64,000 bases of DNA from a virus. Every line of letters begins with the position of its first letter. Position 1 is the first letter of the stretch. The stretch lies in the IMG/VR virus record IMGVR_UViG_3300045988_112022, one strand, 5' to 3'. The position numbers were made by a program, and so were the translations under genes. A model generated the notes under the pieces. That model saw nothing but the letters and a program-made list of their open reading frames with translations, had not been told where the DNA came from and did no database searches. This document shows, one piece after another, positions 1 to 64,000 of the stretch.

Positions 1-170
1 ACGTTTGCCATTAGAAACCCTTGAGTTTACTGGATTGTTTGTTTCCACAGCAACAACATAAAATGATTGAGAAAGCAGAGAAATCCAGTATTTATTGGGT
101 TTTAGAGGTATTTGATAGTTGTAAGATTCGAAGAAATGGGTGTTATTCATATTTTATTCGTATCCCATCG

Positions 171-318
171 TTCCTACATCATACCAAAAATGTATGAATA
201 GGAATTCCTACATGTGATCGAATAATACGTGAAGTTAGATCGGATTATTCCTACATCTGCTCCTATATTCATCAAAGCTTAATTTCCTTGCGAATTCCAA
301 GAGTATTAAGTGTAGGAA
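171..318. promoter_or_regulatory. Cluster of four (A/T)TTCCTACA(T/C) sites: direct at 171-178, 205-212 and 248-255, inverted at 311-318. Candidate integrase arm sites, operators or attP arm
   Basis: Exact 8-mer TTCCTACA three times plus its reverse complement TGTAGGAA, in the ORF-free stretch downstream of int. Confidence 0.4.
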
Positions 319-347
319 TTAATTATTCGTATAGCTTTGTTTACATA

Positions 348-1598
348 CTATTTTATTTTTTCAATCTCTTCGGCGAGCCATGAGATTTCTCTTCGTGTAT
401 ATACCCGTTCCGTAACATCTGAGATATTATGACCAACCATATATTTGATAGCATATTCATCTACGTTCGCAGCCTTAGCCATAGTCACAAATTGCACACG
501 TCCGTCATGGGGTTTATGTTCGATATTTAATTCAAGAGAATCTTTGATTTTCGTAAAAGCTGCCTGATATCTTGGGTATGTAAGTTGAACCAAATCTCCT
601 TTTATATTTTTGTAATTGAATAAATATTTACTATTACCCAATATAGCCTCATCATATCGTCTTCGAACAAGATCACGGATGCGACTGTGAATCGGAACTA
701 ATCTGTTTTTTCCAGCGATCGTTTTAATACCACCACTAAAAGTCCAATTATCCAAATCGACATTCTTGATTTCTATAAGTCCCAATTCTTTAGGACGCCA
801 CCCGGAATAACATTGAATCAATACTAAATCAGCATAATCTGTAGTCTCAAAATTATTCCAAAGCTTCTGCATTTCTTCATCAGTGAACGCAATATGATGT
901 TGTTCTGCTTCTTTTGCATCATGTTGAATAGTAGGCATTAATTTAGTATCACGAGCATAATTCCTATCAACAAGATCGTATTGTAAGGCATAGTCAAACA
1001 TCGCGTTCAATAGTGATTTTATACGTCTTTTAGTATTCGGAGTAGCTTTTTTCTCAATTCCCAATGAGCTGATAGAACCATTCTCCACACATCCTAAAAT
1101 ATGTCGCGATCGAACATCTCTAACTTTCATATCTTTGATGCTCCAGCAATAGGGCCATGCGTATGCACAGCTCCGCAAGGAAGCCTCTTTATTACCTGAC
1201 TGAATGTAGTAATCTTTCCATTTCTCATATAATTCACTCATAGTTATGGAATCGTCCAAATCATATGGGTTCCGATTATATTCCACAAGCGCTGCATAAG
1301 CATCGTTATAGTTTTCAAAGAATGCTTCCGGTTTGAGCAGCTTGCATATAGGTTTACCCTTTGGAGTCTTTCCTACAGTCACCATAGCTCTGAATGGTTT
1401 CCGGAGATTACGTCCTTTAAGCTCACTTATTTGGCCGAACCCATTAGGTAATCGGCGTCTCTTACGTGTGGATTTTCTTACAGGCTTAGGCTGTTCCTTC
1501 AGTGGATACCCGCAATGAGGACACGCGAAGGCCCGATCGCTAACCTGTAAATCGCATTCTGGACATTTGATCAACATATCGTTACCAATCCTTTCCAT
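348..1598 (-). CDS. int: Tyrosine recombinase / phage integrase with N-terminal zinc ribbon
   Basis: 416-aa ORF. N-terminus has CPECD..CPHCG zinc ribbon and an AP2-like arm-binding region (LPNGFGQI..FRAMV). C-terminus has HKPHDGR (HxxR), VGH and YTRRE catalytic-Tyr context. Confidence 0.9.
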   Translation of the reverse strand: MERIGNDMLIKCPECDLQVSDRAFACPHCGYPLKEQPKPVRKSTRKRRRLPNGFGQISELKGRNLRKPFRAMVTVGKTPKGKPICKLLKPEAFFENYNDAYAALVEYNRNPYDLDDSITMSELYEKWKDYYIQSGNKEASLRSCAYAWPYCWSIKDMKVRDVRSRHILGCVENGSISSLGIEKKATPNTKRRIKSLLNAMFDYALQYDLVDRNYARDTKLMPTIQHDAKEAEQHHIAFTDEEMQKLWNNFETTDYADLVLIQCYSGWRPKELGLIEIKNVDLDNWTFSGGIKTIAGKNRLVPIHSRIRDLVRRRYDEAILGNSKYLFNYKNIKGDLVQLTYPRYQAAFTKIKDSLELNIEHKPHDGRVQFVTMAKAANVDEYAIKYMVGHNISDVTERVYTRREISWLAEEIEKIK

Positions 1599-1630
1599 TG
1601 TATTTTCACTTTATATTATATATCATACGG

Positions 1631-1653
1631 TGTAGGAATAGTCAAATCCTACA
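1631..1653. promoter_or_regulatory. Two further copies of the TCCTACA motif (TGTAGGAA 1631-1638, TCCTACA 1647-1653) in the int / 1676 divergent intergenic region
   Basis: Inverted pair GTGTAGGAATAGTCAAATCCTACAT between divergently transcribed genes. Confidence 0.4.
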
Positions 1654-1675
1654 TTATATTTTTACGGAGGTTTAT

Positions 1676-2005
1676 ATGACATATGATAATGGGCCTATCT
1701 GTCCACATTGTGGAGGACAGACACACTATTATGACAAAGCCAAAAGGATAGTAAAGGGTAAATACGGGGAATCCAAGAAAATCTATGTGTATAGATACAG
1801 ATGCTCTCAATGCGGTGAAATACACCGAGTCATACCGGACACATTAATACCTTTCAAACATTACGAAAAAGAGGTCATACAAGGCGTGATAGAAGGAACG
1901 ATTACTCCTGAAACACTGGGCTTTGAAGACTACCCAAGTGAAATGACCATGCATCGATGGAGAAAAGATAGCAGTAAAAACATTTTCATGTGTTTCGCAT
2001 CATAA
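1676..2005 (+). CDS. Zinc-ribbon protein with two CxxC pairs (DUF6431-like)
   Basis: ATG 1676 lies 7 nt after GGAGG. CPHCGG...CSQCGE followed by IPDTLIPFKHY. The upstream part of the tracked ORF lacks an RBS. Confidence 0.6.
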   Translation: MTYDNGPICPHCGGQTHYYDKAKRIVKGKYGESKKIYVYRYRCSQCGEIHRVIPDTLIPFKHYEKEVIQGVIEGTITPETLGFEDYPSEMTMHRWRKDSSKNIFMCFAS

Positions 2006-2089
2006 GATTAAAAGGTTATATTTTCCACTGACTTTGTTTTAACAAATAGACGCCATTAGCCTACAATAATCGTGAAAGGAGGGAAAACA

Positions 2090-2362
2090 TTGGACGAAGT
2101 AATATTTGGACCTGGATCAGTGCCAGTAGCAGTAGCAGCACGGGTGTTTGGTAAAGATGCCTGCTGGGTTCGTGCGGGTATCATTACCGGTTATCTAAAC
2201 ATAGGTACCGCCACCAGGAATGGGAAAGTAATAACATCTATAGACCAGATGAATAGTAAATTCGGTCGCATTAACTATTATATTTCCCCGAAGAAACTTT
2301 ATGAAGAAACAGGCTATATTTGGAAAGGACGAAGTAAACATGGGAACCACGATCAGACCTGA
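2090..2362 (+). CDS. Hypothetical protein, possible HTH / excisionase-like DNA binder
   Basis: AAAGGAGGG lies 6 nt before TTG 2090 (alternative GTG 2072). VAVAARVFGKDACWVRAGIITG resembles a helix-turn-helix. Confidence 0.45.
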   Translation: MDEVIFGPGSVPVAVAARVFGKDACWVRAGIITGYLNIGTATRNGKVITSIDQMNSKFGRINYYISPKKLYEETGYIWKGRSKHGNHDQT

Positions 2363-2759
2363 ATTGTCGGAGAAGAATCCATATTGGATAGAACGACATC
2401 GGTATTATGAACTCAAACATTTCTGCCTGCAGTATCCTATATGGAAGAAAACCTACGAAGCCATGAACGGATTGCTTGGAAGACCCGCTGATCTGGCATC
2501 CTTCGGTAAAATGAAGCATATCTCGAATCCGACCGAAAGAATTGCCACTATGAAAGCTTATTATTCCGAACGTATGGACATGATTCGTAAAGCTGCAGAG
2601 AAAGCAAATGGAGACTTAGCTGAATACATAGTGAGAGGAGTAACCGAGGGACTATCTTACGATGTGTTAAAAATCAAAATGGATATACCATGCTGTAAAG
2701 ATGTGTATTACGAAAGCTATAGGAAATTCTTCTGGATTCTGAATAAAATGAGAGATTAG
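2340..2759 (+). CDS. Hypothetical protein, possible phage transcription regulator (sigma/ArpU-like); function weakly supported
   Basis: ATG 2340 overlaps the end of the previous ORF. Roughly 140 aa with an ERHRYYELKHFCLQYPIWKK segment. Functional guess only. Confidence 0.5.
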   Translation: MGTTIRPELSEKNPYWIERHRYYELKHFCLQYPIWKKTYEAMNGLLGRPADLASFGKMKHISNPTERIATMKAYYSERMDMIRKAAEKANGDLAEYIVRGVTEGLSYDVLKIKMDIPCCKDVYYESYRKFFWILNKMRD

Positions 2760-2760
2760 T

Positions 2761-2788
2761 TTCGCGAGAAAAACAGCTTGTTTTATGA
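2761..2788 (+). promoter_or_regulatory. Conserved phage element copy (TTCGCG-N15-TTTATGA), putative promoter
   Basis: TTCGCGAGAAAAACAGCTTGTTTTATGA upstream of CDS 2815. Confidence 0.5.
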
Positions 2789-2814
2789 CAAAGAAAAAGA
2801 AAGGAGAATTACTT

Positions 2815-3018
2815 ATGAATTACGAACTTTTATTAGATGCAGTCAAAGAGGTGTCCAAGGACAAATTGAAGGAGATTAGCTTCAAACTTGATGATCAGAC
2901 CATCCAGGCAATTAAAGAGATGGATCTGAGCGAAGACGAGAAGCGACAGCTCATTCTGATGTCCAAGGACAGAGCCTTCTTTGACATGCTGCTGATAAAT
3001 GCACTCAAAGAAGAGTAA
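2815..3018 (+). CDS. Hypothetical small protein
   Basis: GAAAGGAG RBS before ATG 2815; 67 aa. Confidence 0.6.
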   Translation: MNYELLLDAVKEVSKDKLKEISFKLDDQTIQAIKEMDLSEDEKRQLILMSKDRAFFDMLLINALKEE

Positions 3019-3041
3019 CATCTTTCAGCTAAAGAAAGTAA

Positions 3042-3084
3042 GGGGACGGCTGTTAGCGGACAGCTATCCTCTTATTTTTCTTTT
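3042..3084. terminator. Bidirectional hairpin between convergent genes
   Basis: GGGGACGGCTGT-TAGCG-GACAGCTATCCTCT followed by a T-rich run; A-rich on the other side. Confidence 0.5.
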
Positions 3085-3259
3085 AACGATTAATAACCTT
3101 ACCAATCAGGTCTGCCATTTTCTCATGTGATGATCTACGATCGGCAATAGCTTCGTCAAGGGTGTTATTTCCATAGACTTCTTCTACCTGGTCGGCAGTC
3201 CAGATATCGCCGAATTCTTCCATGGTTTCGATAAAAGTGTTGATTTCTGTTTTTGTCAT
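3083..3259 (-). CDS. Hypothetical 58-aa protein (below the ORF-track cutoff)
   Basis: Minus-strand ATG preceded by AAAGGAG. Translates MTKTEINTFIETMEEFGDIW...GKVINR. Confidence 0.5.
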   Translation of the reverse strand: MTKTEINTFIETMEEFGDIWTADQVEEVYGNNTLDEAIADRRSSHEKMADLIGKVINR

Positions 3260-3321
3260 ATTATTGAAGCTCCTTTCATGATTTGGTTGGGATAACAGTA
3301 TACCACAAACCTAGATTAGCT

Positions 3322-3609
3322 TCAATCGTCAAATCTGTCGCAGGATGTCTTGCAATTCGGATATGGAGCGCCACATGAAACGCATCCTGATGGAATATCC
3401 GGTTCAGAATCGACGAGGATACAACCATCTACAAGATTGATATACGGACCGTTATCCTCATATTCTCCAATATCGTAGACTTTACCGCAGTTGGGACATA
3501 CGAATTGATCATCTTCTAAATTCATCAATGCGCCGCAATCACAAACTGCTTCGCCCTGGAGAATAAGCTGAATAATTTCATCTTCATTTTCTGTGAAATA
3601 TCCATTCAT
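3322..3609 (-). CDS. Cys-rich zinc-ribbon protein
   Basis: GAGGAGG RBS before the internal ATG (MNGYFTEN). CDCG..CPNCG and CVSCG..CKTSC motifs. Confidence 0.6.
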   Translation of the reverse strand: MNGYFTENEDEIIQLILQGEAVCDCGALMNLEDDQFVCPNCGKVYDIGEYEDNGPYINLVDGCILVDSEPDIPSGCVSCGAPYPNCKTSCDRFDD

Positions 3610-3641
3610 AATGGTGGACCTCCTCATATATTGGTCTAATA

Positions 3642-3670
3642 ATTATACACCGTAATTCGTGGAATTTACA
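3642..3670 (-). promoter_or_regulatory. SigmaA-type promoter for the minus-strand pair 3609-3083
   Basis: Minus strand reads TGTAAA-17 nt-TATAAT with a TG extended -10. Confidence 0.45.
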
Positions 3671-3683
3671 GTCACTTTAATGA
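3656..3683 (+). promoter_or_regulatory. Conserved phage element copy (variant TTCGTG-N15-TTAATGA)
   Basis: TTCGTGGAATTTACAGTCACTTTAATGA upstream of CDS 3712. Confidence 0.45.
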
Positions 3684-3711
3684 AAAAACTTATTTCAAAG
3701 GAGAGATTGAG

Positions 3712-3939
3712 ATGAATAGAATGAAATTCGAAGGACGTATGAACTATTTTATGTTAACTGCCATCAGATCGGCTAAGAATGAAGATGGATTGATATCCGA
3801 TCGAGATTTAAAAGCTATAGAACTGATGAAGGAACTTATTGGTTATGCGGAGGAATTGAACTACGAAATTGAAAAACTCAAGAAAGAAGTGAGCAATTTG
3901 AAAAGAGAAAACGAGAGAGCAGAGAAGATAGGGGCATAG
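3712..3939 (+). CDS. Hypothetical coiled-coil protein
   Basis: AAAGGAGAG RBS; 75 aa. Confidence 0.6.
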   Translation: MNRMKFEGRMNYFMLTAIRSAKNEDGLISDRDLKAIELMKELIGYAEELNYEIEKLKKEVSNLKRENERAEKIGA

Positions 3940-3956
3940 CCTCTGTCTTTTATTTT
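3926..3956 (+). terminator. Intrinsic terminator
   Basis: AGATAGGGGC-ATA-GCCTCTGTCT stem (with G-U pairs) then TTTATTTT. Confidence 0.5.
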
Positions 3957-3982
3957 CGCGTAGAAATCAGCCCCTTTTATGA
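3955..3982 (+). promoter_or_regulatory. Conserved phage element copy (TTCGCG-N15-TTTATGA)
   Basis: TTCGCGTAGAAATCAGCCCCTTTTATGA. Confidence 0.5.
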
Positions 3983-4014
3983 GAAGAAAACATATTTTGA
4001 AGGAGGTTTTTATT

Positions 4015-4209
4015 ATGTCAATTAAAGAGAGGAAAGAAATCACAAAGATGCTCGTGAAAGTAGAAGTGGTGATATTGATGATGATATTTACAATAATATT
4101 GTTACACACAATGCCACTTGCTGGAACCGCAATGTTTGTGGTCGACTGTATTTCTATTGGCTTATATGCCAAAGCAAAATCTGAAGAATACGAGGAAGAG
4201 TTCTATTAA
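4015..4209 (+). CDS. Small membrane protein
   Basis: GGAGG RBS before ATG 4015; one hydrophobic helix. Confidence 0.55.
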   Translation: MSIKERKEITKMLVKVEVVILMMIFTIILLHTMPLAGTAMFVVDCISIGLYAKAKSEEYEEEFY

Positions 4210-4447
4210 GAGCTCTTTCTTTTATTTTTATCCTAGATTAGACAAAGCGCTATTCTAGGTTAGAATCCGTACGCAGGTTACTGGAAACAAAGTTATATTT
4301 GTAATGTGAAAAATTCCCGGGGAGGGATTTTCATAAAAACAATTCAAAGGAGGGTACGACCGGTGGATGTATCATTTTTATTGGGAACAATTTTGGGAGC
4401 AGCATTAACCAATATCGTTTATGTGATCATATTGAGGAGGAAATAGT

Positions 4448-4672
4448 ATGGTATATTTAGTTTTTCTTGGCGGAGTGTTTATAGGTGCTATTATCACTTG
4501 CGTTATTCATCAGAAAACATCTGCACATGGATATTTTACCGTTACACCATATTCAGATGATGAGATTGCAGTTGATGAGGGATTCTATTCCGTGAAAGTA
4601 TCCTTGCCAAAAGATGTAAACCTCGTGAATAAAGGCAGGATTATCTTACATAATTCCAATTCGCACAAATAA
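4448..4672 (+). CDS. Small protein with N-terminal TM helix
   Basis: GAGGAGG RBS; MVYLVFLGGVFIGAIITCVI. Confidence 0.6.
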   Translation: MVYLVFLGGVFIGAIITCVIHQKTSAHGYFTVTPYSDDEIAVDEGFYSVKVSLPKDVNLVNKGRIILHNSNSHK

Positions 4673-4722
4673 CAGCTTCTTTTATGGAAACGTATTAATT
4701 TATTTTTAAGGAGGATTTCAAA

Positions 4723-5109
4723 ATGGAAACTATTGAAGAATTATTAAAAAATGAACTTGAAGTGGAACTCGAAGCTTTGGGTAAAACAAATCTTGGTTCG
4801 GATGATTATAAGGTAGCAGTTGATGGAATCACCAGGCTTATGGACAGACATATCGAGATTAGCAAGCTTAACGATGAATATGAACTTAAAAGAGATGCAC
4901 GAGAAATCGATACAGATCTTAAAGTTCAGCAGATGAAAGCAGATGCTAAGGATCGAAAAATCAAGTATGCCATAAGTATTGGTGAGACAGTCGTATCTAC
5001 TGCAGTAATTATCTGGGGCACTTTGAAATCATTCAAATTCGAGGAAAACGGAACAATTACTACAATAATGGGACGAGGTTTCATTAACAAACTTCTTCCG
5101 AAGAAGTAA
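4723..5109 (+). CDS. Hypothetical protein with C-terminal TM helix
   Basis: AAGGAGG RBS; 128 aa. Confidence 0.65.
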   Translation: METIEELLKNELEVELEALGKTNLGSDDYKVAVDGITRLMDRHIEISKLNDEYELKRDAREIDTDLKVQQMKADAKDRKIKYAISIGETVVSTAVIIWGTLKSFKFEENGTITTIMGRGFINKLLPKK

Positions 5110-5122
5110 AATACGGATAAGC

Positions 5123-5160
5123 AGGGACGCTGAGGAAACTTGGCGTCTTTGTTTTATTTT
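5123..5160 (+). terminator. Intrinsic terminator
   Basis: AGGGACGC...GCGTCTTT stem followed by GTTTTATTTT. Confidence 0.5.
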
Positions 5161-5161
5161 G

Positions 5162-5190
5162 TTTACACAATTATGTAGGAGTAGTATAAT
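5162..5190 (+). promoter_or_regulatory. Near-consensus sigmaA-type promoter with an embedded TCCTACAT-motif copy
   Basis: TTTACA-17 nt-TATAAT. The spacer contains ATGTAGGA (5173-5180), the reverse complement of the int-region motif. Confidence 0.55.
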
Positions 5191-5210
5191 TAATTGGTAC
5201 ATTCAACTCT

Positions 5211-6125
5211 ATGGGGGAAATACGAAAGATGAAAGAAAAATTGTTATCAAAGAAAATACTACCAGTTCTACTATGTGTGATACTCATCGCAGGCTCCGTA
5301 TGTTTCGGAACATTCATAGCAAGTAAGCCTAATACCTATAAGAAAACAATAGCCGAGCTTGATGAAAAATCCGCAGATGTTGCCAAAATGTCAGTCGCTA
5401 CATTGGGCATGTCTACTTTAATTGCAGCTGTTCCGGGAGACACAACCACTCCAATCGCTGATTATCTTGTAGATTTAAATTCATGGTTACTGATAATCAT
5501 GATGGTTTTGACGCTGGAAAAATATTTGCTGACAATAATCGGAAAAGCGGTATTTTGGCTCATAATACCTATAGGATTAGCTTTGATTGGGATAAGTATT
5601 CCTCCCAAAAGTCAATCATTAAAAATAAGAGGTTTTAACATTCTATTGGCTGGGCTTTTAGTATGGGCGATCGTCCCTACCGGAATGATGATATCCAGAG
5701 ATATTGAAAGAACATATAGTTTTTCAGTAAGCGATGTTGCTAATGAAACCGAGAATATTCAGAATAAAGCAGCGGAAATAGAAGAGAACGACGATTCTGA
5801 AGAGTCAGATGGCGAGGAGGACGAAAACATCATAAGCGGATTTATTTCGAAAGCCAAGGATGCCGTTGAAGATGTTATTATAAACCCGCTCGAAGAAAAA
5901 GTCGCTCAGGCCAAGAAAATGGTGAATACCGTGGTCAATGCGATCATCGTTTTGGTTATAACATCTTGTGTGATTCCATTGTTTACGTTAATTGCGTTCT
6001 TATTATTAATAAAAATAACATTGCATTTAGATCTACTTGGGGAAATAGATTCCGTACGGTTAGCGTTGGTTTCGGGACAGAAAAATGCACTCGGTAAAAT
6101 CAAAATAAAACACAAAAAATCTTAA
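5211..6125 (+). CDS. Multi-pass membrane protein with acidic central loop
   Basis: 304-aa ORF with several hydrophobic helices and an EENDDSEESDGEEDE loop. Alternative start ATG 5229. Confidence 0.7.
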   Translation: MGEIRKMKEKLLSKKILPVLLCVILIAGSVCFGTFIASKPNTYKKTIAELDEKSADVAKMSVATLGMSTLIAAVPGDTTTPIADYLVDLNSWLLIIMMVLTLEKYLLTIIGKAVFWLIIPIGLALIGISIPPKSQSLKIRGFNILLAGLLVWAIVPTGMMISRDIERTYSFSVSDVANETENIQNKAAEIEENDDSEESDGEEDENIISGFISKAKDAVEDVIINPLEEKVAQAKKMVNTVVNAIIVLVITSCVIPLFTLIAFLLLIKITLHLDLLGEIDSVRLALVSGQKNALGKIKIKHKKS

Positions 6126-6134
6126 AATTTACAT

Positions 6135-6173
6135 AAGAGCTTATATCAAAATGGTATAGGCTCTTTTTTTTTT
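6135..6173 (+). terminator. Intrinsic terminator
   Basis: AAGAGCTTATA...TATAGGCTCT stem followed by T10. Confidence 0.6.
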
Positions 6174-6175
6174 AA

Positions 6176-6203
6176 GTCGCTAAAATTACAAGCTCTTTAA
6201 TGA
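6176..6203 (+). promoter_or_regulatory. Conserved phage element copy (variant GTCGCT-N15-TTAATGA)
   Basis: GTCGCTAAAATTACAAGCTCTTTAATGA. Confidence 0.45.
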
Positions 6204-6227
6204 AAAAAATTGAAAGGAGAAACATCT

Positions 6228-6470
6228 ATGAATAACGAGAAAATTGTAAAACATATACATTGGGGAGCGAATAACAATTACCAAAATAACTATGTTATAG
6301 TTTTATGGAGTGATTATACGTGGGAACAGTTCAATCTTGGACCAGAGCCATATATCAAAGGTAAAACTATGAAACAGCATTATAATTTTGGTAAAGCAAT
6401 AACCAGTAAAATGACCAAAAACCAATTCATAGAATATTTGAATCAAAAGAAAGCAGAGATTGAGTCCTAA
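6228..6470 (+). CDS. Hypothetical protein
   Basis: GAAAGGAG RBS before ATG 6228. The C-terminal ..IES-stop is encoded by the 5' arm and loop of the conserved hairpin. Confidence 0.6.
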   Translation: MNNEKIVKHIHWGANNNYQNNYVIVLWSDYTWEQFNLGPEPYIKGKTMKQHYNFGKAITSKMTKNQFIEYLNQKKAEIES

Positions 6471-6492
6471 CAAGGGCTCTTTCTTTTTTTTT
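6462..6492 (+). terminator. Conserved hairpin terminator GAGTCC-TAACAA-GGGCTC + T-run
   Basis: 6-bp stem (one G-U pair), 6-nt loop containing the stop codon, then TTTCTTTTTTTTT. Confidence 0.55.
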
Positions 6493-6505
6493 CTAGGAAT
6501 AACCA

Positions 6506-6865
6506 ATGAGATATCATTACGAAAAACCGGATCACTATACATCAATGTACGGACGAACTTATATTTGTGATCATCTGGTATACAGTCATTGTACATTATA
6601 TAAAATCGGAGAAAAGGGTCTGGCTGTTATTCAGCAGCGTTATATTCCGGAAACAAAGTCAACATGTTGGACCGAAATTGATCCATGGCTGGTTGATGCT
6701 TTATATTTACATGAAGGTTTCAAAAAGTTCTTCGATGATCGTGCTGGAAAGTGCAACGATGGATTATATCCTACAACCAGTATCAGGCAGATTATGTGGG
6801 CTTTGAAGATGAAACCTTTGAAACGAGAACGCTGGGAAACCTGTTTCGATCGCCGGAGTATTTAG
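6506..6865 (+). CDS. Hypothetical protein
   Basis: 119-aa ORF; weak RBS. Confidence 0.55.
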   Translation: MRYHYEKPDHYTSMYGRTYICDHLVYSHCTLYKIGEKGLAVIQQRYIPETKSTCWTEIDPWLVDALYLHEGFKKFFDDRAGKCNDGLYPTTSIRQIMWALKMKPLKRERWETCFDRRSI

Positions 6866-6889
6866 CGAAAATTACATTCTGTATTATGA
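6862..6889 (+). promoter_or_regulatory. Conserved phage element copy (variant TTAGCG-N15-ATTATGA)
   Basis: TTAGCGAAAATTACATTCTGTATTATGA running into AAGGAG. Confidence 0.45.
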
Positions 6890-6904
6890 AAGGAGTGATT
6901 ATTT

Positions 6905-7156
6905 ATGCGAGAATTGAATAAAAATGCGTGGGTATTTGAAATGACCGTTGATGAATCATGCAAAAATATCGATGATATCGAGGATATTATTAGACAATCT
7001 AATGGTACTATTATAGGATTAAGAGGTAGAAACCATGTAATAGAGTTTCTGATAGTTCTCGATTTATTGGCCATGGATGATTTGATTACAGATATGGTAG
7101 TGCGATATCCAGGCAGAACAAGATTCAGAAAAGCAAAAGCAATAAGCTTCAAATGA
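6905..7156 (+). CDS. Hypothetical protein
   Basis: AAGGAG RBS; 83 aa. Confidence 0.6.
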   Translation: MRELNKNAWVFEMTVDESCKNIDDIEDIIRQSNGTIIGLRGRNHVIEFLIVLDLLAMDDLITDMVVRYPGRTRFRKAKAISFK

Positions 7157-7182
7157 GGGTCCTAACAAGGGCTCTTTCTTTT
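7157..7182 (+). terminator. Conserved hairpin terminator (GGGTCC-TAACAA-GGGCTC)
   Basis: Hairpin followed by TTTCTTTT, abutting the next TTCGCG box. Confidence 0.55.
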
Positions 7183-7208
7183 CGCGCGAATTACAGATGC
7201 TATTATGA
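7181..7208 (+). promoter_or_regulatory. Conserved phage element copy (TTCGCG-N15-ATTATGA)
   Basis: TTCGCGCGAATTACAGATGCTATTATGA followed by AAGGAG. The TTCGCGCGAA box is a perfect palindrome. Confidence 0.5.
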
Positions 7209-7222
7209 AAGGAGTGATTTAT

Positions 7223-7483
7223 ATGAGAAAAATCTACATTAGAACATCAGATATTTTTGATTACAAGGATGCGGAAAAACGGATGAAACATTTTGACTTC
7301 TGTCGTAAAAAAGCTTTGGAATGCGGTCTTATATGTCGTTCGCATATTGATGGCATGAACACTAGGCTTTTTATAGAGGGAAGAAAATCGAAAATGGTTA
7401 GATATTATTTAGCAACCATATTCAAAACTGGAGATGGAGCAAACGGTGTTAAACGTCTCATATCAATTATTTTTACTCATTAG
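7223..7483 (+). CDS. Hypothetical protein
   Basis: ATG 7223 lies 8 nt after AAGGAG. The upstream ATG 7205 is part of the conserved element. Confidence 0.6.
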   Translation: MRKIYIRTSDIFDYKDAEKRMKHFDFCRKKALECGLICRSHIDGMNTRLFIEGRKSKMVRYYLATIFKTGDGANGVKRLISIIFTH

Positions 7484-7491
7484 GGGGAAAA

Positions 7492-7517
7492 GAGCCCTAG
7501 TTAGGACTCTTTCTTTT
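7492..7517 (+). terminator. Conserved hairpin in inverted orientation (GAGCCC-TAGTTA-GGACTC)
   Basis: Its stem arms are the reverse complement of the GAGTCC/GGGCTC arms of the other copies; the TAGTTA loop inverts to TAACTA, one base off their TAACAA. Followed by TTTCTTTT. Confidence 0.5.
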
Positions 7518-7543
7518 CGCGCGAATCACAGGTGCTATTATGA
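7516..7543 (+). promoter_or_regulatory. Conserved phage element copy (TTCGCG-N15-ATTATGA)
   Basis: TTCGCGCGAATCACAGGTGCTATTATGA. Confidence 0.5.
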
Positions 7544-7572
7544 AAAGACTAATTTTATGGAGGTGCATATTT

Positions 7573-7773
7573 ATGAGCATTGTGACTAAAGTAGCAAAAA
7601 TGAGACTTAATTATCACGCAACTATGTTGGACATTTGCAATGTTGCTAATCAATTAGGAATATTGAAAGATGAGAAAGCGGAAGAGGTGATGAAAAAGCA
7701 CACATTTAAATGCTTTGACGCAATGGAACATATGGGATTGGATCCATATGGAGCAATGAAAGAAGAGTCCTAA
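7573..7773 (+). CDS. Hypothetical protein
   Basis: GGAGGTG RBS before ATG 7573; ends ..KEES-stop inside the conserved hairpin. Confidence 0.55.
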   Translation: MSIVTKVAKMRLNYHATMLDICNVANQLGILKDEKAEEVMKKHTFKCFDAMEHMGLDPYGAMKEES

Positions 7774-7792
7774 CCAGGGCTCTTTCTTTTTT
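7765..7792 (+). terminator. Conserved hairpin terminator (GAGTCC-TAACCA-GGGCTC)
   Basis: Hairpin followed by TTTCTTTTTT. Confidence 0.55.
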
Positions 7793-7818
7793 CGCGTTGA
7801 AAACAATTTCTCTAATGG
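7791..7818 (+). promoter_or_regulatory. Conserved phage element copy (TTCGCG-N15-CTAATGG)
   Basis: TTCGCGTTGAAAACAATTTCTCTAATGG. Confidence 0.5.
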
Positions 7819-7851
7819 AAAGATTACTAATTTCAAAGGAGGGATTACATT

Positions 7852-8019
7852 ATGATATTATTTACAATCTTATTCATCATATTGGTGGTATTAGCAATAT
7901 TGACAGTACTCGGCGTAGCAGCGTTGGGTGCTGCCGGAATTGTAGTATTCGGCGATGTGATTGTATGCGTTGTGATTATTGTATTAATAATCAAGCACTT
8001 TATTAAGAAAAGAAAGTAA
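7852..8019 (+). CDS. 55-aa hydrophobic membrane peptide (below the ORF-track cutoff)
   Basis: AAAGGAGGG RBS before ATG 7852. Translates MILFTILFIILVVLAILTVLGVAALGAAGIVVFGDVIVCVVIIVLIIKHFIKKRK. Confidence 0.55.
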   Translation: MILFTILFIILVVLAILTVLGVAALGAAGIVVFGDVIVCVVIIVLIIKHFIKKRK

Positions 8020-8034
8020 TTAGTAAGCGGAGTC

Positions 8035-8054
8035 AGCAATGGCTCTTGCTTTTT
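8035..8054 (+). terminator. Small hairpin terminator
   Basis: AGCAA-TGGCTC-TTGCT followed by TTTT. Confidence 0.4.
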
Positions 8055-8080
8055 CGCGTATCTTACAACTCCTATAATGA
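8053..8080 (+). promoter_or_regulatory. Conserved phage element copy (TTCGCG-N15-ATAATGA)
   Basis: TTCGCGTATCTTACAACTCCTATAATGA; contains TATAAT. Confidence 0.5.
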
Positions 8081-8110
8081 GAAAATTATATTTTAAAGGA
8101 GGAATTTACT

Positions 8111-8302
8111 ATGAAGAAATCATTAGAAGATTACAAAGAAATGGTTGTAAAACCGCAGTTTGATTGGATTAAAATCCATTGGAAAGGATGGATGTTGATT
8201 ATGATAATTTCGGCATGTATACCATATATCGTATATTACGGCAATGATATTGTAGATTCTATTAAAACAAAATTCTCAAAGGAGGAAGAGGAAAATGAGT
8301 GA
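8111..8302 (+). CDS. Small membrane protein
   Basis: AAAGGAGG RBS; one TM helix (WMLIMIISACIPYIVYY). Confidence 0.6.
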   Translation: MKKSLEDYKEMVVKPQFDWIKIHWKGWMLIMIISACIPYIVYYGNDIVDSIKTKFSKEEEENE

Positions 8303-8408
8303 TGTATTAATCGCAATTGTTGGAGGTATATTTATCTACCTGTTATTAAACAGAGGTAAATAACTCAGCAAGAAAGGGGTGATCATTCATTAGCCTCTTT
8401 CTTTTATT

Positions 8409-8436
8409 TTCGCGAAATATACGCGGACTATTATGA
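8409..8436 (+). promoter_or_regulatory. Conserved phage element copy (TTCGCG-N15-ATTATGA)
   Basis: TTCGCGAAATATACGCGGACTATTATGA. Confidence 0.5.
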
Positions 8437-8471
8437 AAGAATAAAACATTTAAATTTGCAGGAGGATCATT

Positions 8472-8660
8472 ATGTCTGAAGAAATCAAAGAGTTAACTGA
8501 CAAAGAAGCAATGAAAATACTCGGGGAATTTGCAACTGCATGCTACGTCAAAGGAGTAAAAGATGCTCTGATTGGAGTTAGTGTTGGGGGCAATATTTGG
8601 AGTGGTAATTGCGGGCGGGTTCGAAGTTATCAATCTGTGGAAAGACAAAAAGAAAACTGA
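8472..8660 (+). CDS. Small membrane protein whose frame is interrupted at a G5 tract; a more plausible C-terminus continues in the +1 frame to 8712
   Basis: AGGAGG RBS. After GVSVGG the annotated frame gives NIWSGNCGRVRSYQSVERQKEN. The +1 frame gives AIFGVVIAGGFEVINLWKDKKKTEKQIKEFNTFVKEEIES, ending in the conserved hairpin. Confidence 0.5.
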   Translation: MSEEIKELTDKEAMKILGEFATACYVKGVKDALIGVSVGGNIWSGNCGRVRSYQSVERQKEN

Positions 8661-8703
8661 GAAACAAATTAAAGAATTTAATACTTTTGTAAAGGAAGAG
8701 ATT

Positions 8704-8729
8704 GAGTCCTAACCAGGGCTCTTTCTTTT
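8704..8729 (+). terminator. Conserved hairpin terminator (GAGTCC-TAACCA-GGGCTC)
   Basis: Hairpin followed by TTTCTTTT. Confidence 0.55.
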
Positions 8730-8755
8730 CGCGAAAAAACCATCTTCTTTAATGA
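8728..8755 (+). promoter_or_regulatory. Conserved phage element copy (TTCGCG-N15-TTAATGA)
   Basis: TTCGCGAAAAAACCATCTTCTTTAATGA. It is followed by an ORF-free interval rather than an RBS. Confidence 0.5.
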
Positions 8756-8885
8756 GAGAAAGAAGCGGCAGTAGTGAGTCGTGGGAGAATGTCCCACCAG
8801 CTGAGATGCTGTCACATAAGAACTAAGACTGGGCGACTCCCAGGCAGGAAATGAACTGTATAAGACCACACTTTCTTTTTTTTTC
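8756..8885 (+). ncRNA. Candidate small structured RNA (promoter-like element to T-run, no RBS or ORF)
   Basis: About 130 nt containing perfect hairpins GTGGGA-GAATG-TCCCAC, CAGC-TGAGAT-GCTG and CTGGG-CGACT-CCCAG, ending in CTTTCTTTTTTTTT. No + strand ORF. Confidence 0.3.
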
Positions 8886-8910
8886 GTTAAATTTACAACC
8901 CATATTATGA
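8883..8910 (+). promoter_or_regulatory. Conserved phage element copy (variant TTCGTT-N15-ATTATGA)
   Basis: TTCGTTAAATTTACAACCCATATTATGA followed by AGAAAGGAG. Confidence 0.45.
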
Positions 8911-8927
8911 AGAAAGGAGAGATTAAT

Positions 8928-9005
8928 ATGAGTATACATACGGAAATTAACGGACCTGAAAAGAAGTATTTAGAGGATTTATGCAACACTAGATGGGTAA
9001 AATGA
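8928..9005 (+). CDS. 25-aa mini-ORF
   Basis: AAAGGAGAG RBS before ATG 8928. Its stop overlaps the next ATG (ATGA). Confidence 0.25.
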   Translation: MSIHTEINGPEKKYLEDLCNTRWVK

Positions 9006-9118
9006 AACAGCCATGTAAGGGTTGCAAATATAGATATCCTCTAAACAATAAATTAAGGTGCTGCATATTCCCATCAATACCGAGAGATTGGTCATTCTTG
9101 GAAAGAAACGAGTCCTAA
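9002..9118 (+). CDS. 38-aa Cys-rich mini-ORF
   Basis: MKQPCKGCKYRYPLNNKLRCCIFPSIPRDWSFLERNES; ends ..ES-stop in the conserved hairpin like its neighbours. Confidence 0.3.
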   Translation: MKQPCKGCKYRYPLNNKLRCCIFPSIPRDWSFLERNES

Positions 9119-9135
9119 CAAGGGCTCTTTCTTTT
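9110..9135 (+). terminator. Conserved hairpin terminator (GAGTCC-TAACAA-GGGCTC)
   Basis: Hairpin followed by TTTCTTTT. Confidence 0.55.
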
Positions 9136-9163
9136 CTCGCGAAAAAATCAACTCCTTTAATGA
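9136..9163 (+). promoter_or_regulatory. Conserved phage element copy (variant CTCGCG-N15-TTAATGA)
   Basis: CTCGCGAAAAAATCAACTCCTTTAATGA. Confidence 0.5.
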
Positions 9164-9266
9164 GAGAAAGGCGGTTGACTATACCGCATAAACGCTAAGG
9201 GCGAGAAGGAATTAAAGACTTAGCACTTTCTCTTTTACTTTTTACACACGCGAAAGGAGAAATCGT
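9164..9266 (+). promoter_or_regulatory. Structured ~100-nt leader upstream of paralog A (possible attenuator)
   Basis: Starts GAGAGAAAGGCGG, like the 8756 unit. Hairpins GCGGT-TGACTAT-ACCGC and GCTAAG...CTTAGC are followed by a T-rich tract before the RBS. Confidence 0.3.
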
Positions 9267-10040
9267 ATGAACGTAAAAATGACACTCAGAAGAAACTCAC
9301 CAAAGCTCCTGGCAATACTCGCTGCGATGGGGACGGTATCTACGGCATTCGCAACGGCGAGAGCCACACCAAAAGCACTGTTACTTATTCAGGAGGCGGA
9401 AGCTCAAAAAGGAGAGGATTTGACTGCACTTGAAAAAGTTAAAGTAGCTGCAGTGCCTTATGTTCCAGCAGTGTTACTTGGCTCGGCTACTATTGCGTGC
9501 ATATTTGGAGTTCAGATGTTGAATCGAAAGACTCAATCCTCTATGACCAGTGCATACGCTTTGTTGGATCAGGGCTTTAAAGACTATCGGCGAAAACTTA
9601 AGGAATTATACGGTGACGAGGCAGATAAGAAAGTTATCGAAGCTCTGGCGGTAGAGAAGTCTCAAACAGTATATATCAATGCCTCCTATTTGGATGGACC
9701 TTGTGATTTAGCCCTAGAAGAAAATTCATCTAAACCGGTTCTCTGGTACGATGAATATTCAAAGAGATTCTTCACAGCCAGTCTCGAACAGGTTCTCATG
9801 GCAGAATACCACCTGAACCGAAATTATATTCTCAGAGGAGAAGCTGTGATAAACGAACTGTATGAATTCCTCGGCCTGGAGCCTACTGATTGGGGTGCTG
9901 AAGCCGGATGGGCTCCGATGGATGAAGGAATGTTCTGGATCGAATTCAACCACATTCCGGCAAAACTTGATGATGGTTCCGTCTTTTATATTATTGAAAT
10001 GCCGTTCGAACCAATTCTGAACTATGATGAATATTACTGA
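9267..10040 (+). CDS. Two-TM phage protein, paralog A of a three-member family
   Basis: AAAGGAG RBS. N-terminal SPKLLAILAAMG..ATPKAL helix, a second helix, then a YALLDQGFKDYRRKL amphipathic segment. Confidence 0.75.
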   Translation: MNVKMTLRRNSPKLLAILAAMGTVSTAFATARATPKALLLIQEAEAQKGEDLTALEKVKVAAVPYVPAVLLGSATIACIFGVQMLNRKTQSSMTSAYALLDQGFKDYRRKLKELYGDEADKKVIEALAVEKSQTVYINASYLDGPCDLALEENSSKPVLWYDEYSKRFFTASLEQVLMAEYHLNRNYILRGEAVINELYEFLGLEPTDWGAEAGWAPMDEGMFWIEFNHIPAKLDDGSVFYIIEMPFEPILNYDEYY

Positions 10041-10068
10041 CTCGCGAGAATTCCAACGACTTTAACGG
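10041..10068 (+). promoter_or_regulatory. Conserved phage element copy (variant CTCGCG-N15-TTAACGG)
   Basis: CTCGCGAGAATTCCAACGACTTTAACGG followed by AAAGGAGG. Confidence 0.45.
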
Positions 10069-10086
10069 AAAGGAGGTATACTAGAA

Positions 10087-10239
10087 ATGAAGAAATATGA
10101 TTTAATAAAAATGGCTGGTTGGATTGCTGTGGCTATTGGCGGATTAGTTGCTAGCTGGGCTACAGATAAGCAGTCGAAAGAAGAAATCGACAAAAAACTT
10201 GAAGAGTATATTACCGAGAAAACAGATAAGGAGTCCTAA
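10087..10239 (+). CDS. 50-aa membrane peptide (below the ORF-track cutoff)
   Basis: AAAGGAGG RBS. MKKYDLIKMAGWIAVAIGGLVASW...; ends ..KES-stop in a hairpin variant. Confidence 0.5.
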   Translation: MKKYDLIKMAGWIAVAIGGLVASWATDKQSKEEIDKKLEEYITEKTDKES

Positions 10240-10260
10240 TGGGCTTCTTATTTTTGTTTT
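10231..10260 (+). terminator. Variant of the conserved hairpin (GAGTCC-TAAT-GGGCTT)
   Basis: Hairpin followed by CTTATTTTTGTTTT. Confidence 0.45.
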
Positions 10261-10292
10261 AACAAAACTATGTTCATTTGAAAGGAGATATC

Positions 10293-11099
10293 ATGAACAA
10301 ATCTGTAACAAAATTCATTAAAACTGTGAAACGAGGATTCGGAAAACGAAGTCCTGAGATTCTGCTCGGGATTGGCATTGCGAGCGGCATTACCGCGACT
10401 GTCTTAGCGGTTAAAGCTACCCCGAAAGCATTGGAACTTCTGACTGAAAAGAGATATGAGAAATATGGCGATACGTTGAAAGAAGATGATTCGTACGATG
10501 ATATGCCAGAACTCAAGCCCGTTGAAGTAGTCAAAACCACATGGAAATGTTACATTCCAGCAGCTATCAGTGGTGCTGCATCCATCGCTTGTCTGCTCGG
10601 ATCTCATTCGGTACATGCGAAAAGAAATGCCGCACTGGCTACAGCCTATAAATTATCCGAAACGGCACTGAACGAATACCGTGAAAAAGTTGTAGAGGAA
10701 ATCGGTGAAGAGAAAGAGAAAGTCATCCGAGATAAAGTTTCCCAGAAACATCTGGACGAGACGCCTGTATCCAAAAACGAAGTGATCATCACAGGGACTG
10801 GTAAGCAGCTTTGCTATGACGGCATTTCCGGACGATATTTTGAATCAGACATTCAGACAATCCGCGCTGCAGTCAACAAGATCAATGAAACCATGGTGTA
10901 CGAGATGTATGCGGCATTAAATGATTTCTATAATGAAATCGGTTTGAGTAATACAGACATGGGTGATGAACTTGGCTGGAATCTTGATGATGGTTTACTC
11001 GAAATAAGTTACGGAGCCATGGTCGCGGATGACGGTAGACCTTGCATTACTCTGGACTATCATATTGCGCCGAGATACGACTTCTCAAAGCTTATGTAG
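10293..11099 (+). CDS. Two-TM phage protein, paralog B
   Basis: AAAGGAG RBS before ATG 10293. SPEILLGIGIASGITATVLAVKATPKALELL and NAALATAYKLSETALNEYREKV align with paralogs A and C. Confidence 0.75.
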   Translation: MNKSVTKFIKTVKRGFGKRSPEILLGIGIASGITATVLAVKATPKALELLTEKRYEKYGDTLKEDDSYDDMPELKPVEVVKTTWKCYIPAAISGAASIACLLGSHSVHAKRNAALATAYKLSETALNEYREKVVEEIGEEKEKVIRDKVSQKHLDETPVSKNEVIITGTGKQLCYDGISGRYFESDIQTIRAAVNKINETMVYEMYAALNDFYNEIGLSNTDMGDELGWNLDDGLLEISYGAMVADDGRPCITLDYHIAPRYDFSKLM

Positions 11100-11100
11100 A

Positions 11101-11128
11101 TTCGCGAAAAATACATATTGTTTAATGG
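11101..11128 (+). promoter_or_regulatory. Conserved phage element copy (TTCGCG-N15-TTAATGG)
   Basis: TTCGCGAAAAATACATATTGTTTAATGG. Confidence 0.5.
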
Positions 11129-11163
11129 AAAGAATATAAAAATCTGAAAGGAGATTATTTAAG

Positions 11164-11472
11164 ATGAAAGAAATCAAAGCAGAAGAGGTTAAAGAAGTTG
11201 AGGTAACTACAGAAGAGAATACGGAGACAGAAGTAGCCACTGAAGAAGTTAAGGAATCAAAGCTTAAAGCTTTTGGAACGAAAGTAAAAAGCGGGTTACA
11301 GAAACACGGAAAGAATATTGCAAAAGGTGCAGTGATCGGACTGGGTTTGGTAGCAGCTTATGCGATCGGATCAAGAGCTGGAGGCAGCGATGATGATTCT
11401 GACGTGGTAGCTGATTCCGATTATGTAATCGACGAAGCTGAATCTACCGATGATGAAGCATCAGAAAACTAA
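11164..11472 (+). CDS. Acidic protein with a central TM helix
   Basis: AAAGGAG RBS. E-rich N-terminus, GAVIGLGLVAAYAIG helix, D/E-rich C-terminus. Confidence 0.65.
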   Translation: MKEIKAEEVKEVEVTTEENTETEVATEEVKESKLKAFGTKVKSGLQKHGKNIAKGAVIGLGLVAAYAIGSRAGGSDDDSDVVADSDYVIDEAESTDDEASEN

Positions 11473-11492
11473 GATTTATATTCTCTAACAGG

Positions 11493-11528
11493 GGAGTACC
11501 TATAACAAGGTATTCCTCTTTTTGTTTT
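11493..11528 (+). terminator. Intrinsic terminator
   Basis: GGAGTACC-TATAACAA-GGTATTCC followed by TCTTTTTGTTTT. Confidence 0.5.
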
Positions 11529-11547
11529 CAACGGAAAGGAGCGTATC

Positions 11548-11739
11548 ATGCCCAGGTATATTTACAAAGGTCCGGTCATGGAATTCAACACTCTTCTTGC
11601 TGATATTTGGGAGGGAGAGACTGTTGCTCCTTCTGAGAAGAAAGCAAGGAGTAATTTAACATATCAGTTTAAGAAAAGAAATAACCGTATTGCGGGAACA
11701 CGCATAACGTTACCCGGAAAAATTATGATGGTTGATTAA
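11548..11739 (+). CDS. Hypothetical protein
   Basis: AAAGGAG RBS; 63 aa. Confidence 0.6.
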   Translation: MPRYIYKGPVMEFNTLLADIWEGETVAPSEKKARSNLTYQFKKRNNRIAGTRITLPGKIMMVD

Positions 11740-11752
11740 GAGAGGAGAACTC

Positions 11753-12343
11753 ATGGAAGATTATAAATCAAATTCCCATAAAGCAAAAGCTGAAGCTAAA
11801 GAAGCTGCTGAGAAAAAAGTAAATAAGGTCGTTACCGGTAATGTTAAGAGAAAAAAGAAGAGTGAGGTAAGCAAATTCAAAGATGTATTTATCTCCGAGG
11901 ATGTATCTAATGTCAAAACTTATATTTTTCTTGACGTGCTGGTACCGGCAATCAAGAAAGCTGTCTCAGATATTGTGAAAGACGGAATCGATATGATGTT
12001 ATATGGAGACAAACGAAGCAGCAGTCGTGGCTCATCCAGTTATGTATCATATAGATCATATTCCGATAACACGAGTCGTAACTCAAGAAGGTCGATAAGA
12101 GCCAGCTACGATTTTGATGATGTGGTGTTCGATACCCGAGGCGAGGCTGATGAAGTGTTATCCAGCATGGACGAATTGATGGATACTTACGGAGTTGTCA
12201 GTGTTGCTGATATGTATGATTTATGTGGCATGACTTGTAACTACACAGACAATAAATACGGTTGGAAGAGCCTTGCCAGAGCTGATATCTTAAGTGTTCG
12301 GGACGGTTACATGATCAAACTTCCAAAGGCAGAACCGATTTAA
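11753..12343 (+). CDS. Hypothetical protein with basic N-terminus and Ser/Arg-rich centre
   Basis: AGAGGAG RBS before ATG 11753. Confidence 0.65.
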   Translation: MEDYKSNSHKAKAEAKEAAEKKVNKVVTGNVKRKKKSEVSKFKDVFISEDVSNVKTYIFLDVLVPAIKKAVSDIVKDGIDMMLYGDKRSSSRGSSSYVSYRSYSDNTSRNSRRSIRASYDFDDVVFDTRGEADEVLSSMDELMDTYGVVSVADMYDLCGMTCNYTDNKYGWKSLARADILSVRDGYMIKLPKAEPI

Positions 12344-12352
12344 GGAGAAGAT

Positions 12353-12694
12353 ATGGAAGATCTAAAAGAGATTATTTTAAAAACTGAATACAGTAATAAA
12401 TTCGATGAGATTAGAAAAAACCTCGTCGTGCAGTCATATTTCAAATACGGGAAAGCTTCAAGAAATTTCGTAGCAGGGTATGTGGATGCGATTGGATCGC
12501 TTAAAAAGTGTATTCAGAAATTTGAAGAAACAGGTAACTTAGAATATCTGGCAGACGCTGCAAACTATTGCATGTTCAGATACATGTATCCACAAACAGG
12601 AGAATATTTCAAGCATACTGATTCCAACGAATCTGCCGGAATTGATGGTATGTCAGTAAAAGAAATCGAAGAGTTTAAAAAGGAGAACGAATAA
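12353..12694 (+). CDS. Hypothetical protein
   Basis: AAGGAG RBS; 113 aa. Confidence 0.65.
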   Translation: MEDLKEIILKTEYSNKFDEIRKNLVVQSYFKYGKASRNFVAGYVDAIGSLKKCIQKFEETGNLEYLADAANYCMFRYMYPQTGEYFKHTDSNESAGIDGMSVKEIEEFKKENE

Positions 12695-13626
12695 TGAAAA
12701 AATTAGCATTTATGAATACTATTTCCAGATCAGCACACAGAATGGCATTTAAGCTTCAGAAACACAGCCCGGAAATCCTTGTGGTGGCTGGAGTAATCGG
12801 CGCGGTGGCAAGTGCAGTGATGGCTTGCAAGGCCACAACTAAACTGGGCGATATTTTAGACGACTCCAGAGATAAAATTGATTCCATTCATGATGTGATT
12901 GAGAATCCGGATAAGGTTAATGCGGAGTATACACAGGAAGACGGAAACAAAGATCTTGCTATTGTATATACGCAGACCGCTCTGAAGGTTGCTAAAGTTT
13001 ATGCTCCTGCGGTTATTCTCGGAGGATTATCTATCACGGCTATTCTTACGTCTAACAATATTCTCAGAAAGAGGAACATTGCACTGGCTGCAGCTTACAC
13101 AGCAGTCGACAAAAGCTTCAAAGAATATCGTGGAAGAGTCGTTGAAAGATTCGGAAAGGAATTGGATAAAGAGCTCCGTTACAACATCAAAGCTAAGGAA
13201 GTGGAAGAGACTGTTACCGACGAAAAAGGTAACGAAAAAACTGTGAAAAAGACTGTCGACGTAGTAGATCCAAATGCCATCAGTGAATTTGCGAAATTCT
13301 TCGATGATGGATGCATTGGATGGACCAAAGATCCGGAACTCAATATGATTTTCTTACGCCAGCAGGAAGCAGCGGCAACTAAACGTCTGGAAGATCGTGG
13401 ACATTTATTCTTGAATGAAGTATACGATATGCTTGGCATCCCACACACAAGAGCAGGTCAGATTGTAGGATGGATCTATGATAAAAAGAATCCGATCGGT
13501 GATAACTATGTCGATTTCGGCATTTACGATACTAGCAAAGAAGCGAATCGTAACTTTGTGAACGGATACGAAAGAACAATTCTGCTTGATTTCAATGTTG
13601 ATGGAAACATCCTTGATCTAATGTGA
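12694..13626 (+). CDS. Two-TM phage protein, paralog C
   Basis: SPEILVVAGVIGAVASAVMACKATTKL, NIALAAAYTAVDKSFKEYRGRV and a C-terminal GW..LDF segment align with paralogs A and B. Confidence 0.75.
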   Translation: MKKLAFMNTISRSAHRMAFKLQKHSPEILVVAGVIGAVASAVMACKATTKLGDILDDSRDKIDSIHDVIENPDKVNAEYTQEDGNKDLAIVYTQTALKVAKVYAPAVILGGLSITAILTSNNILRKRNIALAAAYTAVDKSFKEYRGRVVERFGKELDKELRYNIKAKEVEETVTDEKGNEKTVKKTVDVVDPNAISEFAKFFDDGCIGWTKDPELNMIFLRQQEAAATKRLEDRGHLFLNEVYDMLGIPHTRAGQIVGWIYDKKNPIGDNYVDFGIYDTSKEANRNFVNGYERTILLDFNVDGNILDLM

Positions 13627-13703
13627 ATGACAGGACTCAATAGTATTGGGTCGGGGAATACCTATAGGGATATTTACGATCGCGTTTGGTGAAAGGAGAA
13701 ATC

Positions 13704-13955
13704 ATGACAGGTAGAGAACTTATCATATTCATTCTGGAAAATAATTTGGAAAACGTGTCCATATTCGATGGTGATACGCTTCCTGGTCTTATGACCCTGG
13801 ACGAAGCTGCTGTCAAATGGCATAGTGGCAGAAATACTTTAAAAGCTCTTTTCGAAATGGGAAAAATACCCGGAGTGATAATCGACGAAAAGATTTATAT
13901 TCATAAGAGCGTAGAGAACCCATTTTCAAAGGAAGGGAAAGACCATGATAAATAA
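13704..13955 (+). CDS. Possible HTH DNA-binding protein
   Basis: AAAGGAG RBS before ATG 13704. MTLDEAAVKWHSGRNTLKALFEMGKIPG resembles an excisionase/MerR-type HTH. Confidence 0.55.
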   Translation: MTGRELIIFILENNLENVSIFDGDTLPGLMTLDEAAVKWHSGRNTLKALFEMGKIPGVIIDEKIYIHKSVENPFSKEGKDHDK

Positions 13956-14499
13956 AATTCTTATATTTGCTGCAGGAGTCGCTATTGGCTCCGCAGTAAC
14001 ATGGAAACTCGTAAAGGGTAAATATAAAAAACTGGCTGACGAGGAAATTGCTTCAGTAAAGGAAGTATGGAGTAAGAAACATCCGGCTAGTGAAGGTATC
14101 GCTGAGGCATGTGTAAAAGAAGGCGTGGACGTTGATGTTACGCTACAACCTAGAAAGAATCCGGATTTCAAAGATTATAGAGCGATGCAGGAAATCATTG
14201 ATAAAAATAGTTATAAAGAGGAGGATTATATGGATAAATATGTTATTTCACCGGAAGAATTCGGCGAAAGCGAACTTCCATCTGAAAGCCTGACATATTG
14301 GGCGGATGGAATTGTTACTGATGAGGCAAATTGTGTTATGGATGAAGACGACATTGAAGAAACTATTGGAAGTGATGCTCTGAATCATTTCGGTGAATAT
14401 GAGGACGATTCGGTATTTGTCAGAAACGAAACACTGGATAAAGAGTATGAGATTCTCATGGACACTCGAAGATTCAGTGACGTCTATCCTACACGATAG
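13945..14499 (+). CDS. Hypothetical protein with N-terminal TM helix and acidic C-terminus
   Basis: 184-aa ORF; start overlaps the previous gene. Confidence 0.65.
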   Translation: MINKILIFAAGVAIGSAVTWKLVKGKYKKLADEEIASVKEVWSKKHPASEGIAEACVKEGVDVDVTLQPRKNPDFKDYRAMQEIIDKNSYKEEDYMDKYVISPEEFGESELPSESLTYWADGIVTDEANCVMDEDDIEETIGSDALNHFGEYEDDSVFVRNETLDKEYEILMDTRRFSDVYPTR

Positions 14500-14510
14500 G
14501 AGAAGAATGG

Positions 14511-15062
14511 ATGGATAAAAACAATATTATCAACGAATATTTCGAATGGATGACTAATATTGTCTGCGGAAAGAGGTTTTCAGGCAAGATGACTTATAAA
14601 AAACTTCTTTCATGCTTACATATGATTACGTTCAGATGTGAAATGCGAAGCGACGAAAACCGAGCTGAGGATGGCGTAGATCTTAGATGGCGATTTGCTG
14701 TCGATACAGACAGAGAAAATCAGAATGATTGGATTAGAGATTGTCTCGAAGGTCCATGCAGTGTTCTGGAGATGATGGTGGCTTTGGCCATTAGGATCGA
14801 GGAGACTATCATGGACAATCCGGCACTCGGCGATCGAACCGGGCAATGGTTTTGGGGAATGATCACGACCATGGGCCTTGGAGCTATGAACGATAATAAT
14901 TTTGATAAGAAATCTGCTGGAAATATCGTAAATACATTTCTGGATAGACAGTATAAGTCAGACGGGGATGGCGGTTTATTCAGAATTCGAGGCGTTGACG
15001 TGGATTTAACAAAAGTGGACATTTGGACACAATTGTGCTGGTATCTCGACAGCATATCTTAA
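14511..15062 (+). CDS. Hypothetical protein
   Basis: AGGAG RBS; 183 aa. Confidence 0.65.
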   Translation: MDKNNIINEYFEWMTNIVCGKRFSGKMTYKKLLSCLHMITFRCEMRSDENRAEDGVDLRWRFAVDTDRENQNDWIRDCLEGPCSVLEMMVALAIRIEETIMDNPALGDRTGQWFWGMITTMGLGAMNDNNFDKKSAGNIVNTFLDRQYKSDGDGGLFRIRGVDVDLTKVDIWTQLCWYLDSIS

Positions 15063-15087
15063 ATCTTGAAAGGAGAAGCATAGTGTA

Positions 15088-18000
15088 ATGATTGATTTCA
15101 TGAAGATTTCGACGCGCCAAGTGAAAAAGGGTGTCACCGAGATATTCCCTAAATTTGTTCTGAAGAAATCGTCGGATCTCATGATACGGGGCGGCGATTT
15201 CTATGCTGTTTGGAATGAAGATACTGGTCTCTGGTCTACTGACGAAGAAGACGTGATCAACATGATTGATGCCGCATTATATGAATATACGAAAAAACAG
15301 GAAGAACACGCGATTGATGAACTTAACACAAAATATATGTGGGATTCAAATTCCGGTTCTATAGACGCCTGGCATAAATATTGCCAAAAGCAGATGCGAG
15401 ACAACTATCATCCACTAGACGAGAAAATTATATTTGGTGATACCAAGACGACCAAAAAGGATTACGCCAGTCGAACGCTCAGTTATCCGCTGAGAGAATG
15501 TGATATTTCAGGATACGAAAGGCTTATGTCTACTTTATATTCTCCGGAAGAGCGAAAGAAAATCGAATGGGCCATCGGCGCAGTTATCGAAGGGGATTCC
15601 AAGAATATTCAAAAATTTATGGTTCTTTATGGTTCTGCGGGAACCGGTAAATCAACAGTCTTAAATATTATACAGCAGTTATTTGAGGGTTATTATTCGG
15701 TCTTTGACGCTAAGGCGTTGGGATCGGCTAATAACTCTTTTGCGTTAGAGGCGTTTAAAGCAAATCCGCTTATCGCAATTCAACATGATGGAGATTTATC
15801 CAAAATTGAGGATAACACTCGATTAAACAGTCTTGTATCTCATGAACTTATGACTGTAAATGAGAAGTTTAAATCTACTTATGCGAATAGATTTAACGCT
15901 TTCTTATTTATGGGAACCAATAAGCCGGTAAAGATTACGGACAGCAAATCTGGTTTACTCAGACGATTGATCGATGTCACGCCATCCGGCAATAAACTCG
16001 ACCAGAGAGAATATTCAGATTGTATGGATAAAATCCCTTTTGAGCTTCCGGGAATTGCGTATCACTGTCATCAGGTATATTTGGCGAATAAACATGTGTA
16101 CGATTCATACGTTCCGACGCTGATGATGGGTGCTACGAACGATTTCTATAATTTCATGATTGATTCATTCAGTGTGTTTAAAAAGAATGACGGAACGACT
16201 CTCAAAACTGCCTGGGAGATGTATAAGGTGTATTGCGACGAGACCAAGGTACCGTATCCATATTCTCAGAGAGTGTTCAAAGAAGAGCTTAGGAATTATT
16301 TCTGGAATTTCGACGAGGAATTTGACAGTGAATCTCAGGCTCGGAATGTATATTCAGGGTTCCGACTTGATAAATTCGAGAAGGATATGAGGAGTGAGAA
16401 GAAAGATGATGGAGAGAAGACGAAAGGCACTATTGAATTTATGGAGGGAATATCTTCAAAATTCGATATCCTTGCGGGAGATTATTTGGCTCAATACGCC
16501 AATGAAAAGGAAACCCCTACCAAACCATGGGATGTTGTTACCACGAGGTTACACGACATCAATGTTCATAAATTACATTATGTCAAGGTTCCAGAGAATC
16601 ATATAGTCATTGATTTTGATATTAAGGATGAATCCGGTAATAAATCATTCGAGAAAAATCTGGCTGCAGCAAGCAAATGGCCGGCTACATATGCTGAGTT
16701 AAGTAAAAGTGGCGCAGGGATTCACCTTCATTATATTTATGATGGCGATTCAACACTGCTCAACCGTCTTTACGACAAAGACATTGAAATAAAGGTATTC
16801 ACAGGAAAAAGTTCACTCAGGAGAAAGCTTACAAAATGCAATGATTTACCTATTGCACATATTAGCTCAGGACTTCCTTTGAAGGAGGAAGGAAAAAAAG
16901 TGATAAATATTGAAGGATTTAAAAACGAACAGAGTCTCAGAACTACCATAAAAAGAAATCTCGAAAAAGAATATCATCACGACACTCGAAGTAGTGTTGA
17001 TTTTATCAATAAGCTTCTCAATGATGCTTATGCCAGCGACAAAGCATATGATGTATCCGATATGAGAAATGCTGTATATTCTTTCGCAGCCCAAAGCACC
17101 AATCAGGCTGATTATTGTCTGAGACTTGTAAGCAAAATGAAATTTAAATCTGAAGAACCGGCGGTAGCGCTCACAAACGATGAGAAGCCGCTGGTTTTTT
17201 ATGATTGCGAGGTATTTCCTAACTTGTTCCTGGTTAACTGGAAAGTACAGGGAGAGGGAAAGCCTATCGTAAGGCTGATAAATCCACGACCGCAGGACAT
17301 TGAAGAACTTATCAAATTCCGGTTGGTAGGATTTAATTGTCGTAGATATGATAATCATATGTTATATGCTTGTATGATGGGGTATACGAACGAGCAGCTG
17401 TATGATTTATCCCAGAAAATTGTAAATACGAAAAAAGGCGACAGTCGAAAGGTATTGTTCGGCGAGGCGTACAATATTTCATATACTGATATTTATGATT
17501 TCGCTTCTGCGGGTAACAAAAAGAGCTTGAAAAAACTTGAGATCGAAATGGGGATTCACCATCAGGAGCTTGGACTTCCGTGGGACAAGCCTGTGCCTAA
17601 AGAATTATGGCAGAAAGTAGCGGAGTATTGTGATAACGATGTCCTGGCGACGGAAGCTGCATGGGATTACCTGAAAAGTGATTTTATTGCAAGAGAGATT
17701 CTGGCTGATCTGGCCGGATTGACTGTGAACGACACCACCAATACTCTGACTCAGAGATTTATATTTGGTAATAATAAGCATCCTCAGAACGAGTTTCAGT
17801 ATCGTAACTTGGCTGAGCCTGTATATGAGTTAGATCCGGAAGTAAAGGCCTTCCTTGAGAAATCCTGTAGGGAAATGATGGCCGAACCTCACGGAGAAGC
17901 CTGCAGCTTGTTGCCATATTTTCCGGGCTACAAATACGAAAATGGTGTTTCTACATATCGTGGAGAAGAAGTTGGCGAGGGCGGTTATGTATACGCCGAA

Positions 18001-19311
18001 CCAGGCATGTATGGAAACGTAGCGTTGCTGGATATCGCTTCAATGCACCCACACAGCACCATTGCTGAATGTCTGTTTGGAGTCAGATACACAACAGCAT
18101 ATAGAGAAATTGTCGAGGGACGTGTATCTATCAAACATGAGGCCTGGGATATTGTCAATGATATGCTTGGCGGTAAACTTACGAAACATATCGAGAGGGT
18201 TAAGAATGGCGAGTTGACATCCGAAGATCTTGCTAACGCACTCAAGACTGCAATCAACTCGGTATATGGCCTTACATCAGCTAACTTCGACAATCCGTTC
18301 AGGGATATTCGTAACAAAGATAATATCGTTGCCAAACGTGGCGCGCTGTTTATGGTGGATCTTAAACATGAGGTACAGAAGAGAGGATTTACTGTTGCTC
18401 ATATCAAGACAGATTCCATTAAGATTCCGGATGCTACACCGGAGATTATCAAATTCGTCATGGACTTTGGTAAGCGGTATGGCTACACATTTGAGCATGA
18501 GGCTACTTACGATCGAATGTGTCTCGTAAATAATGCGGTTTATATTGCTAAGTATAAAGACCCAGATGAGTGTGTGGCTATGTATGGATATGCTCCAGGC
18601 GATAATAAGAAACATAAGAATAATCCATGGACAGCTACCGGCAAGCAGTTTGCGGTTCCTTATGTATTCAAGACTTGTTTCAGCCGGGAACCAGTAACAA
18701 TCAATGATATGAGAGAAACTTTCTCAGTGAAATCGGCTTTATATTTGGATATGAATGAGAAATTACCGGACGTATCTGAATACGAGAAGAAACTTGAGAA
18801 GTTGGAATCCGACTACAAGAAAGGCAAAATCTCAGATACCACGTTTGAACCGGAAGCTGGCGTACTGCAGGAGCTGATCAATGATGGTCATGACCGTAAA
18901 TTCGTTGGTAAAGTCGGAGAATTCTGTCCGGTTAAACCTGGCAAGGGCGGTGGCATTCTCGTCAGAGAGCAGAATGGTAAATTCTACGCGGCTACCGGCA
19001 CTACCGGATTCAGATGGCTTGAGGCAGAAATGCTGTTGAAGAAAACCGCAGAGATGGCGACGATTATCGATCCGGATACTGGAAAAGAGAAAAAGATATC
19101 TGGAGCAGAGCTGATTACTGGCAACGACGGTATTATCGACCGATCATATTATGACAAACTCGTTAATGACGCCATCGAATCTATTTCTAAATATGGTGAT
19201 TATGAATGGTTTATATCTGAAGATCCGTATATTCCTAAAGAAAAACCATTACCGGATTTTATGAATATTCCAGAAGGCACCGATGAAGAGGTAGAGTTAC
19301 CTTGGAATTGA
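15088..19311 (+). CDS. Fusion replicase: SF3 (D5-like) helicase + archaeo-eukaryotic primase-like domain + family-B DNA polymerase with 3'-5' exonuclease
   Basis: Walker A GSAGTGKST (~15631). AEP-like VIDFDIKDE (~16606) and SGAGIHLHY (~16708). ExoI FYDCEVF, ExoII GFNCRRYDNHML, ExoIII YCDNDVLAT. PolB motif A LLDIASMHPHS, motif B KTAINSVYG (~18244), motif C KTDS (~18406). Confidence 0.85.
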   Translation: MIDFMKISTRQVKKGVTEIFPKFVLKKSSDLMIRGGDFYAVWNEDTGLWSTDEEDVINMIDAALYEYTKKQEEHAIDELNTKYMWDSNSGSIDAWHKYCQKQMRDNYHPLDEKIIFGDTKTTKKDYASRTLSYPLRECDISGYERLMSTLYSPEERKKIEWAIGAVIEGDSKNIQKFMVLYGSAGTGKSTVLNIIQQLFEGYYSVFDAKALGSANNSFALEAFKANPLIAIQHDGDLSKIEDNTRLNSLVSHELMTVNEKFKSTYANRFNAFLFMGTNKPVKITDSKSGLLRRLIDVTPSGNKLDQREYSDCMDKIPFELPGIAYHCHQVYLANKHVYDSYVPTLMMGATNDFYNFMIDSFSVFKKNDGTTLKTAWEMYKVYCDETKVPYPYSQRVFKEELRNYFWNFDEEFDSESQARNVYSGFRLDKFEKDMRSEKKDDGEKTKGTIEFMEGISSKFDILAGDYLAQYANEKETPTKPWDVVTTRLHDINVHKLHYVKVPENHIVIDFDIKDESGNKSFEKNLAAASKWPATYAELSKSGAGIHLHYIYDGDSTLLNRLYDKDIEIKVFTGKSSLRRKLTKCNDLPIAHISSGLPLKEEGKKVINIEGFKNEQSLRTTIKRNLEKEYHHDTRSSVDFINKLLNDAYASDKAYDVSDMRNAVYSFAAQSTNQADYCLRLVSKMKFKSEEPAVALTNDEKPLVFYDCEVFPNLFLVNWKVQGEGKPIVRLINPRPQDIEELIKFRLVGFNCRRYDNHMLYACMMGYTNEQLYDLSQKIVNTKKGDSRKVLFGEAYNISYTDIYDFASAGNKKSLKKLEIEMGIHHQELGLPWDKPVPKELWQKVAEYCDNDVLATEAAWDYLKSDFIAREILADLAGLTVNDTTNTLTQRFIFGNNKHPQNEFQYRNLAEPVYELDPEVKAFLEKSCREMMAEPHGEACSLLPYFPGYKYENGVSTYRGEEVGEGGYVYAEPGMYGNVALLDIASMHPHSTIAECLFGVRYTTAYREIVEGRVSIKHEAWDIVNDMLGGKLTKHIERVKNGELTSEDLANALKTAINSVYGLTSANFDNPFRDIRNKDNIVAKRGALFMVDLKHEVQKRGFTVAHIKTDSIKIPDATPEIIKFVMDFGKRYGYTFEHEATYDRMCLVNNAVYIAKYKDPDECVAMYGYAPGDNKKHKNNPWTATGKQFAVPYVFKTCFSREPVTINDMRETFSVKSALYLDMNEKLPDVSEYEKKLEKLESDYKKGKISDTTFEPEAGVLQELINDGHDRKFVGKVGEFCPVKPGKGGGILVREQNGKFYAATGTTGFRWLEAEMLLKKTAEMATIIDPDTGKEKKISGAELITGNDGIIDRSYYDKLVNDAIESISKYGDYEWFISEDPYIPKEKPLPDFMNIPEGTDEEVELPWN
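17599..17661 (+). repeat. Copy 1 of a 63-nt repeat (PolB ExoIII motif coding segment)
   Basis: Matches 20638-20700 at 56 of 63 positions by hand alignment. Confidence 0.8.
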
Positions 19312-19313
19312 TA

Positions 19314-19341
19314 TTCGCGGAGAAATCCTTTCCTGTTATGA
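19314..19341 (+). promoter_or_regulatory. Conserved phage element copy (TTCGCG-N15-GTTATGA)
   Basis: TTCGCGGAGAAATCCTTTCCTGTTATGA followed by AAGGAG. Confidence 0.5.
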
Positions 19342-19354
19342 AAGGAGTGATTTT

Positions 19355-19558
19355 ATGAAGCATTATTTAAAATCCAAAGATGGTGAGATTAAATACACAG
19401 TGGACATGTATTGTGAACATCCGAATATGAAAAACAATAACACGGAAAGTGTTGGATGTAACGGTGCTTGCAGTGAATGTAAATATGGTATGGCGACCTT
19501 ATCACTAAAGGATTTCTATGAAATAATGAAGTACGCGAAAATTGACTTCATTCAATAA
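19355..19558 (+). CDS. Cys-containing small protein
   Basis: AAAGGAG RBS; 67 aa. Confidence 0.6.
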   Translation: MKHYLKSKDGEIKYTVDMYCEHPNMKNNNTESVGCNGACSECKYGMATLSLKDFYEIMKYAKIDFIQ

Positions 19559-19566
19559 GCAAACTG

Positions 19567-19604
19567 AGAGTCTTGGCTAGAAATAGCTGAGGCTCTTTGT
19601 TTTA
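19567..19604 (+). terminator. Intrinsic terminator
   Basis: 13-bp stem AGAGTCTTGGCTA-GAAA-TAGCTGAGGCTCT (with G-U pairs) followed by TTGTTTTA. Confidence 0.55.
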
Positions 19605-19642
19605 TACAAAATTATATTTATTTAAAGGAGATTAAAAGAATT

Positions 19643-20122
19643 ATGGAACTGACATTTGCACCAAGAGACATTTTACAGATTAACGACGCAAGAATCATTT
19701 ACAGAAACCTCAGAGGAGAGGGGAGCAAATTCAATCGTGAGGGCGATCGCAACTTCGCTGTGGTTATTCCAAACCAGGAGCTCGCTGATGAACTTATCGA
19801 TCGTGGCTGGAATGTGAAAATCAAAGAGCCGAGAGACGAAGGCGAAGAGCCATTCAGATATCTCCCGGTTAAAGTGAAATTCAATGATCGTGGACCGCAG
19901 GTATATTTAGTATCCGGCGGAGCACATAGACATCTGGATGAAGAGCTTGTGTCCATGATTGATGAGATTGATATTCGCTCAGTCAATCTGGACGTAAGAC
20001 CATATGACTGGGAAGTAAATGGTAAAACTGGTCGTACTGCATATCTGCAGTCTATGGAGGTCATTCAGGAGATTGACAGATTTGCAGCAAGATATGCTGA
20101 GGAAGAAAGCCCAGAGGAGTGA
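19643..20122 (+). CDS. Putative ssDNA-binding protein (Gp2.5-like) with an acidic C-terminal tail
   Basis: AAAGGAG RBS. Sits in the replication module and ends in the acidic tail AEEESPEE. The fold assignment is a guess. Confidence 0.4.
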   Translation: MELTFAPRDILQINDARIIYRNLRGEGSKFNREGDRNFAVVIPNQELADELIDRGWNVKIKEPRDEGEEPFRYLPVKVKFNDRGPQVYLVSGGAHRHLDEELVSMIDEIDIRSVNLDVRPYDWEVNGKTGRTAYLQSMEVIQEIDRFAARYAEEESPEE

Positions 20123-20124
20123 AC

Positions 20125-20334
20125 ATGATCGTACGAGCATTCGAAGTCCGAGCACATAACAGGTATTTAGTATGTGATTTGGCAAGTAATTTGGACAAAG
20201 AATTACGGAATCTGCAGGAAGATGGCTGGAACATCATTTCAGTAACTGCAACGCCGGTTAAGGAATACTATTACCCAGATCACTTTGATTCAACGTTATT
20301 CACAATAGTTGCGTCTAAGAATGAAGATAAATGA
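20125..20334 (+). CDS. Hypothetical protein
   Basis: GAGGAG RBS before ATG 20125. Confidence 0.55.
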   Translation: MIVRAFEVRAHNRYLVCDLASNLDKELRNLQEDGWNIISVTATPVKEYYYPDHFDSTLFTIVASKNEDK

Positions 20335-20347
20335 GGGAGTGATATTT

Positions 20348-20491
20348 ATGAGTGACGGAGCAAAAATTGTTATAGCCGGAATCATGGCTTATACAATATA
20401 TAGAGTCGCAGGAAAGTGTACGGACGCTAGGATTGCAATTGCAGCTATGAGATGCGGAGTTACTATGAAATTGGAAGAAAAGGAGAAATGA
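20348..20491 (+). CDS. 47-aa membrane peptide
   Basis: GAGGGAG RBS before ATG 20348; hydrophobic helix. Confidence 0.45.
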   Translation: MSDGAKIVIAGIMAYTIYRVAGKCTDARIAIAAMRCGVTMKLEEKEK

Positions 20492-20493
20492 TT

Positions 20494-20976
20494 ATGAATA
20501 TTTATTGTGATTTATGTGCAAATAAAGACCGTAAGGAAACGTGCAGAACTTGTGTTAGTGGTATCCTTAACATGACAACAGACGGAGCTGAATATAGTTT
20601 ACCTTCGAAATTCTCAGTCATTATTAAGCCTGCGCCAAAAGAATTACGGCAGAAGGTAGCGGAGTACTGTGACAACGATGTCCTGGCGACTAAAGCTGCG
20701 TTCAACAAATTATTCGGAACAGGCCTTACGGTATCACCATATCAGAAGGCTATGTCCAGAATTAAAAATGTTATCTTCAATGATCCGGCTACAATTGTAT
20801 TTTGGAGTGATGGCACTAAGACCGTTGTAAAATGCGGTAAGGATGACACATTTGATCCGGAGAAAGGTCTGGCTATGGCGATTTCTAAATACTTCTTTGA
20901 TAATGCCGGATATTTCAATGATGTGTTTAAGAAGTGGATTCCTAAGAAAGGAGAAAGCGATGGAAAAGACCAGTGA
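20494..20976 (+). CDS. Chimeric-looking protein: Cys-rich N-terminus, embedded PolB ExoIII-like segment, conserved phage C-terminal domain
   Basis: AAGGAG RBS. CDLC..CRTC, then PKELRQKVAEYCDNDVLATKAA, then ATIVFWSDGTKTVVKCG..DPEKGLAMAISKYFF. Confidence 0.65.
   Translation: MNIYCDLCANKDRKETCRTCVSGILNMTTDGAEYSLPSKFSVIIKPAPKELRQKVAEYCDNDVLATKAAFNKLFGTGLTVSPYQKAMSRIKNVIFNDPATIVFWSDGTKTVVKCGKDDTFDPEKGLAMAISKYFFDNAGYFNDVFKKWIPKKGESDGKDQ
20638..20700 (+). repeat. Copy 2 of the 63-nt PolB ExoIII repeat
   Basis: Read in frame in both genes. Confidence 0.8.
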
Positions 20977-21142
20977 TTCATTAATTATAGGTTATGATTC
21001 ATCGGCGGGTAAGGACGGCACAGTTTTAATCGTGGGGCGTAAAAAACCCCGCGAAGCCGTCGATGTTATAAATGCTTTCGATGGAGAAGAAGCTCTTGAA
21101 CTTTATAAAAAGTTGATTACACCAAAGGCGAAAAATGAGTAA
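20960..21142 (+). CDS. Hypothetical 60-aa protein
   Basis: GGAGAAAG before ATG 20960; overlaps the upstream gene end. Confidence 0.45.
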   Translation: MEKTSDSLIIGYDSSAGKDGTVLIVGRKKPREAVDVINAFDGEEALELYKKLITPKAKNE

Positions 21143-22371
21143 TGACAGATTTCTTACGTAATTATCAAATGGCAGCTGTGCATAAAATGAAAAACGGCTG
21201 TATTCTCAACGGGGGGACTGGTTCTGGTAAATCTAGGACCGGTCTCTATTATTATTTCAAAGAGAATGGTGGTAGCTTCCTTAATCAAGAATTTATTCCG
21301 ATGAAAAATCCTCAGAATCTTTACATCATTACAACGGCAATGAAACGAGATTCTCATGAATGGGATAGTGAACTGGCGAATTATAGAATATCTACAAACC
21401 CAGATAAAAATGAATTATATCCAGGACAGACAGTAGTAATCGACTCTTGGAATAATATAAAGAAGTATATAGAAATAAAAGATGCGTTCTTTATATTTGA
21501 TGAGGATAGAGTTACAGGATCTGGTGAATGGGTAAAATCGTTTCAGAAAATCGCTAAAAACAACGACTGGATTATATTATCGGCAACTCCTGGCGATTGC
21601 TGGGCGGATTATATTCCGGTATTTGTGGCGAATGGGTTCTATAAAAATAAAACGGAATTTTGTAGAGAGCATGTGGTATATTCCAGATTTACCAAATATC
21701 CTCAGATAGACAGATATTTGAATGTAGGTAGACTAGTTAGACTGAGAAACAGAATACTGGTTGATATGGATTTTCAACGAACTACGGTACAGCATCATAT
21801 GGATGTATATGCGACTTATGATATTCCTAAATACAAAGATGCTATAAGAAATCGTTGGGACCCATTTAAAAACGAGCCTATTCAGCAGGCATCTGGTCTT
21901 TGCTATGTTCTCAGAAGGATTGTAAATACGGATGAGTCAAGGGTTGTAGCTCTTATGGAGATATTAGAAAAAACTCCAAGGGCTATTATATTTTACAATT
22001 TTGACTATGAAAGAGAAATATTATTGCATCTGTTTAGCGATGATGAATATATAGGTTACGAAGTAGCTGAATGGTCCGGACATGCTCATCAACCGGTACC
22101 ATATGCAGATAGATGGATATATTTGGTTCAGTACACTGCTGGATGTGAGGGATGGAACTGCATTAGTACAGATACTATCATATTCTTCTCTCAAAATTAC
22201 AGCTATAAAGTTACTGAGCAGGCGTGTGGACGAATAGATCGATTGAATACTCCATATCGCAATTTATATTTTTATCACATAAAGAGCAGATCTGGAATTG
22301 ATATGGCAATTACCAAAGCCTTAAATAAGAAGAAAAAATTCAACGAAAGGAAGTTTGCTGGATGGGGGTAA
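21142..22371 (+). CDS. SF2 (DEAD/SNF2-like) helicase
   Basis: GGTGSGKSR Walker A, IFDEDR motif II, LSATPG motif III, QACGRIDR motif VI. Confidence 0.8.
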   Translation: MTDFLRNYQMAAVHKMKNGCILNGGTGSGKSRTGLYYYFKENGGSFLNQEFIPMKNPQNLYIITTAMKRDSHEWDSELANYRISTNPDKNELYPGQTVVIDSWNNIKKYIEIKDAFFIFDEDRVTGSGEWVKSFQKIAKNNDWIILSATPGDCWADYIPVFVANGFYKNKTEFCREHVVYSRFTKYPQIDRYLNVGRLVRLRNRILVDMDFQRTTVQHHMDVYATYDIPKYKDAIRNRWDPFKNEPIQQASGLCYVLRRIVNTDESRVVALMEILEKTPRAIIFYNFDYEREILLHLFSDDEYIGYEVAEWSGHAHQPVPYADRWIYLVQYTAGCEGWNCISTDTIIFFSQNYSYKVTEQACGRIDRLNTPYRNLYFYHIKSRSGIDMAITKALNKKKKFNERKFAGWG

Positions 22372-22556
22372 AACTTGATCTAAATAAATTACACGCGATA
22401 ATCAATAGAATCGCGGCGGAAAATCATTTACCGCTTAATTATGATACGTTCAATGCTATTTGTAAAGGGTATGAGACTGGATATACACAGGCCTGCAATG
22501 ATGCAATAAAAATGATGGACGAGAAAGGACTTCTACCACAGAATGGAGACAAATGA
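22362..22556 (+). CDS. Hypothetical protein
   Basis: 64-aa ORF overlapping the helicase stop. Confidence 0.5.
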   Translation: MGVKLDLNKLHAIINRIAAENHLPLNYDTFNAICKGYETGYTQACNDAIKMMDEKGLLPQNGDK

Positions 22557-22725
22557 ATTCAAAGATGCTGTTATAGGTATTCCTAAAATTAAAAATGGTT
22601 CGCGGATCAGAATTGGCAGAGTCAGAACCTTGAATATTAACGTAGATCATCACTTCAACTGGTTTCAGAAGAGAATGATTAAATGGTGTTTCGGTTTTAC
22701 TGTGGAGGATTACAGTGAGGAATGA
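22543..22725 (+). CDS. Hypothetical protein
   Basis: 60-aa ORF; no clear RBS. Confidence 0.35.
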   Translation: METNEFKDAVIGIPKIKNGSRIRIGRVRTLNINVDHHFNWFQKRMIKWCFGFTVEDYSEE

Positions 22726-22751
22726 CGCGAAAATCACAACTCCTTTAATGA
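22724..22751 (+). promoter_or_regulatory. Conserved phage element copy (variant GACGCG-N15-TTAATGA)
   Basis: GACGCGAAAATCACAACTCCTTTAATGA followed by AAAGGAGG. Confidence 0.45.
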
Positions 22752-22768
22752 AAAGGAGGAATGGTGTT

Positions 22769-23023
22769 ATGACAGATTATGAATATTTATTTAGTATGAA
22801 CTTACAGGCTAAACTTAAAGAGAAGATTCAGGGAGCTATATATGTAAAAGTTAATGAAAACGACAGTCTGGTTATTAAGATCACAAGACGTGATGAAAAT
22901 AATTTTGATATGTCATTTACAGATTTTTCAAATAAATTCCTTAATGGATTTTCTACAGATTACGCAGCTTATGAGGTACAAAAAAAATATCAAAAATTTG
23001 TAATGAAACAATTTTTCAAATGA
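22769..23023 (+). CDS. Hypothetical protein
   Basis: AAAGGAGG RBS before ATG 22769. Confidence 0.6.
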   Translation: MTDYEYLFSMNLQAKLKEKIQGAIYVKVNENDSLVIKITRRDENNFDMSFTDFSNKFLNGFSTDYAAYEVQKKYQKFVMKQFFK

Positions 23024-23026
23024 GTT

Positions 23027-23062
23027 AAAAGGCTCGGCGGAAACGTCGGGTCTTTTATTTTT
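23027..23062 (+). terminator. Intrinsic terminator
   Basis: AAAGGCTCGGCG-GAAA-CGTCGGGTCTTT followed by TATTTTT. Confidence 0.55.
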
Positions 23063-23082
23063 ATGAATAAGGAGAGATTCAA

Positions 23083-23556
23083 ATGCTGGCCAGAAGATAC
23101 GAAACCAGACTTGACGAAGACGGATTAATCACATTTGAAAAAGTTTGGTCGAAAAGAATTAACATTCATGTCGAGAAAAATGAATTCAAACATCCTGAGC
23201 ATATTTATGAATTATGTAAAGCTCTTCGATTAGACACTTACTCAGAGGAGCATGTGTTTTTGCTCATGTTTGATACAAAAATGCACTTCAAATCTTTCAT
23301 TGAGATTGGCGTTGGAGATGTTTCTGCAAGCGTTGTCGACAAGCGTGGAATAGCACAGAAGGTTCTCATATTTAACGCAACGGCATTTGTTTTAGTTCAT
23401 AATCATCCTTCAGGGGATTCAACACCTAGTGTAGTAGACATTGCAACGGCTAAAACAATTTCAGAGCTTGGCGATTTAATTGGTATTCCATTTAAAGACA
23501 TGATAATTCTTGGTGATGACAACTATACCAGTTTAAAACAGGAAGGATACTTTTAG
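23083..23556 (+). CDS. RadC-like JAB/MPN domain protein
   Basis: VLVHNHPSGDSTPSVVDIATAK...DMIILG matches the JAMM HxHPSG..PS..D signature of RadC. Confidence 0.75.
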   Translation: MLARRYETRLDEDGLITFEKVWSKRINIHVEKNEFKHPEHIYELCKALRLDTYSEEHVFLLMFDTKMHFKSFIEIGVGDVSASVVDKRGIAQKVLIFNATAFVLVHNHPSGDSTPSVVDIATAKTISELGDLIGIPFKDMIILGDDNYTSLKQEGYF

Positions 23557-23569
23557 GAGGTGTTTTCAT

Positions 23570-24061
23570 GTGAACTATCATAACATAACTACTGATGATA
23601 TGCGGAACGGCGATGGGCTGCGGACAGTGCTCTGGGTGGCCGGATGCAATCATCATTGTAAAGGGTGTCAAAACCCTGTGACTTGGAATCCACATGACGG
23701 ATTGATATTTGACGTTGAGGCTGAGCAGGAATTATATAGCAAAGTAAATAAGTCTTATATCAGTGGTGTCACTTTTTCTGGAGGAGATCCTTTATATCCG
23801 GAGAATAGGGACACCATTTTTCATTTGGCAAAATACATCAAAAAATATATGCCCGGTAAGACTGTTTGGTTGTATACCGGATATTTATGGGAAGAAATTC
23901 GAGATCTACCTGGTATGAAATGGATTGATATTTTGGTAGATGGAGAATTCGTAGATGAGCTTTCCGATGTCACTTATCACTGGGCTGGCAGTACAAATCA
24001 GAGGGTGATCGATGTACAGGAGAGTTTAAGAACGGGGACGGTTGTTTTGAAAGGAGAGTAA
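23570..24061 (+). CDS. nrdG: Anaerobic ribonucleoside-triphosphate reductase activating protein (radical SAM)
   Basis: GTG start 9 nt after AGGAGG. DMRNGDGLRTVLWVAGCNHHCKGCQNPVTW cluster motif, GGDPL, TGY. Confidence 0.8.
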   Translation: MNYHNITTDDMRNGDGLRTVLWVAGCNHHCKGCQNPVTWNPHDGLIFDVEAEQELYSKVNKSYISGVTFSGGDPLYPENRDTIFHLAKYIKKYMPGKTVWLYTGYLWEEIRDLPGMKWIDILVDGEFVDELSDVTYHWAGSTNQRVIDVQESLRTGTVVLKGE

Positions 24062-24064
24062 ACT

Positions 24065-24256
24065 GTGTTTGCAACATATTGTGTCGCATTTTGCATAATC
24101 GTTGCGATTTTTGTGATTAGTTTCGTTTTTTCATGGCTTATTGGTATTACAACCAACGATGATATCGATGAAAACATATTCTTCGCATGGGTATTATCAT
24201 CTATCGGCTTTGGAATTTGTTTAACTTATATCCTGTTTAATCGCGGAATTATATAA
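24065..24256 (+). CDS. Two-TM small membrane protein
   Basis: GTG start; 63 aa, strongly hydrophobic. Confidence 0.5.
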   Translation: MFATYCVAFCIIVAIFVISFVFSWLIGITTNDDIDENIFFAWVLSSIGFGICLTYILFNRGII

Positions 24257-24273
24257 AAGGAGAGGAGAGTAGA

Positions 24274-24438
24274 ATGAACGTAACAATTGGATGGATTTTG
24301 CTGTTAATCACCATGAGTGTATTCATAACTTTTGTATTCGGATATGATTTGGATCTTAAAGATAAGATTATATGTATCGTGGGAACGGATACTCTTGTTA
24401 TCTTACTCGCAGTTGGTGTGTATTTGATAGCTGGATAG
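24274..24438 (+). CDS. 54-aa two-TM membrane peptide (below the ORF-track cutoff)
   Basis: AAAGGAGAGGAG RBS. MNVTIGWILLLITMSVFITFVFGY...LVILLAVGVYLIAG. Confidence 0.5.
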   Translation: MNVTIGWILLLITMSVFITFVFGYDLDLKDKIICIVGTDTLVILLAVGVYLIAG

Positions 24439-24452
24439 AACAGGAGGAGCAA

Positions 24453-24644
24453 ATGGAATACATATATAAAGAAGTAAATTTCTCAAAGTATTGTCCGTTA
24501 TGTGAATATGCGGATTTATATGAGGAGAAAGACCCGTGCAACGAATGTTTAGGCATTCCCATGAACGAGCATTCAGAGAAGCCGGTTTGCTATAAACCTA
24601 ACGAAAAGAAAATTAAAAAAGCAGAAAAGGAGAATACGAAATGA
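24453..24644 (+). CDS. Cys-rich small protein
   Basis: AGGAGG RBS before ATG 24453; CPLCE..CNEC. Confidence 0.55.
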   Translation: MEYIYKEVNFSKYCPLCEYADLYEEKDPCNECLGIPMNEHSEKPVCYKPNEKKIKKAEKENTK

Positions 24645-24883
24645 AAGTAAAGATTTTTGGAAGTGATGGCGATTCACTGGCACTGGAGAAAGCTGTAAAT
24701 GATTTTATTAAGGATAAAGATGTAGTTGATATCAAATACACGACAACCTTCGTCATCAATAAATATGGTAACTTTGGAGTTCCGGATGGTGGCATATTCA
24801 TCGATCGAGCTATGGTTATATGGAATCCAGATTCTAGCATTTTATATGCTGACGGACAAATGGTCGGCGTTGAAGGAGAGTAA
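24641..24883 (+). CDS. Hypothetical protein
   Basis: AAAGGAG RBS; ATGA overlap with the upstream gene. Confidence 0.6.
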   Translation: MKVKIFGSDGDSLALEKAVNDFIKDKDVVDIKYTTTFVINKYGNFGVPDGGIFIDRAMVIWNPDSSILYADGQMVGVEGE

Positions 24884-24884
24884 T

Positions 24885-25151
24885 ATGCTCACATGGGTGT
24901 TTATATTTTTAGGGGCGGTCGGTTTAACGGCTGTCCTTATTTTAATTGGATTGGCGATTGCCACATTAGAAGAAATTTGCAAAAGAGAGGTAATTGATAA
25001 GATGAGATGGAGAGATCCAGATCCGGGAAGAGATGGAAGAAGCGTAGAGCATGGTAAAGAAATCAAAAGAGATTTCATGAGTAGACCTGAACTGAGAAAT
25101 AGAGAAGCAGAGAAATGGTTTAGAAGAAAACCTTATGGAAAGGAGAAATAA
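24885..25151 (+). CDS. Small protein with N-terminal TM helix and basic C-terminus
   Basis: GAAGGAGAG RBS before ATG 24885. Confidence 0.55.
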   Translation: MLTWVFIFLGAVGLTAVLILIGLAIATLEEICKREVIDKMRWRDPDPGRDGRSVEHGKEIKRDFMSRPELRNREAEKWFRRKPYGKEK

Positions 25152-25381
25152 TTATGACAGGAAATGAGTATCAGACGGCCTACTCCGCCCTGTACTTATT
25201 ATCGGTAAATATAGGCGTTTGGATAGATTGACAGGTTTAAAACCAGACTTTTGGATTACTGGAGATGATGATAGTCGTACAATGCTGACACTAGGTGCCA
25301 GCAAGGTCGGAGGAGTAGAACTCAACCGGATAGAGGATGTACTGAAAATTGTAGAGATATTAAGAGTGGAGGGAGAAGGAA

Positions 25382-25570
25382 ATGATTAAATTAGAAGTTG
25401 AGGAGTATTGCGATGACTGTCCGGAGTTTGACGCTCATATAGAGAAAGCGGTACTATTCGATGGTTATTCTAAGGAATATTGTAACACAAATATTACATG
25501 CGAGCATAAAGACAAATGTAAACGTTTAAAAGATATGATTGAAAAGGAGGTTAAGAAAAGAAATGATTAA
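25382..25570 (+). CDS. Cys-rich small protein
   Basis: GGAGGGAGAAGG RBS; 62 aa. Confidence 0.55.
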   Translation: MIKLEVEEYCDDCPEFDAHIEKAVLFDGYSKEYCNTNITCEHKDKCKRLKDMIEKEVKKRND

Positions 25571-25718
25571 ATGTAGAGATTGCAGGTTTGGCGGTCTTAA
25601 AGTTTTACTGGATAACGAATCAGCGCCTTGCCTCCGATTAGATGACGAAGAGTGCCCGAATTACAATGAAAAAACTGGCGAAATCGAAATGCGAAATGCT
25701 GAGAGAAGGGAAGAATAA
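25563..25718 (+). CDS. 51-aa Cys-rich protein (below the ORF-track cutoff)
   Basis: MIKCRDCRFGG...; overlaps the previous stop. Confidence 0.4.
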   Translation: MIKCRDCRFGGLKVLLDNESAPCLRLDDEECPNYNEKTGEIEMRNAERREE

Positions 25719-25721
25719 AGG

Positions 25722-26051
25722 ATGTATGAGAATTTCATCAATGAGATATCAACGAAAGTGATTGAAACAAGGGATGAATTTATATTTCAGACAATATCGT
25801 CGTGGATTGTAAATAATCACCAGATAACCGTAAGCAAAGAGACATTATCTAAAGCTGTTGCACTTGTCAAAATGATGGAAGATCGCGGAGTTGATATTTG
25901 CGAAACTACAGTCAACGAGAAGATTTTATATGATGAGTACATGCGTGGATACAGAAAAGGTTATCGAGAGGGTCGCGATGTGATAGTTGAAATCTTTGAT
26001 GATAAGATGAAAGAGCTTAAAAACGAAATTGCGGAGGAAGCGGTTAGATAA
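25722..26051 (+). CDS. Hypothetical protein
   Basis: 109-aa ORF. Confidence 0.6.
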   Translation: MYENFINEISTKVIETRDEFIFQTISSWIVNNHQITVSKETLSKAVALVKMMEDRGVDICETTVNEKILYDEYMRGYRKGYREGRDVIVEIFDDKMKELKNEIAEEAVR

Positions 26052-26060
26052 GGAAAAATA

Positions 26061-26576
26061 ATGGGTGATAAATTCAAACTGGTGCTAAAAATCGAAGAAC
26101 GATTCAACGCAGGAAATGCTCAAAGGAAGGTTTTCGGTAAAATTAAAGGCAGACCTAATAAAAACATAGAGGTTATTCATCATAGCGGTGTCAAAGGAAT
26201 GAAGTGGGGAGTGAGAAACGGTCCACCATATCCAATCAAGAATAAAGGAAAGGTTGCAAAAGCTCAAAGCACATTGAAAAATGCTGATGGAAAAGATATA
26301 ATCAGCGTAAATTATGTTGAATTAACTTGGAAACCAAATAGCATTACTCAGATTCAGAGAAAAAATGGTGGAATTGACCGAAATTATTATGATAGTTCCG
26401 GACGACAAATAAAACAAATTAGTAATCATAATCACGGGCAGCCAAAACACCATCCATATGGGAAATATGGAGAACACGTACATGATTATATTTATGATAT
26501 ATCTGGAAAATTATGTGGTCGTCCAGTCAGAGAATTAACACAAAATGAACGAAGGGAAAATGGTGATATTTTATGA
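26061..26576 (+). CDS. Protein with HHSGVKGMKWGVR N-terminal motif and His-rich C-terminus
   Basis: 171 aa. The motif is shared with ORFs 40626 and 35329. C-terminal NHNHGQPKHHPYGKYGEHVHDY. Confidence 0.65.
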   Translation: MGDKFKLVLKIEERFNAGNAQRKVFGKIKGRPNKNIEVIHHSGVKGMKWGVRNGPPYPIKNKGKVAKAQSTLKNADGKDIISVNYVELTWKPNSITQIQRKNGGIDRNYYDSSGRQIKQISNHNHGQPKHHPYGKYGEHVHDYIYDISGKLCGRPVRELTQNERRENGDIL

Positions 26577-26803
26577 CAGAGTTTAATATGAAAGAATATC
26601 TTGGTAATTTGACAAGTCATGTTATGTTTGAATACAATGGATATTCTTGCGGTGTAGATCCATTGGCACGTGATAACTTTGATATGTGGTATGGTGATGA
26701 AAGCATGACGGCTCATTCTATTGATGAGGTTATGACTACAAAGTTCTTTGATGGAAAATCTCTGGAGAATATTTTGGATGATATAACGGATCTGGAGTAT
26801 TAG
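26573..26803 (+). CDS. Small acidic protein, translationally coupled to 26061
   Basis: ATGA overlap; 76 aa. Confidence 0.6.
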   Translation: MTEFNMKEYLGNLTSHVMFEYNGYSCGVDPLARDNFDMWYGDESMTAHSIDEVMTTKFFDGKSLENILDDITDLEY

Positions 26804-26836
26804 TCTATTTTGGTGGTAAGAGAGGAATTGAATAAG

Positions 26837-26864
26837 TTCGCTAAAAATACAGTTCCTTTAATGA
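26837..26864 (+). promoter_or_regulatory. Conserved phage element copy (variant TTCGCT-N15-TTAATGA)
   Basis: TTCGCTAAAAATACAGTTCCTTTAATGA followed by AAGGAG. Confidence 0.45.
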
Positions 26865-26879
26865 AAGGAGTGATATTAT

Positions 26880-27068
26880 ATGGCGAAAGACTATATTGTT
26901 AAAACGACTAAATACGGAAGAGATTGGAAAAAAATTGGTGAGGGTATTGATTTTTTAGAAGATGATAAGTTATATCGACTAGAATTTCATGCAAGAGGAT
27001 TGATCCAATATATCCGCGCAAAAAGGGCGTTTAAACGAAACGAGAAATTCAAAATTTACACTTATTAA
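26880..27068 (+). CDS. Hypothetical basic protein
   Basis: AAAGGAG RBS; 62 aa. Confidence 0.6.
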   Translation: MAKDYIVKTTKYGRDWKKIGEGIDFLEDDKLYRLEFHARGLIQYIRAKRAFKRNEKFKIYTY

Positions 27069-27072
27069 AAGT

Positions 27073-27122
27073 AGAGACTCAGCGTAGAAATTACGTTGGG
27101 TCTCTTCTTTTATATTCCATCA
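27073..27122 (+). terminator. Intrinsic terminator (sequence-related to the one at 30679)
   Basis: AGAGACTCAGCGTA-GAAAT-TACGTTGGGTCTCT followed by TCTTTTA. Confidence 0.6.
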
Positions 27123-27147
27123 CATTTACAGAAAGGAGAATTTTAAA

Positions 27148-28209
27148 ATGATCAAATTAGAAAATGTAGTTCCGGCAAGCCTAGAGCAGATGGAGTTTAT
27201 TATTCAAGGAATGAGGAATCCGATGAACTCGTGGGAGAAGAGTGATAGTGGTAGAGGCTGCGCTGGCAAGTTATGCGGAAGCCATTGTGCGTTTAGTTCT
27301 CAGTGGTGTGGTAACACTCCGAAATATGTAGTAGGAGAAGCCGATCACTCCCTCATGCAGCGCTTATCCAATGCTGGTACAGAACACCGTAAGTATTTAA
27401 GAATGATGCCGGTGTATGTGAGAATTACGGCGTCTTTATATTGGTGGAAAGAATTTGATACTTATAAGGTTGGAACAGTTGCAAACTCTTGCAGTACAAT
27501 GCATAAGATTGCGGAGAAAGAATTTACGCTGGAGGATTTTTCGATAGAACATATCTGTATCCGGCAGTCGATGGATGTATTAAAGGAAACGATCGACACA
27601 TTGAACGTATTCAGAGGCGTTTATTTGAATGGTGGAATTTTACGTTATGAGAACGGCAATATAAAATGCTTTGGTAAAAAAGATAAAGAAATTTGGTGGC
27701 AGCTTATTCAGCTTCTTCCGAGCAGCTATAACCAGACTCGTAATGTTATGTTGAATTATGAGGTTCTGGCGAATATTTACAGACAGCGGAAAAATCATAA
27801 GCTGGATGAGTGGCGAGAGGTTTGTAAGTGGATTGAGAGCTTGCCGTACAGTGAGCTGATTACTGGACTTCCTATCGAGTCAGATCAGGCAGTTGAAGAA
27901 AAACGTTTTCCGCAGCCATTTCCTTGGAATAAGGACGATGTATATTGCGATAATTGTGAACATTTTCATGACTGCTTAAACAAAGGAGGTCTCGCTGACG
28001 TTACAACCAGTGATGATATTGTAAAAAATGGTTTTGGACGACAACATTACGTTAACAAACCTGGGTATGATTGTCCGAAGAAGGTTCAGTCCCAACTTGC
28101 CGAAGATGATCCCATGAATTTTAGTGTTGGAAAAATTATTCATGATCTCATGGCTAAAGAACTTACCGAAGACGTTAAGAAACAGATTTTAGAGGAGGAT
28201 TCGAAATGA
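27148..28209 (+). CDS. Divergent ThyX-like (flavin-dependent thymidylate synthase fold) protein with a Cys/His-containing C-terminal extension
   Basis: GTEHRKYLRMMPVYVRITASLYWWKEFDTYKVGTVANSCSTMH lines up with the ThyX core. The canonical RHRxxS motif is absent. Confidence 0.35.
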   Translation: MIKLENVVPASLEQMEFIIQGMRNPMNSWEKSDSGRGCAGKLCGSHCAFSSQWCGNTPKYVVGEADHSLMQRLSNAGTEHRKYLRMMPVYVRITASLYWWKEFDTYKVGTVANSCSTMHKIAEKEFTLEDFSIEHICIRQSMDVLKETIDTLNVFRGVYLNGGILRYENGNIKCFGKKDKEIWWQLIQLLPSSYNQTRNVMLNYEVLANIYRQRKNHKLDEWREVCKWIESLPYSELITGLPIESDQAVEEKRFPQPFPWNKDDVYCDNCEHFHDCLNKGGLADVTTSDDIVKNGFGRQHYVNKPGYDCPKKVQSQLAEDDPMNFSVGKIIHDLMAKELTEDVKKQILEEDSK

Positions 28210-28352
28210 TATTTTTAATAAAAATTTGTTTAGCAGTATTCATGCTTATCGATCTGCTCTTGGCATGGCGGTACGCAAACGATCGGGATATCTGTAAAGT
28301 TGTTATATTCTGTTCTGCTATTATATGCAGCATGTTGAGTCTTTGTAGATGA
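28206..28352 (+). CDS. 48-aa membrane peptide (below the ORF-track cutoff)
   Basis: ATGA overlap with the upstream stop. MIFLIKICLAVFMLIDLLLAW... Confidence 0.4.
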   Translation: MIFLIKICLAVFMLIDLLLAWRYANDRDICKVVIFCSAIICSMLSLCR

Positions 28353-28365
28353 GGAGAGAATCAAA

Positions 28366-28524
28366 ATGTTTGCTTTGGTATTCGGAGTGTTATTTGCGGT
28401 GTCGTTTTTAGGATTTGAGATAACCTCCAGGAGTAAATACAGCGCTGCGTCACATCTCATTTGGGGTGTGGCGTTTATTATTTTCACGGTATGTTATTAC
28501 CTGCGCATTTTGCTACACAATTGA
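28366..28524 (+). CDS. 52-aa two-TM membrane peptide (below the ORF-track cutoff)
   Basis: GAGGAGAG RBS. MFALVFGVLFAVSFLGF...LIWGVAFIIFTVCYY. Confidence 0.45.
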   Translation: MFALVFGVLFAVSFLGFEITSRSKYSAASHLIWGVAFIIFTVCYYLRILLHN

Positions 28525-28780
28525 AACATCTGATTTACCGATGTGGGTTAAATTTTTATTATTAAAATGAGGAGGAATTGTGTATGAGATGTAACCGAAG
28601 AAGAGTAATGAATACGATACCGTCGAGTATGGACAAGAGCATCCTGAGTGGGCTGAAAAGATTATTGAGAAATTTTCAAAAGAGAATTAAGTTCGAAAGG
28701 TGGGACGAATGACAGTCACATCAACTATTTTAGCTTTAATTATCATAGCGTGGGTTTTATTTAATTGGAGGAAAATCGAA

Positions 28781-29329
28781 ATGAAAAAATCAAATTGGAA
28801 ATTAGTTCTTATTATTGTTGCAGGGATTCTTGCAGTTGTCATGACAGGCGTATTCGGAGTGCAGAGTTCACAAAATAAAGCTTTTTCACTGGAGGAACAG
28901 GTGAATACAGCTGATTCAGACATCAAAGTTCAGGAAAAAAGACGTGTGGATCTGATTTATAACCTTGCAGATTGTGTAAAGCAGTATGATAAACACGAAG
29001 CTGATACACTTACCGCTATCGTAGAAGGGCGAGGCTCCACTGGAGATATTGAAAATGTTACCACTGCGATTGCAGCTGTAAGCGAAGCTTATCCGGAATT
29101 AAAATCAGATGAAAATTATAAGGAACTGATGAATGAACTCTCTATTACAGAAAATCTGATTGCAGAATATCGTAGCAATTATAATAAACAGATAAAATTG
29201 TACAGACGTTATATAAGAAAATTCCCTACGCGAATCTTTTTGGATATTCTTGGATATGAGGTTCATGAGTATGCATATTTAGATTACGAAGCTCCTGTCG
29301 ATGCTCCACAGAATCTGTTCGTGGAATAA
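28781..29329 (+). CDS. lemA: LemA family membrane protein
   Basis: GGAGG RBS before ATG 28781. N-terminal TM helix, then EEQVNTADSDIKVQEKRRVDLIYNL..AYPELKSDENYKELMNEL..ENLIAEYRSNYNK. Confidence 0.75.
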   Translation: MKKSNWKLVLIIVAGILAVVMTGVFGVQSSQNKAFSLEEQVNTADSDIKVQEKRRVDLIYNLADCVKQYDKHEADTLTAIVEGRGSTGDIENVTTAIAAVSEAYPELKSDENYKELMNELSITENLIAEYRSNYNKQIKLYRRYIRKFPTRIFLDILGYEVHEYAYLDYEAPVDAPQNLFVE

Positions 29330-29333
29330 GCTT

Positions 29334-30092
29334 ATGAATAAATGGAACGGATTTGATTTCGGAGACTTTAAAATCACAAAAAGAGAAATCTTAGCAAGTA
29401 TATCTATCATTGCGGTTCTGTTACTTATTGGCTTTATAATTTCTGGTAAAATCTCAGATCATGCGATGGACAAAAACGAAAAATACAATAAAGCAGTAAA
29501 GATTAAAGAACAGGATCTGTTTGAATATGGTATGCGGACTGATATTGGAAACGCATTTATCTATGGCGATTTGGAAGCTGTCGACACTGTTACTTATCCG
29601 GAGATTGGTGGAAAGTATATGTATGTGCAAAAGGTCGAAGAACATTACACGAGACACACTCGTAAGGTGGCTCACACAAAGACTGTGAATGGAAAATCTC
29701 ACACATATTATACAACTGAGGTTTATTGGTCATGGGATTATGTCGGGAGTGAGGATAAGACTTGTAAAGAGATATCTTTCTTGAAACATGTATTCTCAAG
29801 TAAGAAAATTCAATTACCGGATGATGATTATATTGATACCTTAAAAGAATCATCTAATGTACGCTTCAAATACTATGGAGTTGGTTTGAAGTACACCGGA
29901 ACGATATTTACAGAATTAAAAAATAAAACAATAAAAAATAATTCGCCATTCTATGAAAATATGACGATTGATGAGACCGTGGAACACTTAGAATCCGATT
30001 TTGCATTATGGTTATTCTGGATTTTCTGGATATTTTTAATCGGAGCATGTGTCTACGGTTTTTATTATCTTGATAATGAATGGCTTGAATAA
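29334..30092 (+). CDS. Membrane protein partner of LemA (N- and C-terminal TM helices)
   Basis: Starts 5 nt after the LemA stop. TM helices at both ends, soluble centre. Confidence 0.65.
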   Translation: MNKWNGFDFGDFKITKREILASISIIAVLLLIGFIISGKISDHAMDKNEKYNKAVKIKEQDLFEYGMRTDIGNAFIYGDLEAVDTVTYPEIGGKYMYVQKVEEHYTRHTRKVAHTKTVNGKSHTYYTTEVYWSWDYVGSEDKTCKEISFLKHVFSSKKIQLPDDDYIDTLKESSNVRFKYYGVGLKYTGTIFTELKNKTIKNNSPFYENMTIDETVEHLESDFALWLFWIFWIFLIGACVYGFYYLDNEWLE

Positions 30093-30163
30093 AAAAGAAA
30101 AGGAGATTAAAGAAATGAGCGAAGAAATAAAGAGAGAGAAAACAACAATAGAGGGAGAGTATT

Positions 30164-30388
30164 ATGAAACAGATACTTTTAGTAGACATACTTGCGATCT
30201 TGAGAAATAACGAAACAATTTATCTTTACGAGTCACCTAATCATTCAATCGGGTCATTCTATGTTGATAGTCTGCTTGCCTATCTCAGCGATGCAGCGAT
30301 ATTAAACAGGGAAGTGCAGCTTATCGAAACAACGACCTCAGGTAGTATCTGCATTACGCTTAAATCAAATAAAGAAAAGGAGAAGTAA
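30164..30388 (+). CDS. Hypothetical protein
   Basis: AGAGGGAGAG RBS; 74 aa. Confidence 0.55.
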   Translation: MKQILLVDILAILRNNETIYLYESPNHSIGSFYVDSLLAYLSDAAILNREVQLIETTTSGSICITLKSNKEKEK

Positions 30389-30396
30389 TTATTTTT

Positions 30397-30424
30397 TTCG
30401 CGTTGAAAACATCTCCTATAATGA
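30397..30424 (+). promoter_or_regulatory. Conserved phage element copy (TTCGCG-N15-ATAATGA); last copy in the window
   Basis: TTCGCGTTGAAAACATCTCCTATAATGA. It shares its TTCGCGTTGAAAACA 5' half with the copy at 7791, and its TCCTATAATGA 3' part plus the downstream GAGAAAATTAT with the copy at 8053. Confidence 0.5.
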
Positions 30425-30452
30425 GAAAATTATTTTAAGGAGGAATTTGGTT

Positions 30453-30662
30453 ATGGCAAATCTGAAAACATTGAAAACAGTAGGAGTAGTGATAACAGGT
30501 GTGACTGGTGTGTTAGCATGGTACAATTCTTGCAAAAGTTGTGTGTCAATAGAGGATGATGACACCACAAGCGTTGCAATTAGAAAGGCCACTGACAGCA
30601 TAACATACGGCATTCTGTACGGCAGTTGTGTTAAAATGATTTGTGATGTGTACAACAAATAA
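30453..30662 (+). CDS. Small membrane protein
   Basis: AAGGAGG RBS before ATG 30453. Confidence 0.55.
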   Translation: MANLKTLKTVGVVITGVTGVLAWYNSCKSCVSIEDDDTTSVAIRKATDSITYGILYGSCVKMICDVYNK

Positions 30663-30678
30663 TTTTATCGAAGACATT

Positions 30679-30716
30679 GGACTCAGCGTTAAATACGTTG
30701 GGTCTTTTGTTTTTTA
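30679..30716 (+). terminator. Intrinsic terminator (related to 27073)
   Basis: GGACTCAGCGT-TAAAT-ACGTTGGGTC followed by TTTTGTTTTTT. Confidence 0.6.
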
Positions 30717-30916
30717 TTTAAACTATTTTAATAAAGAAAGGATTCGCATTAATGCTACATATTTTAGCTATCGGCAGCGTTGTGCTCGGTGTATTTGAAT
30801 ATTTATTAGCCAGCGATAAAGCAGATCAGATCAAGGGTCTGCTTTTAATTATCTTAGCTGCTGTTATTATGTAAACTAAAAATTATATCCATACAAAACG
30901 ATAAGGAGGATTAGCT

Positions 30917-31582
30917 ATGATGTTGAATTTTAACAGTTATGAAGATCTCAAAGACAAACTGCAGATTCGTATTTATGATCCTGATTTCAGTCGTAATTTA
31001 TTGGAAGGAAAAGTTGTAACTCATATTGGCGATTTCGCTCTGGTTTATATGGCTACCTTGTATGAATCAGAAAAAAGACTGGGTAATCTGATGTTTACTC
31101 AGGAGTTGATGGATGTGCTTGGGATTGATATTCAGACATTACATAGGGATGCCATGATCAGCGATATGAATTACGAACCGGTATTATTCACTACTGAGGA
31201 TCTCATTGAAGCGTTTGCCCTTAAAAAACCATTGTTTGCGATTAATTTATTCAATAGAAAAGTTCGTATGCGAGGTGATAAGTTACCGATGCTGACGCTC
31301 ACTAAAGGTAATCAGATGAACGGAGCCAGTTTGATATTACATAAGAGCATTCGGAAGAAGATCGGAGATATCGTCGGTGGTAACTTTTATGTTCTCCCAT
31401 CATCCATTCATGAAGTCATGATTATTCCGGAAGAGGGGTTTGAAGCAGGCGAATTATCCAAACTGGTATCCACGTGTAATTCCCAATTATACACAGAAGC
31501 AAATTCAAAAGATATTTTATCAGATAAGGTTCAGTGGTGCAGTATGGACGGAGAAATTCTCAGGAGAGCAGAAAATGAATAG
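30917..31582 (+). CDS. DUF5688-like protein
   Basis: AAGGAGG RBS. The FYVLPSSIHEVMIIPE segment is typical of that family as I recall it. Confidence 0.6.
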   Translation: MMLNFNSYEDLKDKLQIRIYDPDFSRNLLEGKVVTHIGDFALVYMATLYESEKRLGNLMFTQELMDVLGIDIQTLHRDAMISDMNYEPVLFTTEDLIEAFALKKPLFAINLFNRKVRMRGDKLPMLTLTKGNQMNGASLILHKSIRKKIGDIVGGNFYVLPSSIHEVMIIPEEGFEAGELSKLVSTCNSQLYTEANSKDILSDKVQWCSMDGEILRRAENE

Positions 31583-31973
31583 AGCAGAAATGAGACGTAT
31601 GAAGCGAGAACAGGAGAAAGCTCATACCGCAACCTACAACCTGACGCAGGCGCAGCTGGACGCTATCGTTCAGGAAAAAATCGGGGTTAAGATCGCCGAG
31701 ACTAAGAAAGATGTTTATGAAGAAACTGTTAATACTGTACTAGCGTTGGTTCTCACCCTGCCATTAGAAGTGCTCATGGATCACTATTGGCCTAAATCAT
31801 ATCGTGAACGACTTCCGGGATTCGTGGGTAAAGTTCTGGAATATTACGGACGTTGGGAAGACGGTGAATTGGATATGGATAAGCTCAAAGAAGATTTATG
31901 GGAATATGGCGGAATCCGGTTGGAACCAGCGCAGATAGATATGGAGGATATTTCAAAGAATAATGAAAAATGA
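31575..31973 (+). CDS. Hypothetical protein
   Basis: AGGAGAG before ATG 31575; overlaps the upstream stop. Confidence 0.6.
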   Translation: MNRAEMRRMKREQEKAHTATYNLTQAQLDAIVQEKIGVKIAETKKDVYEETVNTVLALVLTLPLEVLMDHYWPKSYRERLPGFVGKVLEYYGRWEDGELDMDKLKEDLWEYGGIRLEPAQIDMEDISKNNEK

Positions 31974-32208
31974 TTTAAAGCGGAATGGGTCTGGATGTCT
32001 GGACCCTACTGCATATCAGGCTATTATGAACGCCGATGCTGTGTCATCGGTGGATAAAGCAAATAGGTACAAACGTAGAGAAAACGATTCAGAGGAACGA
32101 CTCAATAAATTACTCACTGCTATATTCGCTATTTGTGACGCTTCGGATTTTCATATTGAAGAGAGGATCGTAGTTAAGGATAAACGGACCGGGAAGATTT
32201 GGAGGTAG
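31963..32208 (+). CDS. Hypothetical protein
   Basis: 81-aa ORF. Confidence 0.5.
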   Translation: MKNDLKRNGSGCLDPTAYQAIMNADAVSSVDKANRYKRRENDSEERLNKLLTAIFAICDASDFHIEERIVVKDKRTGKIWR

Positions 32209-32212
32209 TGGG

Positions 32213-32395
32213 ATGAGTAAAAAGAAAGGGAGACCGAAGAAAGATTTCGCTCGGGAGTACCAGTATCGAGTGCGTTTATCACTTGGCGATATTTATACTT
32301 TAGAATATATACAGGAAGTGACTGGTAAAACAAAGGCCGAAATTTTCAGAGATGGATTGAAAGCGGAGTATGAAAAGGCGAGACGGCTTGATTAA
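32213..32395 (+). CDS. Ribbon-helix-helix (CopG/Arc/ParG-like) DNA-binding protein
   Basis: GGAGG RBS. Basic N-terminus, a YRVRLSLGD beta-strand, then two helices. Confidence 0.5.
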   Translation: MSKKKGRPKKDFAREYQYRVRLSLGDIYTLEYIQEVTGKTKAEIFRDGLKAEYEKARRLD

Positions 32396-32528
32396 TTGGA
32401 TATCCAAAAAATGCGAAAAATGAATTATTGGATATCCAAAAAGTCACGAATATTAATCGTTGCAGGAGGTACAGGTTTGAATTATTGGATATCCAAAAAG
32501 TCTACGAAACGATTAATTGGATATCCAA
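32396..32528. repeat. Four copies of the 12-bp palindrome TTGGATATCCAA
   Basis: Copies at 32396, 32428, 32485 and 32517, forming two pairs each spaced 32 bp. Each is flanked by AAT(T/A) and an A-run. Confidence 0.85.
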
Positions 32529-32546
32529 AAAATCGGAAATTAGCCC

Positions 32547-32576
32547 AAAATAGGCTAAAAATGGCTTAAAATGGCT
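32547..32576. repeat. Three tandem 10-bp A-tract repeats (AAAATAGGCT / AAAAATGGCT / TAAAATGGCT)
   Basis: Helically phased A-tracts directly after the palindromes. Confidence 0.75.
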
Positions 32577-32587
32577 ATTTTCATCAT

Positions 32588-32698
32588 GGTACTGTAGTAC
32601 CGATCTAATTAGCTATCTTATTTATTTAAAAAATTGAATTTTTCGTATAGCTAATATACATTGTACTACAGTACCACCATTTATTGTACGTACAATAA
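32588..32698. repeat. Large imperfect dyad plus an 18-bp perfect palindrome
   Basis: GGTACTGTAGTACC at 32588 pairs with GTACTACAGTACC at 32663. An inner TTAGCTAT/ATAGCTAA pair and an AT-rich centre lie between them. The perfect palindrome TTATTGTACGTACAATAA (32681-32698) abuts the RBS of the XRE gene. Confidence 0.75.
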
Positions 32699-32712
32699 AG
32701 AAAGGAGATTCT

Positions 32713-32943
32713 ATGACTGAACAGGAGCTTATTGAATCGTTTGCAGGCAACTTGGATTACATTATGAGATCGGAACATATGAATCAAAGTGAGCTGGCAC
32801 GAAGGAGTCATTTGAGTAGGGAGTCAATCTGTAAATATTTAAAAGGTCAGCGTATGCCTACGTTGAAGGCACTTATGAATTTAAGCTATGCCTTGAGATG
32901 CAACATTGAAGAATTAACTCCGTTTATTCAACTTATCGATTGA
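32713..32943 (+). CDS. XRE-family HTH transcriptional regulator
   Basis: AAAGGAG RBS. MNQSELARRSHLSRESICKYLKGQRMPTLKAL. Confidence 0.8.
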   Translation: MTEQELIESFAGNLDYIMRSEHMNQSELARRSHLSRESICKYLKGQRMPTLKALMNLSYALRCNIEELTPFIQLID

Positions 32944-32953
32944 GGTGACGGAA

Positions 32954-33388
32954 ATGAGCGAATTAAAAAAACAATGGATTGACGATGAATATCTGTGGCA
33001 GGATTTCTTGGACTACTTCAATCCAGACTTCGATGAGATTGCCGATATTAAACAGATGAGCTGTTATGATATTCTGGTCACCATGAAAAATGGGGTGCAA
33101 TATATTTACGACAATTACCGTCAGACACGAAGGCGACTCCCAAATAGTTGGGATGATATGAGTCTTAAAGAATTTCATATGGATGCACATATAAGATTAT
33201 ATTCTATGATGAAGCGGGAAGGTTTCACATATGATGACCTGTCTGAAGAAACGGGCATATCTCCAGGAACTATAAGTAATTATGTGAATGGCGTGACATC
33301 CCCAACCCTCGACAGATTATTTCTGATTGCCAAAGCATTAGGCTGCCGGATTGAAGACCTAATCTATATCGAGCATATGTACAGATAA
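32954..33388 (+). CDS. Protein with a C-terminal XRE-type HTH domain
   Basis: FTYDDLSEETGISPGTISNYVNGVTSPTLDRLFLIAKALG. Alternative GTG start at 32945. Confidence 0.7.
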   Translation: MSELKKQWIDDEYLWQDFLDYFNPDFDEIADIKQMSCYDILVTMKNGVQYIYDNYRQTRRRLPNSWDDMSLKEFHMDAHIRLYSMMKREGFTYDDLSEETGISPGTISNYVNGVTSPTLDRLFLIAKALGCRIEDLIYIEHMYR

Positions 33389-33393
33389 CCCAT

Positions 33394-33428
33394 GAGGGCG
33401 CTTGGTTTACAGGCGCTCTTTTTTTGGT
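33394..33428 (+). terminator. Intrinsic terminator
   Basis: GAGGGCGC...GCGCTCTT stem followed by TTTTTT. Confidence 0.55.
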
Positions 33429-33446
33429 GCAGAAAGGAGATATTCT

Positions 33447-33827
33447 ATGGGGGAATTTGACACCAAACGAAATGGTATTCCGGTGAAGATATTAGAAACC
33501 GGTGAAGAATTCAATTCTATCAAAGCTTGCGCCGATGCGATTGGCGGCAATGCGTCCTGCGTCAGCAGAGTTGTGAATGGCAGTAAAGGATATTGTACTT
33601 GTCATGGGTTCCATATTTCAAAAGCTGGTGAAGAATCTGAAGTCCGCACGGATCAGCGAGGACGTCCAGGAATTGGAGTACAGATTATCGAAACCGGAAA
33701 AACGTATGGGTCCGTAGAAAAATGTGCCAAAGACATCGGGGGCAGTCCGACAGCCATTAAAGATATTTTGAAACAACAAAACAATCGAGTATCACACAAA
33801 GGTTATCATTTCAAACGTATAACTTAA
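33447..33827 (+). CDS. Stand-alone tandem NUMOD/IENR-type DNA-binding repeats (homing-endonuclease DNA-binding module without a nuclease domain)
   Basis: AAAGGAGA RBS before ATG 33447. Two repeats: ILETGEEFNSIKACADAIGGNASCVSRVVNG..GFHI and IIETGKTYGSVEKCAKDIGGSPTAIKDIL..GYHF. Confidence 0.55.
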   Translation: MGEFDTKRNGIPVKILETGEEFNSIKACADAIGGNASCVSRVVNGSKGYCTCHGFHISKAGEESEVRTDQRGRPGIGVQIIETGKTYGSVEKCAKDIGGSPTAIKDILKQQNNRVSHKGYHFKRIT

Positions 33828-33963
33828 CCACTGTGTCGAAAAACTCACACGTGAAAATAACATCCCCTTTTATAGGGAGAAGATAATATATCGGTCAAAA
33901 TCGGTCAATGTATTATCTTTTTATTTTTATGGATATTCAGCTCTATGAAAGGAGAAAGAGTTC

Positions 33964-34254
33964 ATGAAAGAAAATAAGTTTCAGGCAGATTTGAAAAAAG
34001 AGCTTAGAGCTATATTTCCTGGTTGCATTGTAACCAAACTGGATTCGAGCGATATTCAGGGTATCCCCGATCTTCTTGTTTTATACAAAGACAAGTGGGC
34101 GGCTCTGGAAGTTAAGAAAAGTGCTACGGCATCACATCGTCCGAATCAGGATTACTATGTTGCAAAAATGAACGCCATGTCATTTTCACGATTTATCTAC
34201 CCAGAAAATAAGGAGGATGTTTTAGATGAACTTCGTGAATCATTCAAAGCTTAG
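33964..34254 (+). CDS. VRR-NUC domain nuclease
   Basis: GIPDLLVLYKDKWAALEVKK...NQDYYVAKMN fits the D..E.K VRR-NUC core. Confidence 0.6.
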   Translation: MKENKFQADLKKELRAIFPGCIVTKLDSSDIQGIPDLLVLYKDKWAALEVKKSATASHRPNQDYYVAKMNAMSFSRFIYPENKEDVLDELRESFKA

Positions 34255-34783
34255 TGGACTTCACGCACCATTCAGCCCAAGTCAGCCAGCATGGTTGAGA
34301 TATAGTGATGAGAAAGCAATCGCAGTTCGACAGAACAAGAAAGCTGCAGAACTTGGCACACGCTTACATGCATGGGCAAAAGAAACTATTGATATGGGTA
34401 TTAAACAGCCTCGCTCGAAGAAAACCTTATACGCATATGTAAACGATGCTATCGGTTTTCGCATGAGTACAGAGGTTGTTTTATATTATTCAGACAGATT
34501 CTTCGGAACTGCAGATGCGATTTGTTTCCGGAATAATAAGCTCAGAATCCATGATTTGAAGACTGGCGTCGGTCCAGTGCATATGGAGCAGCTTGAGGTG
34601 TATGCAGCGTTATTCTGTCTTGAATATAAGATCAGACCAGGCGATATCGAGTTTGAACTCTGTATTTACCAGAATGATGAAGTAGTAGTATTCAACCCGA
34701 CTGCAGAAGATATTCTGCCGATTATGGATAAGATTGTTCATCTTGACAAGATACTTGCGGAATGTGATGCAGAGGAGGCATAA
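34226..34783 (+). CDS. PD-(D/E)XK family nuclease (Cas4/exonuclease-like)
   Basis: AAGGAGGA RBS. GTADAICF...LRIHDLKTG matches the D..(D/E)xK pattern. Confidence 0.5.
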   Translation: MNFVNHSKLSGLHAPFSPSQPAWLRYSDEKAIAVRQNKKAAELGTRLHAWAKETIDMGIKQPRSKKTLYAYVNDAIGFRMSTEVVLYYSDRFFGTADAICFRNNKLRIHDLKTGVGPVHMEQLEVYAALFCLEYKIRPGDIEFELCIYQNDEVVVFNPTAEDILPIMDKIVHLDKILAECDAEEA

Positions 34784-34786
34784 CCG

Positions 34787-35332
34787 ATGACTGAATTCTA
34801 TAACGGTTGGGAAGAAAATGAAGTATGGGTTAATCTTGAGCGTTTCCCGAAACATCAAATCAGCACATTCGGTAGAATACGGAATAAATGTAGCGGCCAT
34901 ATTCTCAAACCATTTTTGGACAGATACGGTTATCTACGGGTTAGCATCGGTAATACCGATAATGTATACATACATCGTCTAATGTGTGAAACTTTTTATG
35001 GCGCACCAAAATTCGATCGAGCTCAAGTTAACCATATAGATTGCGATCGAGAAAATAACCACATATTTAATCTTGAATGGTGTTCAGCTAAAGATAACAT
35101 AAAATGGGCTTGTGAACACGGAAAACTAGATTATAAAAAAGGGTTGAAAATGGCGGTTAAAGCCAACGTAAAACCTGTCCGGATAATAGAACTCGATAAA
35201 ACCTTTTCGAGTGTAAAAGATTGTGCCAAATTTCTTCATATAAATCCGAATAGAGTAAGTAGATGTCTTATCGGATCAAGAAAAGGGCAACGTATACATG
35301 GATATCATATAGAGTACGCGGAGGCAGAATGA
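34787..35332 (+). CDS. HNH homing endonuclease (NUMOD4 + HNH + C-terminal NUMOD/IENR repeat)
   Basis: WVNLERFPKHQISTFGRIRN, then VNHIDCDRENNHIFNLEW, then IIELDKTFSSVKDCAKFLHINPNRVSRCL..GYHI. Confidence 0.8.
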   Translation: MTEFYNGWEENEVWVNLERFPKHQISTFGRIRNKCSGHILKPFLDRYGYLRVSIGNTDNVYIHRLMCETFYGAPKFDRAQVNHIDCDRENNHIFNLEWCSAKDNIKWACEHGKLDYKKGLKMAVKANVKPVRIIELDKTFSSVKDCAKFLHINPNRVSRCLIGSRKGQRIHGYHIEYAEAE

Positions 35333-38241
35333 TGAATAGTATAGTAGAAGAAATTGAATCATTTTTAGGATCAGCCTCTATGACAGATGAGGAATATCTG
35401 GCTCATTATGGTATGCCCCGCCGTTCCGGGCGATATCCTTGGGGGTCGGGGAAAAATGGCTATCAAAGCTCACGTGACTTCTTAGGTCGTGTTGAGCAGA
35501 TGCGAAAATCTGGTTTTACATATACTGATGAAAACGGTAAGAAATGGACTGGTGATAATGCGATTGCTAAATCACTTGGTTACAATTCTACCGATTTCCG
35601 AACAGTGTATGCGATTGCAAAAGACGAGCGTAGATCAGATATGGTTGCCACAGCCAAACGTCTCAGAGACAAAGAAGGAATGAACAATTCTGAGATTGGT
35701 CGAAAAATGGGAATCAATGAATCATCTGTTCGATCACTCCTTGATCCAAATTCCGAGTCAAGAATGAAGCAGGCCAGAGACACGGCCAAATTCTTGAAAG
35801 AACAGGTTGATAAAAAAGGCATGGTTGATGTCGGTGCCGGTGTAAACAATGATCTGAAAATCACAAAAGAAAAACTGGATCAGGCATTGTTTATATTACA
35901 GGCTGAAGGAAACTATGAGGTTTATGGAGGTCGATTCTCACAGGTCACAAATAAAGGTCAGATGACGACTCAGAGAGTTCTTTGTAAACCAGGAACACCG
36001 CATAGTGCAATCTACGATTTTGATAATGTCAAGACAGTCACTGATTATATTTCCAGAGATGATGGGAAGACCTATGAAAAGAAATTCACATATCCTGAAA
36101 GCTTAGATTCCAAGCGTCTTATGATTCGCTATAAAGAAGATGGCGGTATTGATAGAGATGGAACCGTTGAACTCAGGAGAAATGTACCGGATCTGTCGCT
36201 TGGCGAATCCAAATATTCTCAGGTCCGTATAATGGTTGACGGAAAGAAATATATCAAAGGCATGGCTGTCTATAAAGATGATAAAGACTTTCCACCAGGT
36301 GTCGATGTTATATTTAACACCAACAAGTCCAAGAGTGTTCCGAAACTGGAAGTTCTCAAAGATGTGAAACCAGATCCGGACAACCCCTTCGGCTCTCTTA
36401 TTAAAGATGCCGATCAAGGCGGGCAGTATTGGTATACCGACAAAAATGGTAAGAAGAAGCTCGGCCTTATTAATAAGCGATCCGATGAAGGCGATTGGAC
36501 TGAATGGAAAGATGCTTTACCATCTCAGTTCTTATCCAAACAGTCAAAAGCTATGGCAGAAAAACAGCTTGGCATCGCTAAAGCAGACAAGCAGGCAGAA
36601 TATGAAGCTATCATGGCTCTGACTAATCCGACTGTAAAGAAATATTATCTTGATAAATTCGCAAGCAGTTGTGACTCAGCAGCCGTACATCTTAAAGCAG
36701 CCGCATTACCGGGTCAGAAATACCATGTTATTCTACCTGTCACATCTCTGAGTGAGAAAGAAGTATACGCCCCTGGATATCCTGATGGAAGTAAACTTGC
36801 TCTTGTTCGATATCCTCATGGTGGTACATTTGAGATTCCAATCTGTACAGTCAACAACAAAAACAAAGATGCTATCAAGATGATTGGAAAGGATTCTATC
36901 GACGCGATTGGTATCAACAGTAGAGTTGCTGAACGATTATCTGGAGCCGACTTCGATGGCGACACTGTAATGTGTATTCCCACTCATGATCGTGCCGGAA
37001 AAGTTAAGATCGCTAGTCGTCCGCCTCTTGAAGGGCTCGAGGGATTCGATCCTAAGATGGGTTATCAGGGCGAGAAGAAAACTGGATCTGATGGTAAAGA
37101 ACATTGGTATCGAGACGGCAGAGAATACCAGCTCATGAAGAAGACTGATACTGAGATGGGTAAAATCTCTAATCTGATTACCGATATGACTATCATTGGA
37201 GCTACCGATGATGAATTAGCTCGTGCTGTAAGACATAGCATGGTCGTCATCGATGCTGAGAAGCATCATCTGGATTACAAACAGAGTGAAAAAGACAACA
37301 ACATTCAGGCACTAAAGCAGAAGTATCAGATCAAGGTCGACGAGAACGGGAAGATCAAATACGGCGGCGCATCCACCCTTATTTCCAGAGCCAAAGGAGA
37401 AGTTACTGTTGATAAGCGACAGGGAACTCCTAAACCAAACCTCCCGGGTAAAGAATGGTATGATCCATCCAGACCTGACGGAGCTCTTATCTACAAGAAA
37501 GCTGACGACGCTACCTATACCGTCAAGAAAGTGGATAAGAAGACCGGTGAGGTAACGGAGGTAACTAAGAAGCGTACCGATAAGAGTAACCGTATGTCTG
37601 AAACTGATGACGCTATGACCTTGGTATCTAAGTATAGACACCCAATGGAACTTGTGTATGCTGATTACGCTAATAGCATGAAAGCTATGGCCAACAAAGC
37701 AAGGGTTGAGTCCAGTAAAGCCGGTAAGATAGCCTACAGTAAGGATGCTAAGAGGAAGTATCAGGAAGAGTATGACAGTCTCACTAAGAAACTGGCGATA
37801 GCCGAATCTAATACACCTCGTGAACGTGCAGCCCAGCGTATGGCTAATGCTACCGTTCAGAGAAAGCAGAAAGCTGCTGAAGAAGCTGGTGTTAAGCTCA
37901 AACCGAAGGATGTTAAGAAAGCAAGTCAGCAAGCACTCACGAAAGCAAGAGAAGAAGTTGGCTCTGTTTCGAGAAGAGACCGAAACATCGTCATCACTGA
38001 TAAAGAATGGGATGCTATACAGGCAGGTGCAGTCAGTGAATCCATACTCAAACGTGTTCTCAATAACTGTGATCCGGATTCTTTAAGACAAAGAGCAATG
38101 CCGAAAGAAACAAAAGTTCTTAATCAAGCAAAGATTAACAGAATCAAAGCGATGTCTGCATCGTACACAATTCAGCAGATTGCAGAAAAGCTTGGCGTTT
38201 CAACCTCAACAGTTTCCAAGTATTTGAAAGGAGCGAATTAG
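35329..38241 (+). CDS. Candidate single-subunit double-psi-beta-barrel RNA polymerase (YonO / RdRP-like) with N- and C-terminal HTH modules
   Basis: GGAGG RBS; ATG 35329 overlaps the HNH stop (ATGA). LALVRYPHGG (36805) then LSGADFDGDTVMCIP (DFDGD at 36949-36963). HTH-like NNSEIGRKMGINESSVRSLL and IQQIAEKLGVSTSTVSKYLKG. Confidence 0.55.
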   Translation: MMNSIVEEIESFLGSASMTDEEYLAHYGMPRRSGRYPWGSGKNGYQSSRDFLGRVEQMRKSGFTYTDENGKKWTGDNAIAKSLGYNSTDFRTVYAIAKDERRSDMVATAKRLRDKEGMNNSEIGRKMGINESSVRSLLDPNSESRMKQARDTAKFLKEQVDKKGMVDVGAGVNNDLKITKEKLDQALFILQAEGNYEVYGGRFSQVTNKGQMTTQRVLCKPGTPHSAIYDFDNVKTVTDYISRDDGKTYEKKFTYPESLDSKRLMIRYKEDGGIDRDGTVELRRNVPDLSLGESKYSQVRIMVDGKKYIKGMAVYKDDKDFPPGVDVIFNTNKSKSVPKLEVLKDVKPDPDNPFGSLIKDADQGGQYWYTDKNGKKKLGLINKRSDEGDWTEWKDALPSQFLSKQSKAMAEKQLGIAKADKQAEYEAIMALTNPTVKKYYLDKFASSCDSAAVHLKAAALPGQKYHVILPVTSLSEKEVYAPGYPDGSKLALVRYPHGGTFEIPICTVNNKNKDAIKMIGKDSIDAIGINSRVAERLSGADFDGDTVMCIPTHDRAGKVKIASRPPLEGLEGFDPKMGYQGEKKTGSDGKEHWYRDGREYQLMKKTDTEMGKISNLITDMTIIGATDDELARAVRHSMVVIDAEKHHLDYKQSEKDNNIQALKQKYQIKVDENGKIKYGGASTLISRAKGEVTVDKRQGTPKPNLPGKEWYDPSRPDGALIYKKADDATYTVKKVDKKTGEVTEVTKKRTDKSNRMSETDDAMTLVSKYRHPMELVYADYANSMKAMANKARVESSKAGKIAYSKDAKRKYQEEYDSLTKKLAIAESNTPRERAAQRMANATVQRKQKAAEEAGVKLKPKDVKKASQQALTKAREEVGSVSRRDRNIVITDKEWDAIQAGAVSESILKRVLNNCDPDSLRQRAMPKETKVLNQAKINRIKAMSASYTIQQIAEKLGVSTSTVSKYLKGAN

Positions 38242-38245
38242 TTAA

Positions 38246-38518
38246 ATGGATGATTTCAGATTAACAACATTTGACAATCCTTACGATCCATTCGAACAGT
38301 TCACTCTTTGGTACTTGTTCGATACAGAAAAAGGTTACAACACTTGTGGAAAACTGGATCGTATTTCCAATTATTCTGACGACATGACAGAAAAAGAGGT
38401 CAATGATGAACATAATCGTGCAATCGATGAGTTAATATCATTTGATTTCTTGAATATTTACAAAAAAGTTCCGCGAAATTCGAAAGTTGCGCTGGATTTA
38501 GGCGCTGCCCAGGTGTAA
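38246..38518 (+). CDS. Hypothetical protein
   Basis: 90-aa ORF directly after the polymerase candidate. Confidence 0.6.
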   Translation: MDDFRLTTFDNPYDPFEQFTLWYLFDTEKGYNTCGKLDRISNYSDDMTEKEVNDEHNRAIDELISFDFLNIYKKVPRNSKVALDLGAAQV

Positions 38519-38534
38519 TCCGATATCAAAGCAT

Positions 38535-38609
38535 AGGGGGAGGGTCGCTAAAAAAGCACCCCCTCCCTGCATCGCGCCGGTCTTCCGAATTTCCCCGGCG
38601 GGATTTTTC
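38535..38609 (+). other. GC-rich twin hairpins in a 304-bp non-coding gap (terminator and/or cos/pac candidate)
   Basis: AGGGGGAGGG...CCCCCTCCCT, then CGCCGG-N14-CCGGCG followed by GATTTTT. This is the most GC-rich non-coding patch I noticed in the window. Confidence 0.45.
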
Positions 38610-38822
38610 CAGAAACAATTTATATTTTTATGCTGCCCTCAGAGGGGTTTATTGAACCACAAAGCCATTTAATCCGCGTGTATTTCTCCTTTCAAGATTT
38701 GTACTTCTTTTGAGTTAGTCAACCTCGTACCGATAGGTTCCTTAAACTCCTCTAAAGACAGCATAACATTAATGAAATCTGACAAATAGTCGATAACAAT
38801 TAAATTCAAGGAGGCGTAAACG

Positions 38823-39140
38823 ATGCCAAAGGTAGCAAAAACTGAACGGCGTCCAATGCTTACGCCGGAAGCAAAAGAAAACCAGATGATATCTCTGGCT
38901 ATGGATTGCGCTGAAAGACAGATGATGGAAGGTACGGCTTCTTCGCAGGTTATAACTCATTTTTTAAAACTGGGTTCGGGAAAAGAAAGACTCGAGAGAG
39001 AAAAACTTGAAGAAGAGAACAAGCTTCTGAGAGCGAAGACAAAAGCGTTGGAAGAGAGTGCTGAATCTAAGGTTATGTATGAAGAAGTTCTTCGAGCTAT
39101 GCGCGACTACAGCGGAGCAGGTGATCCGGATGAGTATTAA
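38823..39140 (+). CDS. Hypothetical protein, possible small terminase or packaging accessory
   Basis: AAGGAGG RBS. First gene of the late operon; coiled-coil C-terminus. Function guessed from position only. Confidence 0.6.
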   Translation: MPKVAKTERRPMLTPEAKENQMISLAMDCAERQMMEGTASSQVITHFLKLGSGKERLEREKLEEENKLLRAKTKALEESAESKVMYEEVLRAMRDYSGAGDPDEY

Positions 39141-39546
39141 GACATATTCTGAGTTGATCACATTTCCAACTTTTAAAGAACGATACAAGTACCTTCGGAT
39201 CGGCGGTGTAGTTGGTCAGGAGACGTTCGGATTCGACAGATATTTGAATCAGCTTTTCTATAAGTCGCCGGAATGGTTGTCGGTAAGAGATCAGGTGATT
39301 TTTCGAGACAGTGGGTGCGATCTGGGGATTCCTGGGCGAGAAATCTATAGCAAAATTCTGGTTCATCATATGAATCCGATCACGAAAGAGGATATTCTCA
39401 AGCGAAGTGATTTGTTGCTGGACCCGGAATATCTGATTTGCACTGTCAAAAGAACACATGACGCAATTCACTATGGGGATGATTCCATATTATGGAGCGA
39501 TCCTGTAGAACGATGTAGAAATGATACTTGTCCATGGAAGAAATAA
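39130..39546 (+). CDS. HNH endonuclease (terminase-associated type)
   Basis: ILVHHMNPIT...TVKRTHDAIHYG. ATG 39130 overlaps the upstream gene. Confidence 0.75.
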   Translation: MSIKTYSELITFPTFKERYKYLRIGGVVGQETFGFDRYLNQLFYKSPEWLSVRDQVIFRDSGCDLGIPGREIYSKILVHHMNPITKEDILKRSDLLLDPEYLICTVKRTHDAIHYGDDSILWSDPVERCRNDTCPWKK

Positions 39547-39560
39547 AGAGGAGTAGCTTG

Positions 39561-39902
39561 ATGAATGAAAGTATTCTAATATCGATCAAGGCACAACTGG
39601 GTATTCAGGAAGAGTATACAGCTTTTGACCAGCAGCTTATTATGCACATCAATTCGGTGTTTATGGTTTTAAAGCAGCTTGGAGTAGGTCCTGCGGCTGG
39701 TTTCACTATTTCAGATAAAACAGCTACATGGAATGATTTTCTCTCATCCGATAAGAACCTCGAAGCAACGAAGTCTTATGTCGGCATGAGAGTGAGAATG
39801 CTGTTCGATCCGCCAACAACTTCAATTGTTGCCGAAAGTATGAATCGTATGATCAATGAGTTTGAGTGGCGACTTAACTCGGAAGCGGAAAGTGATAATT
39901 AA
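39561..39902 (+). CDS. Possible head-tail connector (gp6-like) protein
   Basis: AGAGGAG RBS before ATG 39561. ISIKAQLGIQEEYTAFDQQLIMHI resembles connector N-termini. Weak. Confidence 0.55.
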   Translation: MNESILISIKAQLGIQEEYTAFDQQLIMHINSVFMVLKQLGVGPAAGFTISDKTATWNDFLSSDKNLEATKSYVGMRVRMLFDPPTTSIVAESMNRMINEFEWRLNSEAESDN

Positions 39903-40537
39903 TCTAAAATTCCCTTGAAGAAAACATCTTGGGATTTGGCGGCAATAGCTGAGGTTCCGACAAAATCAAATCCAGCTCCAACCAAACCGCCAACAAATGG
40001 AACCATTTTTCCAAGATTAATTATACCTTTGGTTCCAAATTTTGTTATAAATCGCTGACCAACTTTCTGGTTAATTTTGGTTAAAACTTCCCCAGGGATT
40101 TTCTTGATCATGCTTATGGTAAATTTGTTGGTAAATTGAACTCCCGCTTCACGGCAGATTTTTGAAACAGAAGCGCCAGTAAGACATACGTACGCCATAG
40201 TTTGAACTTCATCATCGGAAGGATCGTAGCCAGCCAGAACGGCAATAGTTGCGATCATACGAAGTTGTATATACCATACGCTTGCTAAATTAGCAGGAAT
40301 CGCCACCGGAAGAGTTAATATTCCGCCAAGACTTGTTATAAATCCGGATGTGGAACATTTCATAATTTGCCATTTCGCAAAAGCAGCGGTAGCTTTTTCG
40401 GCATCACCGTATTTATTAAGATACTGCTCGGCTATTTCATAACAATTTGGTGTGTTAGGTAAACCATTAAGCGCAGCTTCGTAACATTTATTCAATGCAC
40501 TCATCACTTGATCTTCGGTTAAAGCGAGTTTTGACAT
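39899..40537 (-). CDS. EcsC-family-like membrane-associated protein (moron on the opposite strand)
   Basis: AAGGAG RBS before the minus-strand ATG 40537. GGILTLPVAIPANLASVWYIQLRMIATIAVLAGYDP is typical of EcsC as I recall it. Confidence 0.55.
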   Translation of the reverse strand: MSKLALTEDQVMSALNKCYEAALNGLPNTPNCYEIAEQYLNKYGDAEKATAAFAKWQIMKCSTSGFITSLGGILTLPVAIPANLASVWYIQLRMIATIAVLAGYDPSDDEVQTMAYVCLTGASVSKICREAGVQFTNKFTISMIKKIPGEVLTKINQKVGQRFITKFGTKGIINLGKMVPFVGGLVGAGFDFVGTSAIAAKSQDVFFKGILD

Positions 40538-40625
40538 ATGTATATCTCCTTCCAATACGATGATTGTATTGTAACAAGAGACGAATGTGAATGCAAGACA
40601 GTATGATAGAAATGAGGTGATATAA

Positions 40626-41087
40626 ATGGGAGATACAGAATTTTTAGCCCATCATGGTGTCCTTAACATGAAATGGGGAGTTCGACGATATCAGAACAAA
40701 GACGGAAGTCTCACTAGAGCCGGACAGAAAAAAGCTAAAAAAATGAAAGATAAGTATACGAAGCTCACCGGAAAACAGCTGAGAAGGAATCCGACTAAAA
40801 AATCGTCCACTCAAAAACCGAAGCAAAAAAGTATCAGCGAAATGTCTGATGAAGAAATTCGTACTAAAATCAACAGAATCAAACTGGAGCAGGAACTTGG
40901 GAGTTTGAGTCCTAAGAAAATTTCCCGCGGTAAAGCTTTTATAGATAAAGTAGCAAAAGACATAATCGCTCCAGCTGCAACAGATGTGGCTAAGCAGGTT
41001 GTAAATTCAAAACTTGCCGATGCGGCTAACCGTATATTCGGCTTAAGCGGAGATCTGAAAGTCCATACCAACAATAAGAAAAAATAG
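40626..41087 (+). CDS. Basic protein with HHGVLNMKWGVR N-terminal motif; alternative small-terminase candidate by position
   Basis: GAGGTGA RBS; Lys-rich; ends 12 nt before terL. Confidence 0.65.
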   Translation: MGDTEFLAHHGVLNMKWGVRRYQNKDGSLTRAGQKKAKKMKDKYTKLTGKQLRRNPTKKSSTQKPKQKSISEMSDEEIRTKINRIKLEQELGSLSPKKISRGKAFIDKVAKDIIAPAATDVAKQVVNSKLADAANRIFGLSGDLKVHTNNKKK

Positions 41088-41099
41088 GAGTAACAACAA

Positions 41100-42863
41100 A
41101 TGGCATTATCGAACACCGCCGTACCGAAGTATTATGGCATGTTTCGAGATGCCGTAATCCGGAGAGAAATCTCGGTTTGTGAAACGGTTTCATTGGAAAT
41201 GAATCGAATCGATCAGCTTATCGATAATCAAAGATATTGGTATGATGATCGGGCAGTTGAAGGATTTATCCACTATTGTGAGAATGAGCTCACTCTAACG
41301 GACGGTAGCGATTTATATCTCCTCGACTCTTTCAAGCTATGGGCTGAACAGATTTTTGGATGGTATTACTTCATTGAGCGCAGTGTTTTTGTTCCGTCAG
41401 AAACAGGCAGTGGTGGTCACTACGAAATGAGACGGATTAAGAAAAGGTTAACTACCAAGCAGTATTTAATTGTTGCTCGAGGCGCTGCGAAATCAATGTA
41501 TGCGTCCTGTTTGCAGAATTACGAACTGAACGTCAACACCGCGACAACTCATCAAGTAACAACTGCTCCGACTATGCCTCAGGCCGAAGAGGTTATGTCG
41601 CCAATTCGAACCGCCATCACCAGAGCAAGAGGGCCGTTGTATAAGTTTCTCACTGAAGGCTCGCTTCAGAACACGACTGGATCTAAGGCGAATCGTGTTA
41701 AACTGGCTTCGACTAAGAAAGGAATTCAGAATTTTTTAACCGGATCACTTTTGGAAGTCAGACCCATGTCCATTGATAAACTGCAGGGATTGCGTGTCAA
41801 GATTGCAACTGTTGACGAATGGCTTTCCGGAGATATACGGGAGGACGTCATCGGAGCATTGGAACAAGGTGCCGCAAAAGAGCAGAGTGGAGGTTCAAAT
41901 GATGATTACCTTATAGTTGCCATCAGCTCAGAAGGAACTGTCCGTAATGGATCTGGCGATACAATCAAAATGGAATTGATGAAGATACTCAAAGGTGAGT
42001 ATAAAGCTCCGCATACTTCCATTTGGTGGTATAAATTAGACTCCATTGATGAAGTTAACGATCCGGATAAATGGATTAAAGCAAATCCGAATCTCGGAAA
42101 GACTGTTACTTATGAAACTTATCAGCTGGATGTGGAACGAGCTGAGAACAACCCCGCAGTCCGCAATGATATTCTTGCCAAACGTTTTGGTATTCCTATG
42201 GAGGGATACACATATTACTTCACATATGAAGAAACTCTTCCGCATCGACGAAGAGAGTATTGGCAGATGCCTTGCTCTATGGGTGCGGATTTATCCCAGG
42301 GAGATGACTTCTGTTCATTTACATTTTTATTCCCGTTATCGAATGGTGCTTTCGGTATAAAAACCCGAAATTACATATCCGAGCTCACTCTGAGCAAACT
42401 TCCCACAGCAATGCGAATCAAATACAACGATTTTATGAAAGAGGGCAGTCTTATTGTTATGCCCGGAAATATTCTCGACATGATGCAGGTGTATGAAGAT
42501 CTTGACAATTTCATAGCCGAAGCAGAATACGACGTTCGTTGTTTGGGATATGACCCGTATAATGCCAGAGACTTCGTGGAGAGGTGGGAACGGGAAAATG
42601 GACCGTTTGGAATTGAAAAAGTCATCCAGGGAGCTAAGACAGAATCAGTCCCGCTTGGTGAGCTGAAGAAACTGTCTGAGGAAAGAATGCTTATTTTTGA
42701 TGAGGCTCTTATGTCATTTACCATGGGTAACTGCATCGCAATAGAAGACACAAATGGAAACCGTAAATTGTTGAAACGACGACATGAAGCGAAGATCGAT
42801 GCTGTCGCGGCTATGATGGATGCTTTTGTCGCCTTCAAATTAAACAGAGAAGCTTTTGAATAA
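41100..42863 (+). CDS. terL: Terminase large subunit
   Basis: 587 aa. P-loop-like VARGAAKS, Walker B IATVDEW, C-terminal nuclease region with DAVAAMMDA. Upstream of portal. Confidence 0.85.
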   Translation: MALSNTAVPKYYGMFRDAVIRREISVCETVSLEMNRIDQLIDNQRYWYDDRAVEGFIHYCENELTLTDGSDLYLLDSFKLWAEQIFGWYYFIERSVFVPSETGSGGHYEMRRIKKRLTTKQYLIVARGAAKSMYASCLQNYELNVNTATTHQVTTAPTMPQAEEVMSPIRTAITRARGPLYKFLTEGSLQNTTGSKANRVKLASTKKGIQNFLTGSLLEVRPMSIDKLQGLRVKIATVDEWLSGDIREDVIGALEQGAAKEQSGGSNDDYLIVAISSEGTVRNGSGDTIKMELMKILKGEYKAPHTSIWWYKLDSIDEVNDPDKWIKANPNLGKTVTYETYQLDVERAENNPAVRNDILAKRFGIPMEGYTYYFTYEETLPHRRREYWQMPCSMGADLSQGDDFCSFTFLFPLSNGAFGIKTRNYISELTLSKLPTAMRIKYNDFMKEGSLIVMPGNILDMMQVYEDLDNFIAEAEYDVRCLGYDPYNARDFVERWERENGPFGIEKVIQGAKTESVPLGELKKLSEERMLIFDEALMSFTMGNCIAIEDTNGNRKLLKRRHEAKIDAVAAMMDAFVAFKLNREAFE

Positions 42864-42873
42864 GGAGATTGAC

Positions 42874-43122
42874 ATGGAATTGAAAGACACAATCGAACTC
42901 ATGAACAGTTCTGATTATAAAGAACGATTTAAAGCCGAGTATCTTCAGGTGAAGATCCGGTATGACAAATTACATAAGATGCTTGTTAAGTGGGATGCAG
43001 GCACTCTTAACTTCACACCGACATGTGCCAAAGCACTTTTGCTGGAGCAGAAACGGTATATGGGAGAATATATCCGTTGTTTGCAGGTAAGAGCTGAAGT
43101 AGAAGGCATTGAACTTGAGTAA
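42874..43122 (+). CDS. Hypothetical protein
   Basis: AAGGAG RBS before ATG 42874. Confidence 0.6.
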   Translation: MELKDTIELMNSSDYKERFKAEYLQVKIRYDKLHKMLVKWDAGTLNFTPTCAKALLLEQKRYMGEYIRCLQVRAEVEGIELE

Positions 43123-43240
43123 TATGGAGGCGAAATATGAACAACGATGAATTAATGCAGTTGCTACGGCTGGTGCTATCGGTAGAAATTATCTTATAGA
43201 CCATGCAATAGATTCGTTTTCTTAATTACAAGGAGATTTT

Positions 43241-44491
43241 ATGTCATTAAATTTAAGCACTAGGCTTGCTCATGCCTGGAACGCATTCACCAGTCGTGAC
43301 CCAACCCAGTATATAATCACTGGTCCGGGATATTCCTCACGTCCTGATAGACCACGGCTTAGTAGAGGAAATGAGAAATCAATAGCAACGTCCATATTTA
43401 ACAGGATTGCTCTTGATGTATCATCCGTTAATATCAAACATTGTCGATTGGATAAGAACGGACGCTATGTAGAAGATATTGATTCCGGTTTGAATAATTG
43501 CCTTAATTTAGAGGCAAACAAAGATCAGACAGGCCGGGCTTTCATTCAGGATGTAGTATTATCGATGCTCGATGAGGGTTGCGTAGCATTGGTTCCAGTC
43601 GAAACCACCATCGACCCGAAAAGTTCGAATTCGTACCAGATTGATTCCATGCGAACCGGAAAGATTACGGAATGGTATCCAGATATGGTAAGGGTTCGTT
43701 TGTACAATGACCGAACCGGCGAAAAAGAAGAGATTTTACTCCCTAAAAACCAGGTGGCCATTATCGAAAATCCGCTATATGCAGTGGTCAACGAATACAA
43801 CTCAACCATGCAGCGTCTTATAAGAAAACTCAGTTTATTGGATGTGACAGATGAACAAACGGCATCCGGAAAACTGGATTTGATTATACAGCTTCCGTAT
43901 GTAATAAAGACGGAGGCCCGACGTGAGCAGGTTGAGCGAAGGCGAAAAGATATTATCAATCAGTTGGCTGGTTCTCAGTATGGCATTGCATATACGGATG
44001 GAACAGAGAAAATCACCCAGTTGAATCGTTCATTGGAAAACAATCTGCTCAAACAGGTTGAATACCTTACCAACATGGTTTATAGCCAGCTTGGCATTAC
44101 CCAGTCAGTGCTCGATGGTACGGCTGATGAAAAAACAATGCTGAATTATATGAATCGCACAGTCGAGCCAATAATTTCGGCCATTGTTGATGAATTAAAA
44201 CGAAAATTTCTCACAAAGACCGCTCGGTCGCAGTTACAGTCTATTGTCTATTTCAGAGATCCATTCCGACTGGTTCCAGTCAATGATATCGCAGAAATCG
44301 CTGATAAGTTTACACGTAACGAAATCATGACCTCCAATGAGATCCGTCAGATCGTTGGTATGCAACCATCTAAAGATCCGAAGGCAGATAAGTTAGTCAA
44401 CAGCAACATCAGTCAAGCTAAGCAGGACATGTCTCAGACTTCTAGCGCTACCGAAGCATATGAAGAAGGAGGATACAGTCAAAATGGTTAA
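43241..44491 (+). CDS. Portal protein
   Basis: 416 aa, lying between terL and the protease-capsid gene. AAGGAG RBS. Confidence 0.7.
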   Translation: MSLNLSTRLAHAWNAFTSRDPTQYIITGPGYSSRPDRPRLSRGNEKSIATSIFNRIALDVSSVNIKHCRLDKNGRYVEDIDSGLNNCLNLEANKDQTGRAFIQDVVLSMLDEGCVALVPVETTIDPKSSNSYQIDSMRTGKITEWYPDMVRVRLYNDRTGEKEEILLPKNQVAIIENPLYAVVNEYNSTMQRLIRKLSLLDVTDEQTASGKLDLIIQLPYVIKTEARREQVERRRKDIINQLAGSQYGIAYTDGTEKITQLNRSLENNLLKQVEYLTNMVYSQLGITQSVLDGTADEKTMLNYMNRTVEPIISAIVDELKRKFLTKTARSQLQSIVYFRDPFRLVPVNDIAEIADKFTRNEIMTSNEIRQIVGMQPSKDPKADKLVNSNISQAKQDMSQTSSATEAYEEGGYSQNG

Positions 44492-46292
44492 ATGCGATTT
44501 CAGTGGTTATGCCACTAGGAACGATCTGCTCTGTGGCGATGGGCGAACGATTCGAAAAGATGCGTTTAAGGAGAACGACGGCTGCGAAGTCCCGCTTATC
44601 TGGAATCATGAACACAATGATCCAAATGCGGTACTTGGACACGCTGTTCTTGAAAATCGTGAAGATGGTGTATATGCCTACGGAGTGTTCAACGATACCG
44701 AACAGGGGCAGACCGCGAAGAAACTTGTCCAGAATGGCGATGTACGATCACTGTCTATTTGGGCGAATCAGTTAAAACATATCGGTAAAGATGTGATCCA
44801 CGGAAACATCAGAGAACTCAGTCTCGTATTGGCTGGAGCTAATCCTGGTGCCTACGTGGATTTTATTATGGCGCATAGCGCAGACGGCGAAGAAGAGCTT
44901 GAAGCATCCTGGGATGAAAACATTATGCTCTATCATTCCGCTGATGCTGAAAACAACCAGAAAGGAGATTCAAAAGTGGCAGAAGAAAAGAAAAATGAGG
45001 GAGTGAAAACTGGAGAAAAAACAATTAAGGAGATTCTTAACACCCTTAATGACGAGCAGAAAGATGCGGTAGCAGCTGTTGTAGGCATGGCTCTCGAAGA
45101 AAACGGAGTAGACGACTCCGATGACGATGATGAAGAAGGAGGAAAAGTAGTGAAACATAATGTATTTGACAATGAAGATACAAACCAGGGCACTGTACTG
45201 AGTCATTCCGATGAGCAGAGAATCATCTCTATGGCTAAGCATAGCAATGTCGGAACATTGAAACAGGCGATGAAGATTTTCGCAGAGGAAAACTCTGACA
45301 CACTTGCTCATGGTGTATTCGACGATGAAGTGGAAGCTCTGTTCCCAGAATATGAGCTTCTGAAAAAAGGTGAGCCGGATACTCTCGAAAGAGATCAGAC
45401 ATGGATTGATTCTGTAATGTCTAAAATCCATAAATCTCCGTACAGCAGAATCCGTACTCGCCAGGCTGATGCTCGTATTGCAGATCTGAAAGCTAAAGGA
45501 TACCAGAAGAAAGGTAATTACAAAGAGGACATGGCTAAGATCAAACTTCTCAGCCGTACCACTGATCCTCAGACAGTATACATCAAAGATCAGATGCACC
45601 GAGACGATGTGGTAGATATTACAGATTTCGACGTAGTTGCTTACCAGTGGAAGATGATGAGACATGTTCTGAACGAGGAGCTCGCTATGGCAGCACTTGT
45701 CGGTGACGGACGTGAAGATGGTGATCCGGACAAAATCCATGAGGATCATATTCGTTCCATCTGGCATGACGACGAGCTGTACTGCATCCATCAGGACGTT
45801 GACTTCGAAGCAGCCAAAACCAAACTGCAGGGTACCAACACTGGAGCAAACTTCAGCGAGAACTACATCAAGGCAGAGGCTATGATCGAAGCTGCACTGT
45901 ATTCCAGAGAAAAATTCAAAGGCACAGGTACACCGGATCTGTACTGTACACCGCACCTGCTGAACGTAATGCTTCTGGCAAGAGACCTTAACGGTCGTCG
46001 TATTTACGATTCCAAAGCAGATCTTGCTGCAGCGCTCAATGTAGCATCTATCCAGACTGTTGAACAGTTTGAGGGTCTGGAGAGAACATCCAACGGTGGT
46101 AAGAAGAAACTGCTTGGTCTGTTTGTAAACCTGGCAGACTATCAGTTCGGTTCCACCAGAGGTGGTGAAGTTACCAAGTTCGAAGATTTCGACATGGACT
46201 TCAACCGCTACAAATACATGCTGGAGACAAGACTCTCCGGTGCGCTTACTCAGGTATATTCCGCTATCGCTCTTGAGGAACCGGTAGCCTAA
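44484..46292 (+). CDS. Prohead serine protease (HK97/S78-like) fused to an acidic linker and an HK97-fold major capsid protein
   Basis: GAAGGAGG RBS before ATG 44484. GYATRNDLLCGDGRTIRKDAF..PLIWNHEH..SLSIWAN protease core, a DDSDDDDEEGG linker, and a C-terminal ~350-aa capsid-like region. Confidence 0.7.
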   Translation: MVKCDFSGYATRNDLLCGDGRTIRKDAFKENDGCEVPLIWNHEHNDPNAVLGHAVLENREDGVYAYGVFNDTEQGQTAKKLVQNGDVRSLSIWANQLKHIGKDVIHGNIRELSLVLAGANPGAYVDFIMAHSADGEEELEASWDENIMLYHSADAENNQKGDSKVAEEKKNEGVKTGEKTIKEILNTLNDEQKDAVAAVVGMALEENGVDDSDDDDEEGGKVVKHNVFDNEDTNQGTVLSHSDEQRIISMAKHSNVGTLKQAMKIFAEENSDTLAHGVFDDEVEALFPEYELLKKGEPDTLERDQTWIDSVMSKIHKSPYSRIRTRQADARIADLKAKGYQKKGNYKEDMAKIKLLSRTTDPQTVYIKDQMHRDDVVDITDFDVVAYQWKMMRHVLNEELAMAALVGDGREDGDPDKIHEDHIRSIWHDDELYCIHQDVDFEAAKTKLQGTNTGANFSENYIKAEAMIEAALYSREKFKGTGTPDLYCTPHLLNVMLLARDLNGRRIYDSKADLAAALNVASIQTVEQFEGLERTSNGGKKKLLGLFVNLADYQFGSTRGGEVTKFEDFDMDFNRYKYMLETRLSGALTQVYSAIALEEPVA

Positions 46293-46313
46293 ATCGCATA
46301 AGGAGGATAAGCC

Positions 46314-46604
46314 ATGATCGAAAAAATTCGTCCAGTCGCTGACGACGTGAATGTCGCAGTGAGAAAAGTTTACGGAAAAGCAAACGATGCATATGCATAT
46401 TATGATTCTGCTTGTAAGAACAAAGTGACTTGCGCTGAGCTGCAGGATGCGTATATCAAAGGACTTATGATCGATGTTGCCGGTACATTATATAAACCGG
46501 TCAGCTGTGCTGTTGCCGGAAATGTGGCGACTGTCACATATGTGACGACAGATTCTGCTACAGCCACAACAGCCAAACTTGCGACAGTTAAGTCTGACAA
46601 ATGA
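46314..46604 (+). CDS. Small structural protein (unknown role)
   Basis: AAGGAGG RBS; 96 aa, immediately after the capsid gene. Confidence 0.6.
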   Translation: MIEKIRPVADDVNVAVRKVYGKANDAYAYYDSACKNKVTCAELQDAYIKGLMIDVAGTLYKPVSCAVAGNVATVTYVTTDSATATTAKLATVKSDK

Positions 46605-46621
46605 TCAAGGAGTGAATCGAT

Positions 46622-46960
46622 ATGAGTAAATGGTTCGGCAAGATAGGATTCACTCTTCCGGTAAGGGAAATTGAGCCTGGGGTATGGGATAACCCTGTTG
46701 AAGAGCATGAGTATTATGGCGACATGACGAGCAATCGCTGGAAACGTCAGAGCTCAGGTGAGATCAATGATAATCTCAACCTTGCGAATGTTCTGAGCAT
46801 CTTGGCCGACCCATTTGCTTTCGGGAATCATTCTTGTATAGCATATGTTGATATCCTGGGGACGAAATGGAAAGTAACTGATGTTGAACTCCAATATCCC
46901 AGGATGATCTTATCTATAGGAGGTATTTGGAATGGGAACTCGCCTGGAGCTACAGAATAA
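46622..46960 (+). CDS. Head-tail joining module protein (unknown family)
   Basis: 112-aa ORF in the structural operon. Confidence 0.6.
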   Translation: MSKWFGKIGFTLPVREIEPGVWDNPVEEHEYYGDMTSNRWKRQSSGEINDNLNLANVLSILADPFAFGNHSCIAYVDILGTKWKVTDVELQYPRMILSIGGIWNGNSPGATE

Positions 46961-47237
46961 GTTGGAAGAACTGCTTGGTTCCAGGCATGTTTATTTCCAA
47001 CCACCTGAATCAGTCAAAATGGAATACCCAGCGATTAAGTATTCTATGACAAGTATAAAAAAAGACAAAGCTGATAACACAGCTTACTTACTTACCAAAA
47101 AATACAGCGTGGTAGTGATCGATAAGAAACCTGATAATCAAGTTATCTCTAAATTGTTGATGATTCCATATTGTGCTTATGATACGTCATATAAATCCGA
47201 GAATCTCTACCACGATGTATTAACACTATATTTCTAA
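46932..47237 (+). CDS. Head-tail joining module protein (unknown family)
   Basis: AGGAGG RBS; 101 aa. Confidence 0.6.
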   Translation: MGTRLELQNKLEELLGSRHVYFQPPESVKMEYPAIKYSMTSIKKDKADNTAYLLTKKYSVVVIDKKPDNQVISKLLMIPYCAYDTSYKSENLYHDVLTLYF

Positions 47238-47250
47238 GGAGGAAAAAGAA

Positions 47251-47910
47251 ATGTTCAAACTTGTATGGGACGAAGTCGGTAAAAGACTTTACGAAACCGG
47301 TGTCAGCAAGGGCGTTTTATATCCGCAGTCTAATGGCACATATCCGAAAGGTGTTGCCTGGAGCGGACTTACAGCAGTAAATGAGGCTCCGGAAGGCGCT
47401 GAGGCAAACCCTATGTATGCTGACAACATTAAGTATCTCAATATTCTGTCCGCAGAAGAGTTTAAAGCCACTATCGAAGCGTATACATATCCCGATGAAT
47501 TTAAACCGTGCATTGGCGCAGAGGAGCTTGTCGAAGGAGTATCTCTTGGTCAGCAGGATCACGTTCCGTTTGGTTTCTCTTATCAGACAATCATCGGCAA
47601 TGATACTGAAAACAATTCTCATGGTTATAAGATTCATGTTGTATACGGTTGCTTAGCTGCGCCATCTGCAGCTGACTATCAGTCGGTTAATGATAGTCCG
47701 GAAGCAGCGACTATGTCTTGGGAAATTTCCACAACACCTGTATCAGTAGCTGGGTTTAAGCCTACAGCAACTCTGGTGTTCGATTCCACCAAACTTAGCG
47801 AAAAGAAGATGGCTGCCATTGAGAAAGTTCTGTATGGTGACGCAGACACTGAAGCACGTCTTCCGTTACCGGATGAAGTAAAAACTATCATTACTGCAGT
47901 AACAGAGTAA
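47251..47910 (+). CDS. Major tail protein
   Basis: AAGGAGG RBS. GVLYPQ..GVAWSGLTAVNEAPEGAE N-terminus. Followed by a strong hairpin and the chaperone/TMP genes. Confidence 0.65.
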   Translation: MFKLVWDEVGKRLYETGVSKGVLYPQSNGTYPKGVAWSGLTAVNEAPEGAEANPMYADNIKYLNILSAEEFKATIEAYTYPDEFKPCIGAEELVEGVSLGQQDHVPFGFSYQTIIGNDTENNSHGYKIHVVYGCLAAPSAADYQSVNDSPEAATMSWEISTTPVSVAGFKPTATLVFDSTKLSEKKMAAIEKVLYGDADTEARLPLPDEVKTIITAVTE

Positions 47911-47924
47911 AATGGAATCGTTTT

Positions 47925-47955
47925 AGAGGCCCAACATACAGGGCCTCTTTTTTTA
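47925..47955 (+). terminator. Hairpin + T-run after the major tail gene (attenuating terminator)
   Basis: AGAGGCCC-AACATACA-GGGCCTCT followed by TTTTTTT. Confidence 0.65.
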
Positions 47956-47974
47956 ATATGAAAGGAGAAAGAAT

Positions 47975-48394
47975 ATGTTTAAGAAAACCATTACATATGA
48001 AGACTACAACGGAGTAAAGAGGACCGAAGACTTTCATTTCCACTTCAGCAAAGCCGAGATCATCGAAATGCAGCTGAGTACAGCCGGTGGCCTGGATGCT
48101 ACCATCAAAAGAATTGTAGCAGCGAATAATGAGCCTGAGATCATCAAGTATTTCAAAGATCTGGTTCTCAAAGCATACGGCGAAAAGAGTGCCGATGGAC
48201 GAAGATTTATGAAGAGTCCGGAGATCTCCAGAGCTTTCGCTGAGACTGAGGCATATTCGGTCCTGTTTATGGAATTGGCAACAGATGCAAAAGCCGCCGC
48301 AGAGTTTGTTAACGGTTTATTACCGGCTGATGTCAGAGAGCAGGCCAAAGTCGAGGCTGACAAAATCGTAGCAGGCCAGTTTCCGGAGGCGTAA
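47975..48394 (+). CDS. Tail assembly chaperone-like protein
   Basis: AAAGGAG RBS; 139 aa between the major tail and TMP genes. Confidence 0.5.
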   Translation: MFKKTITYEDYNGVKRTEDFHFHFSKAEIIEMQLSTAGGLDATIKRIVAANNEPEIIKYFKDLVLKAYGEKSADGRRFMKSPEISRAFAETEAYSVLFMELATDAKAAAEFVNGLLPADVREQAKVEADKIVAGQFPEA

Positions 48395-48423
48395 CAAAGA
48401 AGAAAACTATGGAGGGATAAGAG

Positions 48424-48981
48424 ATGCTTGAGATAACCGTTCCGGCACAAGAAGTGTGGGATGATGAAAAAGAAGAATTCGTATTCTCGTCAGCTTTCAA
48501 AGAATGGCATTTACAATTAGAACATTCTCTTGTCTCTCTGTCAAAATGGGAACGTAAATGGCATAAACCATTCTTCAGTAAGAGAGACAAAACGTTACCC
48601 GAAATCATAGATTATATCAAATGCATGACTATCACTAAGAACGTTCCGTCCGAGGTGTATGATCGCATTTCTAAAAGTCAAACTCTGATTGATCAGATAT
48701 CAGCTTATATAGACGACCCGATGACAGCTACCACTTTTCGCAATGATCCATCAAAACGAGGAAGCCGCGAGGGCATAACAGCAGAGTTGATTTATTACTG
48801 GATGATTTCACAAGGCATTCCAGTGGAGTTTGAAAAGTGGCATATAAACAGCTTATTGACTTTAATCAGAGTTTGCAATGTTAAAAATTCACCAGGTAAA
48901 AAAATGAGTGCAGCTGATATTACAAGACGCAATGAAGCACTGAATAAAGCTCGTCGAGCAAAACATCATTCAAAGGGGTGA
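48424..48981 (+). CDS. Phage Gp15-like tail assembly protein
   Basis: LQLEHSLVSLSKWERKWHKPFF resembles the Gp15 family usually found just before tape measure genes. Confidence 0.5.
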   Translation: MLEITVPAQEVWDDEKEEFVFSSAFKEWHLQLEHSLVSLSKWERKWHKPFFSKRDKTLPEIIDYIKCMTITKNVPSEVYDRISKSQTLIDQISAYIDDPMTATTFRNDPSKRGSREGITAELIYYWMISQGIPVEFEKWHINSLLTLIRVCNVKNSPGKKMSAADITRRNEALNKARRAKHHSKG

Positions 48982-48985
48982 TCGA

Positions 48986-50386
48986 ATGAAAAAAGGAATT
49001 GATATTAGTTATCATCAGGGATCGATTAATTTCGCGCAAGTCAAAAAAGCAGGAATCGATTTCGCCATCTTACGATCAAGCTATCGCAAGACAACTGATA
49101 CTCGATTTTTCGAATACGCGAAAAAATGTAAATCTGCGAAACTTCCTATTAAGGGGGTTTATCATTTCATCTATGCGCTTAGTGAAACACAGGCGTTGGC
49201 TGAAGCTCAGTTTTGTATTTCTCAGGTCAAAAAAGCAGGTCTCGGAAAAGACATCTATATTTTTGCCGACTTCGAGTATGACACTGTCAATAAAGCCAAG
49301 AAAGCTGGAGTCACTTTAGGGAAGGCAGAATGCAATAAGTTCACCGAGATTTTCTGTAGCTATGTGAAATCTCAGGGATACAAAACAGGTATTTACACCA
49401 ACATTGATTACTATAAGAACTGGTATTCGAAGAGCTTACTCTCAAAGTATCCGGTTTGGCTTGCAGATTATGAGGGTGGCCCAGATTTCGCTTGCATTAT
49501 CCAGCAGTTTACAAGCTCCGGTCGAGTAGCCGGAATTAGCGGGAATGTCGACATGGATCACTGGTATGGTGAGTCTACAGGCTCTGCCAAAGTTCGCTCC
49601 CGACAGGCAGTAGTAGATCTCATTTGTTCTTGGGAAGGCCTAAACGAAGCCGATGGTTCTTATAAGAAAATCGTGGATATTTACAATTCATATACCGGTT
49701 CATTTCCGCGCGGTGTAAAGATGCAGTATGGATGGGCTTGGTGTGCTTGTACGTGGTCAGCGACAGCGATTAAGCTCGGCTATACAGACATCATGCCGAT
49801 TGAAATCGGATGCGAAGAGCTCATTAACCGGGCAAAGAAAATGGGTTGTTGGGTAGAAGCAGACGGCTATGTAGCCAATATCGGCGACGCCGTTTTATAT
49901 GACTGGAATGATAACGGAGTTGGCGACTGTACCGGTTATGCCGATCATATCGGAATCATCATCGAGGTGAATAAATCTCAGGGTTATTTCATCGTAATGG
50001 AGGGCAACTACAAGGATTCAGTCCGTAGACGCAAACTTTCCATCAATGGTCGATATATCCGAGGTTTTGTTACTCCGAAATACACAGACAATACTATAAC
50101 GTACGTCCCGCCGACAAAGACGGACACGTCAGTGAAATCTGAAAGGAGCGGTTACATGTTTAATCCAGAAGTTGTAAAGAACGGCAGTAAAGGAACCTCT
50201 GTTCTTTTAGCGCAGGAAATCCTCAGAGCCCGTGGTTTTAAAGGAGAAGATGGAAAAGAGCTTAGTCTTGATAGAGAGGCTGGTTCAAACACCGTTTACG
50301 CTATCAAACAGTACCAGAAGTCCAGAGGACTTACTGCAAATGGTATTTGCGGTACAAATACATGGAAAGATCTTATCGCAATTTAA
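48986..50386 (+). CDS. Three-domain peptidoglycan hydrolase: GH25 muramidase + CHAP/NlpC-like amidase/peptidase + PG_binding_1
   Basis: GIDISYHQGSINFAQVKKAGIDFAILR (GH25). WAWCACTWSA...ADHIGIII..MEGN (Cys-His). C-terminal SVLLAQEILRARGF..YAIKQYQKSRGLTANGICG. Confidence 0.8.
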   Translation: MKKGIDISYHQGSINFAQVKKAGIDFAILRSSYRKTTDTRFFEYAKKCKSAKLPIKGVYHFIYALSETQALAEAQFCISQVKKAGLGKDIYIFADFEYDTVNKAKKAGVTLGKAECNKFTEIFCSYVKSQGYKTGIYTNIDYYKNWYSKSLLSKYPVWLADYEGGPDFACIIQQFTSSGRVAGISGNVDMDHWYGESTGSAKVRSRQAVVDLICSWEGLNEADGSYKKIVDIYNSYTGSFPRGVKMQYGWAWCACTWSATAIKLGYTDIMPIEIGCEELINRAKKMGCWVEADGYVANIGDAVLYDWNDNGVGDCTGYADHIGIIIEVNKSQGYFIVMEGNYKDSVRRRKLSINGRYIRGFVTPKYTDNTITYVPPTKTDTSVKSERSGYMFNPEVVKNGSKGTSVLLAQEILRARGFKGEDGKELSLDREAGSNTVYAIKQYQKSRGLTANGICGTNTWKDLIAI

Positions 50387-50397
50387 TGAGGTAACAC

Positions 50398-50775
50398 ATG
50401 ATTGAATTCAGACAAAAGGGAGATTTCTCAAAACTCTCGAGATATCTCGAAAGAGTTAAGGAAGCGGCTAAAATCGGCGACCTGGATAAGTATGGGCGAG
50501 CTGGCGTAGCCGCCCTTTCGTCTGCAACGCCGACTGATACCGGTAAGACTGCCGCTTCATGGACATACGTGATAAAACGTCAAAATGGATCTGTATCCAT
50601 AGAATTTCATAACACCAATGTTAACAAAGGAATTCCAATCGCTATTATTTTGCAGTATGGACATGCGACTGGAACCGGAGGCTGGGTAGAAGGAAGAGAT
50701 TACATCAATCCTGCTATTCAGCCTATTTTTGACCAAATTGCTGAAAGCGCATGGAAGGAGGTTACTAAGAAATGA
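50398..50775 (+). CDS. HK97 gp10-like tail/neck component
   Basis: ATPTDTGKTAASWTY...ILQYGHATG..INPAIQP pattern. Confidence 0.45.
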   Translation: MIEFRQKGDFSKLSRYLERVKEAAKIGDLDKYGRAGVAALSSATPTDTGKTAASWTYVIKRQNGSVSIEFHNTNVNKGIPIAIILQYGHATGTGGWVEGRDYINPAIQPIFDQIAESAWKEVTKK

Positions 50776-53700
50776 GTGAAACTATAGATAGCAAAGTCGT
50801 CGAAATGCGGTTTGACAATAAGGACTTCGAGGCAAATACTCGAACCACAATGTCAACCCTCGATAAGCTTAAAGCAAAACTTCATTTTCCAGGAGCCTCC
50901 AAAGGTCTTGAGGAAATAGGGCAGACTGCTAAGAGAGTCGATTTCTCCGGTATGAGTAGCGGTATTCAAACTGTTCAGATGAAATTTTCTGCTCTACAGG
51001 TAATGGGTATCACTGCGCTACAGAACATTACTAATGCCGCGATATCCGCTGGCAAACAGCTTACTGATGCCATCACGATTGATCCGGTGAAAGATGGATT
51101 TGCTGAGTATGAAACCCAGATGAATTCAGTTCAGACCATTCTGGCGAATACCCAGAAAGAGGGTACGAATGTTCAGACTGTCAATAAAGCTTTGGATGAA
51201 TTGAATACATATGCTGATAAAACCATCTACAATTTTACCGAAATGACCCGTAACATTGGTACATTCACTGCAGCTGGTGTAAAACTGGACGCTTCGGTAT
51301 CGGCAATCAAGGGTATTGCCAATCTTGCAGCCGTATCCGGTTCGAATTCTCAGCAGGCCTCTACAGCAATGTATCAGTTATCTCAGGCTTTGGCTGCCGG
51401 TAAAGTTCAGCTCATGGACTGGAATTCAGTCGTTAATGCCGGAATGGGCGGTCAAGTATTTCAGGACGCCCTTATTCGAACCTCCGAGCATTTACAAACT
51501 GGCGCGAAGGCAGCGATTGAAGCCAAAGGATCGTTTAGAGAGTCGTTGCAGGATGAATGGCTTACGACAGAAGTGCTTACTCAGACGCTTGATCAGTTTG
51601 CTACAGCAGCTGATACTCAGGAAGAATATAATGCGGCTGTTAAAAAGTTTGTTGATCAGGGATACACCCAGGAACAGGCGAAAGAGATGGCTGACATGGC
51701 GAAAACAGCAGGTGACGCAGCCACTAAAGTTAAAACTTTTTCCCAGCTCATAGATACTCTGAAAGAGGCATTAGGCTCCGGATGGACAAAAACCTGGCAG
51801 CTTATCATAGGTGACTTTGACGAAGCCAAAGAAGTTTGGACCAAAGTGAGTGATGTACTCGGCGGTTTCATTAATAAAGCTTCCGATGCTCGTAACGCTA
51901 TTGTGGAAGCAGCTATGGGTAATCCGTATAGTAACCTTGCTAAAAATATTCAGAAAGTAACAAGCGCCACAAGTGACTACAAAGACATTGTTGACTCCGT
52001 TATCAAAGGCGATTACGGGAATGGTCAGCCTAGATTCGATAAGCTTACTGCTGAAGGTCATGACTGGGCAAGAGTCCAGAATCTGGTTAATGAGCGGCTT
52101 GGATGTTCCTTCCGATACACCGAAGAACTCACCACTTCACAGGAAGACCTTAATAAAGAGCAGGCAAAGACAATCGATCAAATCCTCAAAATGTCAGACG
52201 CGGAGTTAACGAAAAATGGCCTCACGAAAGAAGACGTGAAGGCTCTTAAAGAACTTCAGAAACAGTCCGAAAAGACAGGAATACCCATCAATGACCTCAT
52301 CAACGATATGGATAAATTGAGTGGTAAAGAATTGCTTCACGGCTCCGTAGCTAACATGGGAAATGCATTAATCAATCTTTTCACCGAAATACATAATGCT
52401 TGGCAGAAAGTGTTTGATCCAGTTTCGGCAATGACGTTATATAACATCATCGCAAGTATGCATGGAGTCACTTCGAAATTCCTGAAATTCACCAAAGATA
52501 ACGGTGATGAGCTTACTAGGACATTGGCTGGCGTATTTGCGGCTCTTGATATTATCAGACAGTGCTTAGGCGGATCGCTCAAATTTTCGATTAAAGCCAT
52601 CAATGCAGTTCTCAGTGTATTCGGTATGAATACGTTGGATCTCACTGCAGATTTGGGCGATTTGCTTGTGAAATTTGATAAATGGCTGAAGAAAACCGAT
52701 CCGTTTACGCAGGGATTTACGAAAGTTGGCGAAGGAATAAAATTCGTAGTTGAGCAGTTCGATAAATTCGTTGCTTTTCTAAATACTATTCCAGAGTTTC
52801 AGGCATTCACTGCAGAATTGAATAGTTTCAAAGAATCTATTAAGGGGTTATCGTTCGAAGACATACAAAAGAATTTTGAAAAGTTCGTATCATATATCGA
52901 AAGTATACTTCCGAAAAGTATGAAAAATGTCGGTAAAAATGTTATTTCCGGATTCAAAAACGGATTGTCTTCTGGTAAAACGGAGATTCCTAAAATATTA
53001 GCCGACATTGGCATACGACTCCTTAAAGCAATCAAGAAAGTGCTTGGAATTCATTCACCATCCAAAGAGATGGAAGCAGTAGGCGAGAACACCCTTTCTG
53101 GTTTGTGGAATGGTCTTATATCAGGAAGAATCAAGATCGTCGATTTCTTTAAAACTCTTGGTTCGGACATGCTTAATGGATTACAAAGCATCGATTGGGA
53201 CAATGTAGTCGCTGGTGGAATCGGAGTCGGACTTGTATGGGGGTTAAAGAAACTTTATGATATCGCAGATAAAGCACTTAGTCCCGCTGAGGGAATCGGA
53301 AAAGTTTTATCTGGAGTAGGAGAAGTAGTTGAGAAATCTGCGGATAAAATCCCCAAAATTCTCAATAACGCTTCTAAAGTTGTAAAAAGTTTCTCCAAAG
53401 TCTTGAAAGCGAAAGCATTTAAAACGCGTATGGAGGGTGTGAAAGATTTAGCTATCTCCATCGCTATTTTGGCCGGATCGTTATGGGTGTTATCGACAAT
53501 AAATACGGACGCACTTCACAATGCAGAAGAAGCTATGCTTATTCTTGGTGGAACTTTAGCAGTTATGACATGGGTTATGGATAAACTTTCGTCAGCGTCT
53601 GCATCTGTTGGAAAAGATGGAATTCAGATCAACGGGTTGAAAACTGGATTAGCTGGTCTTGGTATAGCAGTATTGCTTATAGCCGAGTCAGTTAAGATAC

Positions 53701-56700
53701 TAGGAAAGCTAAACGAAGATGAAATAAATCAGGGGATGGAATGCGCGGGACTTTTGTTGCTTGGAATTACCGGTATTTTATTCATGTACGGAGAGCTCGT
53801 GAAAGGTGAAGCTGCTAAAAATATTGATAAAGCTGGAAAAATGATAAGCAAGATTGGTAAAACCATGTTGCTTATAGTAGGCGTTATCAAGCTATTCAGT
53901 ATGTTATCAGTAGGTGAGGTTGAGAATGGTCTTAATTTCGCAGGCGTATTCTTAGGATTTGTTATTGCGTATTTAGCTATATCGAATCTAGCTGGAGATA
54001 AAATAGACTCTGTTGGCAAAATGGTAAAATCCATAGTAGTTTCCATGGGTCTTATGGTTGGGGTAGTGAAACTTGTGTCTAAACTGGAACCAGGTGAAAT
54101 GGGTAAAGGTGCTGCTTTTGCTGCCGTTTTCGCTGGCTTTGTGTGGTTGCTTGTGAAAATCACAAAATCCAATGAGAAAATAATGGATGGTCTGGGTAAA
54201 TTGTTATTATCAGTGTCTGCGTCGATGCTAATTATGGTTGGAGTAGCGAAACTTGCGGGACAGCTTAGTATGGGCGAAATCGTAAAGGCTATAGCATTCG
54301 CTGGTGCTTTTCTTCTATTCATAAAAGCTCTGAAAAAGATTACGACTGATAGCGGCACTGGCGAAACTGTAAAACTTGCCGGAACCGTACTCGCAGTATC
54401 CGTCGCAATCGGTATTCTTGCCGGAATAGCAGTATTGCTCGGTCTTGTTGATACCAAGCAATTGGTAAAAGGTGTTCTAGCTGTTACTTTACTCGGAGCA
54501 ATCATGACAGCAATGATCTGGGCGACCAGAGGGGCTAATGATGTTAAAGGCAATGTCATCGCTATGGCAGTTGCTATTGGCGTGATGGCGGCCGCAGTTG
54601 CAGCTTTATCCATGATTGATTCAACAAAACTCGCCATTGCGACAGCATGTTTAGGATCTCTCATTGGTATGTTTGCTCTCATAGAGTTAGCTGGAAGTAA
54701 AGCAAAAGGATCTATTGCCATGATAGCCACAATGGTCATAGCAGTTGCAGCTCTTGCCGGAATCCTAGGAGTGATGTCAGCTCTTCAAGTTGAAAATGCT
54801 TTGCCAAATGCTTTGGCATTATCAACCTTACTTTTATCTTTATCCGTATCTATGGCGATTATTGGTAAAGTTGGGACAATAAGCGCTAAAGCATTGATTT
54901 CCGTCGGAGTAATGACACTGGTAGTAGCAGCTCTTGCTGGAATACTATATCTAATACGAGATTTAAACCCAGAATCTTCTATCGGGAATGCAGAAGCGTT
55001 ATCTATGTTACTTTTATCATTGTCTGCATCTTGTGGTATTTTAGCGGCTGTAGGATTAGCTGGGACTGCCGGTTTTGCTGGCATTGGTGTTTTAGCGGCA
55101 TTGATAGCCGCAGTCGGAGCTATCGTAGTCGCTATTGGTGCATTATTTAAAAAAGTTCCCGCGTTGGAAGGTTTCTTGGATAAGGGTATTCCGATACTAC
55201 AGAAGATAGGTTATGCGTTGGGATCATTCCTCGGAAATATTGTAGGAGGATTCACAGAAGGAGCTACATCAGGACTCCCTGGAGTGGGTAAAAACCTCTC
55301 TGACTTCATGAAGAACGCTCAGCCATTTATTGATGGGGCGAAGGGAATCGATTCATCAGTCACGACAGGTATCACTTCATTATGTAAGGCAATTCTTGCC
55401 CTGACCGGAACTGATCTTCTCAATGCAATAGCATCTTTCGTAACAGGCGGAGCATCTTTCGTCAAAATGGGTGAGCAACTTAAACCATTTGGTGAAGCAT
55501 TATCTGATTATGCACAGAGCGTAAAAGGAATTAATGCAAAAGATATCCAGGCATCCGCAAAAGCGACAAAAGCTCTGGTTTCCTTGAACGATGCTCTTCC
55601 GAAGAGTGGCGGTTTCCTTGGTGCGTTGCTGGGAAATAGCGACCTGTCAAATCTTGGCAATCAGCTTAAACCATTCGGTGAAGCGTTATCCGATTATTCG
55701 AATTCAGTAGCTAATGTGAATCCGGATAAAGTAGCCAATGCATCTACGGCGGTAAAAAGCCTTGTTGAAGCTATTAATGCTACGGATTCTGTGAAAGCTA
55801 CAGGCACAAGCACTTTCGTACAAGCTGTCGATACACTTGCGGAAACTAACATCAGTGGATTCGTGTCCGCATTCAAAGGCTCTTCATCAAAGGTGCGGAA
55901 TGTTGGAAGCACATTGACCTCCGCTCTTGCCAGTGGTGTGAAATTGAAATCCAACACACTTTCGGCTACAGCATCCAACATGGCTGAATCTATGAAAAAC
56001 TCCATCGCTTCAAAAGATAAAGAGTTTCAGAAGGTCGGTGTAGCATTGATTTCAGCTCTCGTGATAGGTATTCAGACTCAGGCTAATCAGGCAGTTAACG
56101 CGGCAAACTATGTTGGAGCATCTGCAGCGAACGGCTCTGGTCAAGCTTATACCAGCTTCTATATGAACGGTATCAATCTTGGTAGAGGTCTGGTGCTGGG
56201 TATGAATGCTATGCAGCAATCTGCTTATAATTCCGGTTACGCGCTCGGTCAAGCTGCGGTTAGAGGTGAAAAGGATGGACAGAAATCGCATTCACCTTCT
56301 AAACTCACCATTCAAGCAGGTAAATGGCTCGGCGAGGGTCTGATCATAGGTATGAATGCCATGGAGTCGAAGACATACGGCGCTGGTAAGAGCATGGGCG
56401 AAACAGCTTTCGATTCGATTCGTAGCGCTCTTTCCGGAATGAATGACATCATTGATTCTGATATGGACACTACACCAACCATTCGACCCGTACTAGATCT
56501 CACGAATGTAAAAGCGACCGCTGGGAAACTCAATGGTTTATTTACTGACCCAGCGTTTACCCCGCTGACAAATCTCCGAGCAATCGGTAATATATCAGCA
56601 CGCAACAATCAAAATGGAAATTCCGACGAAGTGGTCAGAGCAATTAACCGACTCGGTAAGAGTCTTAATAATGTCGGAAACACATATAACAGCATCAACA

Positions 56701-56783
56701 GCGTTACTTACGATAATGGTAGCGAAATTTCCAATGCTGTTGAAACACTTGTCAGGGCAGCAACGGTAGGAAGGAGGCGATAA
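50772..56783 (+). CDS. Tail tape measure protein
   Basis: 2003 aa. N-terminal TMP core (MNSVQTILANT..YNFTEMTRNIGTF). A ~600-aa block of repeated hydrophobic helices, plus duplicated QLKPFGEALSDY segments. Confidence 0.9.
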   Translation: MSETIDSKVVEMRFDNKDFEANTRTTMSTLDKLKAKLHFPGASKGLEEIGQTAKRVDFSGMSSGIQTVQMKFSALQVMGITALQNITNAAISAGKQLTDAITIDPVKDGFAEYETQMNSVQTILANTQKEGTNVQTVNKALDELNTYADKTIYNFTEMTRNIGTFTAAGVKLDASVSAIKGIANLAAVSGSNSQQASTAMYQLSQALAAGKVQLMDWNSVVNAGMGGQVFQDALIRTSEHLQTGAKAAIEAKGSFRESLQDEWLTTEVLTQTLDQFATAADTQEEYNAAVKKFVDQGYTQEQAKEMADMAKTAGDAATKVKTFSQLIDTLKEALGSGWTKTWQLIIGDFDEAKEVWTKVSDVLGGFINKASDARNAIVEAAMGNPYSNLAKNIQKVTSATSDYKDIVDSVIKGDYGNGQPRFDKLTAEGHDWARVQNLVNERLGCSFRYTEELTTSQEDLNKEQAKTIDQILKMSDAELTKNGLTKEDVKALKELQKQSEKTGIPINDLINDMDKLSGKELLHGSVANMGNALINLFTEIHNAWQKVFDPVSAMTLYNIIASMHGVTSKFLKFTKDNGDELTRTLAGVFAALDIIRQCLGGSLKFSIKAINAVLSVFGMNTLDLTADLGDLLVKFDKWLKKTDPFTQGFTKVGEGIKFVVEQFDKFVAFLNTIPEFQAFTAELNSFKESIKGLSFEDIQKNFEKFVSYIESILPKSMKNVGKNVISGFKNGLSSGKTEIPKILADIGIRLLKAIKKVLGIHSPSKEMEAVGENTLSGLWNGLISGRIKIVDFFKTLGSDMLNGLQSIDWDNVVAGGIGVGLVWGLKKLYDIADKALSPAEGIGKVLSGVGEVVEKSADKIPKILNNASKVVKSFSKVLKAKAFKTRMEGVKDLAISIAILAGSLWVLSTINTDALHNAEEAMLILGGTLAVMTWVMDKLSSASASVGKDGIQINGLKTGLAGLGIAVLLIAESVKILGKLNEDEINQGMECAGLLLLGITGILFMYGELVKGEAAKNIDKAGKMISKIGKTMLLIVGVIKLFSMLSVGEVENGLNFAGVFLGFVIAYLAISNLAGDKIDSVGKMVKSIVVSMGLMVGVVKLVSKLEPGEMGKGAAFAAVFAGFVWLLVKITKSNEKIMDGLGKLLLSVSASMLIMVGVAKLAGQLSMGEIVKAIAFAGAFLLFIKALKKITTDSGTGETVKLAGTVLAVSVAIGILAGIAVLLGLVDTKQLVKGVLAVTLLGAIMTAMIWATRGANDVKGNVIAMAVAIGVMAAAVAALSMIDSTKLAIATACLGSLIGMFALIELAGSKAKGSIAMIATMVIAVAALAGILGVMSALQVENALPNALALSTLLLSLSVSMAIIGKVGTISAKALISVGVMTLVVAALAGILYLIRDLNPESSIGNAEALSMLLLSLSASCGILAAVGLAGTAGFAGIGVLAALIAAVGAIVVAIGALFKKVPALEGFLDKGIPILQKIGYALGSFLGNIVGGFTEGATSGLPGVGKNLSDFMKNAQPFIDGAKGIDSSVTTGITSLCKAILALTGTDLLNAIASFVTGGASFVKMGEQLKPFGEALSDYAQSVKGINAKDIQASAKATKALVSLNDALPKSGGFLGALLGNSDLSNLGNQLKPFGEALSDYSNSVANVNPDKVANASTAVKSLVEAINATDSVKATGTSTFVQAVDTLAETNISGFVSAFKGSSSKVRNVGSTLTSALASGVKLKSNTLSATASNMAESMKNSIASKDKEFQKVGVALISALVIGIQTQANQAVNAANYVGASAANGSGQAYTSFYMNGINLGRGLVLGMNAMQQSAYNSGYALGQAAVRGEKDGQKSHSPSKLTIQAGKWLGEGLIIGMNAMESKTYGAGKSMGETAFDSIRSALSGMNDIIDSDMDTTPTIRPVLDLTNVKATAGKLNGLFTDPAFTPLTNLRAIGNISARNNQNGNSDEVVRAINRLGKSLNNVGNTYNSINSVTYDNGSEISNAVETLVRAATVGRRR

Positions 56784-56785
56784 TC

Positions 56786-59158
56786 TTGGCAGATGAATTT
56801 ACTGATGGTGGTTCTGGTGAAGGATATTATGTCGTCAGATTTCTAGGCGCGGTAAATATAACCAAGTTTGGACTTCAGACGGGTACCGACAGAACCGTAT
56901 ATGTAACATGGAGTTGGGGCGGAGACCATACGAAAGAATATCATGTTATTTGGTACTACTATACCGGGAACGGAGTAGCTTTCGTAGGCGATGATTCGAC
57001 AACTACTTCAAACCAAAGTAGTTACACAGCACCATCCAATGCAACTTCAGTAAAAGTCAAAATTAGACCAGTATCTGAGACCACTCAGGTAAACGGACAT
57101 GATTCCGTATATTGGTCATCCATGTGGTCTACATTAAAAGGTTACTCCTTCTCACATAACCCTCCAACCAAACCGTCCGCCCCGACAGTGACAATTGAAA
57201 AACAGAAGCTTACCGCTAAGTTAGACAATCTCAGCGTGAATGGCACCCGGATTGAATTCTATGTCGTAAAAAACAATTTAAAGAAGTATAAATCCGGAAA
57301 GGCTGTTATTCATACGAACTCTGCGTCGTGGTCATGCACCGTGGCTAATGGCGCGGAGTATAAAGTAAAATGTCGAGCATGGAGAGGTAATCAATACAGC
57401 GAATGGTCTGAGTATTCATCTAACGCATCGTCCGGACCCGCGACTCCGAAACAAATAAAAACTCTGAAGGCGCTTTCTGATACCGGAGTATTAGTCACAT
57501 GGGTGAAAGTTAGTGGATGTACAAAATACGAAGTGCAGTATGCCACGAATCGAACCTACTTTGACAGTAATCCGGATCAGGTACATTCTCGGACTGTTGA
57601 AAATGTAACACATACCGAAATCACGGGTATCGAAACCGGGTATCAGTATTTTTTCCGATTAAGAGCATACAACAGCAACGATCAGGTTTCTGGCTGGTCG
57701 GCTATTAAATCACTCAAGCTCGGTAAAGCCCCGGGGGCACCTACTACTTGGTCGTCAACAACAACCGCTACAGTAGGAGAGAGTGTTCGGTTATATTGGG
57801 TTCATAATTCTGAAGATAATTCAAGTCAGACTTATGCTCAGTTAGAAACAACCATCAACGGAACGACGAAAACAGAAACTATAAAGAATACAAAAACTGG
57901 CGACAACATTGATGACACAAGCTATAAATCTTTAAGCACAACAGCTTATACCGAGGGAACCACTATTCTATGGAGAATGCGTACAGCAGGCGTAACCGGT
58001 AAATATGGAGCTTGGTCTGTACAAAGAACGATCAATGTATACGCCGTCCCAACCGTGCAGCTCAACGTGACCGATTCGACAGGTTCAGAAGTAACCACTC
58101 TTGAGTCTTTCCCGTTTTATATTAAAGCGGAAACCGCGCCGAACACCCAGTCGGTATTGAGTTACCACGTGTCGATTACATCTACTCAGGCTTATAGTAC
58201 GAGTGATCGCACAGGCACTGAAACAGTAATCAGTAGAGGTCAGGAAGTATATTCCGGATTCTATGAAATGAACAACGATATATTTACTGATGGTGTGCAG
58301 AATCTACTTGTCGAACTGAATGCTGGCAACATTGATCTGGAGAACAACATCACTTATAAAGTGACTTGCACAGCCTCCTTTGATTCAGGATTGACTGCAA
58401 GTGCGGAGTCTGAATTTGATGTGGGATGGACTGAGCAAACTTACGGCATTAATGCGGAAATAGGGTATAACTCAGATACGTATGCTTGCTCTATTAGGGC
58501 ATATTGTGTCGATGAAAAGAATAATCTCATCCCTGGAGTTACACTCGCTATTTACCGGCGTGATTATACCGGTGAATTAATTGAGATAGCCAACGGCTTA
58601 GACAACTCATCATACACATACGTGACCGACCCACATCCGGCTCTTGATTATGGCAGATACCGGATAGTAGCAACTGAAGTGTCAACAGGCGCAATAAGTT
58701 ATTACGATGTTCCGCCATATCCAATAAAAGAGACATCCATAATCATACAGTGGGAGGAAACCTGGGATAATCTTGTAACGGAAGGTCTTAACGAAAGGGA
58801 CATCGTCATGGAGCCATTATGGTCCGGATCACTCGTAAAACTTCCTTATAATATAGATGTTTCGGATAAAAACGGAGTTGATGTCAGTCTTGTCGAATAC
58901 ATAGGGCGAAAACGTCCCGTATCATACTATGGCACTCAGTTGGGTGAAACGTCCTCCTGGAAAACAGAAATCCCAAGATGGGATATTGATACATTGTATG
59001 CATTGCGTAGGCTGGCCGTCTACACTGGTGACGTTTATATCAGGGAACCGTCCGGAACCGGATACTGGGCAAATGTTGCGGTGTCAATCAGTCAGACACA
59101 TTGTGAAGTTAAGATACCTGTATCGTTTGATATAACAAGGGTAGAAGGAGGAATTTAA
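56786..59158 (+). CDS. Distal tail protein-like with an N-terminal fibronectin-III-like array
   Basis: TTG start 8 nt after GGAAGGAGG. Repeated ~90-aa beta-rich units (..YEVQYATNRTYF..FRLRAYN..). C-terminal Sipho_tail-like region. Confidence 0.6.
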   Translation: MADEFTDGGSGEGYYVVRFLGAVNITKFGLQTGTDRTVYVTWSWGGDHTKEYHVIWYYYTGNGVAFVGDDSTTTSNQSSYTAPSNATSVKVKIRPVSETTQVNGHDSVYWSSMWSTLKGYSFSHNPPTKPSAPTVTIEKQKLTAKLDNLSVNGTRIEFYVVKNNLKKYKSGKAVIHTNSASWSCTVANGAEYKVKCRAWRGNQYSEWSEYSSNASSGPATPKQIKTLKALSDTGVLVTWVKVSGCTKYEVQYATNRTYFDSNPDQVHSRTVENVTHTEITGIETGYQYFFRLRAYNSNDQVSGWSAIKSLKLGKAPGAPTTWSSTTTATVGESVRLYWVHNSEDNSSQTYAQLETTINGTTKTETIKNTKTGDNIDDTSYKSLSTTAYTEGTTILWRMRTAGVTGKYGAWSVQRTINVYAVPTVQLNVTDSTGSEVTTLESFPFYIKAETAPNTQSVLSYHVSITSTQAYSTSDRTGTETVISRGQEVYSGFYEMNNDIFTDGVQNLLVELNAGNIDLENNITYKVTCTASFDSGLTASAESEFDVGWTEQTYGINAEIGYNSDTYACSIRAYCVDEKNNLIPGVTLAIYRRDYTGELIEIANGLDNSSYTYVTDPHPALDYGRYRIVATEVSTGAISYYDVPPYPIKETSIIIQWEETWDNLVTEGLNERDIVMEPLWSGSLVKLPYNIDVSDKNGVDVSLVEYIGRKRPVSYYGTQLGETSSWKTEIPRWDIDTLYALRRLAVYTGDVYIREPSGTGYWANVAVSISQTHCEVKIPVSFDITRVEGGI

Positions 59159-59159
59159 C

Positions 59160-60218
59160 ATGCCAGACTGGACCAAGTCTATGGAGCAGACTTTTGAGTA
59201 TTACGTCGTAGACCCTGGGACCTGGTGTGATAAATCCCAGATAAAGGACATAATACAAAGCAGTATTGAATGGGATGCAGACGCTGATACGCTTGGCTCT
59301 GCATCTTTTGACGTAGGTAGTGTGCTTGGTGAATGCTATGTTCGTACATACCTCATAACAATTCAAAATGGAATAAGAGAAAAGTTTCCAATGGGCACTT
59401 TCTTGGTCCAGACCCCAAAATCATCTTTTGATGGTCGGTATCAGAAGGTGTCCATTGATGCTTATACACCATTATTGGAATTGAAGGAAGGCATTCCTCC
59501 TCTAGGATATTCAATTCTGAAAAACGGGAATGTAATGAGTAATGCTTATAAGATTATAAGTGAAAATATGCGAGCACCGGTTATAAAAACCGCAAGCGAT
59601 GATAAACTCTACAACGATTTTGTAGCAAACACCAGTGATACCTGGTTAACCTTTACAAAAGATCTGTTATCAAATGCAAAATACAATCTAGGACTTGATG
59701 AAATAGGCCGTGTTCTTTTCCTTCCGGATCAGGATGCGGCTTCTTTACAACCCGTTTGGACTTACACCGATGATAACAGCTCAATTCTATATCCGGACAT
59801 GAGTGTCGAGCATGATATTTACGGAATCCCGAATGTAGTAGAAGTCTATTATTCAGGAAGTCATGACAACTACTTTGCAAGAGTCGTTAATGATGATCCA
59901 AACAGTCCTACTTCAACAGTTAATCGTGGACGAGAAATTGTTCATAGAGAGACCGATCCGCAATTCTCAGGAGAACCAACAAACCGTCAGGTCAAGGATT
60001 ACGCCACATCTTTATTATCCCAGCTTTCATCAGTTGAATACACAATTTCATATTCGCACGGATATTGCCCGGTTCGTCTGTACGATTGCGTAAGGCTGAA
60101 TTACGAACGAGCTGGGCTAATGGATATTAAAGCAAAAGTCACAAGACAGTCGATTGAGTGTAAACCGGGATGCAAAGTGACTGAAACCGCAGTATTTACA
60201 ACAAATTTATGGAGGTGA
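59160..60218 (+). CDS. Tail/baseplate structural protein
   Basis: GAAGGAGG RBS; 352 aa between the Dit-like and fibre genes. Confidence 0.55.
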   Translation: MPDWTKSMEQTFEYYVVDPGTWCDKSQIKDIIQSSIEWDADADTLGSASFDVGSVLGECYVRTYLITIQNGIREKFPMGTFLVQTPKSSFDGRYQKVSIDAYTPLLELKEGIPPLGYSILKNGNVMSNAYKIISENMRAPVIKTASDDKLYNDFVANTSDTWLTFTKDLLSNAKYNLGLDEIGRVLFLPDQDAASLQPVWTYTDDNSSILYPDMSVEHDIYGIPNVVEVYYSGSHDNYFARVVNDDPNSPTSTVNRGREIVHRETDPQFSGEPTNRQVKDYATSLLSQLSSVEYTISYSHGYCPVRLYDCVRLNYERAGLMDIKAKVTRQSIECKPGCKVTETAVFTTNLWR

Positions 60219-60224
60219 TGTTTC

Positions 60225-63200
60225 ATGGCGTTATCGAAAAATCTTATTTCCGATTTTGTGAAAGCCACGACCGACGATAAGAAAACTGCCGAGGAGACAA
60301 CCCTCTACGGCACTATTGTCGAATATAATGGGAGTAAAAACGTTCGTCTTGACGGATCGGACATGCTTACTCCTTATACGGCTACGGTGGCTGCTAAAGC
60401 TGGCGAAAGGGTTAGGGTTTCGGTTGGTAAACACTCTGCAACTGTAACCGGAAACGTATCCAGTCCGGCGGCTCGAACTGGTGATGTAGAAGAGCTTGGG
60501 CAGAAAGTGGACACGTTTGATGCTGTGGTTGCTAATAAAGCGACTATTAAGGATCTGGAAGTTGAGCGTGCTCGAGTGGACGATCTTGTTGCCGATAATG
60601 TTGTTATTAAAAACCAGCTTACTGCAGATTCTGCAGAAATCAAAGATCTCAAAGCAGATAATGTCGATATTAAAGGAAAACTAACCGCCAGAGATGCGGA
60701 AATTGAAAATCTAAAAGCAAATAAGATTGACGCGGAAGTTGTGTCGGCGAATTATGCTACAATCAAAAATCTTGAGGCTACTCAGGCGAGTGTTAAAGAA
60801 CTCTCTGCCAACAAAGCGAATATCACAGATCTTACTGCAGCTACCGGTCGGATCGATAAGCTGGAATCAAAAGATATCGAAACCGATAAGCTCATTGCCG
60901 GTAAAGCAGATATCACAGATCTTACCGCAGCTACCGGTCGTATTGATAATCTGGAATCAAAGAATATTGAGACAGATAATCTCGTTGCCAAAAAAGCAGA
61001 TATTGATCTTGCGAATGTAAATAATGCATGGATCAATAAAGGTGTTCTCAAAGATGGCTCCATCGGTTCGGCAGCAATCCATGAAGGCGCTGTAACGAAC
61101 GCTAAGATTGCTGATGCGACGATTGAAGCAGCGAAAATCAAGTCTATCAATGCAGATTCTATTGTAGCCGGTACGATTAAGACAGAGCGCCTTATCATCG
61201 CCGGTCCGGATGGTCAGGACTCTATCGTCAAAGCAATTAACATCGCAAATGGCGTATCTGAAGCAGAAGTGAATGGTCGGAAGATCCAGGCCGCTTCTAT
61301 AGACGTCGTTGACCTGTCTGCATTCCAGGCTAAGATTGCCCAGTTTGATATGAGTCAAAATGCCATATATAGTGGCAAACTGGCTATTAATGATCCGACA
61401 AGCGGTGTGTATATTTCCACCACCGGTCTTGGGCTTGGTGACGGAGCTCTTACAAGTAAGAAAGAATCGCCAATTCAGATGTATGCTGATGGTGTATTTA
61501 AACTTAAAGGCAAAAATTCATCGTTGGAGTTTAATCCAGTGACGGATATGTTGGACATCAATGTCAGCAATTTCCGGATTGGTTCAAAAGAAGCAGCCAC
61601 AGTAGATAATACAGTCAAATCAACACTCGAACAGTTTTATTCATCCACATCCCCAACATCATTAGTTGGTGGTTCATGGAGTAATGATCAGCCCACATGG
61701 ACAGAGGGTAAGTATATTTGGAGACGAAATTTCGTAACCTATGGAGATGATCGTACTGAATTCACGCCTTCTGAAAACGGAGTATGTATAACCGGTAATA
61801 CCGGAGCCCAGGGCGCTCGTGGTCCACAAGGTGTCGCCGGACCCAAAGGCGAAACTGGCGCTCATGGACCGCAAGGTGAAACTGGACCTCAGGGACCGCA
61901 AGGTGACAAAGGAGCTACCGGACCACAGGGACCGACTGGACCTCAGGGACCGACTGGACCACAGGGGCCGACTGGGCCTAAAGGAGATAAAGGTGCAACT
62001 GGCGCTCAAGGTCCTACAGGAGCGTCTGGCAAAGGAATTAAATCCACAGCTATAGCATATCAATTATGTGCATCACAGACCACTGCACCGACGGGAACGT
62101 GGCTTGGATCACCGCCTGCTATAGATATTTTCAAACCATTTTTATGGACAAGAACTGTTACTACCTACACGGATAACACAACATCAACAGCATATAGCGT
62201 AAGTAATACGTCAAACAATGTAAGGATACATTCCGTGCCTGGCAACGGTAACACTAACATGTATGTTAAATTCGCCACGTTGACAATAGTATCAAACTAT
62301 ATCAACACTCCTATGACATTCAAACTTGTTAGTAGGGGATGGGAAACGTCAAACGTTCAGATAATGTTCAAATCAATCAACGACCACGACCCTGGATTGG
62401 ATTGGTTCAGAGCTGACGGTACAGTGCCATTATGGATAAAGAAATCGGGCACATCAAAATGGGATTTATACATGCAAAAAAGCGAACCGTGTGGCAGCTG
62501 TATTATTTATAATTTCGTTATGTCGGATAGACAAGCTGACGTCACGTGGACTACCGATCAAGTAGCGGCAATTCCGAATGGAGCTGTAAAAGTAGCTTTA
62601 TTATCGGCTGATGCAAACGCAATATCACGTATCTCCGCGGCCGAGACTGAAATCTCAAATAACAAAAAGCAGATTGCTCTTAAAGCATCTCAAACGGAAG
62701 TCACTAATCTCAAAGGTGCGCTTGGTGACTTGAGTGTGTATACCAATAAAAAGACTACGATGGTCCAAGATATTACAGGCTGGCAATATACCTGGGATAC
62801 CGTTATAAGCACTGATGCGGCTGAGATTGCTAGTCATAAAGACTATATTACTTTCGATAAAGGTAATATTATCCTTGGCGACTCCGCCAGTGCATCCAAA
62901 CTTAAACTTACAAAAGATTCCATCCAGTTCAAAGGCACCAGCGACACCGCCATAAAACCAGATTCCGACGCAACTGCCTGGATCACCGGAAAGGTATTCC
63001 ATATCAATTCCGGAGAGATTGAGAGCAGCTTGAAGTTTGGTAAGGTGCAGCTGAGACCATCCAGTAATAACACACTGATTATCAGAGACCCAGACGACAC
63101 TCAAGACATTGCGGAATTTGGTTCTGTTATAAAGATTGGCAAAACCAATGGCCAGAATGTGCAAATTGATAAGGATGGATTGAGAGTATTTAGCTGGAGC

Positions 63201-64000
63201 AATACTATCGCGCACATTGGATATGGACCAGCCAACGTCGGAAACAATAAATATGTCGATCAGTCTTTTTATACCTTTGGTGTTAGAAAAAAGGGATCGT
63301 TAATTGGTGGTTTTTCAGTAGCGGAGGGTGATAATTCGACGGCGAGCGGTTATTGTGCACACGCAGAAGGAGCGGGCTGTGTGGCTAGTGGTGATCAATC
63401 ACATGCGGAAGGATGTAACCCAATTGCGTCGGGACAGGCCTCACATGCACAGGGAGTAAACACAGTAGCATCAGGAGAGTGCTCTTGCGCTGGTGGAGAA
63501 GGTTCGAAAGCAACAGAGAGATTTTCGTGCGCGATTGGAAACCATGTTATTGCAGCTTCTGCGAGCCAAACTGTTATTGGAAAATATAATACTCAGGATG
63601 CTTCAAATGCATATTCGTTAATTATAGGTAATGGCGGGTCTGATACAACTCGTTCAAACGCACTCACTGTAGGATGGGGAGGAGACATCACTGCTCCTAG
63701 ACTCACATCTAAAGCTGATTTATATTTTGGATTTGCTGGAGGGAATTCATTCAGACCATACTACACAAAAGGTAATTCTGCATCGTTTAAAGTATGGCTA
63801 ATGGGATATACAACATCTGGTATGGCAGAAGTGCTATTTTTCATGCCATTCTCAAGACCAATTATTGGCGCAAGCGGCGTGAGTGTATCAAGTGTCAACG
63901 GTCTTATCATACGTCAGAACAATAAATATCTGTATGGCAGTACGGCGACAGTATATGTGAAACCATCATCATATACTTCAGAAATTGTGGATAGAGGCCA
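60225..64000 (+). CDS. Tail fibre / receptor-binding protein, partial (runs off the window): coiled-coil repeats, collagen-like tract, YadA-head-like repeats
   Basis: GGAGGTGA RBS before ATG 60225. I read this frame as open to 64000 (the ORF track lists only closed ORFs). 27 G-X-Y triplets. [31 protein letters not shown] near the end. Confidence 0.75.
60807..60986 (+). repeat. Tandem 90-nt (30-aa) duplication inside the fibre coiled-coil region
   Basis: [30 protein letters not shown] followed by [30 protein letters not shown], then a partial third unit. Confidence 0.85.
61794..62036 (+). repeat. Collagen-like G-X-Y repeat tract (27 triplets)
   Basis: [81 protein letters not shown]. Confidence 0.9.

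Follow-up and report, generated by a model that had tools for sequence, protein, structure and literature searches.

The window, a 64-kb stretch of DNA from an FP_oengus-like temperate siphophage, holds a primase-polymerase gene, an XRE-type regulator gene, an endonuclease-exonuclease-HNH-RNA polymerase (RNAP) operon and, preceding its early genes, 21 copies of a 28–35-bp element (Table 1). They extend over 31 kb and always precede genes on the same strand. A PWM trained on them and scored on both strands returns 21 copies on the + strand (leave-one-out scores of 22–38 bits) and none on the − strand (top score 14.2 bits), leaving the structural half of the window without any match. Only three of 100 simulated 64-kb sequences (first-order Markov) gave a match of at least 18 bits—a chance expectation of ~0.03 copies against the 21 observed—so the repeat is real.

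Table 1. Element copies and linked features of the window
Feature	Position	Strand	Remarks
Copy 1	2761–2788	+	TTCGCG-N15-TTTATGA; directly 3′ of stop of ORF 2301–2759
Copy 2	3656–3683	+	PWM scan
Copy 3	3955–3982	+	Adjoins hairpin and T-run on upstream side
Copy 4	4660–4687	+	TTCGCA...TTTTATGG; absent from initial annotation
Copy 5	6176–6203	+	Adjoins terminator 6135–6165
Copy 6	6862–6889	+	Conserved G, then AAGGAG 2 nt on
Copy 7	7181–7208	+	Adjoins terminator 7155–7176; AAGGAG 2 nt past conserved G
Copy 8	7516–7543	+	Adjoins hairpin and T-run
Copy 9	7791–7818	+	Adjoins terminator 7762–7785
Copy 10	8053–8080	+	Adjoins terminator 8029–8046
Copy 11	8409–8436	+	Adjoins hairpin and T-run
Copy 12	8728–8755	+	Adjoins terminator 8704–8721
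Downstream of copy 12	8753–8882	+	Structured non-coding stretch, 130 nt; no ORF
Copy 13	8883–8910	+	PWM scan
Copy 14	9136–9163	+	Adjoins terminator 9110–9127
Downstream of copy 14	9161–9245	+	85-nt structured leader of DUF6353 gene 9267–10040
Copy 15	10041–10068	+	CTCGCG...TTAACGG
Copy 16	11101–11128	+	PWM scan
Copy 17	19314–19341	+	Directly 3′ of primase-polymerase gene
Copy 18	22724–22751	+	PWM scan
Copy 19	26837–26864	+	PWM scan
Copy 20	30397–30424	+	PWM scan
XRE-type regulator gene	32945–33388		
Copy 21, deviant	33848–33875	+	CACGTG-N15-TTTTATAG; precedes endonuclease-exonuclease-HNH-RNAP operon
Leader hairpin and T-run	33876–33927	+	Directly 3′ of copy 21
Single-chain two-barrel RNAP, 970 aa	35329–38241	+	Candidate recogniser of element
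Small conserved ORF, phrog_4303	38246–38518	+	Follows RNAP gene in all lineages

Form of the repeated element

The 19 copies listed in the initial annotation all lie where it placed them, on the + strand and with exactly 15 nt between their boxes. The list is incomplete, omitting the 4660 copy and the deviant 33848 copy, and the latter, ahead of the nuclease–RNAP operon, contradicts the statement that no copy follows 30.4 kb. Of the 19, 11 contain exact TTCGCG and eight a variant, rather than twelve and seven; AAGGAG, put at about half, is found in 7 of 20 copies (roughly a third), starting 2–5 nt past the conserved G. Most copies are directly upstream of ORFs as described, but after those at 8728 and 9136 structured non-coding RNA comes next. 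The reported palindrome TTCGCGAA, which like TTCGCGCGAA is part of some window copies, is not kept in relatives (TCGCAg in actinophages, cacAtg in phage 1706).

Upstream terminators adjoin 9–10 window copies, and a near-identical terminator hairpin (GAGTCCTAACmAGGGCTC) is often fused to the element, giving ~60-bp homologous cassettes. The interior of the element has no conserved secondary structure and no Rfam match. Nearly all relatives carry a copy ~0.9–1.1 kb upstream of the RNAP gene, to which copy 21 is orthologous by position; the leader hairpin behind copy 21, whose 5′ arm begins at the presumed RNA 5′ end, has a conserved structural counterpart in 21 of 22 relatives.

The polymerase and the distribution of the element

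The RNAP gene product is a single-chain two-barrel (YonO/RdRP-like) polymerase, with a GADFDGD catalytic loop and a match to PHROG 4291. An AF2 model of moderate confidence (pLDDT 72.5, pTM 0.45) supports this predicted fold, finding RDR2 as the best PDB match (E 1e-4), followed by the largest subunits of Pol II, archaeal, ASFV and vaccinia RNAPs. Conserved N-terminal HTHs lie at about residues 75–137 and a C-terminal sigma-region-4-like HTH is indicated by Pfam Sigma70_r4/HTH matches at residues 966–989; their recognition helices do not clearly co-vary with the upstream box. The polymerase is one of ~10 protein families common to the whole group, and the sole DNA-binding member among them (bioRxiv 10.1101/842583). 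Almost all copies lie upstream of its gene, the only RNAP gene seen in the window phage, which in most lineages has a copy ahead of it too. This gene order counts against the polymerase as reader of the element, as that reading does not account for the first polymerase molecules. The phrog_4303 ORF behind it is a possible polymerase cofactor.

The element occurs in every polymerase-bearing lineage examined, including Faecalibacterium, Lactococcus, Streptomyces, Arthrobacter and Gordonia phages. Six lineages infecting Firmicutes and Actinobacteria, the window included, share the identical register TCGC-N6-(T)ACA-N5/6-TAtAATG(A/G); their polymerases are ~44–45% identical and they have no alignable DNA, a near-match search having found none. 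We count 15 copies in FP_oengus, 12 in Lactococcus 1706, 11 in Gordonia phage Petito, nine in Arthrobacter phage GantcherGoblin and five in Streptomyces phage Bilo, with all 72 of 72 refined copies in five relatives' genomes on the + strand; Arthrobacter phage Caterpillar (cluster AU) has eight more at 28.1–31.5 kb. As in the window, the copies of the relatives examined occupy early intergenic gaps on the coding strand, never sitting amid structural genes. Virulent relatives also keep the element, upstream box included.

Across 63 IMG/VR loci (polymerase identity 52–99%), 143 matches fall on the + strand and none on the − strand; nearly all loci have one match 0.9–1.1 kb upstream of the RNAP gene, and none has a match downstream of it. 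A single 50-nt Gordonia copy matches 227 of 50,697 phage records (Arthrobacter 95, Gordonia 55, Streptomyces 54, Siphovirus 12, Rhodococcus 4), genus counts equal to those of the polymerase gene. The primase-polymerase gene is distributed likewise (253 records, with matching genus counts), and no relative lacking the RNAP turned up to serve as a natural control; shared ancestry confounds the link between element and polymerase.

Proposed start site and reader of the element

The copies behave like promoters, as initially proposed: they are strand-specific, intergenic, often right after a terminator and directly ahead of a Shine–Dalgarno sequence (SD). The misfit to sigma-70 geometry that was claimed for them is upheld. 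Like sigma-70/sigma-A promoters, the element has a TAtAAT-like hexamer with a box upstream of it, but the two are 14 bp apart, TTGACA at 16–18 bp from the hexamer is absent, leaving the element with no −35, and a generic sigma-70 promoter scan gives no enrichment. The key A at hexamer position 2 is found in only 7 of 21 window copies (missing in 14), and the FP_oengus consensus has C/T there. By its geometry, then, the element does not fit a sigma-70 promoter.

Three independent sequence arguments support the proposal of a start site inside the element or on its 3′ border, 1–2 nt past the hexamer versus the 6–8 nt of sigma-70/sigma-A. Most Lactococcus 1706 copies, and 7 of the 20 in the window, have an SD that begins 2–5 nt past the conserved G, so a sigma-type +1 would sit inside it. 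A closing helix begins at the conserved G in the two non-coding copies (8728 and 9136), as it does in 21 of 22 relatives at the leader of the RNAP operon. Actinophage copies keep GAGA directly after a perfect TATAAT, with CCC at the would-be sigma-type +1.

We consider it probable (about 60%) that the element is the promoter of the phage's own single-chain polymerase, with the start at the G/A after TAATG. Its recurrence in all polymerase-bearing phages examined suggests the polymerase's own start signal, and the register kept across Actinobacteria and Firmicutes phages with the 35329 polymerase favours the phage-specific polymerase that the initial annotation offered as one option; we infer this user, the binder of the element, and the exact start from sequence. 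The other candidates fared less well. FP_oengus alone has a homologue of the 2340 protein (phrog_11237), which is missing from Lactococcus 1706, Streptomyces Bilo and Arthrobacter GantcherGoblin, all element carriers, and so cannot be the general recogniser; a phage-specific sigma finds no counterpart, with no sigma-factor domain among the early ORFs scanned.

Under the polymerase reading, the built-in HTH modules would bind two boxes, the upstream TCGC(G/A) and the (T)ACA, the A/T-rich TAtAAT segment would then be melted, and RNA would begin at the conserved purine that comes next, the final G of TAATG (followed by A). The 5′ UTR would measure a few to ~35 nt, retaining the ribosome-binding site, and the small early genes would form separate units, each with an upstream hairpin and T-run often adjoining the next copy. 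Deviant copy 21 and the leader hairpin-terminator would control the nuclease–RNAP operon, providing tunable positive feedback on the polymerase. If true, the element would be the first defined start signal for this polymerase; the only earlier mention we found in the literature treats it as a 32-bp boundary repeat for recombination, in cluster AU Arthrobacter phages.

A close functional parallel is Thermus phage P23-45, whose two single-chain two-barrel RNAPs each have a mapped promoter motif of their own, AT-rich for the virion RNAP gp96 and GC-rich for the non-virion gp64 (10.1101/2022.12.01.518664). There too, a dedicated motif is repeated upstream of early genes and, among relatives, tracks the presence of a phage-encoded single-polypeptide enzyme (10.1101/2022.12.01.518664). 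The enzymes belong to different families without detectable sequence similarity, the window enzyme having N- and C-terminal HTHs; the motif sequences differ, P23-45 encodes a pair of RNAPs and injects one of these, against one gene here, and its promoters are experimentally mapped whereas our element is a promoter predicted from sequence. Promoters of T7, T3 and SP6 are likewise long, contiguous, one-orientation motifs of a phage-encoded polymerase, repeated before many genes; they run through a TATA-like segment to an end at or close to +1, often with an SD close behind; the window motif is longer (~28–35 bp) and tripartite, and its enzyme is two-barrel, not a T7-like right hand. The Lactococcus 1706 version (CACTATAG) has partial identity to the T7 core, which we regard as coincidence.

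Alternative readings

The main alternative, possible but doubtful, is that host RNAP uses the element, by sigma-A alone at a −10-only or odd −35 promoter, or with a phage activator or sigma-appropriation factor on the TCGC box, the phage polymerase being a middle product that serves late genes from a different signal. YonO of Bacillus prophage SPβ sets the example: encoded by a temperate Firmicutes siphophage, this single-chain RNAP has a DxDGD catalytic loop and distant kinship to multisubunit RNAPs, and it is restricted to one late operon, with a promoter upstream of yonK whose sequence was left undefined (PMC5467207). This analogy, for which the relation of the two polymerases is drawn from literature and fold, would predict late-gene promoters, and the lack of elements ahead of structural genes is a counterpoint to the polymerase reading. 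The element precedes ~20 early/middle units and zero late genes, against the one late operon of YonO. No second conserved motif was found ahead of late genes, which counts against the host reading. The hexamer, perfect in actinophages, could be usable by host sigma-A there, but the spacing, the missing −35, the position-2 substitutions, the SD that a sigma-type +1 would delete and the actinophage CCC all count against it. A copy ahead of the polymerase gene in most lineages fits a host-to-phage cascade, nearly every early gene ends in an intrinsic terminator, the type obeyed by host RNAP, and cross-phylum conservation is compatible with sigma-A recognition, itself conserved across phyla; a temperate phage, however, would then have to repress ~20 strong host promoters, and the upstream box persists in virulent relatives.

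In phage T4, where MotA and AsiA are factors of this kind, middle promoters dependent on MotA replace the −35 with a box ~12–14 bp upstream of a −10-like hexamer, a layout resembling that of the window. No MotA/AsiA-like protein, sigma or other activator common to all lineages was found here, and the geometry is unfit for host holoenzyme.

It is improbable that the element instead binds a repressor, replication or packaging protein, as an operator or otherwise, or acts as an RNA-level signal (processing, translation). The palindromes of some window copies and the XRE-type regulator gene could suggest an operator, but the palindrome is not kept in relatives, and virulent relatives retain the element; upstream transcripts would mostly stop short of the element at the adjoining terminators, its interior is unstructured by conservation, and strand-matched copies ahead of genes over 31 kb suit neither role.

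Most improbable is a sequence serving mainly for recombination, with promoter activity absent or incidental. Cluster AU phages have an intergenic 32-bp repeat at 28.5–30 kb, in at least six copies around small genes, which was read as a recombination aid within one cluster, with rearrangements restricted to the repeat-flanked cassette and no link drawn to transcription, polymerase or other hosts' phages (10.1101/2020.01.10.891226). This 'boundary sequence' is almost certainly our element, given its eight copies in Caterpillar, and the fused ~60-bp window cassettes would also offer homology; homology, however, requires no fixed register, strand, SD distance or position-specific conservation, and base-for-base retention between phyla is not expected where flanking DNA is beyond alignment. 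Shuffling of small early genes is better viewed as a by-product of repeated regulatory cassettes. T4 PeSL (promoter-early stem-loop) elements are the precedent: terminator-hairpin-plus-promoter cassettes like those of the window, they lie on either side of small accessory early genes, whose shuffling they can bring about.

A fixed-spacing element in the window and its relatives

By its sequence features, the intergenic element TTCGCG-N15-(T/A)TAATGA is a genuine signal for transcription, distributed far from randomly and conserved over long phylogenetic distances. A pattern search recovers all 19 copies listed in the initial annotation, on the + strand and with the 15-nt spacing it described, together with one good copy at 4660 that had been overlooked. 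Exact TTCGCG boxes number 11, one fewer than counted before, and a Shine–Dalgarno (SD) sequence adjoins 7/20 copies, short of the half estimated. Two copies have neither an SD nor an ORF immediately behind them: the 8728 copy is followed by no ORF at all, and an 85-nt leader separates the 9136 copy from its gene (9267–10040). Aligned with their flanks, the copies share the pattern tt-TTCGCG-aaaaaTACA-n4-CT-tTAATGA-aaag. A position weight matrix (PWM) made from the 20 copies gives leave-one-out scores of 22–38 bits; the + strand runner-up reaches 18.7 bits (at 33846), and the − strand peaks at 14.2 bits. The scan of both strands proposed earlier yields 21 matches on + and none on − at ≥18 bits, against 3 of 100 Markov simulations of the window with any such match. 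The structural half is free of matches, as first described, but the supposed absence of copies after 30.4 kb does not hold: a deviant copy at 33848 precedes the endonuclease–exonuclease–HNH–RNAP operon (nuclease–RNAP operon). A long conserved intergenic motif, in a single orientation and upstream of genes, is the form expected of a promoter specific to a phage RNA polymerase (RNAP).

A near-identity DNA search with 10 kb found no match among phage records, so all comparisons were made through proteins and motifs. Scanned with the window matrix, Faecalibacterium phage FP_oengus has 13–15 + strand sites, beginning directly after its homologue of ORF 2301–2759 and including one that precedes the nuclease–RNAP operon. 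The same element occupies intergenic gaps of four further phages, and after per-genome refinement the six consensuses align column for column: TCGCgaaaat.aCA.ct.CTtTaATGaaAag (window), GACGCGAAAAa..CAg..TcCTTTATGgaagg (FP_oengus), cacAtgTTTTACAta.aCTATAGTAGAaagaAgg (Lactococcus phage 1706), TCGCA..aATTACAtgtCcTATAATGAGACCCCtAtgAAAG (Gordonia phage Petito), TCGCAgaAAt.ACAcGgctTATAATGAgA (Arthrobacter phage GantcherGoblin) and TCGCA.GtTTTtCctGcctTATAATGAGACCCCTAC (Streptomyces phage Bilo). The refined sites in the five relatives' genomes number 72; every one is in the early region and on the coding strand. Across 63 IMG/VR loci (polymerases 52–99% identical) the window matrix finds 143 matches on + and 0 on −, none of them downstream of the polymerase gene; almost all loci have one match 0.9–1.1 kb upstream of it. 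By its position, the weak window site at 33848 is this common upstream copy, displaced by an HNH insertion: the promoter-to-RNAP distance is 1.48 kb against ~1.0 kb in most relatives because an HNH endonuclease gene has entered between the exonuclease and RNAP genes.

Used as a query, a single 50-nt Petito copy matches 227 phage records at 1099 places, with genus counts identical to those of the polymerase tblastn matches. The motif accompanies the polymerase whatever the host, in phages of Firmicutes and Actinobacteria. The primase-polymerase gene shares this distribution (253 records), and co-occurrence therefore does not distinguish the RNAP from further genes specific to the clade; the phage collection contains no relative that has the replication genes and lacks the RNAP. 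The closest GenBank polymerase (61% identity) is on MT835495.1, an unverified 69.8-kb faecal phage scaffold with two element copies (605 and 1193) upstream of the polymerase gene and none found in its last 25 kb, the expected early region; a divergent early module or a chimeric scaffold may account for this.

A single-chain two-barrel polymerase

The 970-aa product of gene 35329–38241 contains the catalytic loop GADFDGD, whose DFDGD (residue 541) is invariant in 33 homologues, and matches PHROG 4291, 'RNA-dependent RNA polymerase' (E = 0). A sequence search against the PDB gave no match, the fold search alone being informative. An AlphaFold model from the 33 homologues (pLDDT 72.5) is placed by Foldseek closest to RDR2 structures (probability 1.0, E 1e-4, though TM-scores are low, ~0.24) and, after plant RDR2, to the largest subunits of Pol II, archaeal, ASFV and vaccinia RNAPs. 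The protein thus combines the DxDGD loop and two-barrel fold of single-chain YonO/RdRP-like RNAPs, and the phage encodes an RNA polymerase of its own. Its C-terminal helix-turn-helix (HTH) matches Sigma70_r4, and two further conserved HTHs stand near the N terminus (..GLGITTTQLRA.. and ..GMSN..I...MG.NESSVR.LL). From the fused HTH domains and the precedents of YonO, phi14:2 gp66 and P23-45 gp64, we infer that the enzyme would make RNA from a DNA template. A check for a second RNAP concealed among the virion proteins, the tape-measure protein included, on the model of P23-45, gave no DxDGD signature outside 35329–38241.

The HTH-flanked DxDGD protein was described by Koert et al., who proposed no promoter (bioRxiv 10.1101/842583). 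They report an HHpred match of the family to PF05183 and name it the signature gene of an actinophage supercluster (AM, AU, AW, BI, CC, DJ, EL), Lactococcus 1706-like phages and FP_oengus (10.1101/842583). The family is known from sequence alone, usually annotated in phages as 'helix-turn-helix DNA binding protein', and no promoter has so far been proposed for it. By tblastn it is found in 251/50,697 phage records and is very common in metagenomes; a scan of 185,579 genomes returned four MAG contigs (Bacilli, Ruminococcus and Porphyromonadaceae bins).

Proposed recognition of the element and the predicted start site

We rank first, with a probability of about 0.6, the reading in which the element is the cognate promoter of the phage polymerase. 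With hosts from two phyla, a host-specific factor is an unlikely reader. Of the ~10 protein families common to the whole group, the polymerase alone has both DNA-binding and transcription features (10.1101/842583). Its N-terminal HTHs and C-terminal sigma-4-like HTH would be enough to contact a ~30 bp tripartite site. Comparing the HTH recognition helices with the upstream box for co-variation revealed little, since the box core scarcely changes outside Lactococcus 1706.

The main rival, that host RNAP reads the element with or without an unseen factor, we regard as less likely. The window copies have no TTGACA-like hexamer in the correct register (16–18 bp), the TTCGCG box lying 14 bp from the TAtAAT-like hexamer, and a generic sigma-70 scan (72 and 71 sites versus 62.6 and 66.4 expected) shows no enrichment and does not pick up the copies. 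Actinophage copies have a perfect TATAAT, and position 6 of the hexamer is T in 20/21 window copies; the invariant sigma-70 −10 A (position 2) occurs in 7/21 and is missing from the FP_oengus consensus (cCTTTAT). A sigma-type start, 6–8 nt past the hexamer, would land in the GGAG of 7/20 window copies and in the SD AGAAAGAAGG fused to the motif in most Lactococcus 1706 copies; in Petito and Bilo, whose TATAAT runs straight into GAGA, it would hit CCC. As for the unseen factor, no sigma, MotA or AsiA domains were detected in the early ORFs scanned, where small or very divergent factors could be missed, and the group's universal gene set holds no shared activator or sigma-appropriation factor. 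T4 MotA promoters likewise have a box in place of the −35, but need host holoenzyme plus an activator, and no such activator was found for the element. The initial annotation's candidate recogniser, the '2340 protein' (phrog_11237, ORF 2301–2759), has a homologue only in FP_oengus and none in the virulent relatives, and is thereby rejected as a general sigma or activator; a Pfam search at E = 1 still leaves it without a match. Its gene lies after the integrase gene and ahead of the first element copy, and the family is confined to temperate Firmicutes relatives.

Structured RNAs bear on the start site of the phage-polymerase reading. Those following the 8728 and 9136 copies each have a closing helix, GAGAGAAAG with CUUUCUC, that starts exactly at the conserved G and precedes a U-run; neither matches Rfam, and they could be small RNAs or leader attenuators. 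Directly 3' of the RNAP-operon copy stand a hairpin and TTTTATTTTT (in the window, in relatives L021–L085 and in L003 from 27708 onward). The hairpin's 5' arm begins at the conserved G in 21/22 relatives, with differing stem sequences, and a hairpin at the same position is seen by eye in GantcherGoblin, Petito and Bilo. In the window its loop carries two copies of the direct repeat ATCGGTCAA; the hairpin resembles a leader attenuator, or else a 5'-stabilising structure that may include an operator. SD adjacency and the helices starting at the conserved G would together place the RNA 5' end at or beside that G, a start geometry like that of T7-type promoters and unlike the sigma type. Some IMG/VR relatives, among them L021, L031 and L036, have a tRNA gene (Met or Ile-tat) directly after this hairpin, before the nuclease–RNAP operon; the window has none, and its Rfam and tRNA scans gave no matches.

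Phage-encoded RNA polymerases with their own promoters are already known (T7, N4, P23-45). T7-class promoters share the architecture but serve an unlike enzyme; the closest functional precedent is Thermus phage P23-45, where promoter motifs have been mapped for both single-chain two-barrel RNAPs, one for each, and motif presence follows enzyme presence. YonO, the best-studied single-chain relative, has its promoter left undefined (PMC5467207). What is new here is a well-motivated putative connection between an enzyme family and an element previously neither connected nor characterised. For ~250 sequenced phages, and for metagenomic relatives in the thousands, it supplies a promoter consensus that is concrete and can be tested; many carriers are easily grown (Lactococcus 1706, and SEA-PHAGES isolates from Gordonia, Arthrobacter and Streptomyces). 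If true, it would explain how early transcription of these phages is organised, correct a widespread mis-annotation, show sigma-free DNA recognition by a minimal two-barrel enzyme, and provide a small orthogonal polymerase–promoter pair, perhaps usable in Gram-positive hosts of both high and low GC.

More tentatively, a whole siphophage supercluster, with actinobacterial and Firmicutes hosts, may run its early/middle programme by a sigma-independent single-chain two-barrel RNAP. Its fused sigma-region-4-like HTHs would find the ~30 bp tripartite promoter and start 1–2 nt after a TATAAT-like melting box, the promoter having stayed in register since before the split between phyla and the RNAP operon being gated by its deviant copy and a leader terminator. 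This would amount to a compact, portable, host-independent transcription system and to a present-day case of a minimal two-barrel enzyme with promoter recognition built in.

Gene map, cassettes and late genes

The window matches FP_oengus gene for gene. After the integrase come many small + strand ORFs, three DUF6353 genes, a 1407-aa primase-polymerase, helicase, exonuclease and HNH endonuclease, then the 970–992-aa polymerase and the structural genes. FP_oengus likewise has three DUF6353 paralogues, and homologues are present in Arthrobacter, Streptomyces and Lactococcus relatives.

Coordinates of features in the window and its relatives
Feature	Genome	Coordinates	Remarks
Integrase gene	Window	348–1598	− strand
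Terminator hairpins GAGTCCTAACmAGGGCTC + T-run	Window	6462–6479, 7155–7176, 7762–7785, 8704–8721, 9110–9127	Near-identical
Structured non-coding RNA	Window	8753–8882	After 8728 copy; 130 nt; MFE −40.5, z −3.3
Structured RNA leader	Window	9161–9245	After 9136 copy; 85 nt; MFE −23.4, z −3.9
DUF6353 genes	Window	9267–10040, 10278–11099, 12694–13626	Early region
Replication operon	Window	11473–19311	~11.5 kb to primase-polymerase gene end
Terminator	Window	11490–11519	Strong; ahead of replication operon
XRE/CI-type HTH regulator gene	Window	32945–33388	Just 5' of RNAP-operon promoter
Terminator of regulator gene	Window	33394–33420	
NUMOD-like homing-endonuclease ORF	Window	33402–33827	Just 5' of RNAP-operon promoter
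Deviant element copy	Window	33848–33875	
RNAP-operon leader hairpin	Window	33876–33927	
HNH endonuclease gene	Window	34787–35332	Between exonuclease and RNAP genes
Polymerase gene	Window	35263/35329–38241	
Small ORF	Window	38246–38518	Conserved
Non-coding 300-nt stretch	Window	38519–38822	G+C-rich hairpins
Probable cos segment	Window	38562–38585	CCTCCCTGCATCGCGCCGGTCTTC
Further HNH gene	Window	39058–39546	
tRNA gene	L021	9089–9166	After leader hairpin
tRNA gene	L031	9033–9108	After leader hairpin
tRNA gene	L036	9053–9128	After leader hairpin
Upstream non-coding region	Lactococcus 1706	3635–4082	
Upstream non-coding region	Petito	28690–28917	
Upstream non-coding region	Bilo	38817–39202	
Upstream non-coding region	GantcherGoblin	45670–45980	

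A hairpin plus T-run adjoins 9–10 of the 21 copies, giving repeated terminator-plus-promoter modules of the boundary-sequence or PeSL type. Four of the five GAGTCCTAACmAGGGCTC terminators (all except 6462) are fused to the next element copy as ~60 bp cassettes around small ORFs, which are possible substrates for gene shuffling. In cluster AU, a 32-bp intergenic repeat was read as a recombination boundary sequence in the Giantsbane preprint, with gene gain, loss or translocation reported at the repeats (10.1101/2020.01.10.891226); eight element copies of AU phage Caterpillar fall within that repeat region. Our full-text literature search (YonO promoters, Lactococcus 1706, actinophage clusters, the motif and two-barrel phage RNAPs) found the motif described only as this '32 bp repeat'. 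Its fusion to repeated terminator hairpins makes shuffling plausible as a side effect, not as the primary function. No copy lies inside the replication operon, whose expression seems to need read-through from the 11101 copy.

The polymerase gene closes the early region and, in most lineages, itself lies behind an element copy; that of Lactococcus 1706 has its own 448-bp upstream region instead. The first polymerase molecules could come from weak host use of the TATAAT, from read-through or from virion packaging. Ahead of its nuclease/RNAP genes, each virulent relative has 230–450 bp of non-coding DNA containing several short direct repeats (for example CTATCACGAAAAAACTTCGGGA, four copies of TTAATACACGGTG, two of CAGATTTCGCATG, and GCCCACT/AGTGGGCA). 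The repeats resemble iterons, and a replication origin or a regulatory region may lie there. The XRE/CI-type regulator is a candidate lysogeny repressor, which would need to silence the polymerase only.

In the window's late genes we detected neither the element nor any other shared motif. Transcription may reach them by crossing the joined genome ends, which lie directly behind the polymerase operon; alternatively the host enzyme may transcribe them, as in N4. YonO, the studied relative, serves late genes (PMC5467207). A search for a second conserved motif past the RNAP gene gave only the conservation of the small ORF and of the probable cos segment, which is kept in 10/17 relatives and lies in the non-coding stretch 3' of that ORF. 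Many IMG/VR contigs stop 250–450 bp past the RNAP gene. The segment's surroundings are probably a physical genome end, so the RNAP operon would become contiguous with the structural genes only once the ends are joined, or in a prophage.

Follow-up and report, generated by a model that had tools for sequence, protein, structure and literature searches.

In a gut prophage, a small regulator operon is controlled from the 300-bp stretch analysed here. It lies between the gene for a 60-aa ribbon-helix-helix (RHH) protein and two genes for XRE-type helix-turn-helix (HTH) proteins, xre76 and xre147, in the window, by which we mean the whole 64-kb stretch of DNA that was examined. We consider it reasonably probable that transcriptional control here is composite, with the stretch acting as a gate between an early operon and the xre76-xre147 unit, and a transcriptional gate is the most likely interpretation when set against a replication origin or a centromere. 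The original prediction had described four distinct structures within these 300 bp; all are present in the predicted positions, and every structure of the stretch from 32396 to 32700 is non-random. The features are as follows, with the strand given for those that have one.

32213..32395, plus strand: RHH gene, 60-aa ribbon-helix-helix protein (AF2, Foldseek, PHROG)
32250..32549 (approximate, 50-bp resolution): swapped specificity cassette, RHH residues ~12-60 plus the four-site array (sliding identity to relative L018)
32396..32528: array of four identical candidate RHH sites TTGGATATCCAA in two pairs, exact copies here only
32527..32581: five phased A-tracts (32527, 32537, 32547, 32557, 32568) and a closing T-tract (32578) (periodicity)
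32587..32600: left outer dyad arm TGGTACTGTAGTAC, a GGTAC-N4-GTACC pseudo-palindrome, candidate XRE76 operator (complementarity)
32608..32655: inner inverted repeat ATTAGCTAT ... ATAGCTAAT around a 30-bp AT-rich core, semi-conserved across lineages
32663..32676: right outer dyad arm GTACTACAGTACCA, second candidate XRE76 operator (complementarity)
32680..32699: perfect 20-bp palindrome TTTATTGTACGTACAATAAA with the core TTGTACGTACAA at 32684-32695, outside the cassette
32713..32943, plus strand: xre76, first gene of the controlled operon, 76-aa Cro/C1-type HTH protein (Pfam)
32945..33388 (start 32945/32954), plus strand: xre147, unknown N-terminal domain and C-terminal HTH_3 (Pfam)
33394..33428, plus strand: intrinsic-terminator-like hairpin followed by a T7 run, closing the two-gene XRE unit

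Prophage setting and the three regulators

The window is a prophage-like element with a tyrosine integrase on the minus strand (348-1598) and nearly all other genes on the plus strand. It encodes its own replication genes (a 1407-aa polymerase-primase, a helicase and a ssDNA-binding protein), and terminase, portal and tape-measure-sized ORFs lie downstream. A YonO-like single-subunit RNA polymerase is encoded at 35263-38241 (PHROG 4291, E = 0). In SPbeta, the late operon is transcribed by YonO from a start downstream of the yonO gene itself (PMC5467207), and by this analogy host RNA polymerase presumably transcribes the region 32396-32712, which precedes the polymerase gene.

Searches for DNA similarity to isolated phages and plasmids gave no match, so the element has no annotated relative at the DNA level. 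XRE147 was found at 94-99% identity in ~15 IMG/VR contigs and five metagenome contigs, whatever the RHH type of these relatives, while their RHH proteins are only 54-62% identical to that of the window. Further lineages were gathered by anchoring on the conserved upstream gene and by RHH profile search. A GTDB genome scan with the RHH profile found no match, and one with the XRE147 profile found two distant matches only (Stomatobaculum and an unclassified Clostridia MAG). An identical RHH protein sequence with a near-identical control region was found inside a 120-kb metagenome contig.

The RHH gene begins 4 nt past the preceding gene and is therefore the last gene of the upstream co-directional operon. 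The AF2 model of its product, built from a 27-sequence alignment (pLDDT 87), has an extended N-terminus and helices at residues 24-37 and 41-59; this model was used for the fold search, as the single-sequence AF2 model was too weak. About 35 of the 40 top Foldseek matches in the PDB were RHH proteins, including CopG-DNA, Arc, TacA, AmrZ, NikA, ParD, ParG and MatP, with rmsd values of 1.2-2.2 A over ~42 residues and E values of at least 0.3, which reflect the small size of the domain. The 60-aa protein is thus modelled with an RHH fold (beta-alpha-alpha, about 45 residues), in agreement with the proposal that an RHH gene flanks the region. Neither the Foldseek matches nor the sequence profiles reach formal significance: RHH_3, RHH_1 and AT_hook all stayed below the Pfam threshold, the window protein itself gave no Pfam hit, the best Pfam matches of its allelic relatives were sub-threshold (RHH_3, E = 0.025; RHH_1, E = 0.16), a distant relative (P0039) has a weak precomputed RHH_1 match, and a profile search of the PDB by sequence gave nothing meaningful. 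The protein does match PHROG 876, ‘transcriptional repressor’, at 1e-7. There is no second RHH gene among the window ORFs.

The N-terminal KKKGRPKK of the RHH protein is invariant across alleles and every one of its candidate sites is AT-flanked, suggesting that this segment is probably an AT-hook-like arm that lies in the minor groove of the AT-rich flanks. Homologues with 31-40% identity that keep the GRP arm were detected by tblastn in Streptococcus phages Javan362, Javan166 and phiJH1301-1 and in C. difficile phage phiCD211. Three of these loci were inspected (Javan362, phiJH1301-1 and phiCD211), and in each the annotated antirepressor comes one or two genes after the homologue, which stands behind its own sigma-A promoter with embedded repeats; these neighbours and promoters point to the arrangement of P22 Arc/ant (immI).

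Both XRE genes, originally placed at 32713 and 32954, encode proteins above the Pfam cut-offs: XRE76 matches HTH_26 (1.2e-9, 38.7 bits, cut-off 22) and HTH_3 (7e-8), and XRE147 matches HTH_3 (1.3e-14, 54.3 bits, cut-off 23). With the terminator-like hairpin after xre147, the two genes form a closed unit. The RHH protein, XRE76 and XRE147 are the sole proteins of their kinds detectable among the window ORFs, and PADLOC returned generic HTH matches only, with no defence-system assignment. A master-repressor role of the XRE unit is doubtful, since relative L016, which lacks the whole stretch from DUF5688 to mid-xre147, persists as a contig without the module.

Palindrome array, RHH specificity and cassette exchange

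The 64 kb contain four exact copies of the 12-bp palindrome TTGGATATCCAA, which start at 32396, 32428, 32485 and 32517; other similar matches in the window carry 2 mismatches and are far away. The sites are spaced by 32, 57 and 32 bp and the pair starts are 89 bp apart, which confirms the two pairs of exact copies first described. The 32 bp within a pair correspond to about 3 helical turns, and a 3- or 4-turn spacing is kept across lineages, in which the number of sites is 2, 3, 4 or 6. Each 12-mer is the centre of an AT-flanked imperfect palindrome of ~24-26 bp (CGATTAATTGGAT/ATCCAAAAAATCG, 85% complementary). The first copy had been said to overlap the stop codon of the RHH gene; its AT-rich flank does, but the 12-mer itself starts right after the TAA at 32393-32395. 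Two ORFs within the array (32396-32569 and 32428-32553) were rejected as spurious, because relatives replace or shorten the array without keeping the frames. A literature search for the palindrome found nothing relevant, and an IMG/VR pattern scan for the GGATATCC site near a ribosome-binding site gave mostly chance matches, with at least three sites in only 4 of 65 loci.

In the relatives that share XRE147 but have a divergent RHH protein, the four array sites keep their positions but are TTGTACGTACAA in place of TTGGATATCCAA. We distinguished four site types among about ten lineages, each tied to particular residues of the RHH beta-strand, which we numbered backward from the invariant R of the RLS motif (R-L-S/T). 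Three proteins with N at strand position -4 (P0016, P0019 and P0022) had their sites left out of this comparison. The site types and the strands found with them are:

TTGGATATCCAA: Q or G at -4 and R at -2 (window, L030, L031/L066-70, L060-65, L128, L032-36); full strand (Q/G)-Y-R-(V/L) for the window, L030, the L031 type, L060-65 and L128
TTGTACGTACAA: strand R-L-N-V, R-Y-E-L or R-L-E-V (L017-29, L196, L197)
TTGTAATACAA, 11 bp: strand V-V-T-I (L069)
TTGTATATACAA: strand G-Y-Y-L (L193)

An Arg at -2 accompanies G at the fourth position of the site (and C at the ninth), an Arg at -4 accompanies a central CG, and the outer TTG...CAA of the sites and the invariant Arg are constant throughout, which makes chemical sense. 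When L069 is compared with the L031 type, the sequence between the sites is near-identical and the differences fall mainly in the site cores and the RHH protein; the XRE76 alleles and their dyad arms differ too. Because site type co-varies with the RHH beta-strand in so many lineages, the 12-bp palindromes are read as binding sites of the adjacent RHH protein, and its specificity appears to reside in the two strand residues -4 and -2. Base recognition by alternate beta-strand residues is indirectly indicated, in that the four site types track these two positions across the ~ten lineages. The operator function that the original prediction offered for the RHH protein and its palindromes is supported by this covariation.

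Sliding identity to L018 is 48-74% within ~32250-32549 and mostly 96-100% in both flanks, where a few 50-bp bins fall to 86%, and the borders of the swap are sharp in this comparison. This indicates that the RHH gene and array travel between phages as one cassette of ~290 bp. The window itself is a cassette-swap recombinant, carrying a GGATATCC-type cassette and a palindrome next to the xre76 ribosome-binding site that is still of the GTACGTAC type. This fifth palindrome was originally reported as 18 bp long and touching the ribosome-binding site; it is indeed perfect, over 20 bp, but ends 2 nt before the AAGGAG, with the xre76 ATG at 32713. It is the same as the array sites of L017-L029 and L040-L044, flanks included, and the RHH proteins of those relatives differ from that of the window. 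Because it lies outside the cassette and is identical to an array site of relatives, it is best taken for an operator left over from another RHH type and not, as had been suggested, for the operator of an XRE repressor.

A site of the local array type stands beside the xre ribosome-binding site in four lineages (the GTAC-type relatives, L030, L128/L175/L176 and L069), from which the regular design would be an array plus one RBS-adjacent site, all read by one protein. In the window and in L035 the RBS-proximal site is of another type than the resident RHH protein; the position is degenerate in L034 (TTGTGGCACAA) and L193 (TTGTGGCCTAA), and L031 and L196 have no site there. We infer that repeated swaps leave orphan sites that later decay, with the orphan operators at the xre ribosome-binding site intact in the window and L035 and possibly decaying in L034 and L193. 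A repression loop of fixed phase that would join the array to the fifth site was rejected, because the distance from site 4 to site 5 (167, 144, 163 or 180 bp) does not keep its helical phase across lineages.

The RHH and array cassettes might also be exchangeable identity modules for cross-talk between related prophages, a proposal that we regard as unlikely. If it were true, the regulator operon of the window would be controllable in trans by a GTACGTAC-type RHH protein and not by its own, which would add a layer resembling heteroimmunity or kin discrimination to an operon that immediately precedes the module for the phage's own RNA polymerase.

A-tracts, dyad and alternative interpretations

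The 10-11-bp AA/TT periodicity of the stretch made up of the array and the A-tracts is the maximum of the whole 64 kb in 60-, 100- and 190-bp windows by a parameter-free test. The A-tract segment includes the three tandem 10-bp units AAAATAGGCT, AAAAATGGCT and TAAAATGGCT at 32547-32576. Among 15 unique sequences of the window's lineage, 23 positions vary within 32532-32578 and one unit is inverted; from 32579 to the ATG, a segment that holds the dyad, the core and the fifth site, 8 of 134 positions are variable in the same sequences. Distant lineages keep phased A- or T-tracts whose sequence is unrelated or whose orientation is opposite. Since phasing is conserved and sequence is not, the A-tracts appear to be a static intrinsic bend between the array and the dyad. 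The tandem units described earlier are thus present, phased and apparently bent, but their drift in sequence and orientation among close relatives does not suit sequence-specific iterons in this lineage. At this genome position, still more distant phages of the supergroup have GCCCACTTTT/AAAAGTGGGC repeats in both orientations, including where an RHH gene is lacking, and these could be homologous protein-binding units.

The imperfect dyad of ~88 bp, with its inner pair and AT-rich centre, was confirmed at its coordinates. The outer arms (32587-32600 and 32663-32676) are complementary at every one of their 14 nt, and the arm motif is exclusive to the locus, with the observed count reached in 0 of 100 shuffles and no second set of arm-motif operators found elsewhere in the window. 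The inner repeats, ATTAGCTAT at 32608-32616 and ATAGCTAAT at 32647-32655, are common to lineages with different outer arms. The outer arm sequence is completely different in each XRE76 allele class:

Window: GGTACTGTAGTACC
L034/35: GGTGCACCAATCGTATCA
L031: GTTTCGTATAAGAAAC
L128: TTATCCAAGAGGTAA
L193: TTACTATAGTATTAC
L069: TTACAATAGTAAATT
L196, with no XRE76-type gene downstream: GTAAACTTTTT

The predicted XRE76 recognition helices also differ among the four alleles compared (window, L034/L035, L031 and L069). The arm copies are inverted repeats in five lineages and direct repeats in two (L069 and L193), and this freedom of orientation fits two candidate operators for one protein, XRE76, better than an obligatory hairpin. 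The covariation of arms and XRE76 could be physical linkage alone, as the arms are within 130 bp of the gene. The genetic switch of the original prediction survives in this form, with the outer dyad behaving like paired operators that change with the first XRE gene.

No promoter could be identified in the AT-rich core between the arms. A sigma-70 consensus scan of the intergenic region found no promoter matching at least 9 of 12 positions, and manual comparison across lineages found no conserved -35/-10 pair. The best sigma-A-like candidate, TTGAAT (32634-32639) and TACATT (32657-32662) with a 17-nt spacer, matches 8 of 12 positions and is not conserved (TGCATT in L021/L027, TTAAAT in L017). 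The interior of the 30-bp core is inverted in L034/L035 relative to the window (25 of 31 positions identical, vs 16 of 31), which is awkward for an oriented promoter there.

The same dyad, if transcribed from upstream, could form a long hairpin, which would either end the early transcript or serve as a substrate of RNase III and thereby insulate the XRE unit, with the arms co-varying by pairing. Such an RNA element could coexist with XRE76 operators. Its predicted fold is stable (-38.1 kcal/mol, z = -6.7), five lineages with entirely different arms still have them inverted, TTTTTT follows the right arm in L034/L035, and the one SNP observed in an arm, an A-to-G change at 32596 in L021/L040, is compatible with G-U pairing. 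A strong z-score is trivial for any inverted repeat, however, and the direct repeats of L069 and L193 cannot pair. The right arm of the window is followed by ACCATTTATTG, a poor U-run, and Rfam returned no match beyond sub-threshold chance hits. We therefore rate an RNA element as quite unlikely.

A replication origin was another of the layouts first suggested. In it, the palindromes and A-tract units would be iterons, the AT-rich core the unwinding element and the RHH protein a specificity or copy-control factor. The four palindromic repeats, phased A-tracts and AT-rich centre bear a superficial likeness to lambda ori, the GCCCACTTTT/AAAAGTGGGC units keep their genome position in distant phages even where RHH is absent, and a phage that encodes its own polymerase-primase needs an origin somewhere. 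Nevertheless, the adjoining genes encode RHH, two XRE and small unknown proteins, none of them initiator-like; the polymerase-primase and helicase are encoded 10-17 kb upstream; and a 60-aa RHH protein is without a helicase-loading domain. The module is deleted entirely in L016, site number varies from 2 to 6, A-tract sequence drifts freely, and the fifth site is in operator position at a ribosome-binding site. The cumulative GC skew increases monotonically through 32.5 kb and shows no inflection there, a weak argument given that co-directional transcription dominates the skew. An origin is on these grounds very unlikely.

A partition centromere, with the RHH protein as a ParG/omega/ParR-type centromere-binding protein and the array as parS/parC, is also among the layouts first suggested, and we consider it highly improbable: a small RHH protein with a basic flexible N-terminus does lie beside repeated sites and ParG is among its fold matches, but no ParA, ParM or TubZ-like NTPase was found in the ~50 window ORFs scanned with Pfam, PHROGs, NCBIfam or PADLOC (two large ORFs, 5211-6125 and 27148-28209, have no annotation of any kind), the homologues in isolated phages sit at antirepressor operons, and one site abuts a ribosome-binding site. 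Nor does the element look like an extrachromosomal replicon, given its integrase and the presence of the identical RHH protein and near-identical control region inside the 120-kb contig.

Proposed gate and comparison with known systems

In the transcriptional gate that we propose, Arc-like RHH dimers expressed early would bind the paired sites cooperatively on one face of the DNA, probably with the GRP arm in the AT-rich flanks, and the phased A-tracts would curve the DNA toward the dyad. In the regular design, the RBS-adjacent site would let the same RHH protein block xre76 expression directly, such that an Arc-like repressor made with the early genes would limit or shut off the XRE unit; we infer repression as the direction of RHH action from the homologues and the site position only. 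XRE76 would control its own expression by way of the two outer arms on either side of the AT-rich core. In the window, the resident RHH protein is expected to bind the four upstream sites and to bind the fifth, which differs at 4 of 12 positions, poorly or not at all, which would uncouple the proximal control point from it.

We conclude that this is not a new kind of system and that it provides a natural example of a repressor and its operator changing together. To our knowledge, RHH proteins have so far been without a simple recognition code. The locus offers a natural series of 60-aa repressors and 12-bp operators whose specificity apparently lies in two strand residues and two bp per half-site, and which is a possible source of orthogonal repressor-operator pairs. 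It also shows a regulator and its operators moving as a unit of ~290 bp, together with the remnants left behind, and it marks a control point just upstream of the YonO-like RNA polymerase module in an uncultured human-gut prophage group.

The closest parallel is P22 immI (Arc/Mnt and the ant operon). Both place a tiny RHH repressor in a secondary regulatory region that is distant from the integrase end, with palindromic sites and a protein made from the lytic-side transcript, and the RHH homologues of Streptococcus and C. difficile phages likewise precede antirepressor genes and have their operators within the promoter of their own gene. Unlike immI, the regulated genes here are two XRE HTH proteins, with no antirepressor downstream, and an array of 4+1 sites lies downstream of the RHH gene instead of one operator over its own promoter. 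Arc-type autoregulation is accordingly not seen at this locus: there is no intergenic promoter at the RHH gene and all sites are downstream. The RHH protein also differs from Arc in its AT-hook-like arm, and sequence similarity to Arc is not detectable.

CopG of pMV158 and omega of pSM19035 share the fold, with CopG-DNA complexes among the best structural hits, as well as multiple adjacent sites on one helical face and DNA curvature. They are, however, plasmid copy-number and partition regulators that act at 13-bp pseudo-symmetric elements or 7-bp heptads overlapping promoters, whereas the sites in this prophage are 12-bp perfect palindromes 3-4 turns apart. The early-late switch of phi29 (p4 and p6 on bent DNA) may work similarly, with several regulator sites in an intergenic region curved by A-tracts and an adjoining promoter that has a poor -35 and is co-directional with the early genes; p4 itself does not belong to the RHH proteins and has no homology to the one described here, and a logic of activation plus repression is unproven for the window. 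The dyad, finally, resembles the Cro/CI-type XRE operators of lambda and TP901-1 (CI/MOR), in which HTH_3 genes are preceded by paired pseudo-palindromes bracketing an AT-rich core, and its arms differ between alleles as expected for immunity-type specificity, but the two XRE genes here are co-transcribed and not divergent.

Divergence of the module among relatives

The inner ATTAGCTAT/ATAGCTAAT repeats of the dyad flank a 30-bp AT-rich interior (window 32617-32646), and in the related phage loci L034 and L035 this interior is flipped. Their core shares 81% identity with the reverse complement of the window sequence, versus 52% in the forward direction. The central TTCA-N4-6-TGAA quasi-palindrome of the core is retained in most lineages. 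A deletion was observed in the related contig L016 (IMGVR_UViG_3300045988_171778, L016 positions 3578-4159), where the N-terminal part of DUF5688 is joined in frame with the C-terminal ~52 residues of XRE147. The gene for the ribbon-helix-helix (RHH) protein, the palindrome array, the dyad and xre76 are all completely lost.

In more distant phages (L060, L062, L081, L071 and L075), the equivalent genome position is the intergenic region that follows the PHROG 6568 homologue. There, GCCCACTTTT/AAAAGTGGGC and TTTGACCA units recur in both orientations, with or without an RHH gene, and in the phages that do carry the gene, GGATATCC sites are interspersed among them. The genes downstream of these repeats are lipoprotein- or PASTA-like accessory genes, not XRE genes.

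Repeated motif of the early region

The TTCGCG(AA) motif is present in 12 copies in the early region of the window (2.7-30.4 kb), and no copy occurs in the window between 30.4 and 49 kb.

TTCGCG(AA) copies, window positions
2761, 3955, 7181, 7516, 7791, 8053, 8409, 8728, 11101, 19314, 22599, 30397

At 30395-30420, the motif is followed 14 nt downstream by TATAAT, and this pair precedes the operon whose last gene encodes the RHH protein. A version of the motif, ACGCG...CCTATTATGG, is found in the distant relatives L071 and L075. TTCGCG(AA) may represent a class of early promoters or operators specific to the phage. The early region also encodes three consecutive DUF6353 paralogues of 257, 273 and 310 aa (window 9267-13626).

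Polymerase gene and the early/late boundary

Features around the early/late boundary, window positions
33880-33919, AT-rich inverted repeat, AAGATAATATAT/ATGTATTATCTT
33964, nuclease gene
35263-38241, YonO-like single-subunit RNA polymerase (PHROG 4291, E = 0)
38519-38822, 300-bp non-coding stretch
38823, 105-aa ORF

The inverted repeat, just upstream of the nuclease gene, contains two direct ATCGGTCAA repeats, after which TTTTATTTTT follows, and is a further putative small control or terminator element. Within window 34-36 kb, G+C content goes up from about 0.37 to roughly 0.43. The slope of the GC skew drops to half around the polymerase gene, and these changes mark the early/late module boundary. 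The C-terminus of the polymerase carries a sigma-70 region-4-like HTH (residues 942-968; NCBIfam sigma70-ECF, 1.2e-6) that could give the enzyme its own promoter recognition.

Upstream of the non-coding stretch are a small ORF and the polymerase gene; the stretch itself contains GC-rich hairpins (e.g., AGGGGGAGGG...CCCCCTCCCT). Directly after it, the 105-aa ORF is the first of a block with terminase-, portal- and tape-measure-sized ORFs. By analogy with SPbeta, where YonO transcribes the late operon from a start site downstream of its own gene, a late promoter would be expected within this stretch.

Follow-up and report, generated by a model that had tools for sequence, protein, structure and literature searches.

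Cellular two-barrel RNA-dependent RNA polymerases (RdRPs), such as QDE-1 of Neurospora and RDR2 of plants, have a DxDGD loop, an RxP motif ∼45 residues upstream of it and, within the first barrel, the motifs QxR...KG and DG (PMC2919709). These eukaryotic enzymes have neither helix-turn-helix (HTH) modules nor promoter specificity. YonO of the Bacillus prophage SPbeta is a phage-encoded single chain of ∼100 kDa that transcribes the late genes from one promoter, the sequence of which is not known (PMC5467207). Besides YonO, we found no biochemically characterised single-chain two-barrel RNA polymerase (RNAP) of bacteria or phages. The virion RNAPs of the crAss-like (gp66), N4 and phiKZ types offer a possible functional analogy, as virion-delivered polymerases that read conserved early promoters, and crAss gp66 is a two-barrel enzyme with QDE-1-like features. 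A further group, phrog_4291, is the one to which the gene studied here belongs. Its Lactococcus phage 1706 orthologue was listed as a YonO-like family in 2010 (Ruprich-Robert & Thuriaux 2010; PMC2919709), and Koert et al. (2021; bioRxiv 10.1101/842583) later described the family, with an HTH at either end, as RdRP-like. The initial annotation of our locus considered such a polymerase to be poorly described biology; this holds for the biochemistry, but the family, HTHs included, had been predicted in 2010 and 2021. In the accessible literature we found no biochemical or transcriptomic data on any phrog_4291 member. The polymerase family itself is therefore not new; what is new is a 32-nt promoter-like motif, so that comparison with related phages now provides a probable promoter for an already-predicted polymerase family.

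The window (the whole 64,000-nt stretch of viral DNA that was analysed) contains the gene as an ORF of 970 aa, and its frame and its stop codon, which ends at 38241, were confirmed. The ATG at position 35329 and the stop codon of the preceding ORF overlap (ATGA). A GGAGG at 35320-35324 is spaced better for the second ATG at 35332, which may be the true start; a 99% identical database protein (P0001) has 969 aa. A longer form from the in-frame ATG at 35263 lacks backing from homologues. The gene and the elements of its product are:

35329..38241 (+): polymerase gene, 970 aa (phrog_4291 over its full length, E=0; AF2 models match QDE-1/RDR2 in Foldseek)
35392..35451 (+): conserved N-terminal motif EEYLAHYGMPRRSGRYPWGSG, residues 22-41, predicted disordered (from pLDDT and conservation)
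35674..35742 (+): N-terminal HTH, residues 116-138 (Pfam HTH_28)
36157..36261 (+): first (beta-like) barrel, D277-G278, Q298-x-R300, K310-G311 (conservation and motif mapping)
36808..36963 (+): second (beta-prime-like) barrel, R494-Y-P496-H and metal-binding loop S538-G-A-D541-F-D543-G-D545 (all 150/150)
38158..38232 (+): C-terminal HTH, residues 944-968, sigma region 4/LuxR-like (Pfam)

Full-length homologues occur in 251 phage genomes, and 1189 clusters (50% identity) match at E≤1e-30, the matches listed running end to end; no DNA-level match to this copy was present in the phage collection. The 1706-type homologues (1706 orf75 and those of Streptomyces BI, Arthrobacter AU and Gordonia DJ phages and of Faecalibacterium phage Oengus) are 41-62% identical over their full length and share the order N-terminal motif, HTH, two barrels, helical region and C-terminal HTH. 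Those of the BI, AU and DJ phages are annotated 'HTH DNA-binding protein', and that of Oengus 'putative RNA polymerase'. A YonO/RdRP-like enzyme had been suggested; the RdRP-like fold was borne out, but kinship to YonO by sequence was not. As a candidate sequence orthologue YonO was rejected (BLASTP E 0.19, hhalign probability 1.5%), and the window polymerase falls into the separate 1706-type family.

The catalytic motifs lie where they had been placed from the sequence: DFDGD (36949-36963) corresponds exactly to residues 541-545, and the upstream motif LALVRYPHGGTFEIPICTV begins at residue 490, with RYPH at residues 494-497 and R494 47 residues before D541. We assessed conservation in 150 sequences at 42-64% identity to the window protein. 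All eight two-barrel catalytic residues could be mapped, seven being invariant and the eighth present in 148/150. In the first barrel, Q298, R300, K310 and G311 are found in 150/150 and D277 in 148/150, and the predicted model has strands at residues 264-330; by motif, D277, R300 and K310 probably correspond to QDE-1 D709, R738 and K743 (PMC2919709). In the second barrel, the spacing resembles that of YonO (R492...D535) and QDE-1 (R962...D1007; PMC2919709). Since R494, P496, D541, D543 and D545 are invariant at such levels of identity, these motifs are not due to chance. YonO shares only short motifs with the window protein (ILRSPH...FDNDGD versus LVRYPH...ADFDGD, and VRLPWVKG versus QVR...KG, similarly spaced), and overall sequence similarity is not detectable.

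The AF2 model of the full-length protein had a pLDDT of 79 and that of the core (residues 255-700) a pLDDT of 87 and a pTM of 0.82; the core is the best-conserved and best-predicted portion. When the core model was searched against the PDB with Foldseek, QDE-1 and RDR2 made up all 21 matches at E≤1e-3, with QDE-1 best (E 6.2e-9, TM 0.51); next came multisubunit RNAP largest subunits, those of Pol IV, vaccinia RNAP and Pol II. Significant structural matches were thus confined to the cellular RdRPs (E 6e-9 to 2e-4, TM ≤0.51 over the core), at 11-14% sequence identity, as expected of the two-barrel RNAP that had been proposed. No crAss-like gp66, N4 or phiKZ-type virion RNAP was among the top Foldseek matches; these enzymes are much larger, multisubunit or of another fold. 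BFVD matches were other phage entries named 'RNA-dependent RNA polymerase'. A Pfam search gave no RdRP match for the window protein itself. In the orthologues of 1706 (E 7e-5) and GantcherGoblin (E 0.014), the part aligned to the Pfam RdRP model is the DFDGD region. With these results, the two-barrel reading withstood the refuting check on fold and family that had been proposed for it. Predicted fold and conservation together show the ORF product to be a single-chain phage polymerase from the double-psi beta-barrel (two-barrel) superfamily, with a core like that of QDE-1/RDR2.

Pfam supports the HTH-like segments noted at both ends, and both are standard architecture in the family. The N-terminal HTH (NNSEIGRKMGINESSVRSLL, residues 119-138) matched HTH_28 with an E of 4.6e-5, just under the cut-off, and its GINESSVR is nearly invariant across the family. 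The C-terminal HTH (IQQIAEKLGVSTSTVSKYLKG, residues 947-967) matched HTH_23 (1.2e-8), Sigma70_r4 (5.7e-8) and Sigma70_r4_2 (9.4e-8). Neither QDE-1/RDR2 nor YonO, in which Pfam gives no domains, has such modules. The eukaryotic enzymes also lack the N-terminal motif, which lies within residues 1-49 (pLDDT <50) and in which S33, G34 and R35 occur in 150/150, G28 in 148/150 and G39 in 149/150. It is similar to the DUF7211 motif present in ORF 40626 and in proteins of relatives.

The gene sits, as first noted, at the early/middle-late boundary, between replication/nuclease and packaging/structural genes, among the following features:

33964..34254 (+): VRR-Nuc-like endonuclease, first gene of a conserved operon (phrog_93; 81 related loci)
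34226..34783 (+): Cas4/PD-(D/E)xK-type exonuclease (phrog_3953, E 1e-75, DUF2800; 83 related loci)
34787..35332 (+): HNH homing-type endonuclease (HNH_3 and NUMOD4)
38246..38518 (+): conserved 90-aa protein, function not assigned, always 3′ of the polymerase gene (phrog_4303, E 4e-33)
38519..38822 (+): non-coding gap (∼305 nt) from the polymerase module to the first packaging-region gene

Relatives share the neighbourhood VRR-Nuc, exonuclease, polymerase, small protein and genome end, with the exonuclease gene directly upstream of the polymerase gene; the GantcherGoblin counterpart of the first gene is annotated VRR-Nuc, and the 90-aa protein occurs in 83 related loci and in the four named phages that were compared (1706, GantcherGoblin, Scap1 and Avazak). 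The window differs in carrying an integrase (348-1598, −), so that the phage is probably temperate, and the HNH gene directly upstream of the polymerase gene. The latter was inserted recently between the genes for the exonuclease and the polymerase: it is missing at the same position in three loci (L004, L010 and L011) with polymerases 82-99% identical to that of the window, and relatives with a polymerase as close as 96-99% identity lack it. The translational coupling to a homing endonuclease thus exists (ATGA overlap, HNH_3/NUMOD4 gene) but is incidental. The gap contains two hairpins (38536-38567, and 38575-38600 with a T run) as well as TTCTCCTTTC (38684-38693) and GGTTCCTTAAACTCC (38736-38750), both of them conserved. 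Many related contigs end within the equivalent gap, and in the four named phages the genome end lies just 3′ of the small gene; the gap probably holds the genome end and/or a late promoter.

The promoter-like motif, CGCG-N6-ACA-N5-TnTWAT-G, has 21 copies in the window, on the gene strand only and in the early/middle region only. A PWM scan found these 21 (+) sites at ≥30 bits, between 2758 and 30394, compared with 0-1 in shuffles, and none at ≥30 bits in the late region of the window. Because the scored sites also served to train the PWM, the logo is circular in part; this does not apply to the biases in strand and position or to the matches across genomes. Copies and associated elements include:

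2760..2791 (+): motif copy, 38.6 bits
3655..3686 (+): motif copy, 35.7 bits
3954..3985 (+): motif copy, 40.4 bits
4659..4690 (+): motif copy, 38.0 bits
6175..6206 (+): motif copy, 37.3 bits
6861..6892 (+): motif copy, 33.6 bits, Shine-Dalgarno begins right after TATTATG
7157..7181 (+): terminator-like hairpin, GGGTCCTAACAAGGGCTC plus T-rich tail, preceding a motif copy
7180..7211 (+): motif copy, 38.9 bits, hairpin 5′ of it, Shine-Dalgarno begins right after TATTATG
7515..7546 (+): motif copy, 37.7 bits
7790..7821 (+): motif copy, 37.4 bits
8052..8083 (+): motif copy TTTCGCGTATCTTACAACTCCTATAATGAGAA, 38.6 bits
8408..8439 (+): motif copy, 33.5 bits
8727..8758 (+): motif copy, 41.9 bits
8882..8913 (+): motif copy, 31.8 bits
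9135..9166 (+): motif copy, 41.4 bits
10040..10071 (+): motif copy, 30.3 bits
11100..11131 (+): motif copy, 38.4 bits
19313..19344 (+): motif copy, 32.4 bits, just 3′ of the primase/polymerase gene
22723..22754 (+): motif copy, 35.0 bits
26836..26867 (+): motif copy, 39.8 bits
30396..30427 (+): motif copy, 40.8 bits, last strong one, 5 kb 5′ of the polymerase gene
33847..33878 (+): weak variant ACGTGAAAATAACATCCCCTTTTATAGGGA, 18 bits (window PWM), before the nuclease/polymerase operon

Terminator-like hairpins precede several copies, others lying at ∼4198, 6462, 7491, 7765, 8704 and 9110. Similar CCC-CTAACAA-GGG hairpins are found in the Arthrobacter and Streptomyces phages; the Gordonia phage has a variant with a CCACAA loop.

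Relatives carry the identically spaced motif, with 8 sites (7 by PWM) in Arthrobacter phage GantcherGoblin, 14 in Gordonia phage Avazak, 3 in Streptomyces phage Scap1 and 6 in Lactococcus phage 1706; the SPbeta control gave no matches above shuffle. Across 80 IMG/VR loci, there were 183 matches on the gene strand, 4 on the opposite strand and 3 in shuffles; 182 lay upstream of the polymerase gene, none inside it and one downstream. A site precedes the nuclease/polymerase operon in 60/68 related loci. The motif does not look like a sigma-A promoter: TTGACA is absent from the motif sites, the conserved boxes are at non-sigma positions, only 45% of 216 sites have A at hexamer position 2, and the Shine-Dalgarno core begins ≤6 nt after the hexamer in 50/155 sites. 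Of the products of non-structural genes that the five phages have in common, none other than the two-barrel polymerase has recognisable DNA-binding domains.

From this co-occurrence and exclusion of alternatives, we infer that the motif is the polymerase's own promoter. The whole explanation, a two-barrel polymerase with fused HTHs that reads the 32-nt motif and has an early/middle role, has a probability of about 0.7. In the predicted core, the first barrel supplies D277, R300 and K310, and the second R494, P496 and the Mg-binding loop D541-x-D543-G-D545. The enzyme would be DNA-dependent and promoter-specific, recognising a putative promoter CGCG-N6-ACA-N5-T-n-T-W-A-T-G(+1)-purines, in which the CGCG and ACA boxes, one helical turn apart, would be natural targets of the two HTH modules and transcription would probably start at the conserved G directly 3′ of TnTWAT. 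Its targets would be the early/middle genes and the operon that encodes it, rather than the late operon. A late-gene role was implied initially, and the confinement of the motif to early/middle genes and the polymerase's own operon speaks against it. If the motif is its own promoter, the enzyme serves early/middle rather than late genes and may be virion-delivered; YonO serves late genes, whereas the candidate promoter here is multi-copy and early/middle. Because the polymerase would read promoters of the region encoding it, something must start the cycle, either first synthesis by host polymerase or delivery inside the virion. The latter is a speculation for phrog_4291 enzymes, unlike the crAss-like, N4 and phiKZ-type virion RNAPs, and is suggested only by the GenBank annotation 'structural protein' of the 1706 orthologue and by the shared N-terminal/DUF7211 motif; the genes for DUF7211 proteins adjoin the terminase gene in the packaging/head-gene region. 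The motif reader or a specificity factor could also be one of several conserved proteins to which no function is assigned, namely three DUF6353 paralogues, phrog_4079, phrog_4678 and phrog_4303. Further observations count against the main explanation: the closest solved structures are RNA-dependent enzymes, and the first-barrel basic pair R...K is separated by 9 residues rather than the 4 in QDE-1 and YonO.

A much less probable alternative is that host RNAP (possibly with a phage factor) reads the early/middle motif and the phage enzyme, as the last middle gene, transcribes the packaging/structural operon from a different promoter in 38519-38822. This would match YonO, the gene of which also adjoins the late operon and which serves the late genes of SPbeta from one promoter (PMC5467207). 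In its favour are the position directly upstream of the late operon, the other signal needed in a late region without the motif, and the conservation of the gap elements TTCTCCTTTC and GGTTCTTTTAAATACTG across many loci, and it does away with the question of what starts the cycle. However, the motif is shared by phages from different host phyla and its conserved positions are not ones read by sigma-A, it has neither a −35 element nor a reliable A at −11, and a sigma-type start would remove the Shine-Dalgarno at one third of the sites. The gap elements are variably spaced and might just as well be cos or terminase sites. Early/middle and late roles of the polymerase are not mutually exclusive.

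It is improbable that the protein is an RdRP copying phage or host RNA, for example to make double-stranded or antisense RNA. Cellular RdRPs are its best structural matches, orthologues match the RdRP family weakly in Pfam, and PHROGs, RefSeq and many database records use this name, but the name comes from homology, not assay. Furthermore, QDE-1 also takes DNA templates (PMC9508822), YonO is DNA-dependent (PMC5467207), and the invariant architecture with two fused HTH DNA-binding modules co-occurs with a conserved promoter-like DNA motif. Least probable of all is a DNA-binding regulator or virion/ejection protein whose polymerase-like core is no longer catalytic: only the HTH domains pass Pfam thresholds, and most actinobacteriophage records read 'helix-turn-helix DNA binding domain protein' and that of phage 1706 'structural protein', but the core is the portion best conserved and best predicted, and its near-invariant catalytic residues across the 150 sequences are the signature of selection on catalysis.

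In the window protein, which the ATG at 35329 (plus strand) and a stop ending at 38241 delimit as 970 codons, the DFDGD motif occupies residues 541–545 (nt 36949–36963) and RYPH residues 494–497. This ATG overlaps the TGA of the preceding ORF; the spacing of a GGAGG at 35320–35324 better suits the neighbouring ATG at 35332, and a 99% identical database protein (P0001) has 969 residues, a negligible difference. Helix-turn-helix (HTH) modules had been proposed for both ends of the protein, and Pfam matches were found at both:

Residues 116–138: N-terminal HTH (HTH_28, E 4.6e-5; weaker than the C-terminal match)
Residues 944–968: C-terminal HTH (HTH_23, Sigma70_r4 and Sigma70_r4_2, E about 1e-8)

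All sequence features that the initial annotation had claimed for this ORF were therefore confirmed at their positions. No Pfam families besides HTH were matched by the window protein, and its core, searched alone, matched no polymerase family.

The fold of the core was modelled with AF2 from an alignment of 62 sequences collected in three homologue searches. The full-length model had a mean pLDDT of 79 (pTM 0.69), with two six-strand blocks at 264–385 and 464–551, and a core model of residues 255–700 had a pLDDT of 87 (pTM 0.82). In Foldseek searches of the PDB, the full model gave seven matches at E ≤ 1e-3, namely QDE-1 (9.7e-9) and six RDR2 structures from maize and Arabidopsis, followed by the largest subunits of Pol II, Pol I and bacterial RNAP (E 0.03–0.5). 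All 21 matches of the core model at this threshold were QDE-1 (best 6.2e-9, query TM 0.51) or RDR2, and next came the largest subunits of Pol IV, vaccinia RNAP and Pol II (∼160 columns, rmsd 2.5 Å). Matches in a viral structure library were other phage proteins named RNA-dependent RNA polymerase. This comparison had been set as the decisive check, and with only QDE-1 and RDR2 significant and multisubunit largest subunits next, the predicted models support the proposed two-barrel polymerase. Placement of DFDGD in a Toprim or nuclease domain was ruled out by the same fold search. Sequence and family-profile searches of the PDB returned HTH-level matches only and none for the core.

Eight residues are invariant in all two-barrel polymerases (D709, R738, K743, R962, P964, D1007, D1009 and D1011 in QDE-1; PMC2919709). 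To place their counterparts, we aligned the window protein and 149 cluster representatives that are 42–64% identical to it. R494, P496, D541, D543 and D545 were present in 150/150 sequences, so that the RxP found ∼45 residues before the DxDGD metal-binding loop in the beta-prime-like barrel is present and invariant, and we regard the mapping of the second barrel as secure. In the first barrel, Q298, R300, K310 and G311 were likewise invariant (150/150) and D277 nearly so (148/150). D277-G278 and Q298-x-R300...K310-G311 are similar to motifs of RdRPs (DG and QxR-x4-KG) and of YonO (VRLPWVKG), with nine residues between R300 and K310 compared with four in the RdRP motif; on this resemblance, D277, R300 and K310 are the probable first-barrel counterparts. 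The Pfam family of eukaryote-type RdRPs (PF05183) was not matched by the window protein or its core. Two orthologues approached it over the DFDGD segment: orf75 of Lactococcus phage 1706 (E 7e-5, 22.1 bits, below the 23.8 cut-off) and gp90 of Arthrobacter phage GantcherGoblin (E 0.014, sub-threshold).

The protein had initially been called YonO/RdRP-like. Homology to YonO was undetectable by sequence: the best BLASTP E value was 0.19, and hhalign of the 62-sequence profile against YonO gave a probability of 1.5%. Short catalytic motifs alone correspond between the two proteins. YonO, the sole biochemically studied phage single-chain two-barrel RNAP that we found, transcribes the late genes of SPbeta, and the sequence determinants of its promoter are unknown (PMC5467207).

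The window protein is a member of a known, large family described by bioinformatics. Its match to the phrog_4291 profile ('RNA-dependent RNA polymerase') covered residues 16–969 and positions 4–908 of 909 (E=0, 1243 bits). By tblastn, full-length homologues with ∼41–44% identity occurred in 251 phage genomes, nearly always encoded by the final large gene at the right genome end; the top homologue (62%) was from a human faecal phage. Carriers include phages of Arthrobacter, Gordonia, Streptomyces, Rhodococcus, Curtobacterium, Microbacterium, Lactococcus (1706 and P092) and Faecalibacterium, as well as human-gut siphoviruses; one of the carriers is ReqiPoco6. In these records the product is mostly named 'helix-turn-helix DNA binding domain protein', sometimes 'RNA-dependent RNA polymerase' and, in phage 1706, 'structural protein'. 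When 1.84 billion cluster representatives were searched with a profile, at least 1189 clusters (50% identity) matched at E ≤ 1e-30. Since the matches of the best 150 of the 1189 extend from around position 8 to position 887 of the 889-position profile, the N-terminal motif described below and both HTH modules belong to the standard family architecture. At the DNA level, megablast of 15 kb around the gene found no relative among 50,697 phage records. Some family members are longer (P0152, P0161 and P0221, 1045–1072 aa; P0371 and P0374, about 1065 aa) and carry an additional domain of ∼160 residues, which in three of the long members is Pfam PF13563 (2′-5′ RNA ligase/2H phosphoesterase); this fusion hints at RNA-end chemistry tied to the polymerase-like enzyme.

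The phage 1706 protein was listed in 2010 by Ruprich-Robert and Thuriaux as one of five 'YonO-like' families, for which the eight invariant residues were taken to argue that they are true nucleotide polymerases (PMC2919709). Exactly this protein was described by Koert et al. in Streptomyces BI-cluster phages, an actinobacteriophage supercluster, and Lactococcus and Faecalibacterium phages, as a signature gene of the group with an HHpred probability of 95.7% to eukaryote-type RdRP; promoters, transcription and terminators are not mentioned there (bioRxiv 10.1101/842583). Therefore, the finding as first written was not novel. The accompanying description of the biology as poorly described holds for experiments, since our literature searches turned up no study of the phrog_4291 family by biochemistry, transcriptomics or structure determination, but not for prediction, which both of these papers had made. 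Literature searches for the motif strings considered below and for virion proteomics returned nothing relevant.

In the window, the polymerase gene lies among the following genes:

33964–34254: VRR-Nuc-like endonuclease gene, upstream of the polymerase gene
34226–34783: Cas4-type exonuclease gene, upstream of the polymerase gene
34787–35332: HNH_3/NUMOD4 endonuclease gene, between the exonuclease and polymerase genes
38246–38518: gene for a 90-aa phrog_4303 protein, downstream of the polymerase gene

The module of VRR-Nuc, exonuclease, polymerase and phrog_4303 genes is kept in GantcherGoblin, 1706, Streptomyces phage Scap1 and Gordonia phage Avazak, and in 81–83 of the related loci that we fetched. 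The window therefore has the conserved phrog_4291 neighbourhood plus one inserted HNH gene. This gene is absent from the related loci L004, L011 and L010, whose polymerases are 82%, 96% and 99% identical to that of the window; the exonucleases of L010 and L011 are 98–100% identical (100% in L010). Its absence from the near-identical L010 and L011 indicates a very recent homing-type insertion. The translational coupling to a homing endonuclease that had been pointed out is real (an ATG/TGA overlap) but incidental, given the three loci that lack the HNH gene.

A repeat search of the whole window revealed a motif of ∼32 nt in many copies (e.g. TTTCGCGTATCTTACAACTCCTATAATGAGAA at 8052), with the layout CGCG-N6-ACA-N5-TnTWAT-G. 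A weight matrix built from 18 copies located 21 plus-strand sites of at least 30 bits, from about 2758 to 30394, and one weak site (18 bits) at about 33845, before the nuclease/polymerase operon; it found none in the late region (38.5–64 kb; 0–1 in shuffles). The motif recurs with identical spacing in GantcherGoblin (eight sites at 27.4–31.4 kb, TCGCAGAAAATACATGGCCTATAATGAGA), Avazak (14 plus-strand sites, none in shuffles), Scap1 (three sites, TCGCAAGTTTTACAGCCTCTATAGTGAGAC) and 1706 (six sites, CCACATGTTTTACATACACTATAGTAGAAA), whose genomes range from 33 to 61% G+C and whose polymerases are 41–47% identical to that of the window. In a control stretch of 50 kb from SPbeta it was not above shuffles. 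We then scanned 80 IMG/VR loci encoding a relative (1.16 Mb in total) with a matrix weighted equally over four phages. There were 183 matches on the polymerase strand, compared with 4 on the opposite strand and 3 in shuffles; the 580 kb of sequence preceding the gene contained 182 matches and the 359 kb following it one, and the gene sequences themselves (226 kb) contained none. Upstream sequence was sufficient in 68 loci, and 60 of them had a site 600–1400 nt before the gene, ahead of the nuclease/polymerase operon.

Most copies are preceded by a terminator-like hairpin with a T run and followed by a ribosome-binding site. Such hairpins occur in the window at 4198–4228, 6462–6492, 7157–7181, 7491–7517, 7765–7795, 8704–8730 and 9110–9140, and elsewhere in GantcherGoblin (L007:28151 and 28599), Scap1 (L009, about 23350 and 24020) and another related locus (L090, about 9480, 9840 and 10650). 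The stem and loop sequences are shared across host phyla, (G/A)nCCC-CTAACAA-GGGn(T/C) followed by TT(T/A)GGTTTT; conservation of the loop sequence is not expected of generic intrinsic terminators.

We considered whether the motif might be a host sigma-A promoter retained through shared ancestry, with TnTWAT as its −10 element. A logo from 216 distinct sites showed strong conservation at C4 (96%), G5 (92%), C6 (95%) and G7 (75%), then an A-rich stretch, followed by A14 (92%), C15 (100%) and A16 (94%), by C21, T22, T24, A26 and T27 (80–99%) and by G28 (90%), with purines after it. It contained no −35 or TTGACA-like element, the conserved boxes fall outside the −35 and extended −10 positions, and A occupies the second position of TnTWAT, the counterpart of the critical A at −11, in only 45% of the sites. 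A generic scan for sigma-70 promoters and terminators over 32–42 kb gave no enrichment over shuffles and was uninformative. Among the 155 sites with a recognisable Shine–Dalgarno sequence and start codon, 50 have the Shine–Dalgarno core starting at most 6 nt after the hexamer (e.g. TATTAT-GAAAGGAGTGATTTATATG); a start 6–8 nt downstream would therefore remove the ribosome-binding site, which a start at the conserved G28 would retain. As the conserved positions are not those of sigma-A, we rejected this account as the main reading. Promoters of single-chain phage polymerases are conserved up to +1, as in T7 (...CACTATAG), and the motif is laid out similarly.

Since the motif is kept at non-sigma positions across two phyla, between phages whose proteins are ∼45% identical, it must be read by a phage-borne factor. 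The non-structural genes common to all five genomes compared (complete or partial) encode three DUF6353 paralogues, phrog_4079, phrog_4678, a primase/polymerase, an ssDNA-binding protein, a helicase, two nucleases, the polymerase-like protein and phrog_4303. Several of these are placed as follows in the window:

9267–10040: DUF6353 (phrog_2152) paralogue, in all five phages compared
10278–11099: DUF6353 (phrog_2152) paralogue, in all five phages compared
12694–13626: DUF6353 (phrog_2152) paralogue, in all five phages compared
15088–19311: primase/polymerase gene
21142–22371: helicase gene

The polymerase-like protein is the only one of these core proteins with recognisable sequence-specific DNA-binding domains; the DUF6353 proteins could be replication or transcription cofactors. 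The CGCG and ACA boxes start 10 bp apart, on one helix face, an arrangement that fits two HTH modules in one protein. On these grounds, we consider the motif to be the promoter of the polymerase-like enzyme, with a probability of roughly 0.6. If so, the enzyme would serve its own operon along with early and replication genes, and not the late operon, whose expression would call for a different signal or for read-through over the joined genome ends. An enzyme that reads the promoters of its own region would need either initial synthesis by the host polymerase or entry together with the DNA. New here are the candidate cognate promoter with its predicted start site, cross-phyla conservation and early/middle restriction, together with the conserved terminator-like hairpins, the recent HNH insertion and an N-terminal motif common with DUF7211 proteins.

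This N-terminal motif, ELAHYGxxRxSGRYPWGSG, is predicted to be disordered and opens all polymerase orthologues (S33, G34 and R35 in 150/150 sequences, G28 in 148/150 and G39 in 149/150). It resembles the DUF7211 motif (D/E)EFLAH(F/Y)GVxGMKWG, which is found at or near the N-terminus of proteins encoded beside terminase and portal genes: 1706 orf7 (L008:2501), GantcherGoblin gp6, gp8 and gp9 (L007:2719, 5153 and 5811), Scap1 gp6 (L009:2256), the window ORF 40626–41087 and two ORFs flanking TerL in L004 (L004:10531 and 12798). The polymerase orthologue of 1706, orf75, is annotated 'structural protein', and so is orf7, encoded just before the terminase gene. From this likeness we hypothesise that the two motifs may represent a common capsid-targeting signal. 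A more tentative proposal, which we think rather doubtful as a whole, is that the enzyme is a self-sufficient two-barrel RNAP delivered in the virion, with its HTH modules reading CGCG and ACA, transcription starting at the G after TnTWAT, and LAHYG...RYPWGSG acting as the signal that loads it into the capsid. Its 32-bp promoter would still be recognisable in phages of Actinobacteria and Firmicutes.

Two-barrel polymerases form the lineage of all cellular RNA polymerases, and single-chain members show the abilities of a minimal enzyme. Here, candidate promoter-recognition modules lie in the same chain as the polymerase core, in a very large family for which many of the 251 phages are easily grown SEA-PHAGES isolates. 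With a defined candidate promoter and predicted start, promoter recognition can therefore be tested with one protein and 32 bp of DNA. Host-independent early transcription has so far been described in N4, crAss-like and jumbo phages; were the virion-delivery proposal true, it would be common in ordinary 40–70 kb soil and gut siphoviruses, and within the multisubunit-RNAP lineage no simpler promoter-specific member than this enzyme would be known. If the candidate promoter is confirmed, enzyme and promoter could also be used for compact, orthogonal transcription in Gram-positive hosts, and corrections would be due for most database names ('HTH DNA-binding protein', 'RNA-dependent RNA polymerase' and 'structural protein').

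Downstream of phrog_4303, a 305-nt gap (38519–38822) precedes, in order, phrog_4259, a terminase-associated HNH gene, and genes for a connector protein, a DUF7211 protein, TerL, portal and a protease-capsid fusion. It contains:

38536–38567: G+C-rich hairpin 1
38575–38600: G+C-rich hairpin 2, with a T run
38684–38693: element TTCTCCTTTC, at variable spacing among related loci
38736–38750: element GGTTCCTTAAACTCC, at variable spacing among related loci

Sequences of the two hairpins are repeated in 13–21 of 32 related loci (CACCCCCTCCC; ATCGCGGCGGTCTT in relatives, ATCGCGCCGGTCTT in the window), and a search of the gap for a late promoter showed the elements TTCTCCTTTC and GGTTCTTTTAAATACTG to be conserved across many loci. 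The linear records of the named phages end in the equivalent gap, where many metagenomic contigs also stop, and the gap in the window is probably a genome end too. Its hairpins and elements could mark that end (cos), a terminase site or a late promoter.

An integrase gene lies at the left edge of the window:

348–1598, minus strand: tyrosine-integrase-like gene (phrog_1)

The window phage is therefore probably temperate; no integrase is annotated in the fetched regions of the named relatives, and GantcherGoblin is described as lytic. On the strand opposite to the packaging genes, within their block, is an EcsC-family ORF (39899–40555, minus), which looks like a moron because it is present in L010 and absent from the close relative L004. 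A 74-nt stretch of the primase/polymerase gene (17587–17660) is repeated with 89% identity ∼3 kb downstream, at 20626–20699 in ORF 20452–20976, and may be a leftover gene fragment duplicated by a mobile insertion. At 32385–32534, just upstream of an HTH-containing ORF (32945–33388), four copies of the palindromic unit ATTGGATATCCAAAAA are arranged as two direct repeats of 61 nt, reminiscent of iterons or operators. Finally, a late gene, probably a tail fibre gene, contains collagen-like Gly-X-Y repeats with a 27-nt period (61839–62036), similar to the GGxCCx repeats in the minor tail genes of GantcherGoblin.
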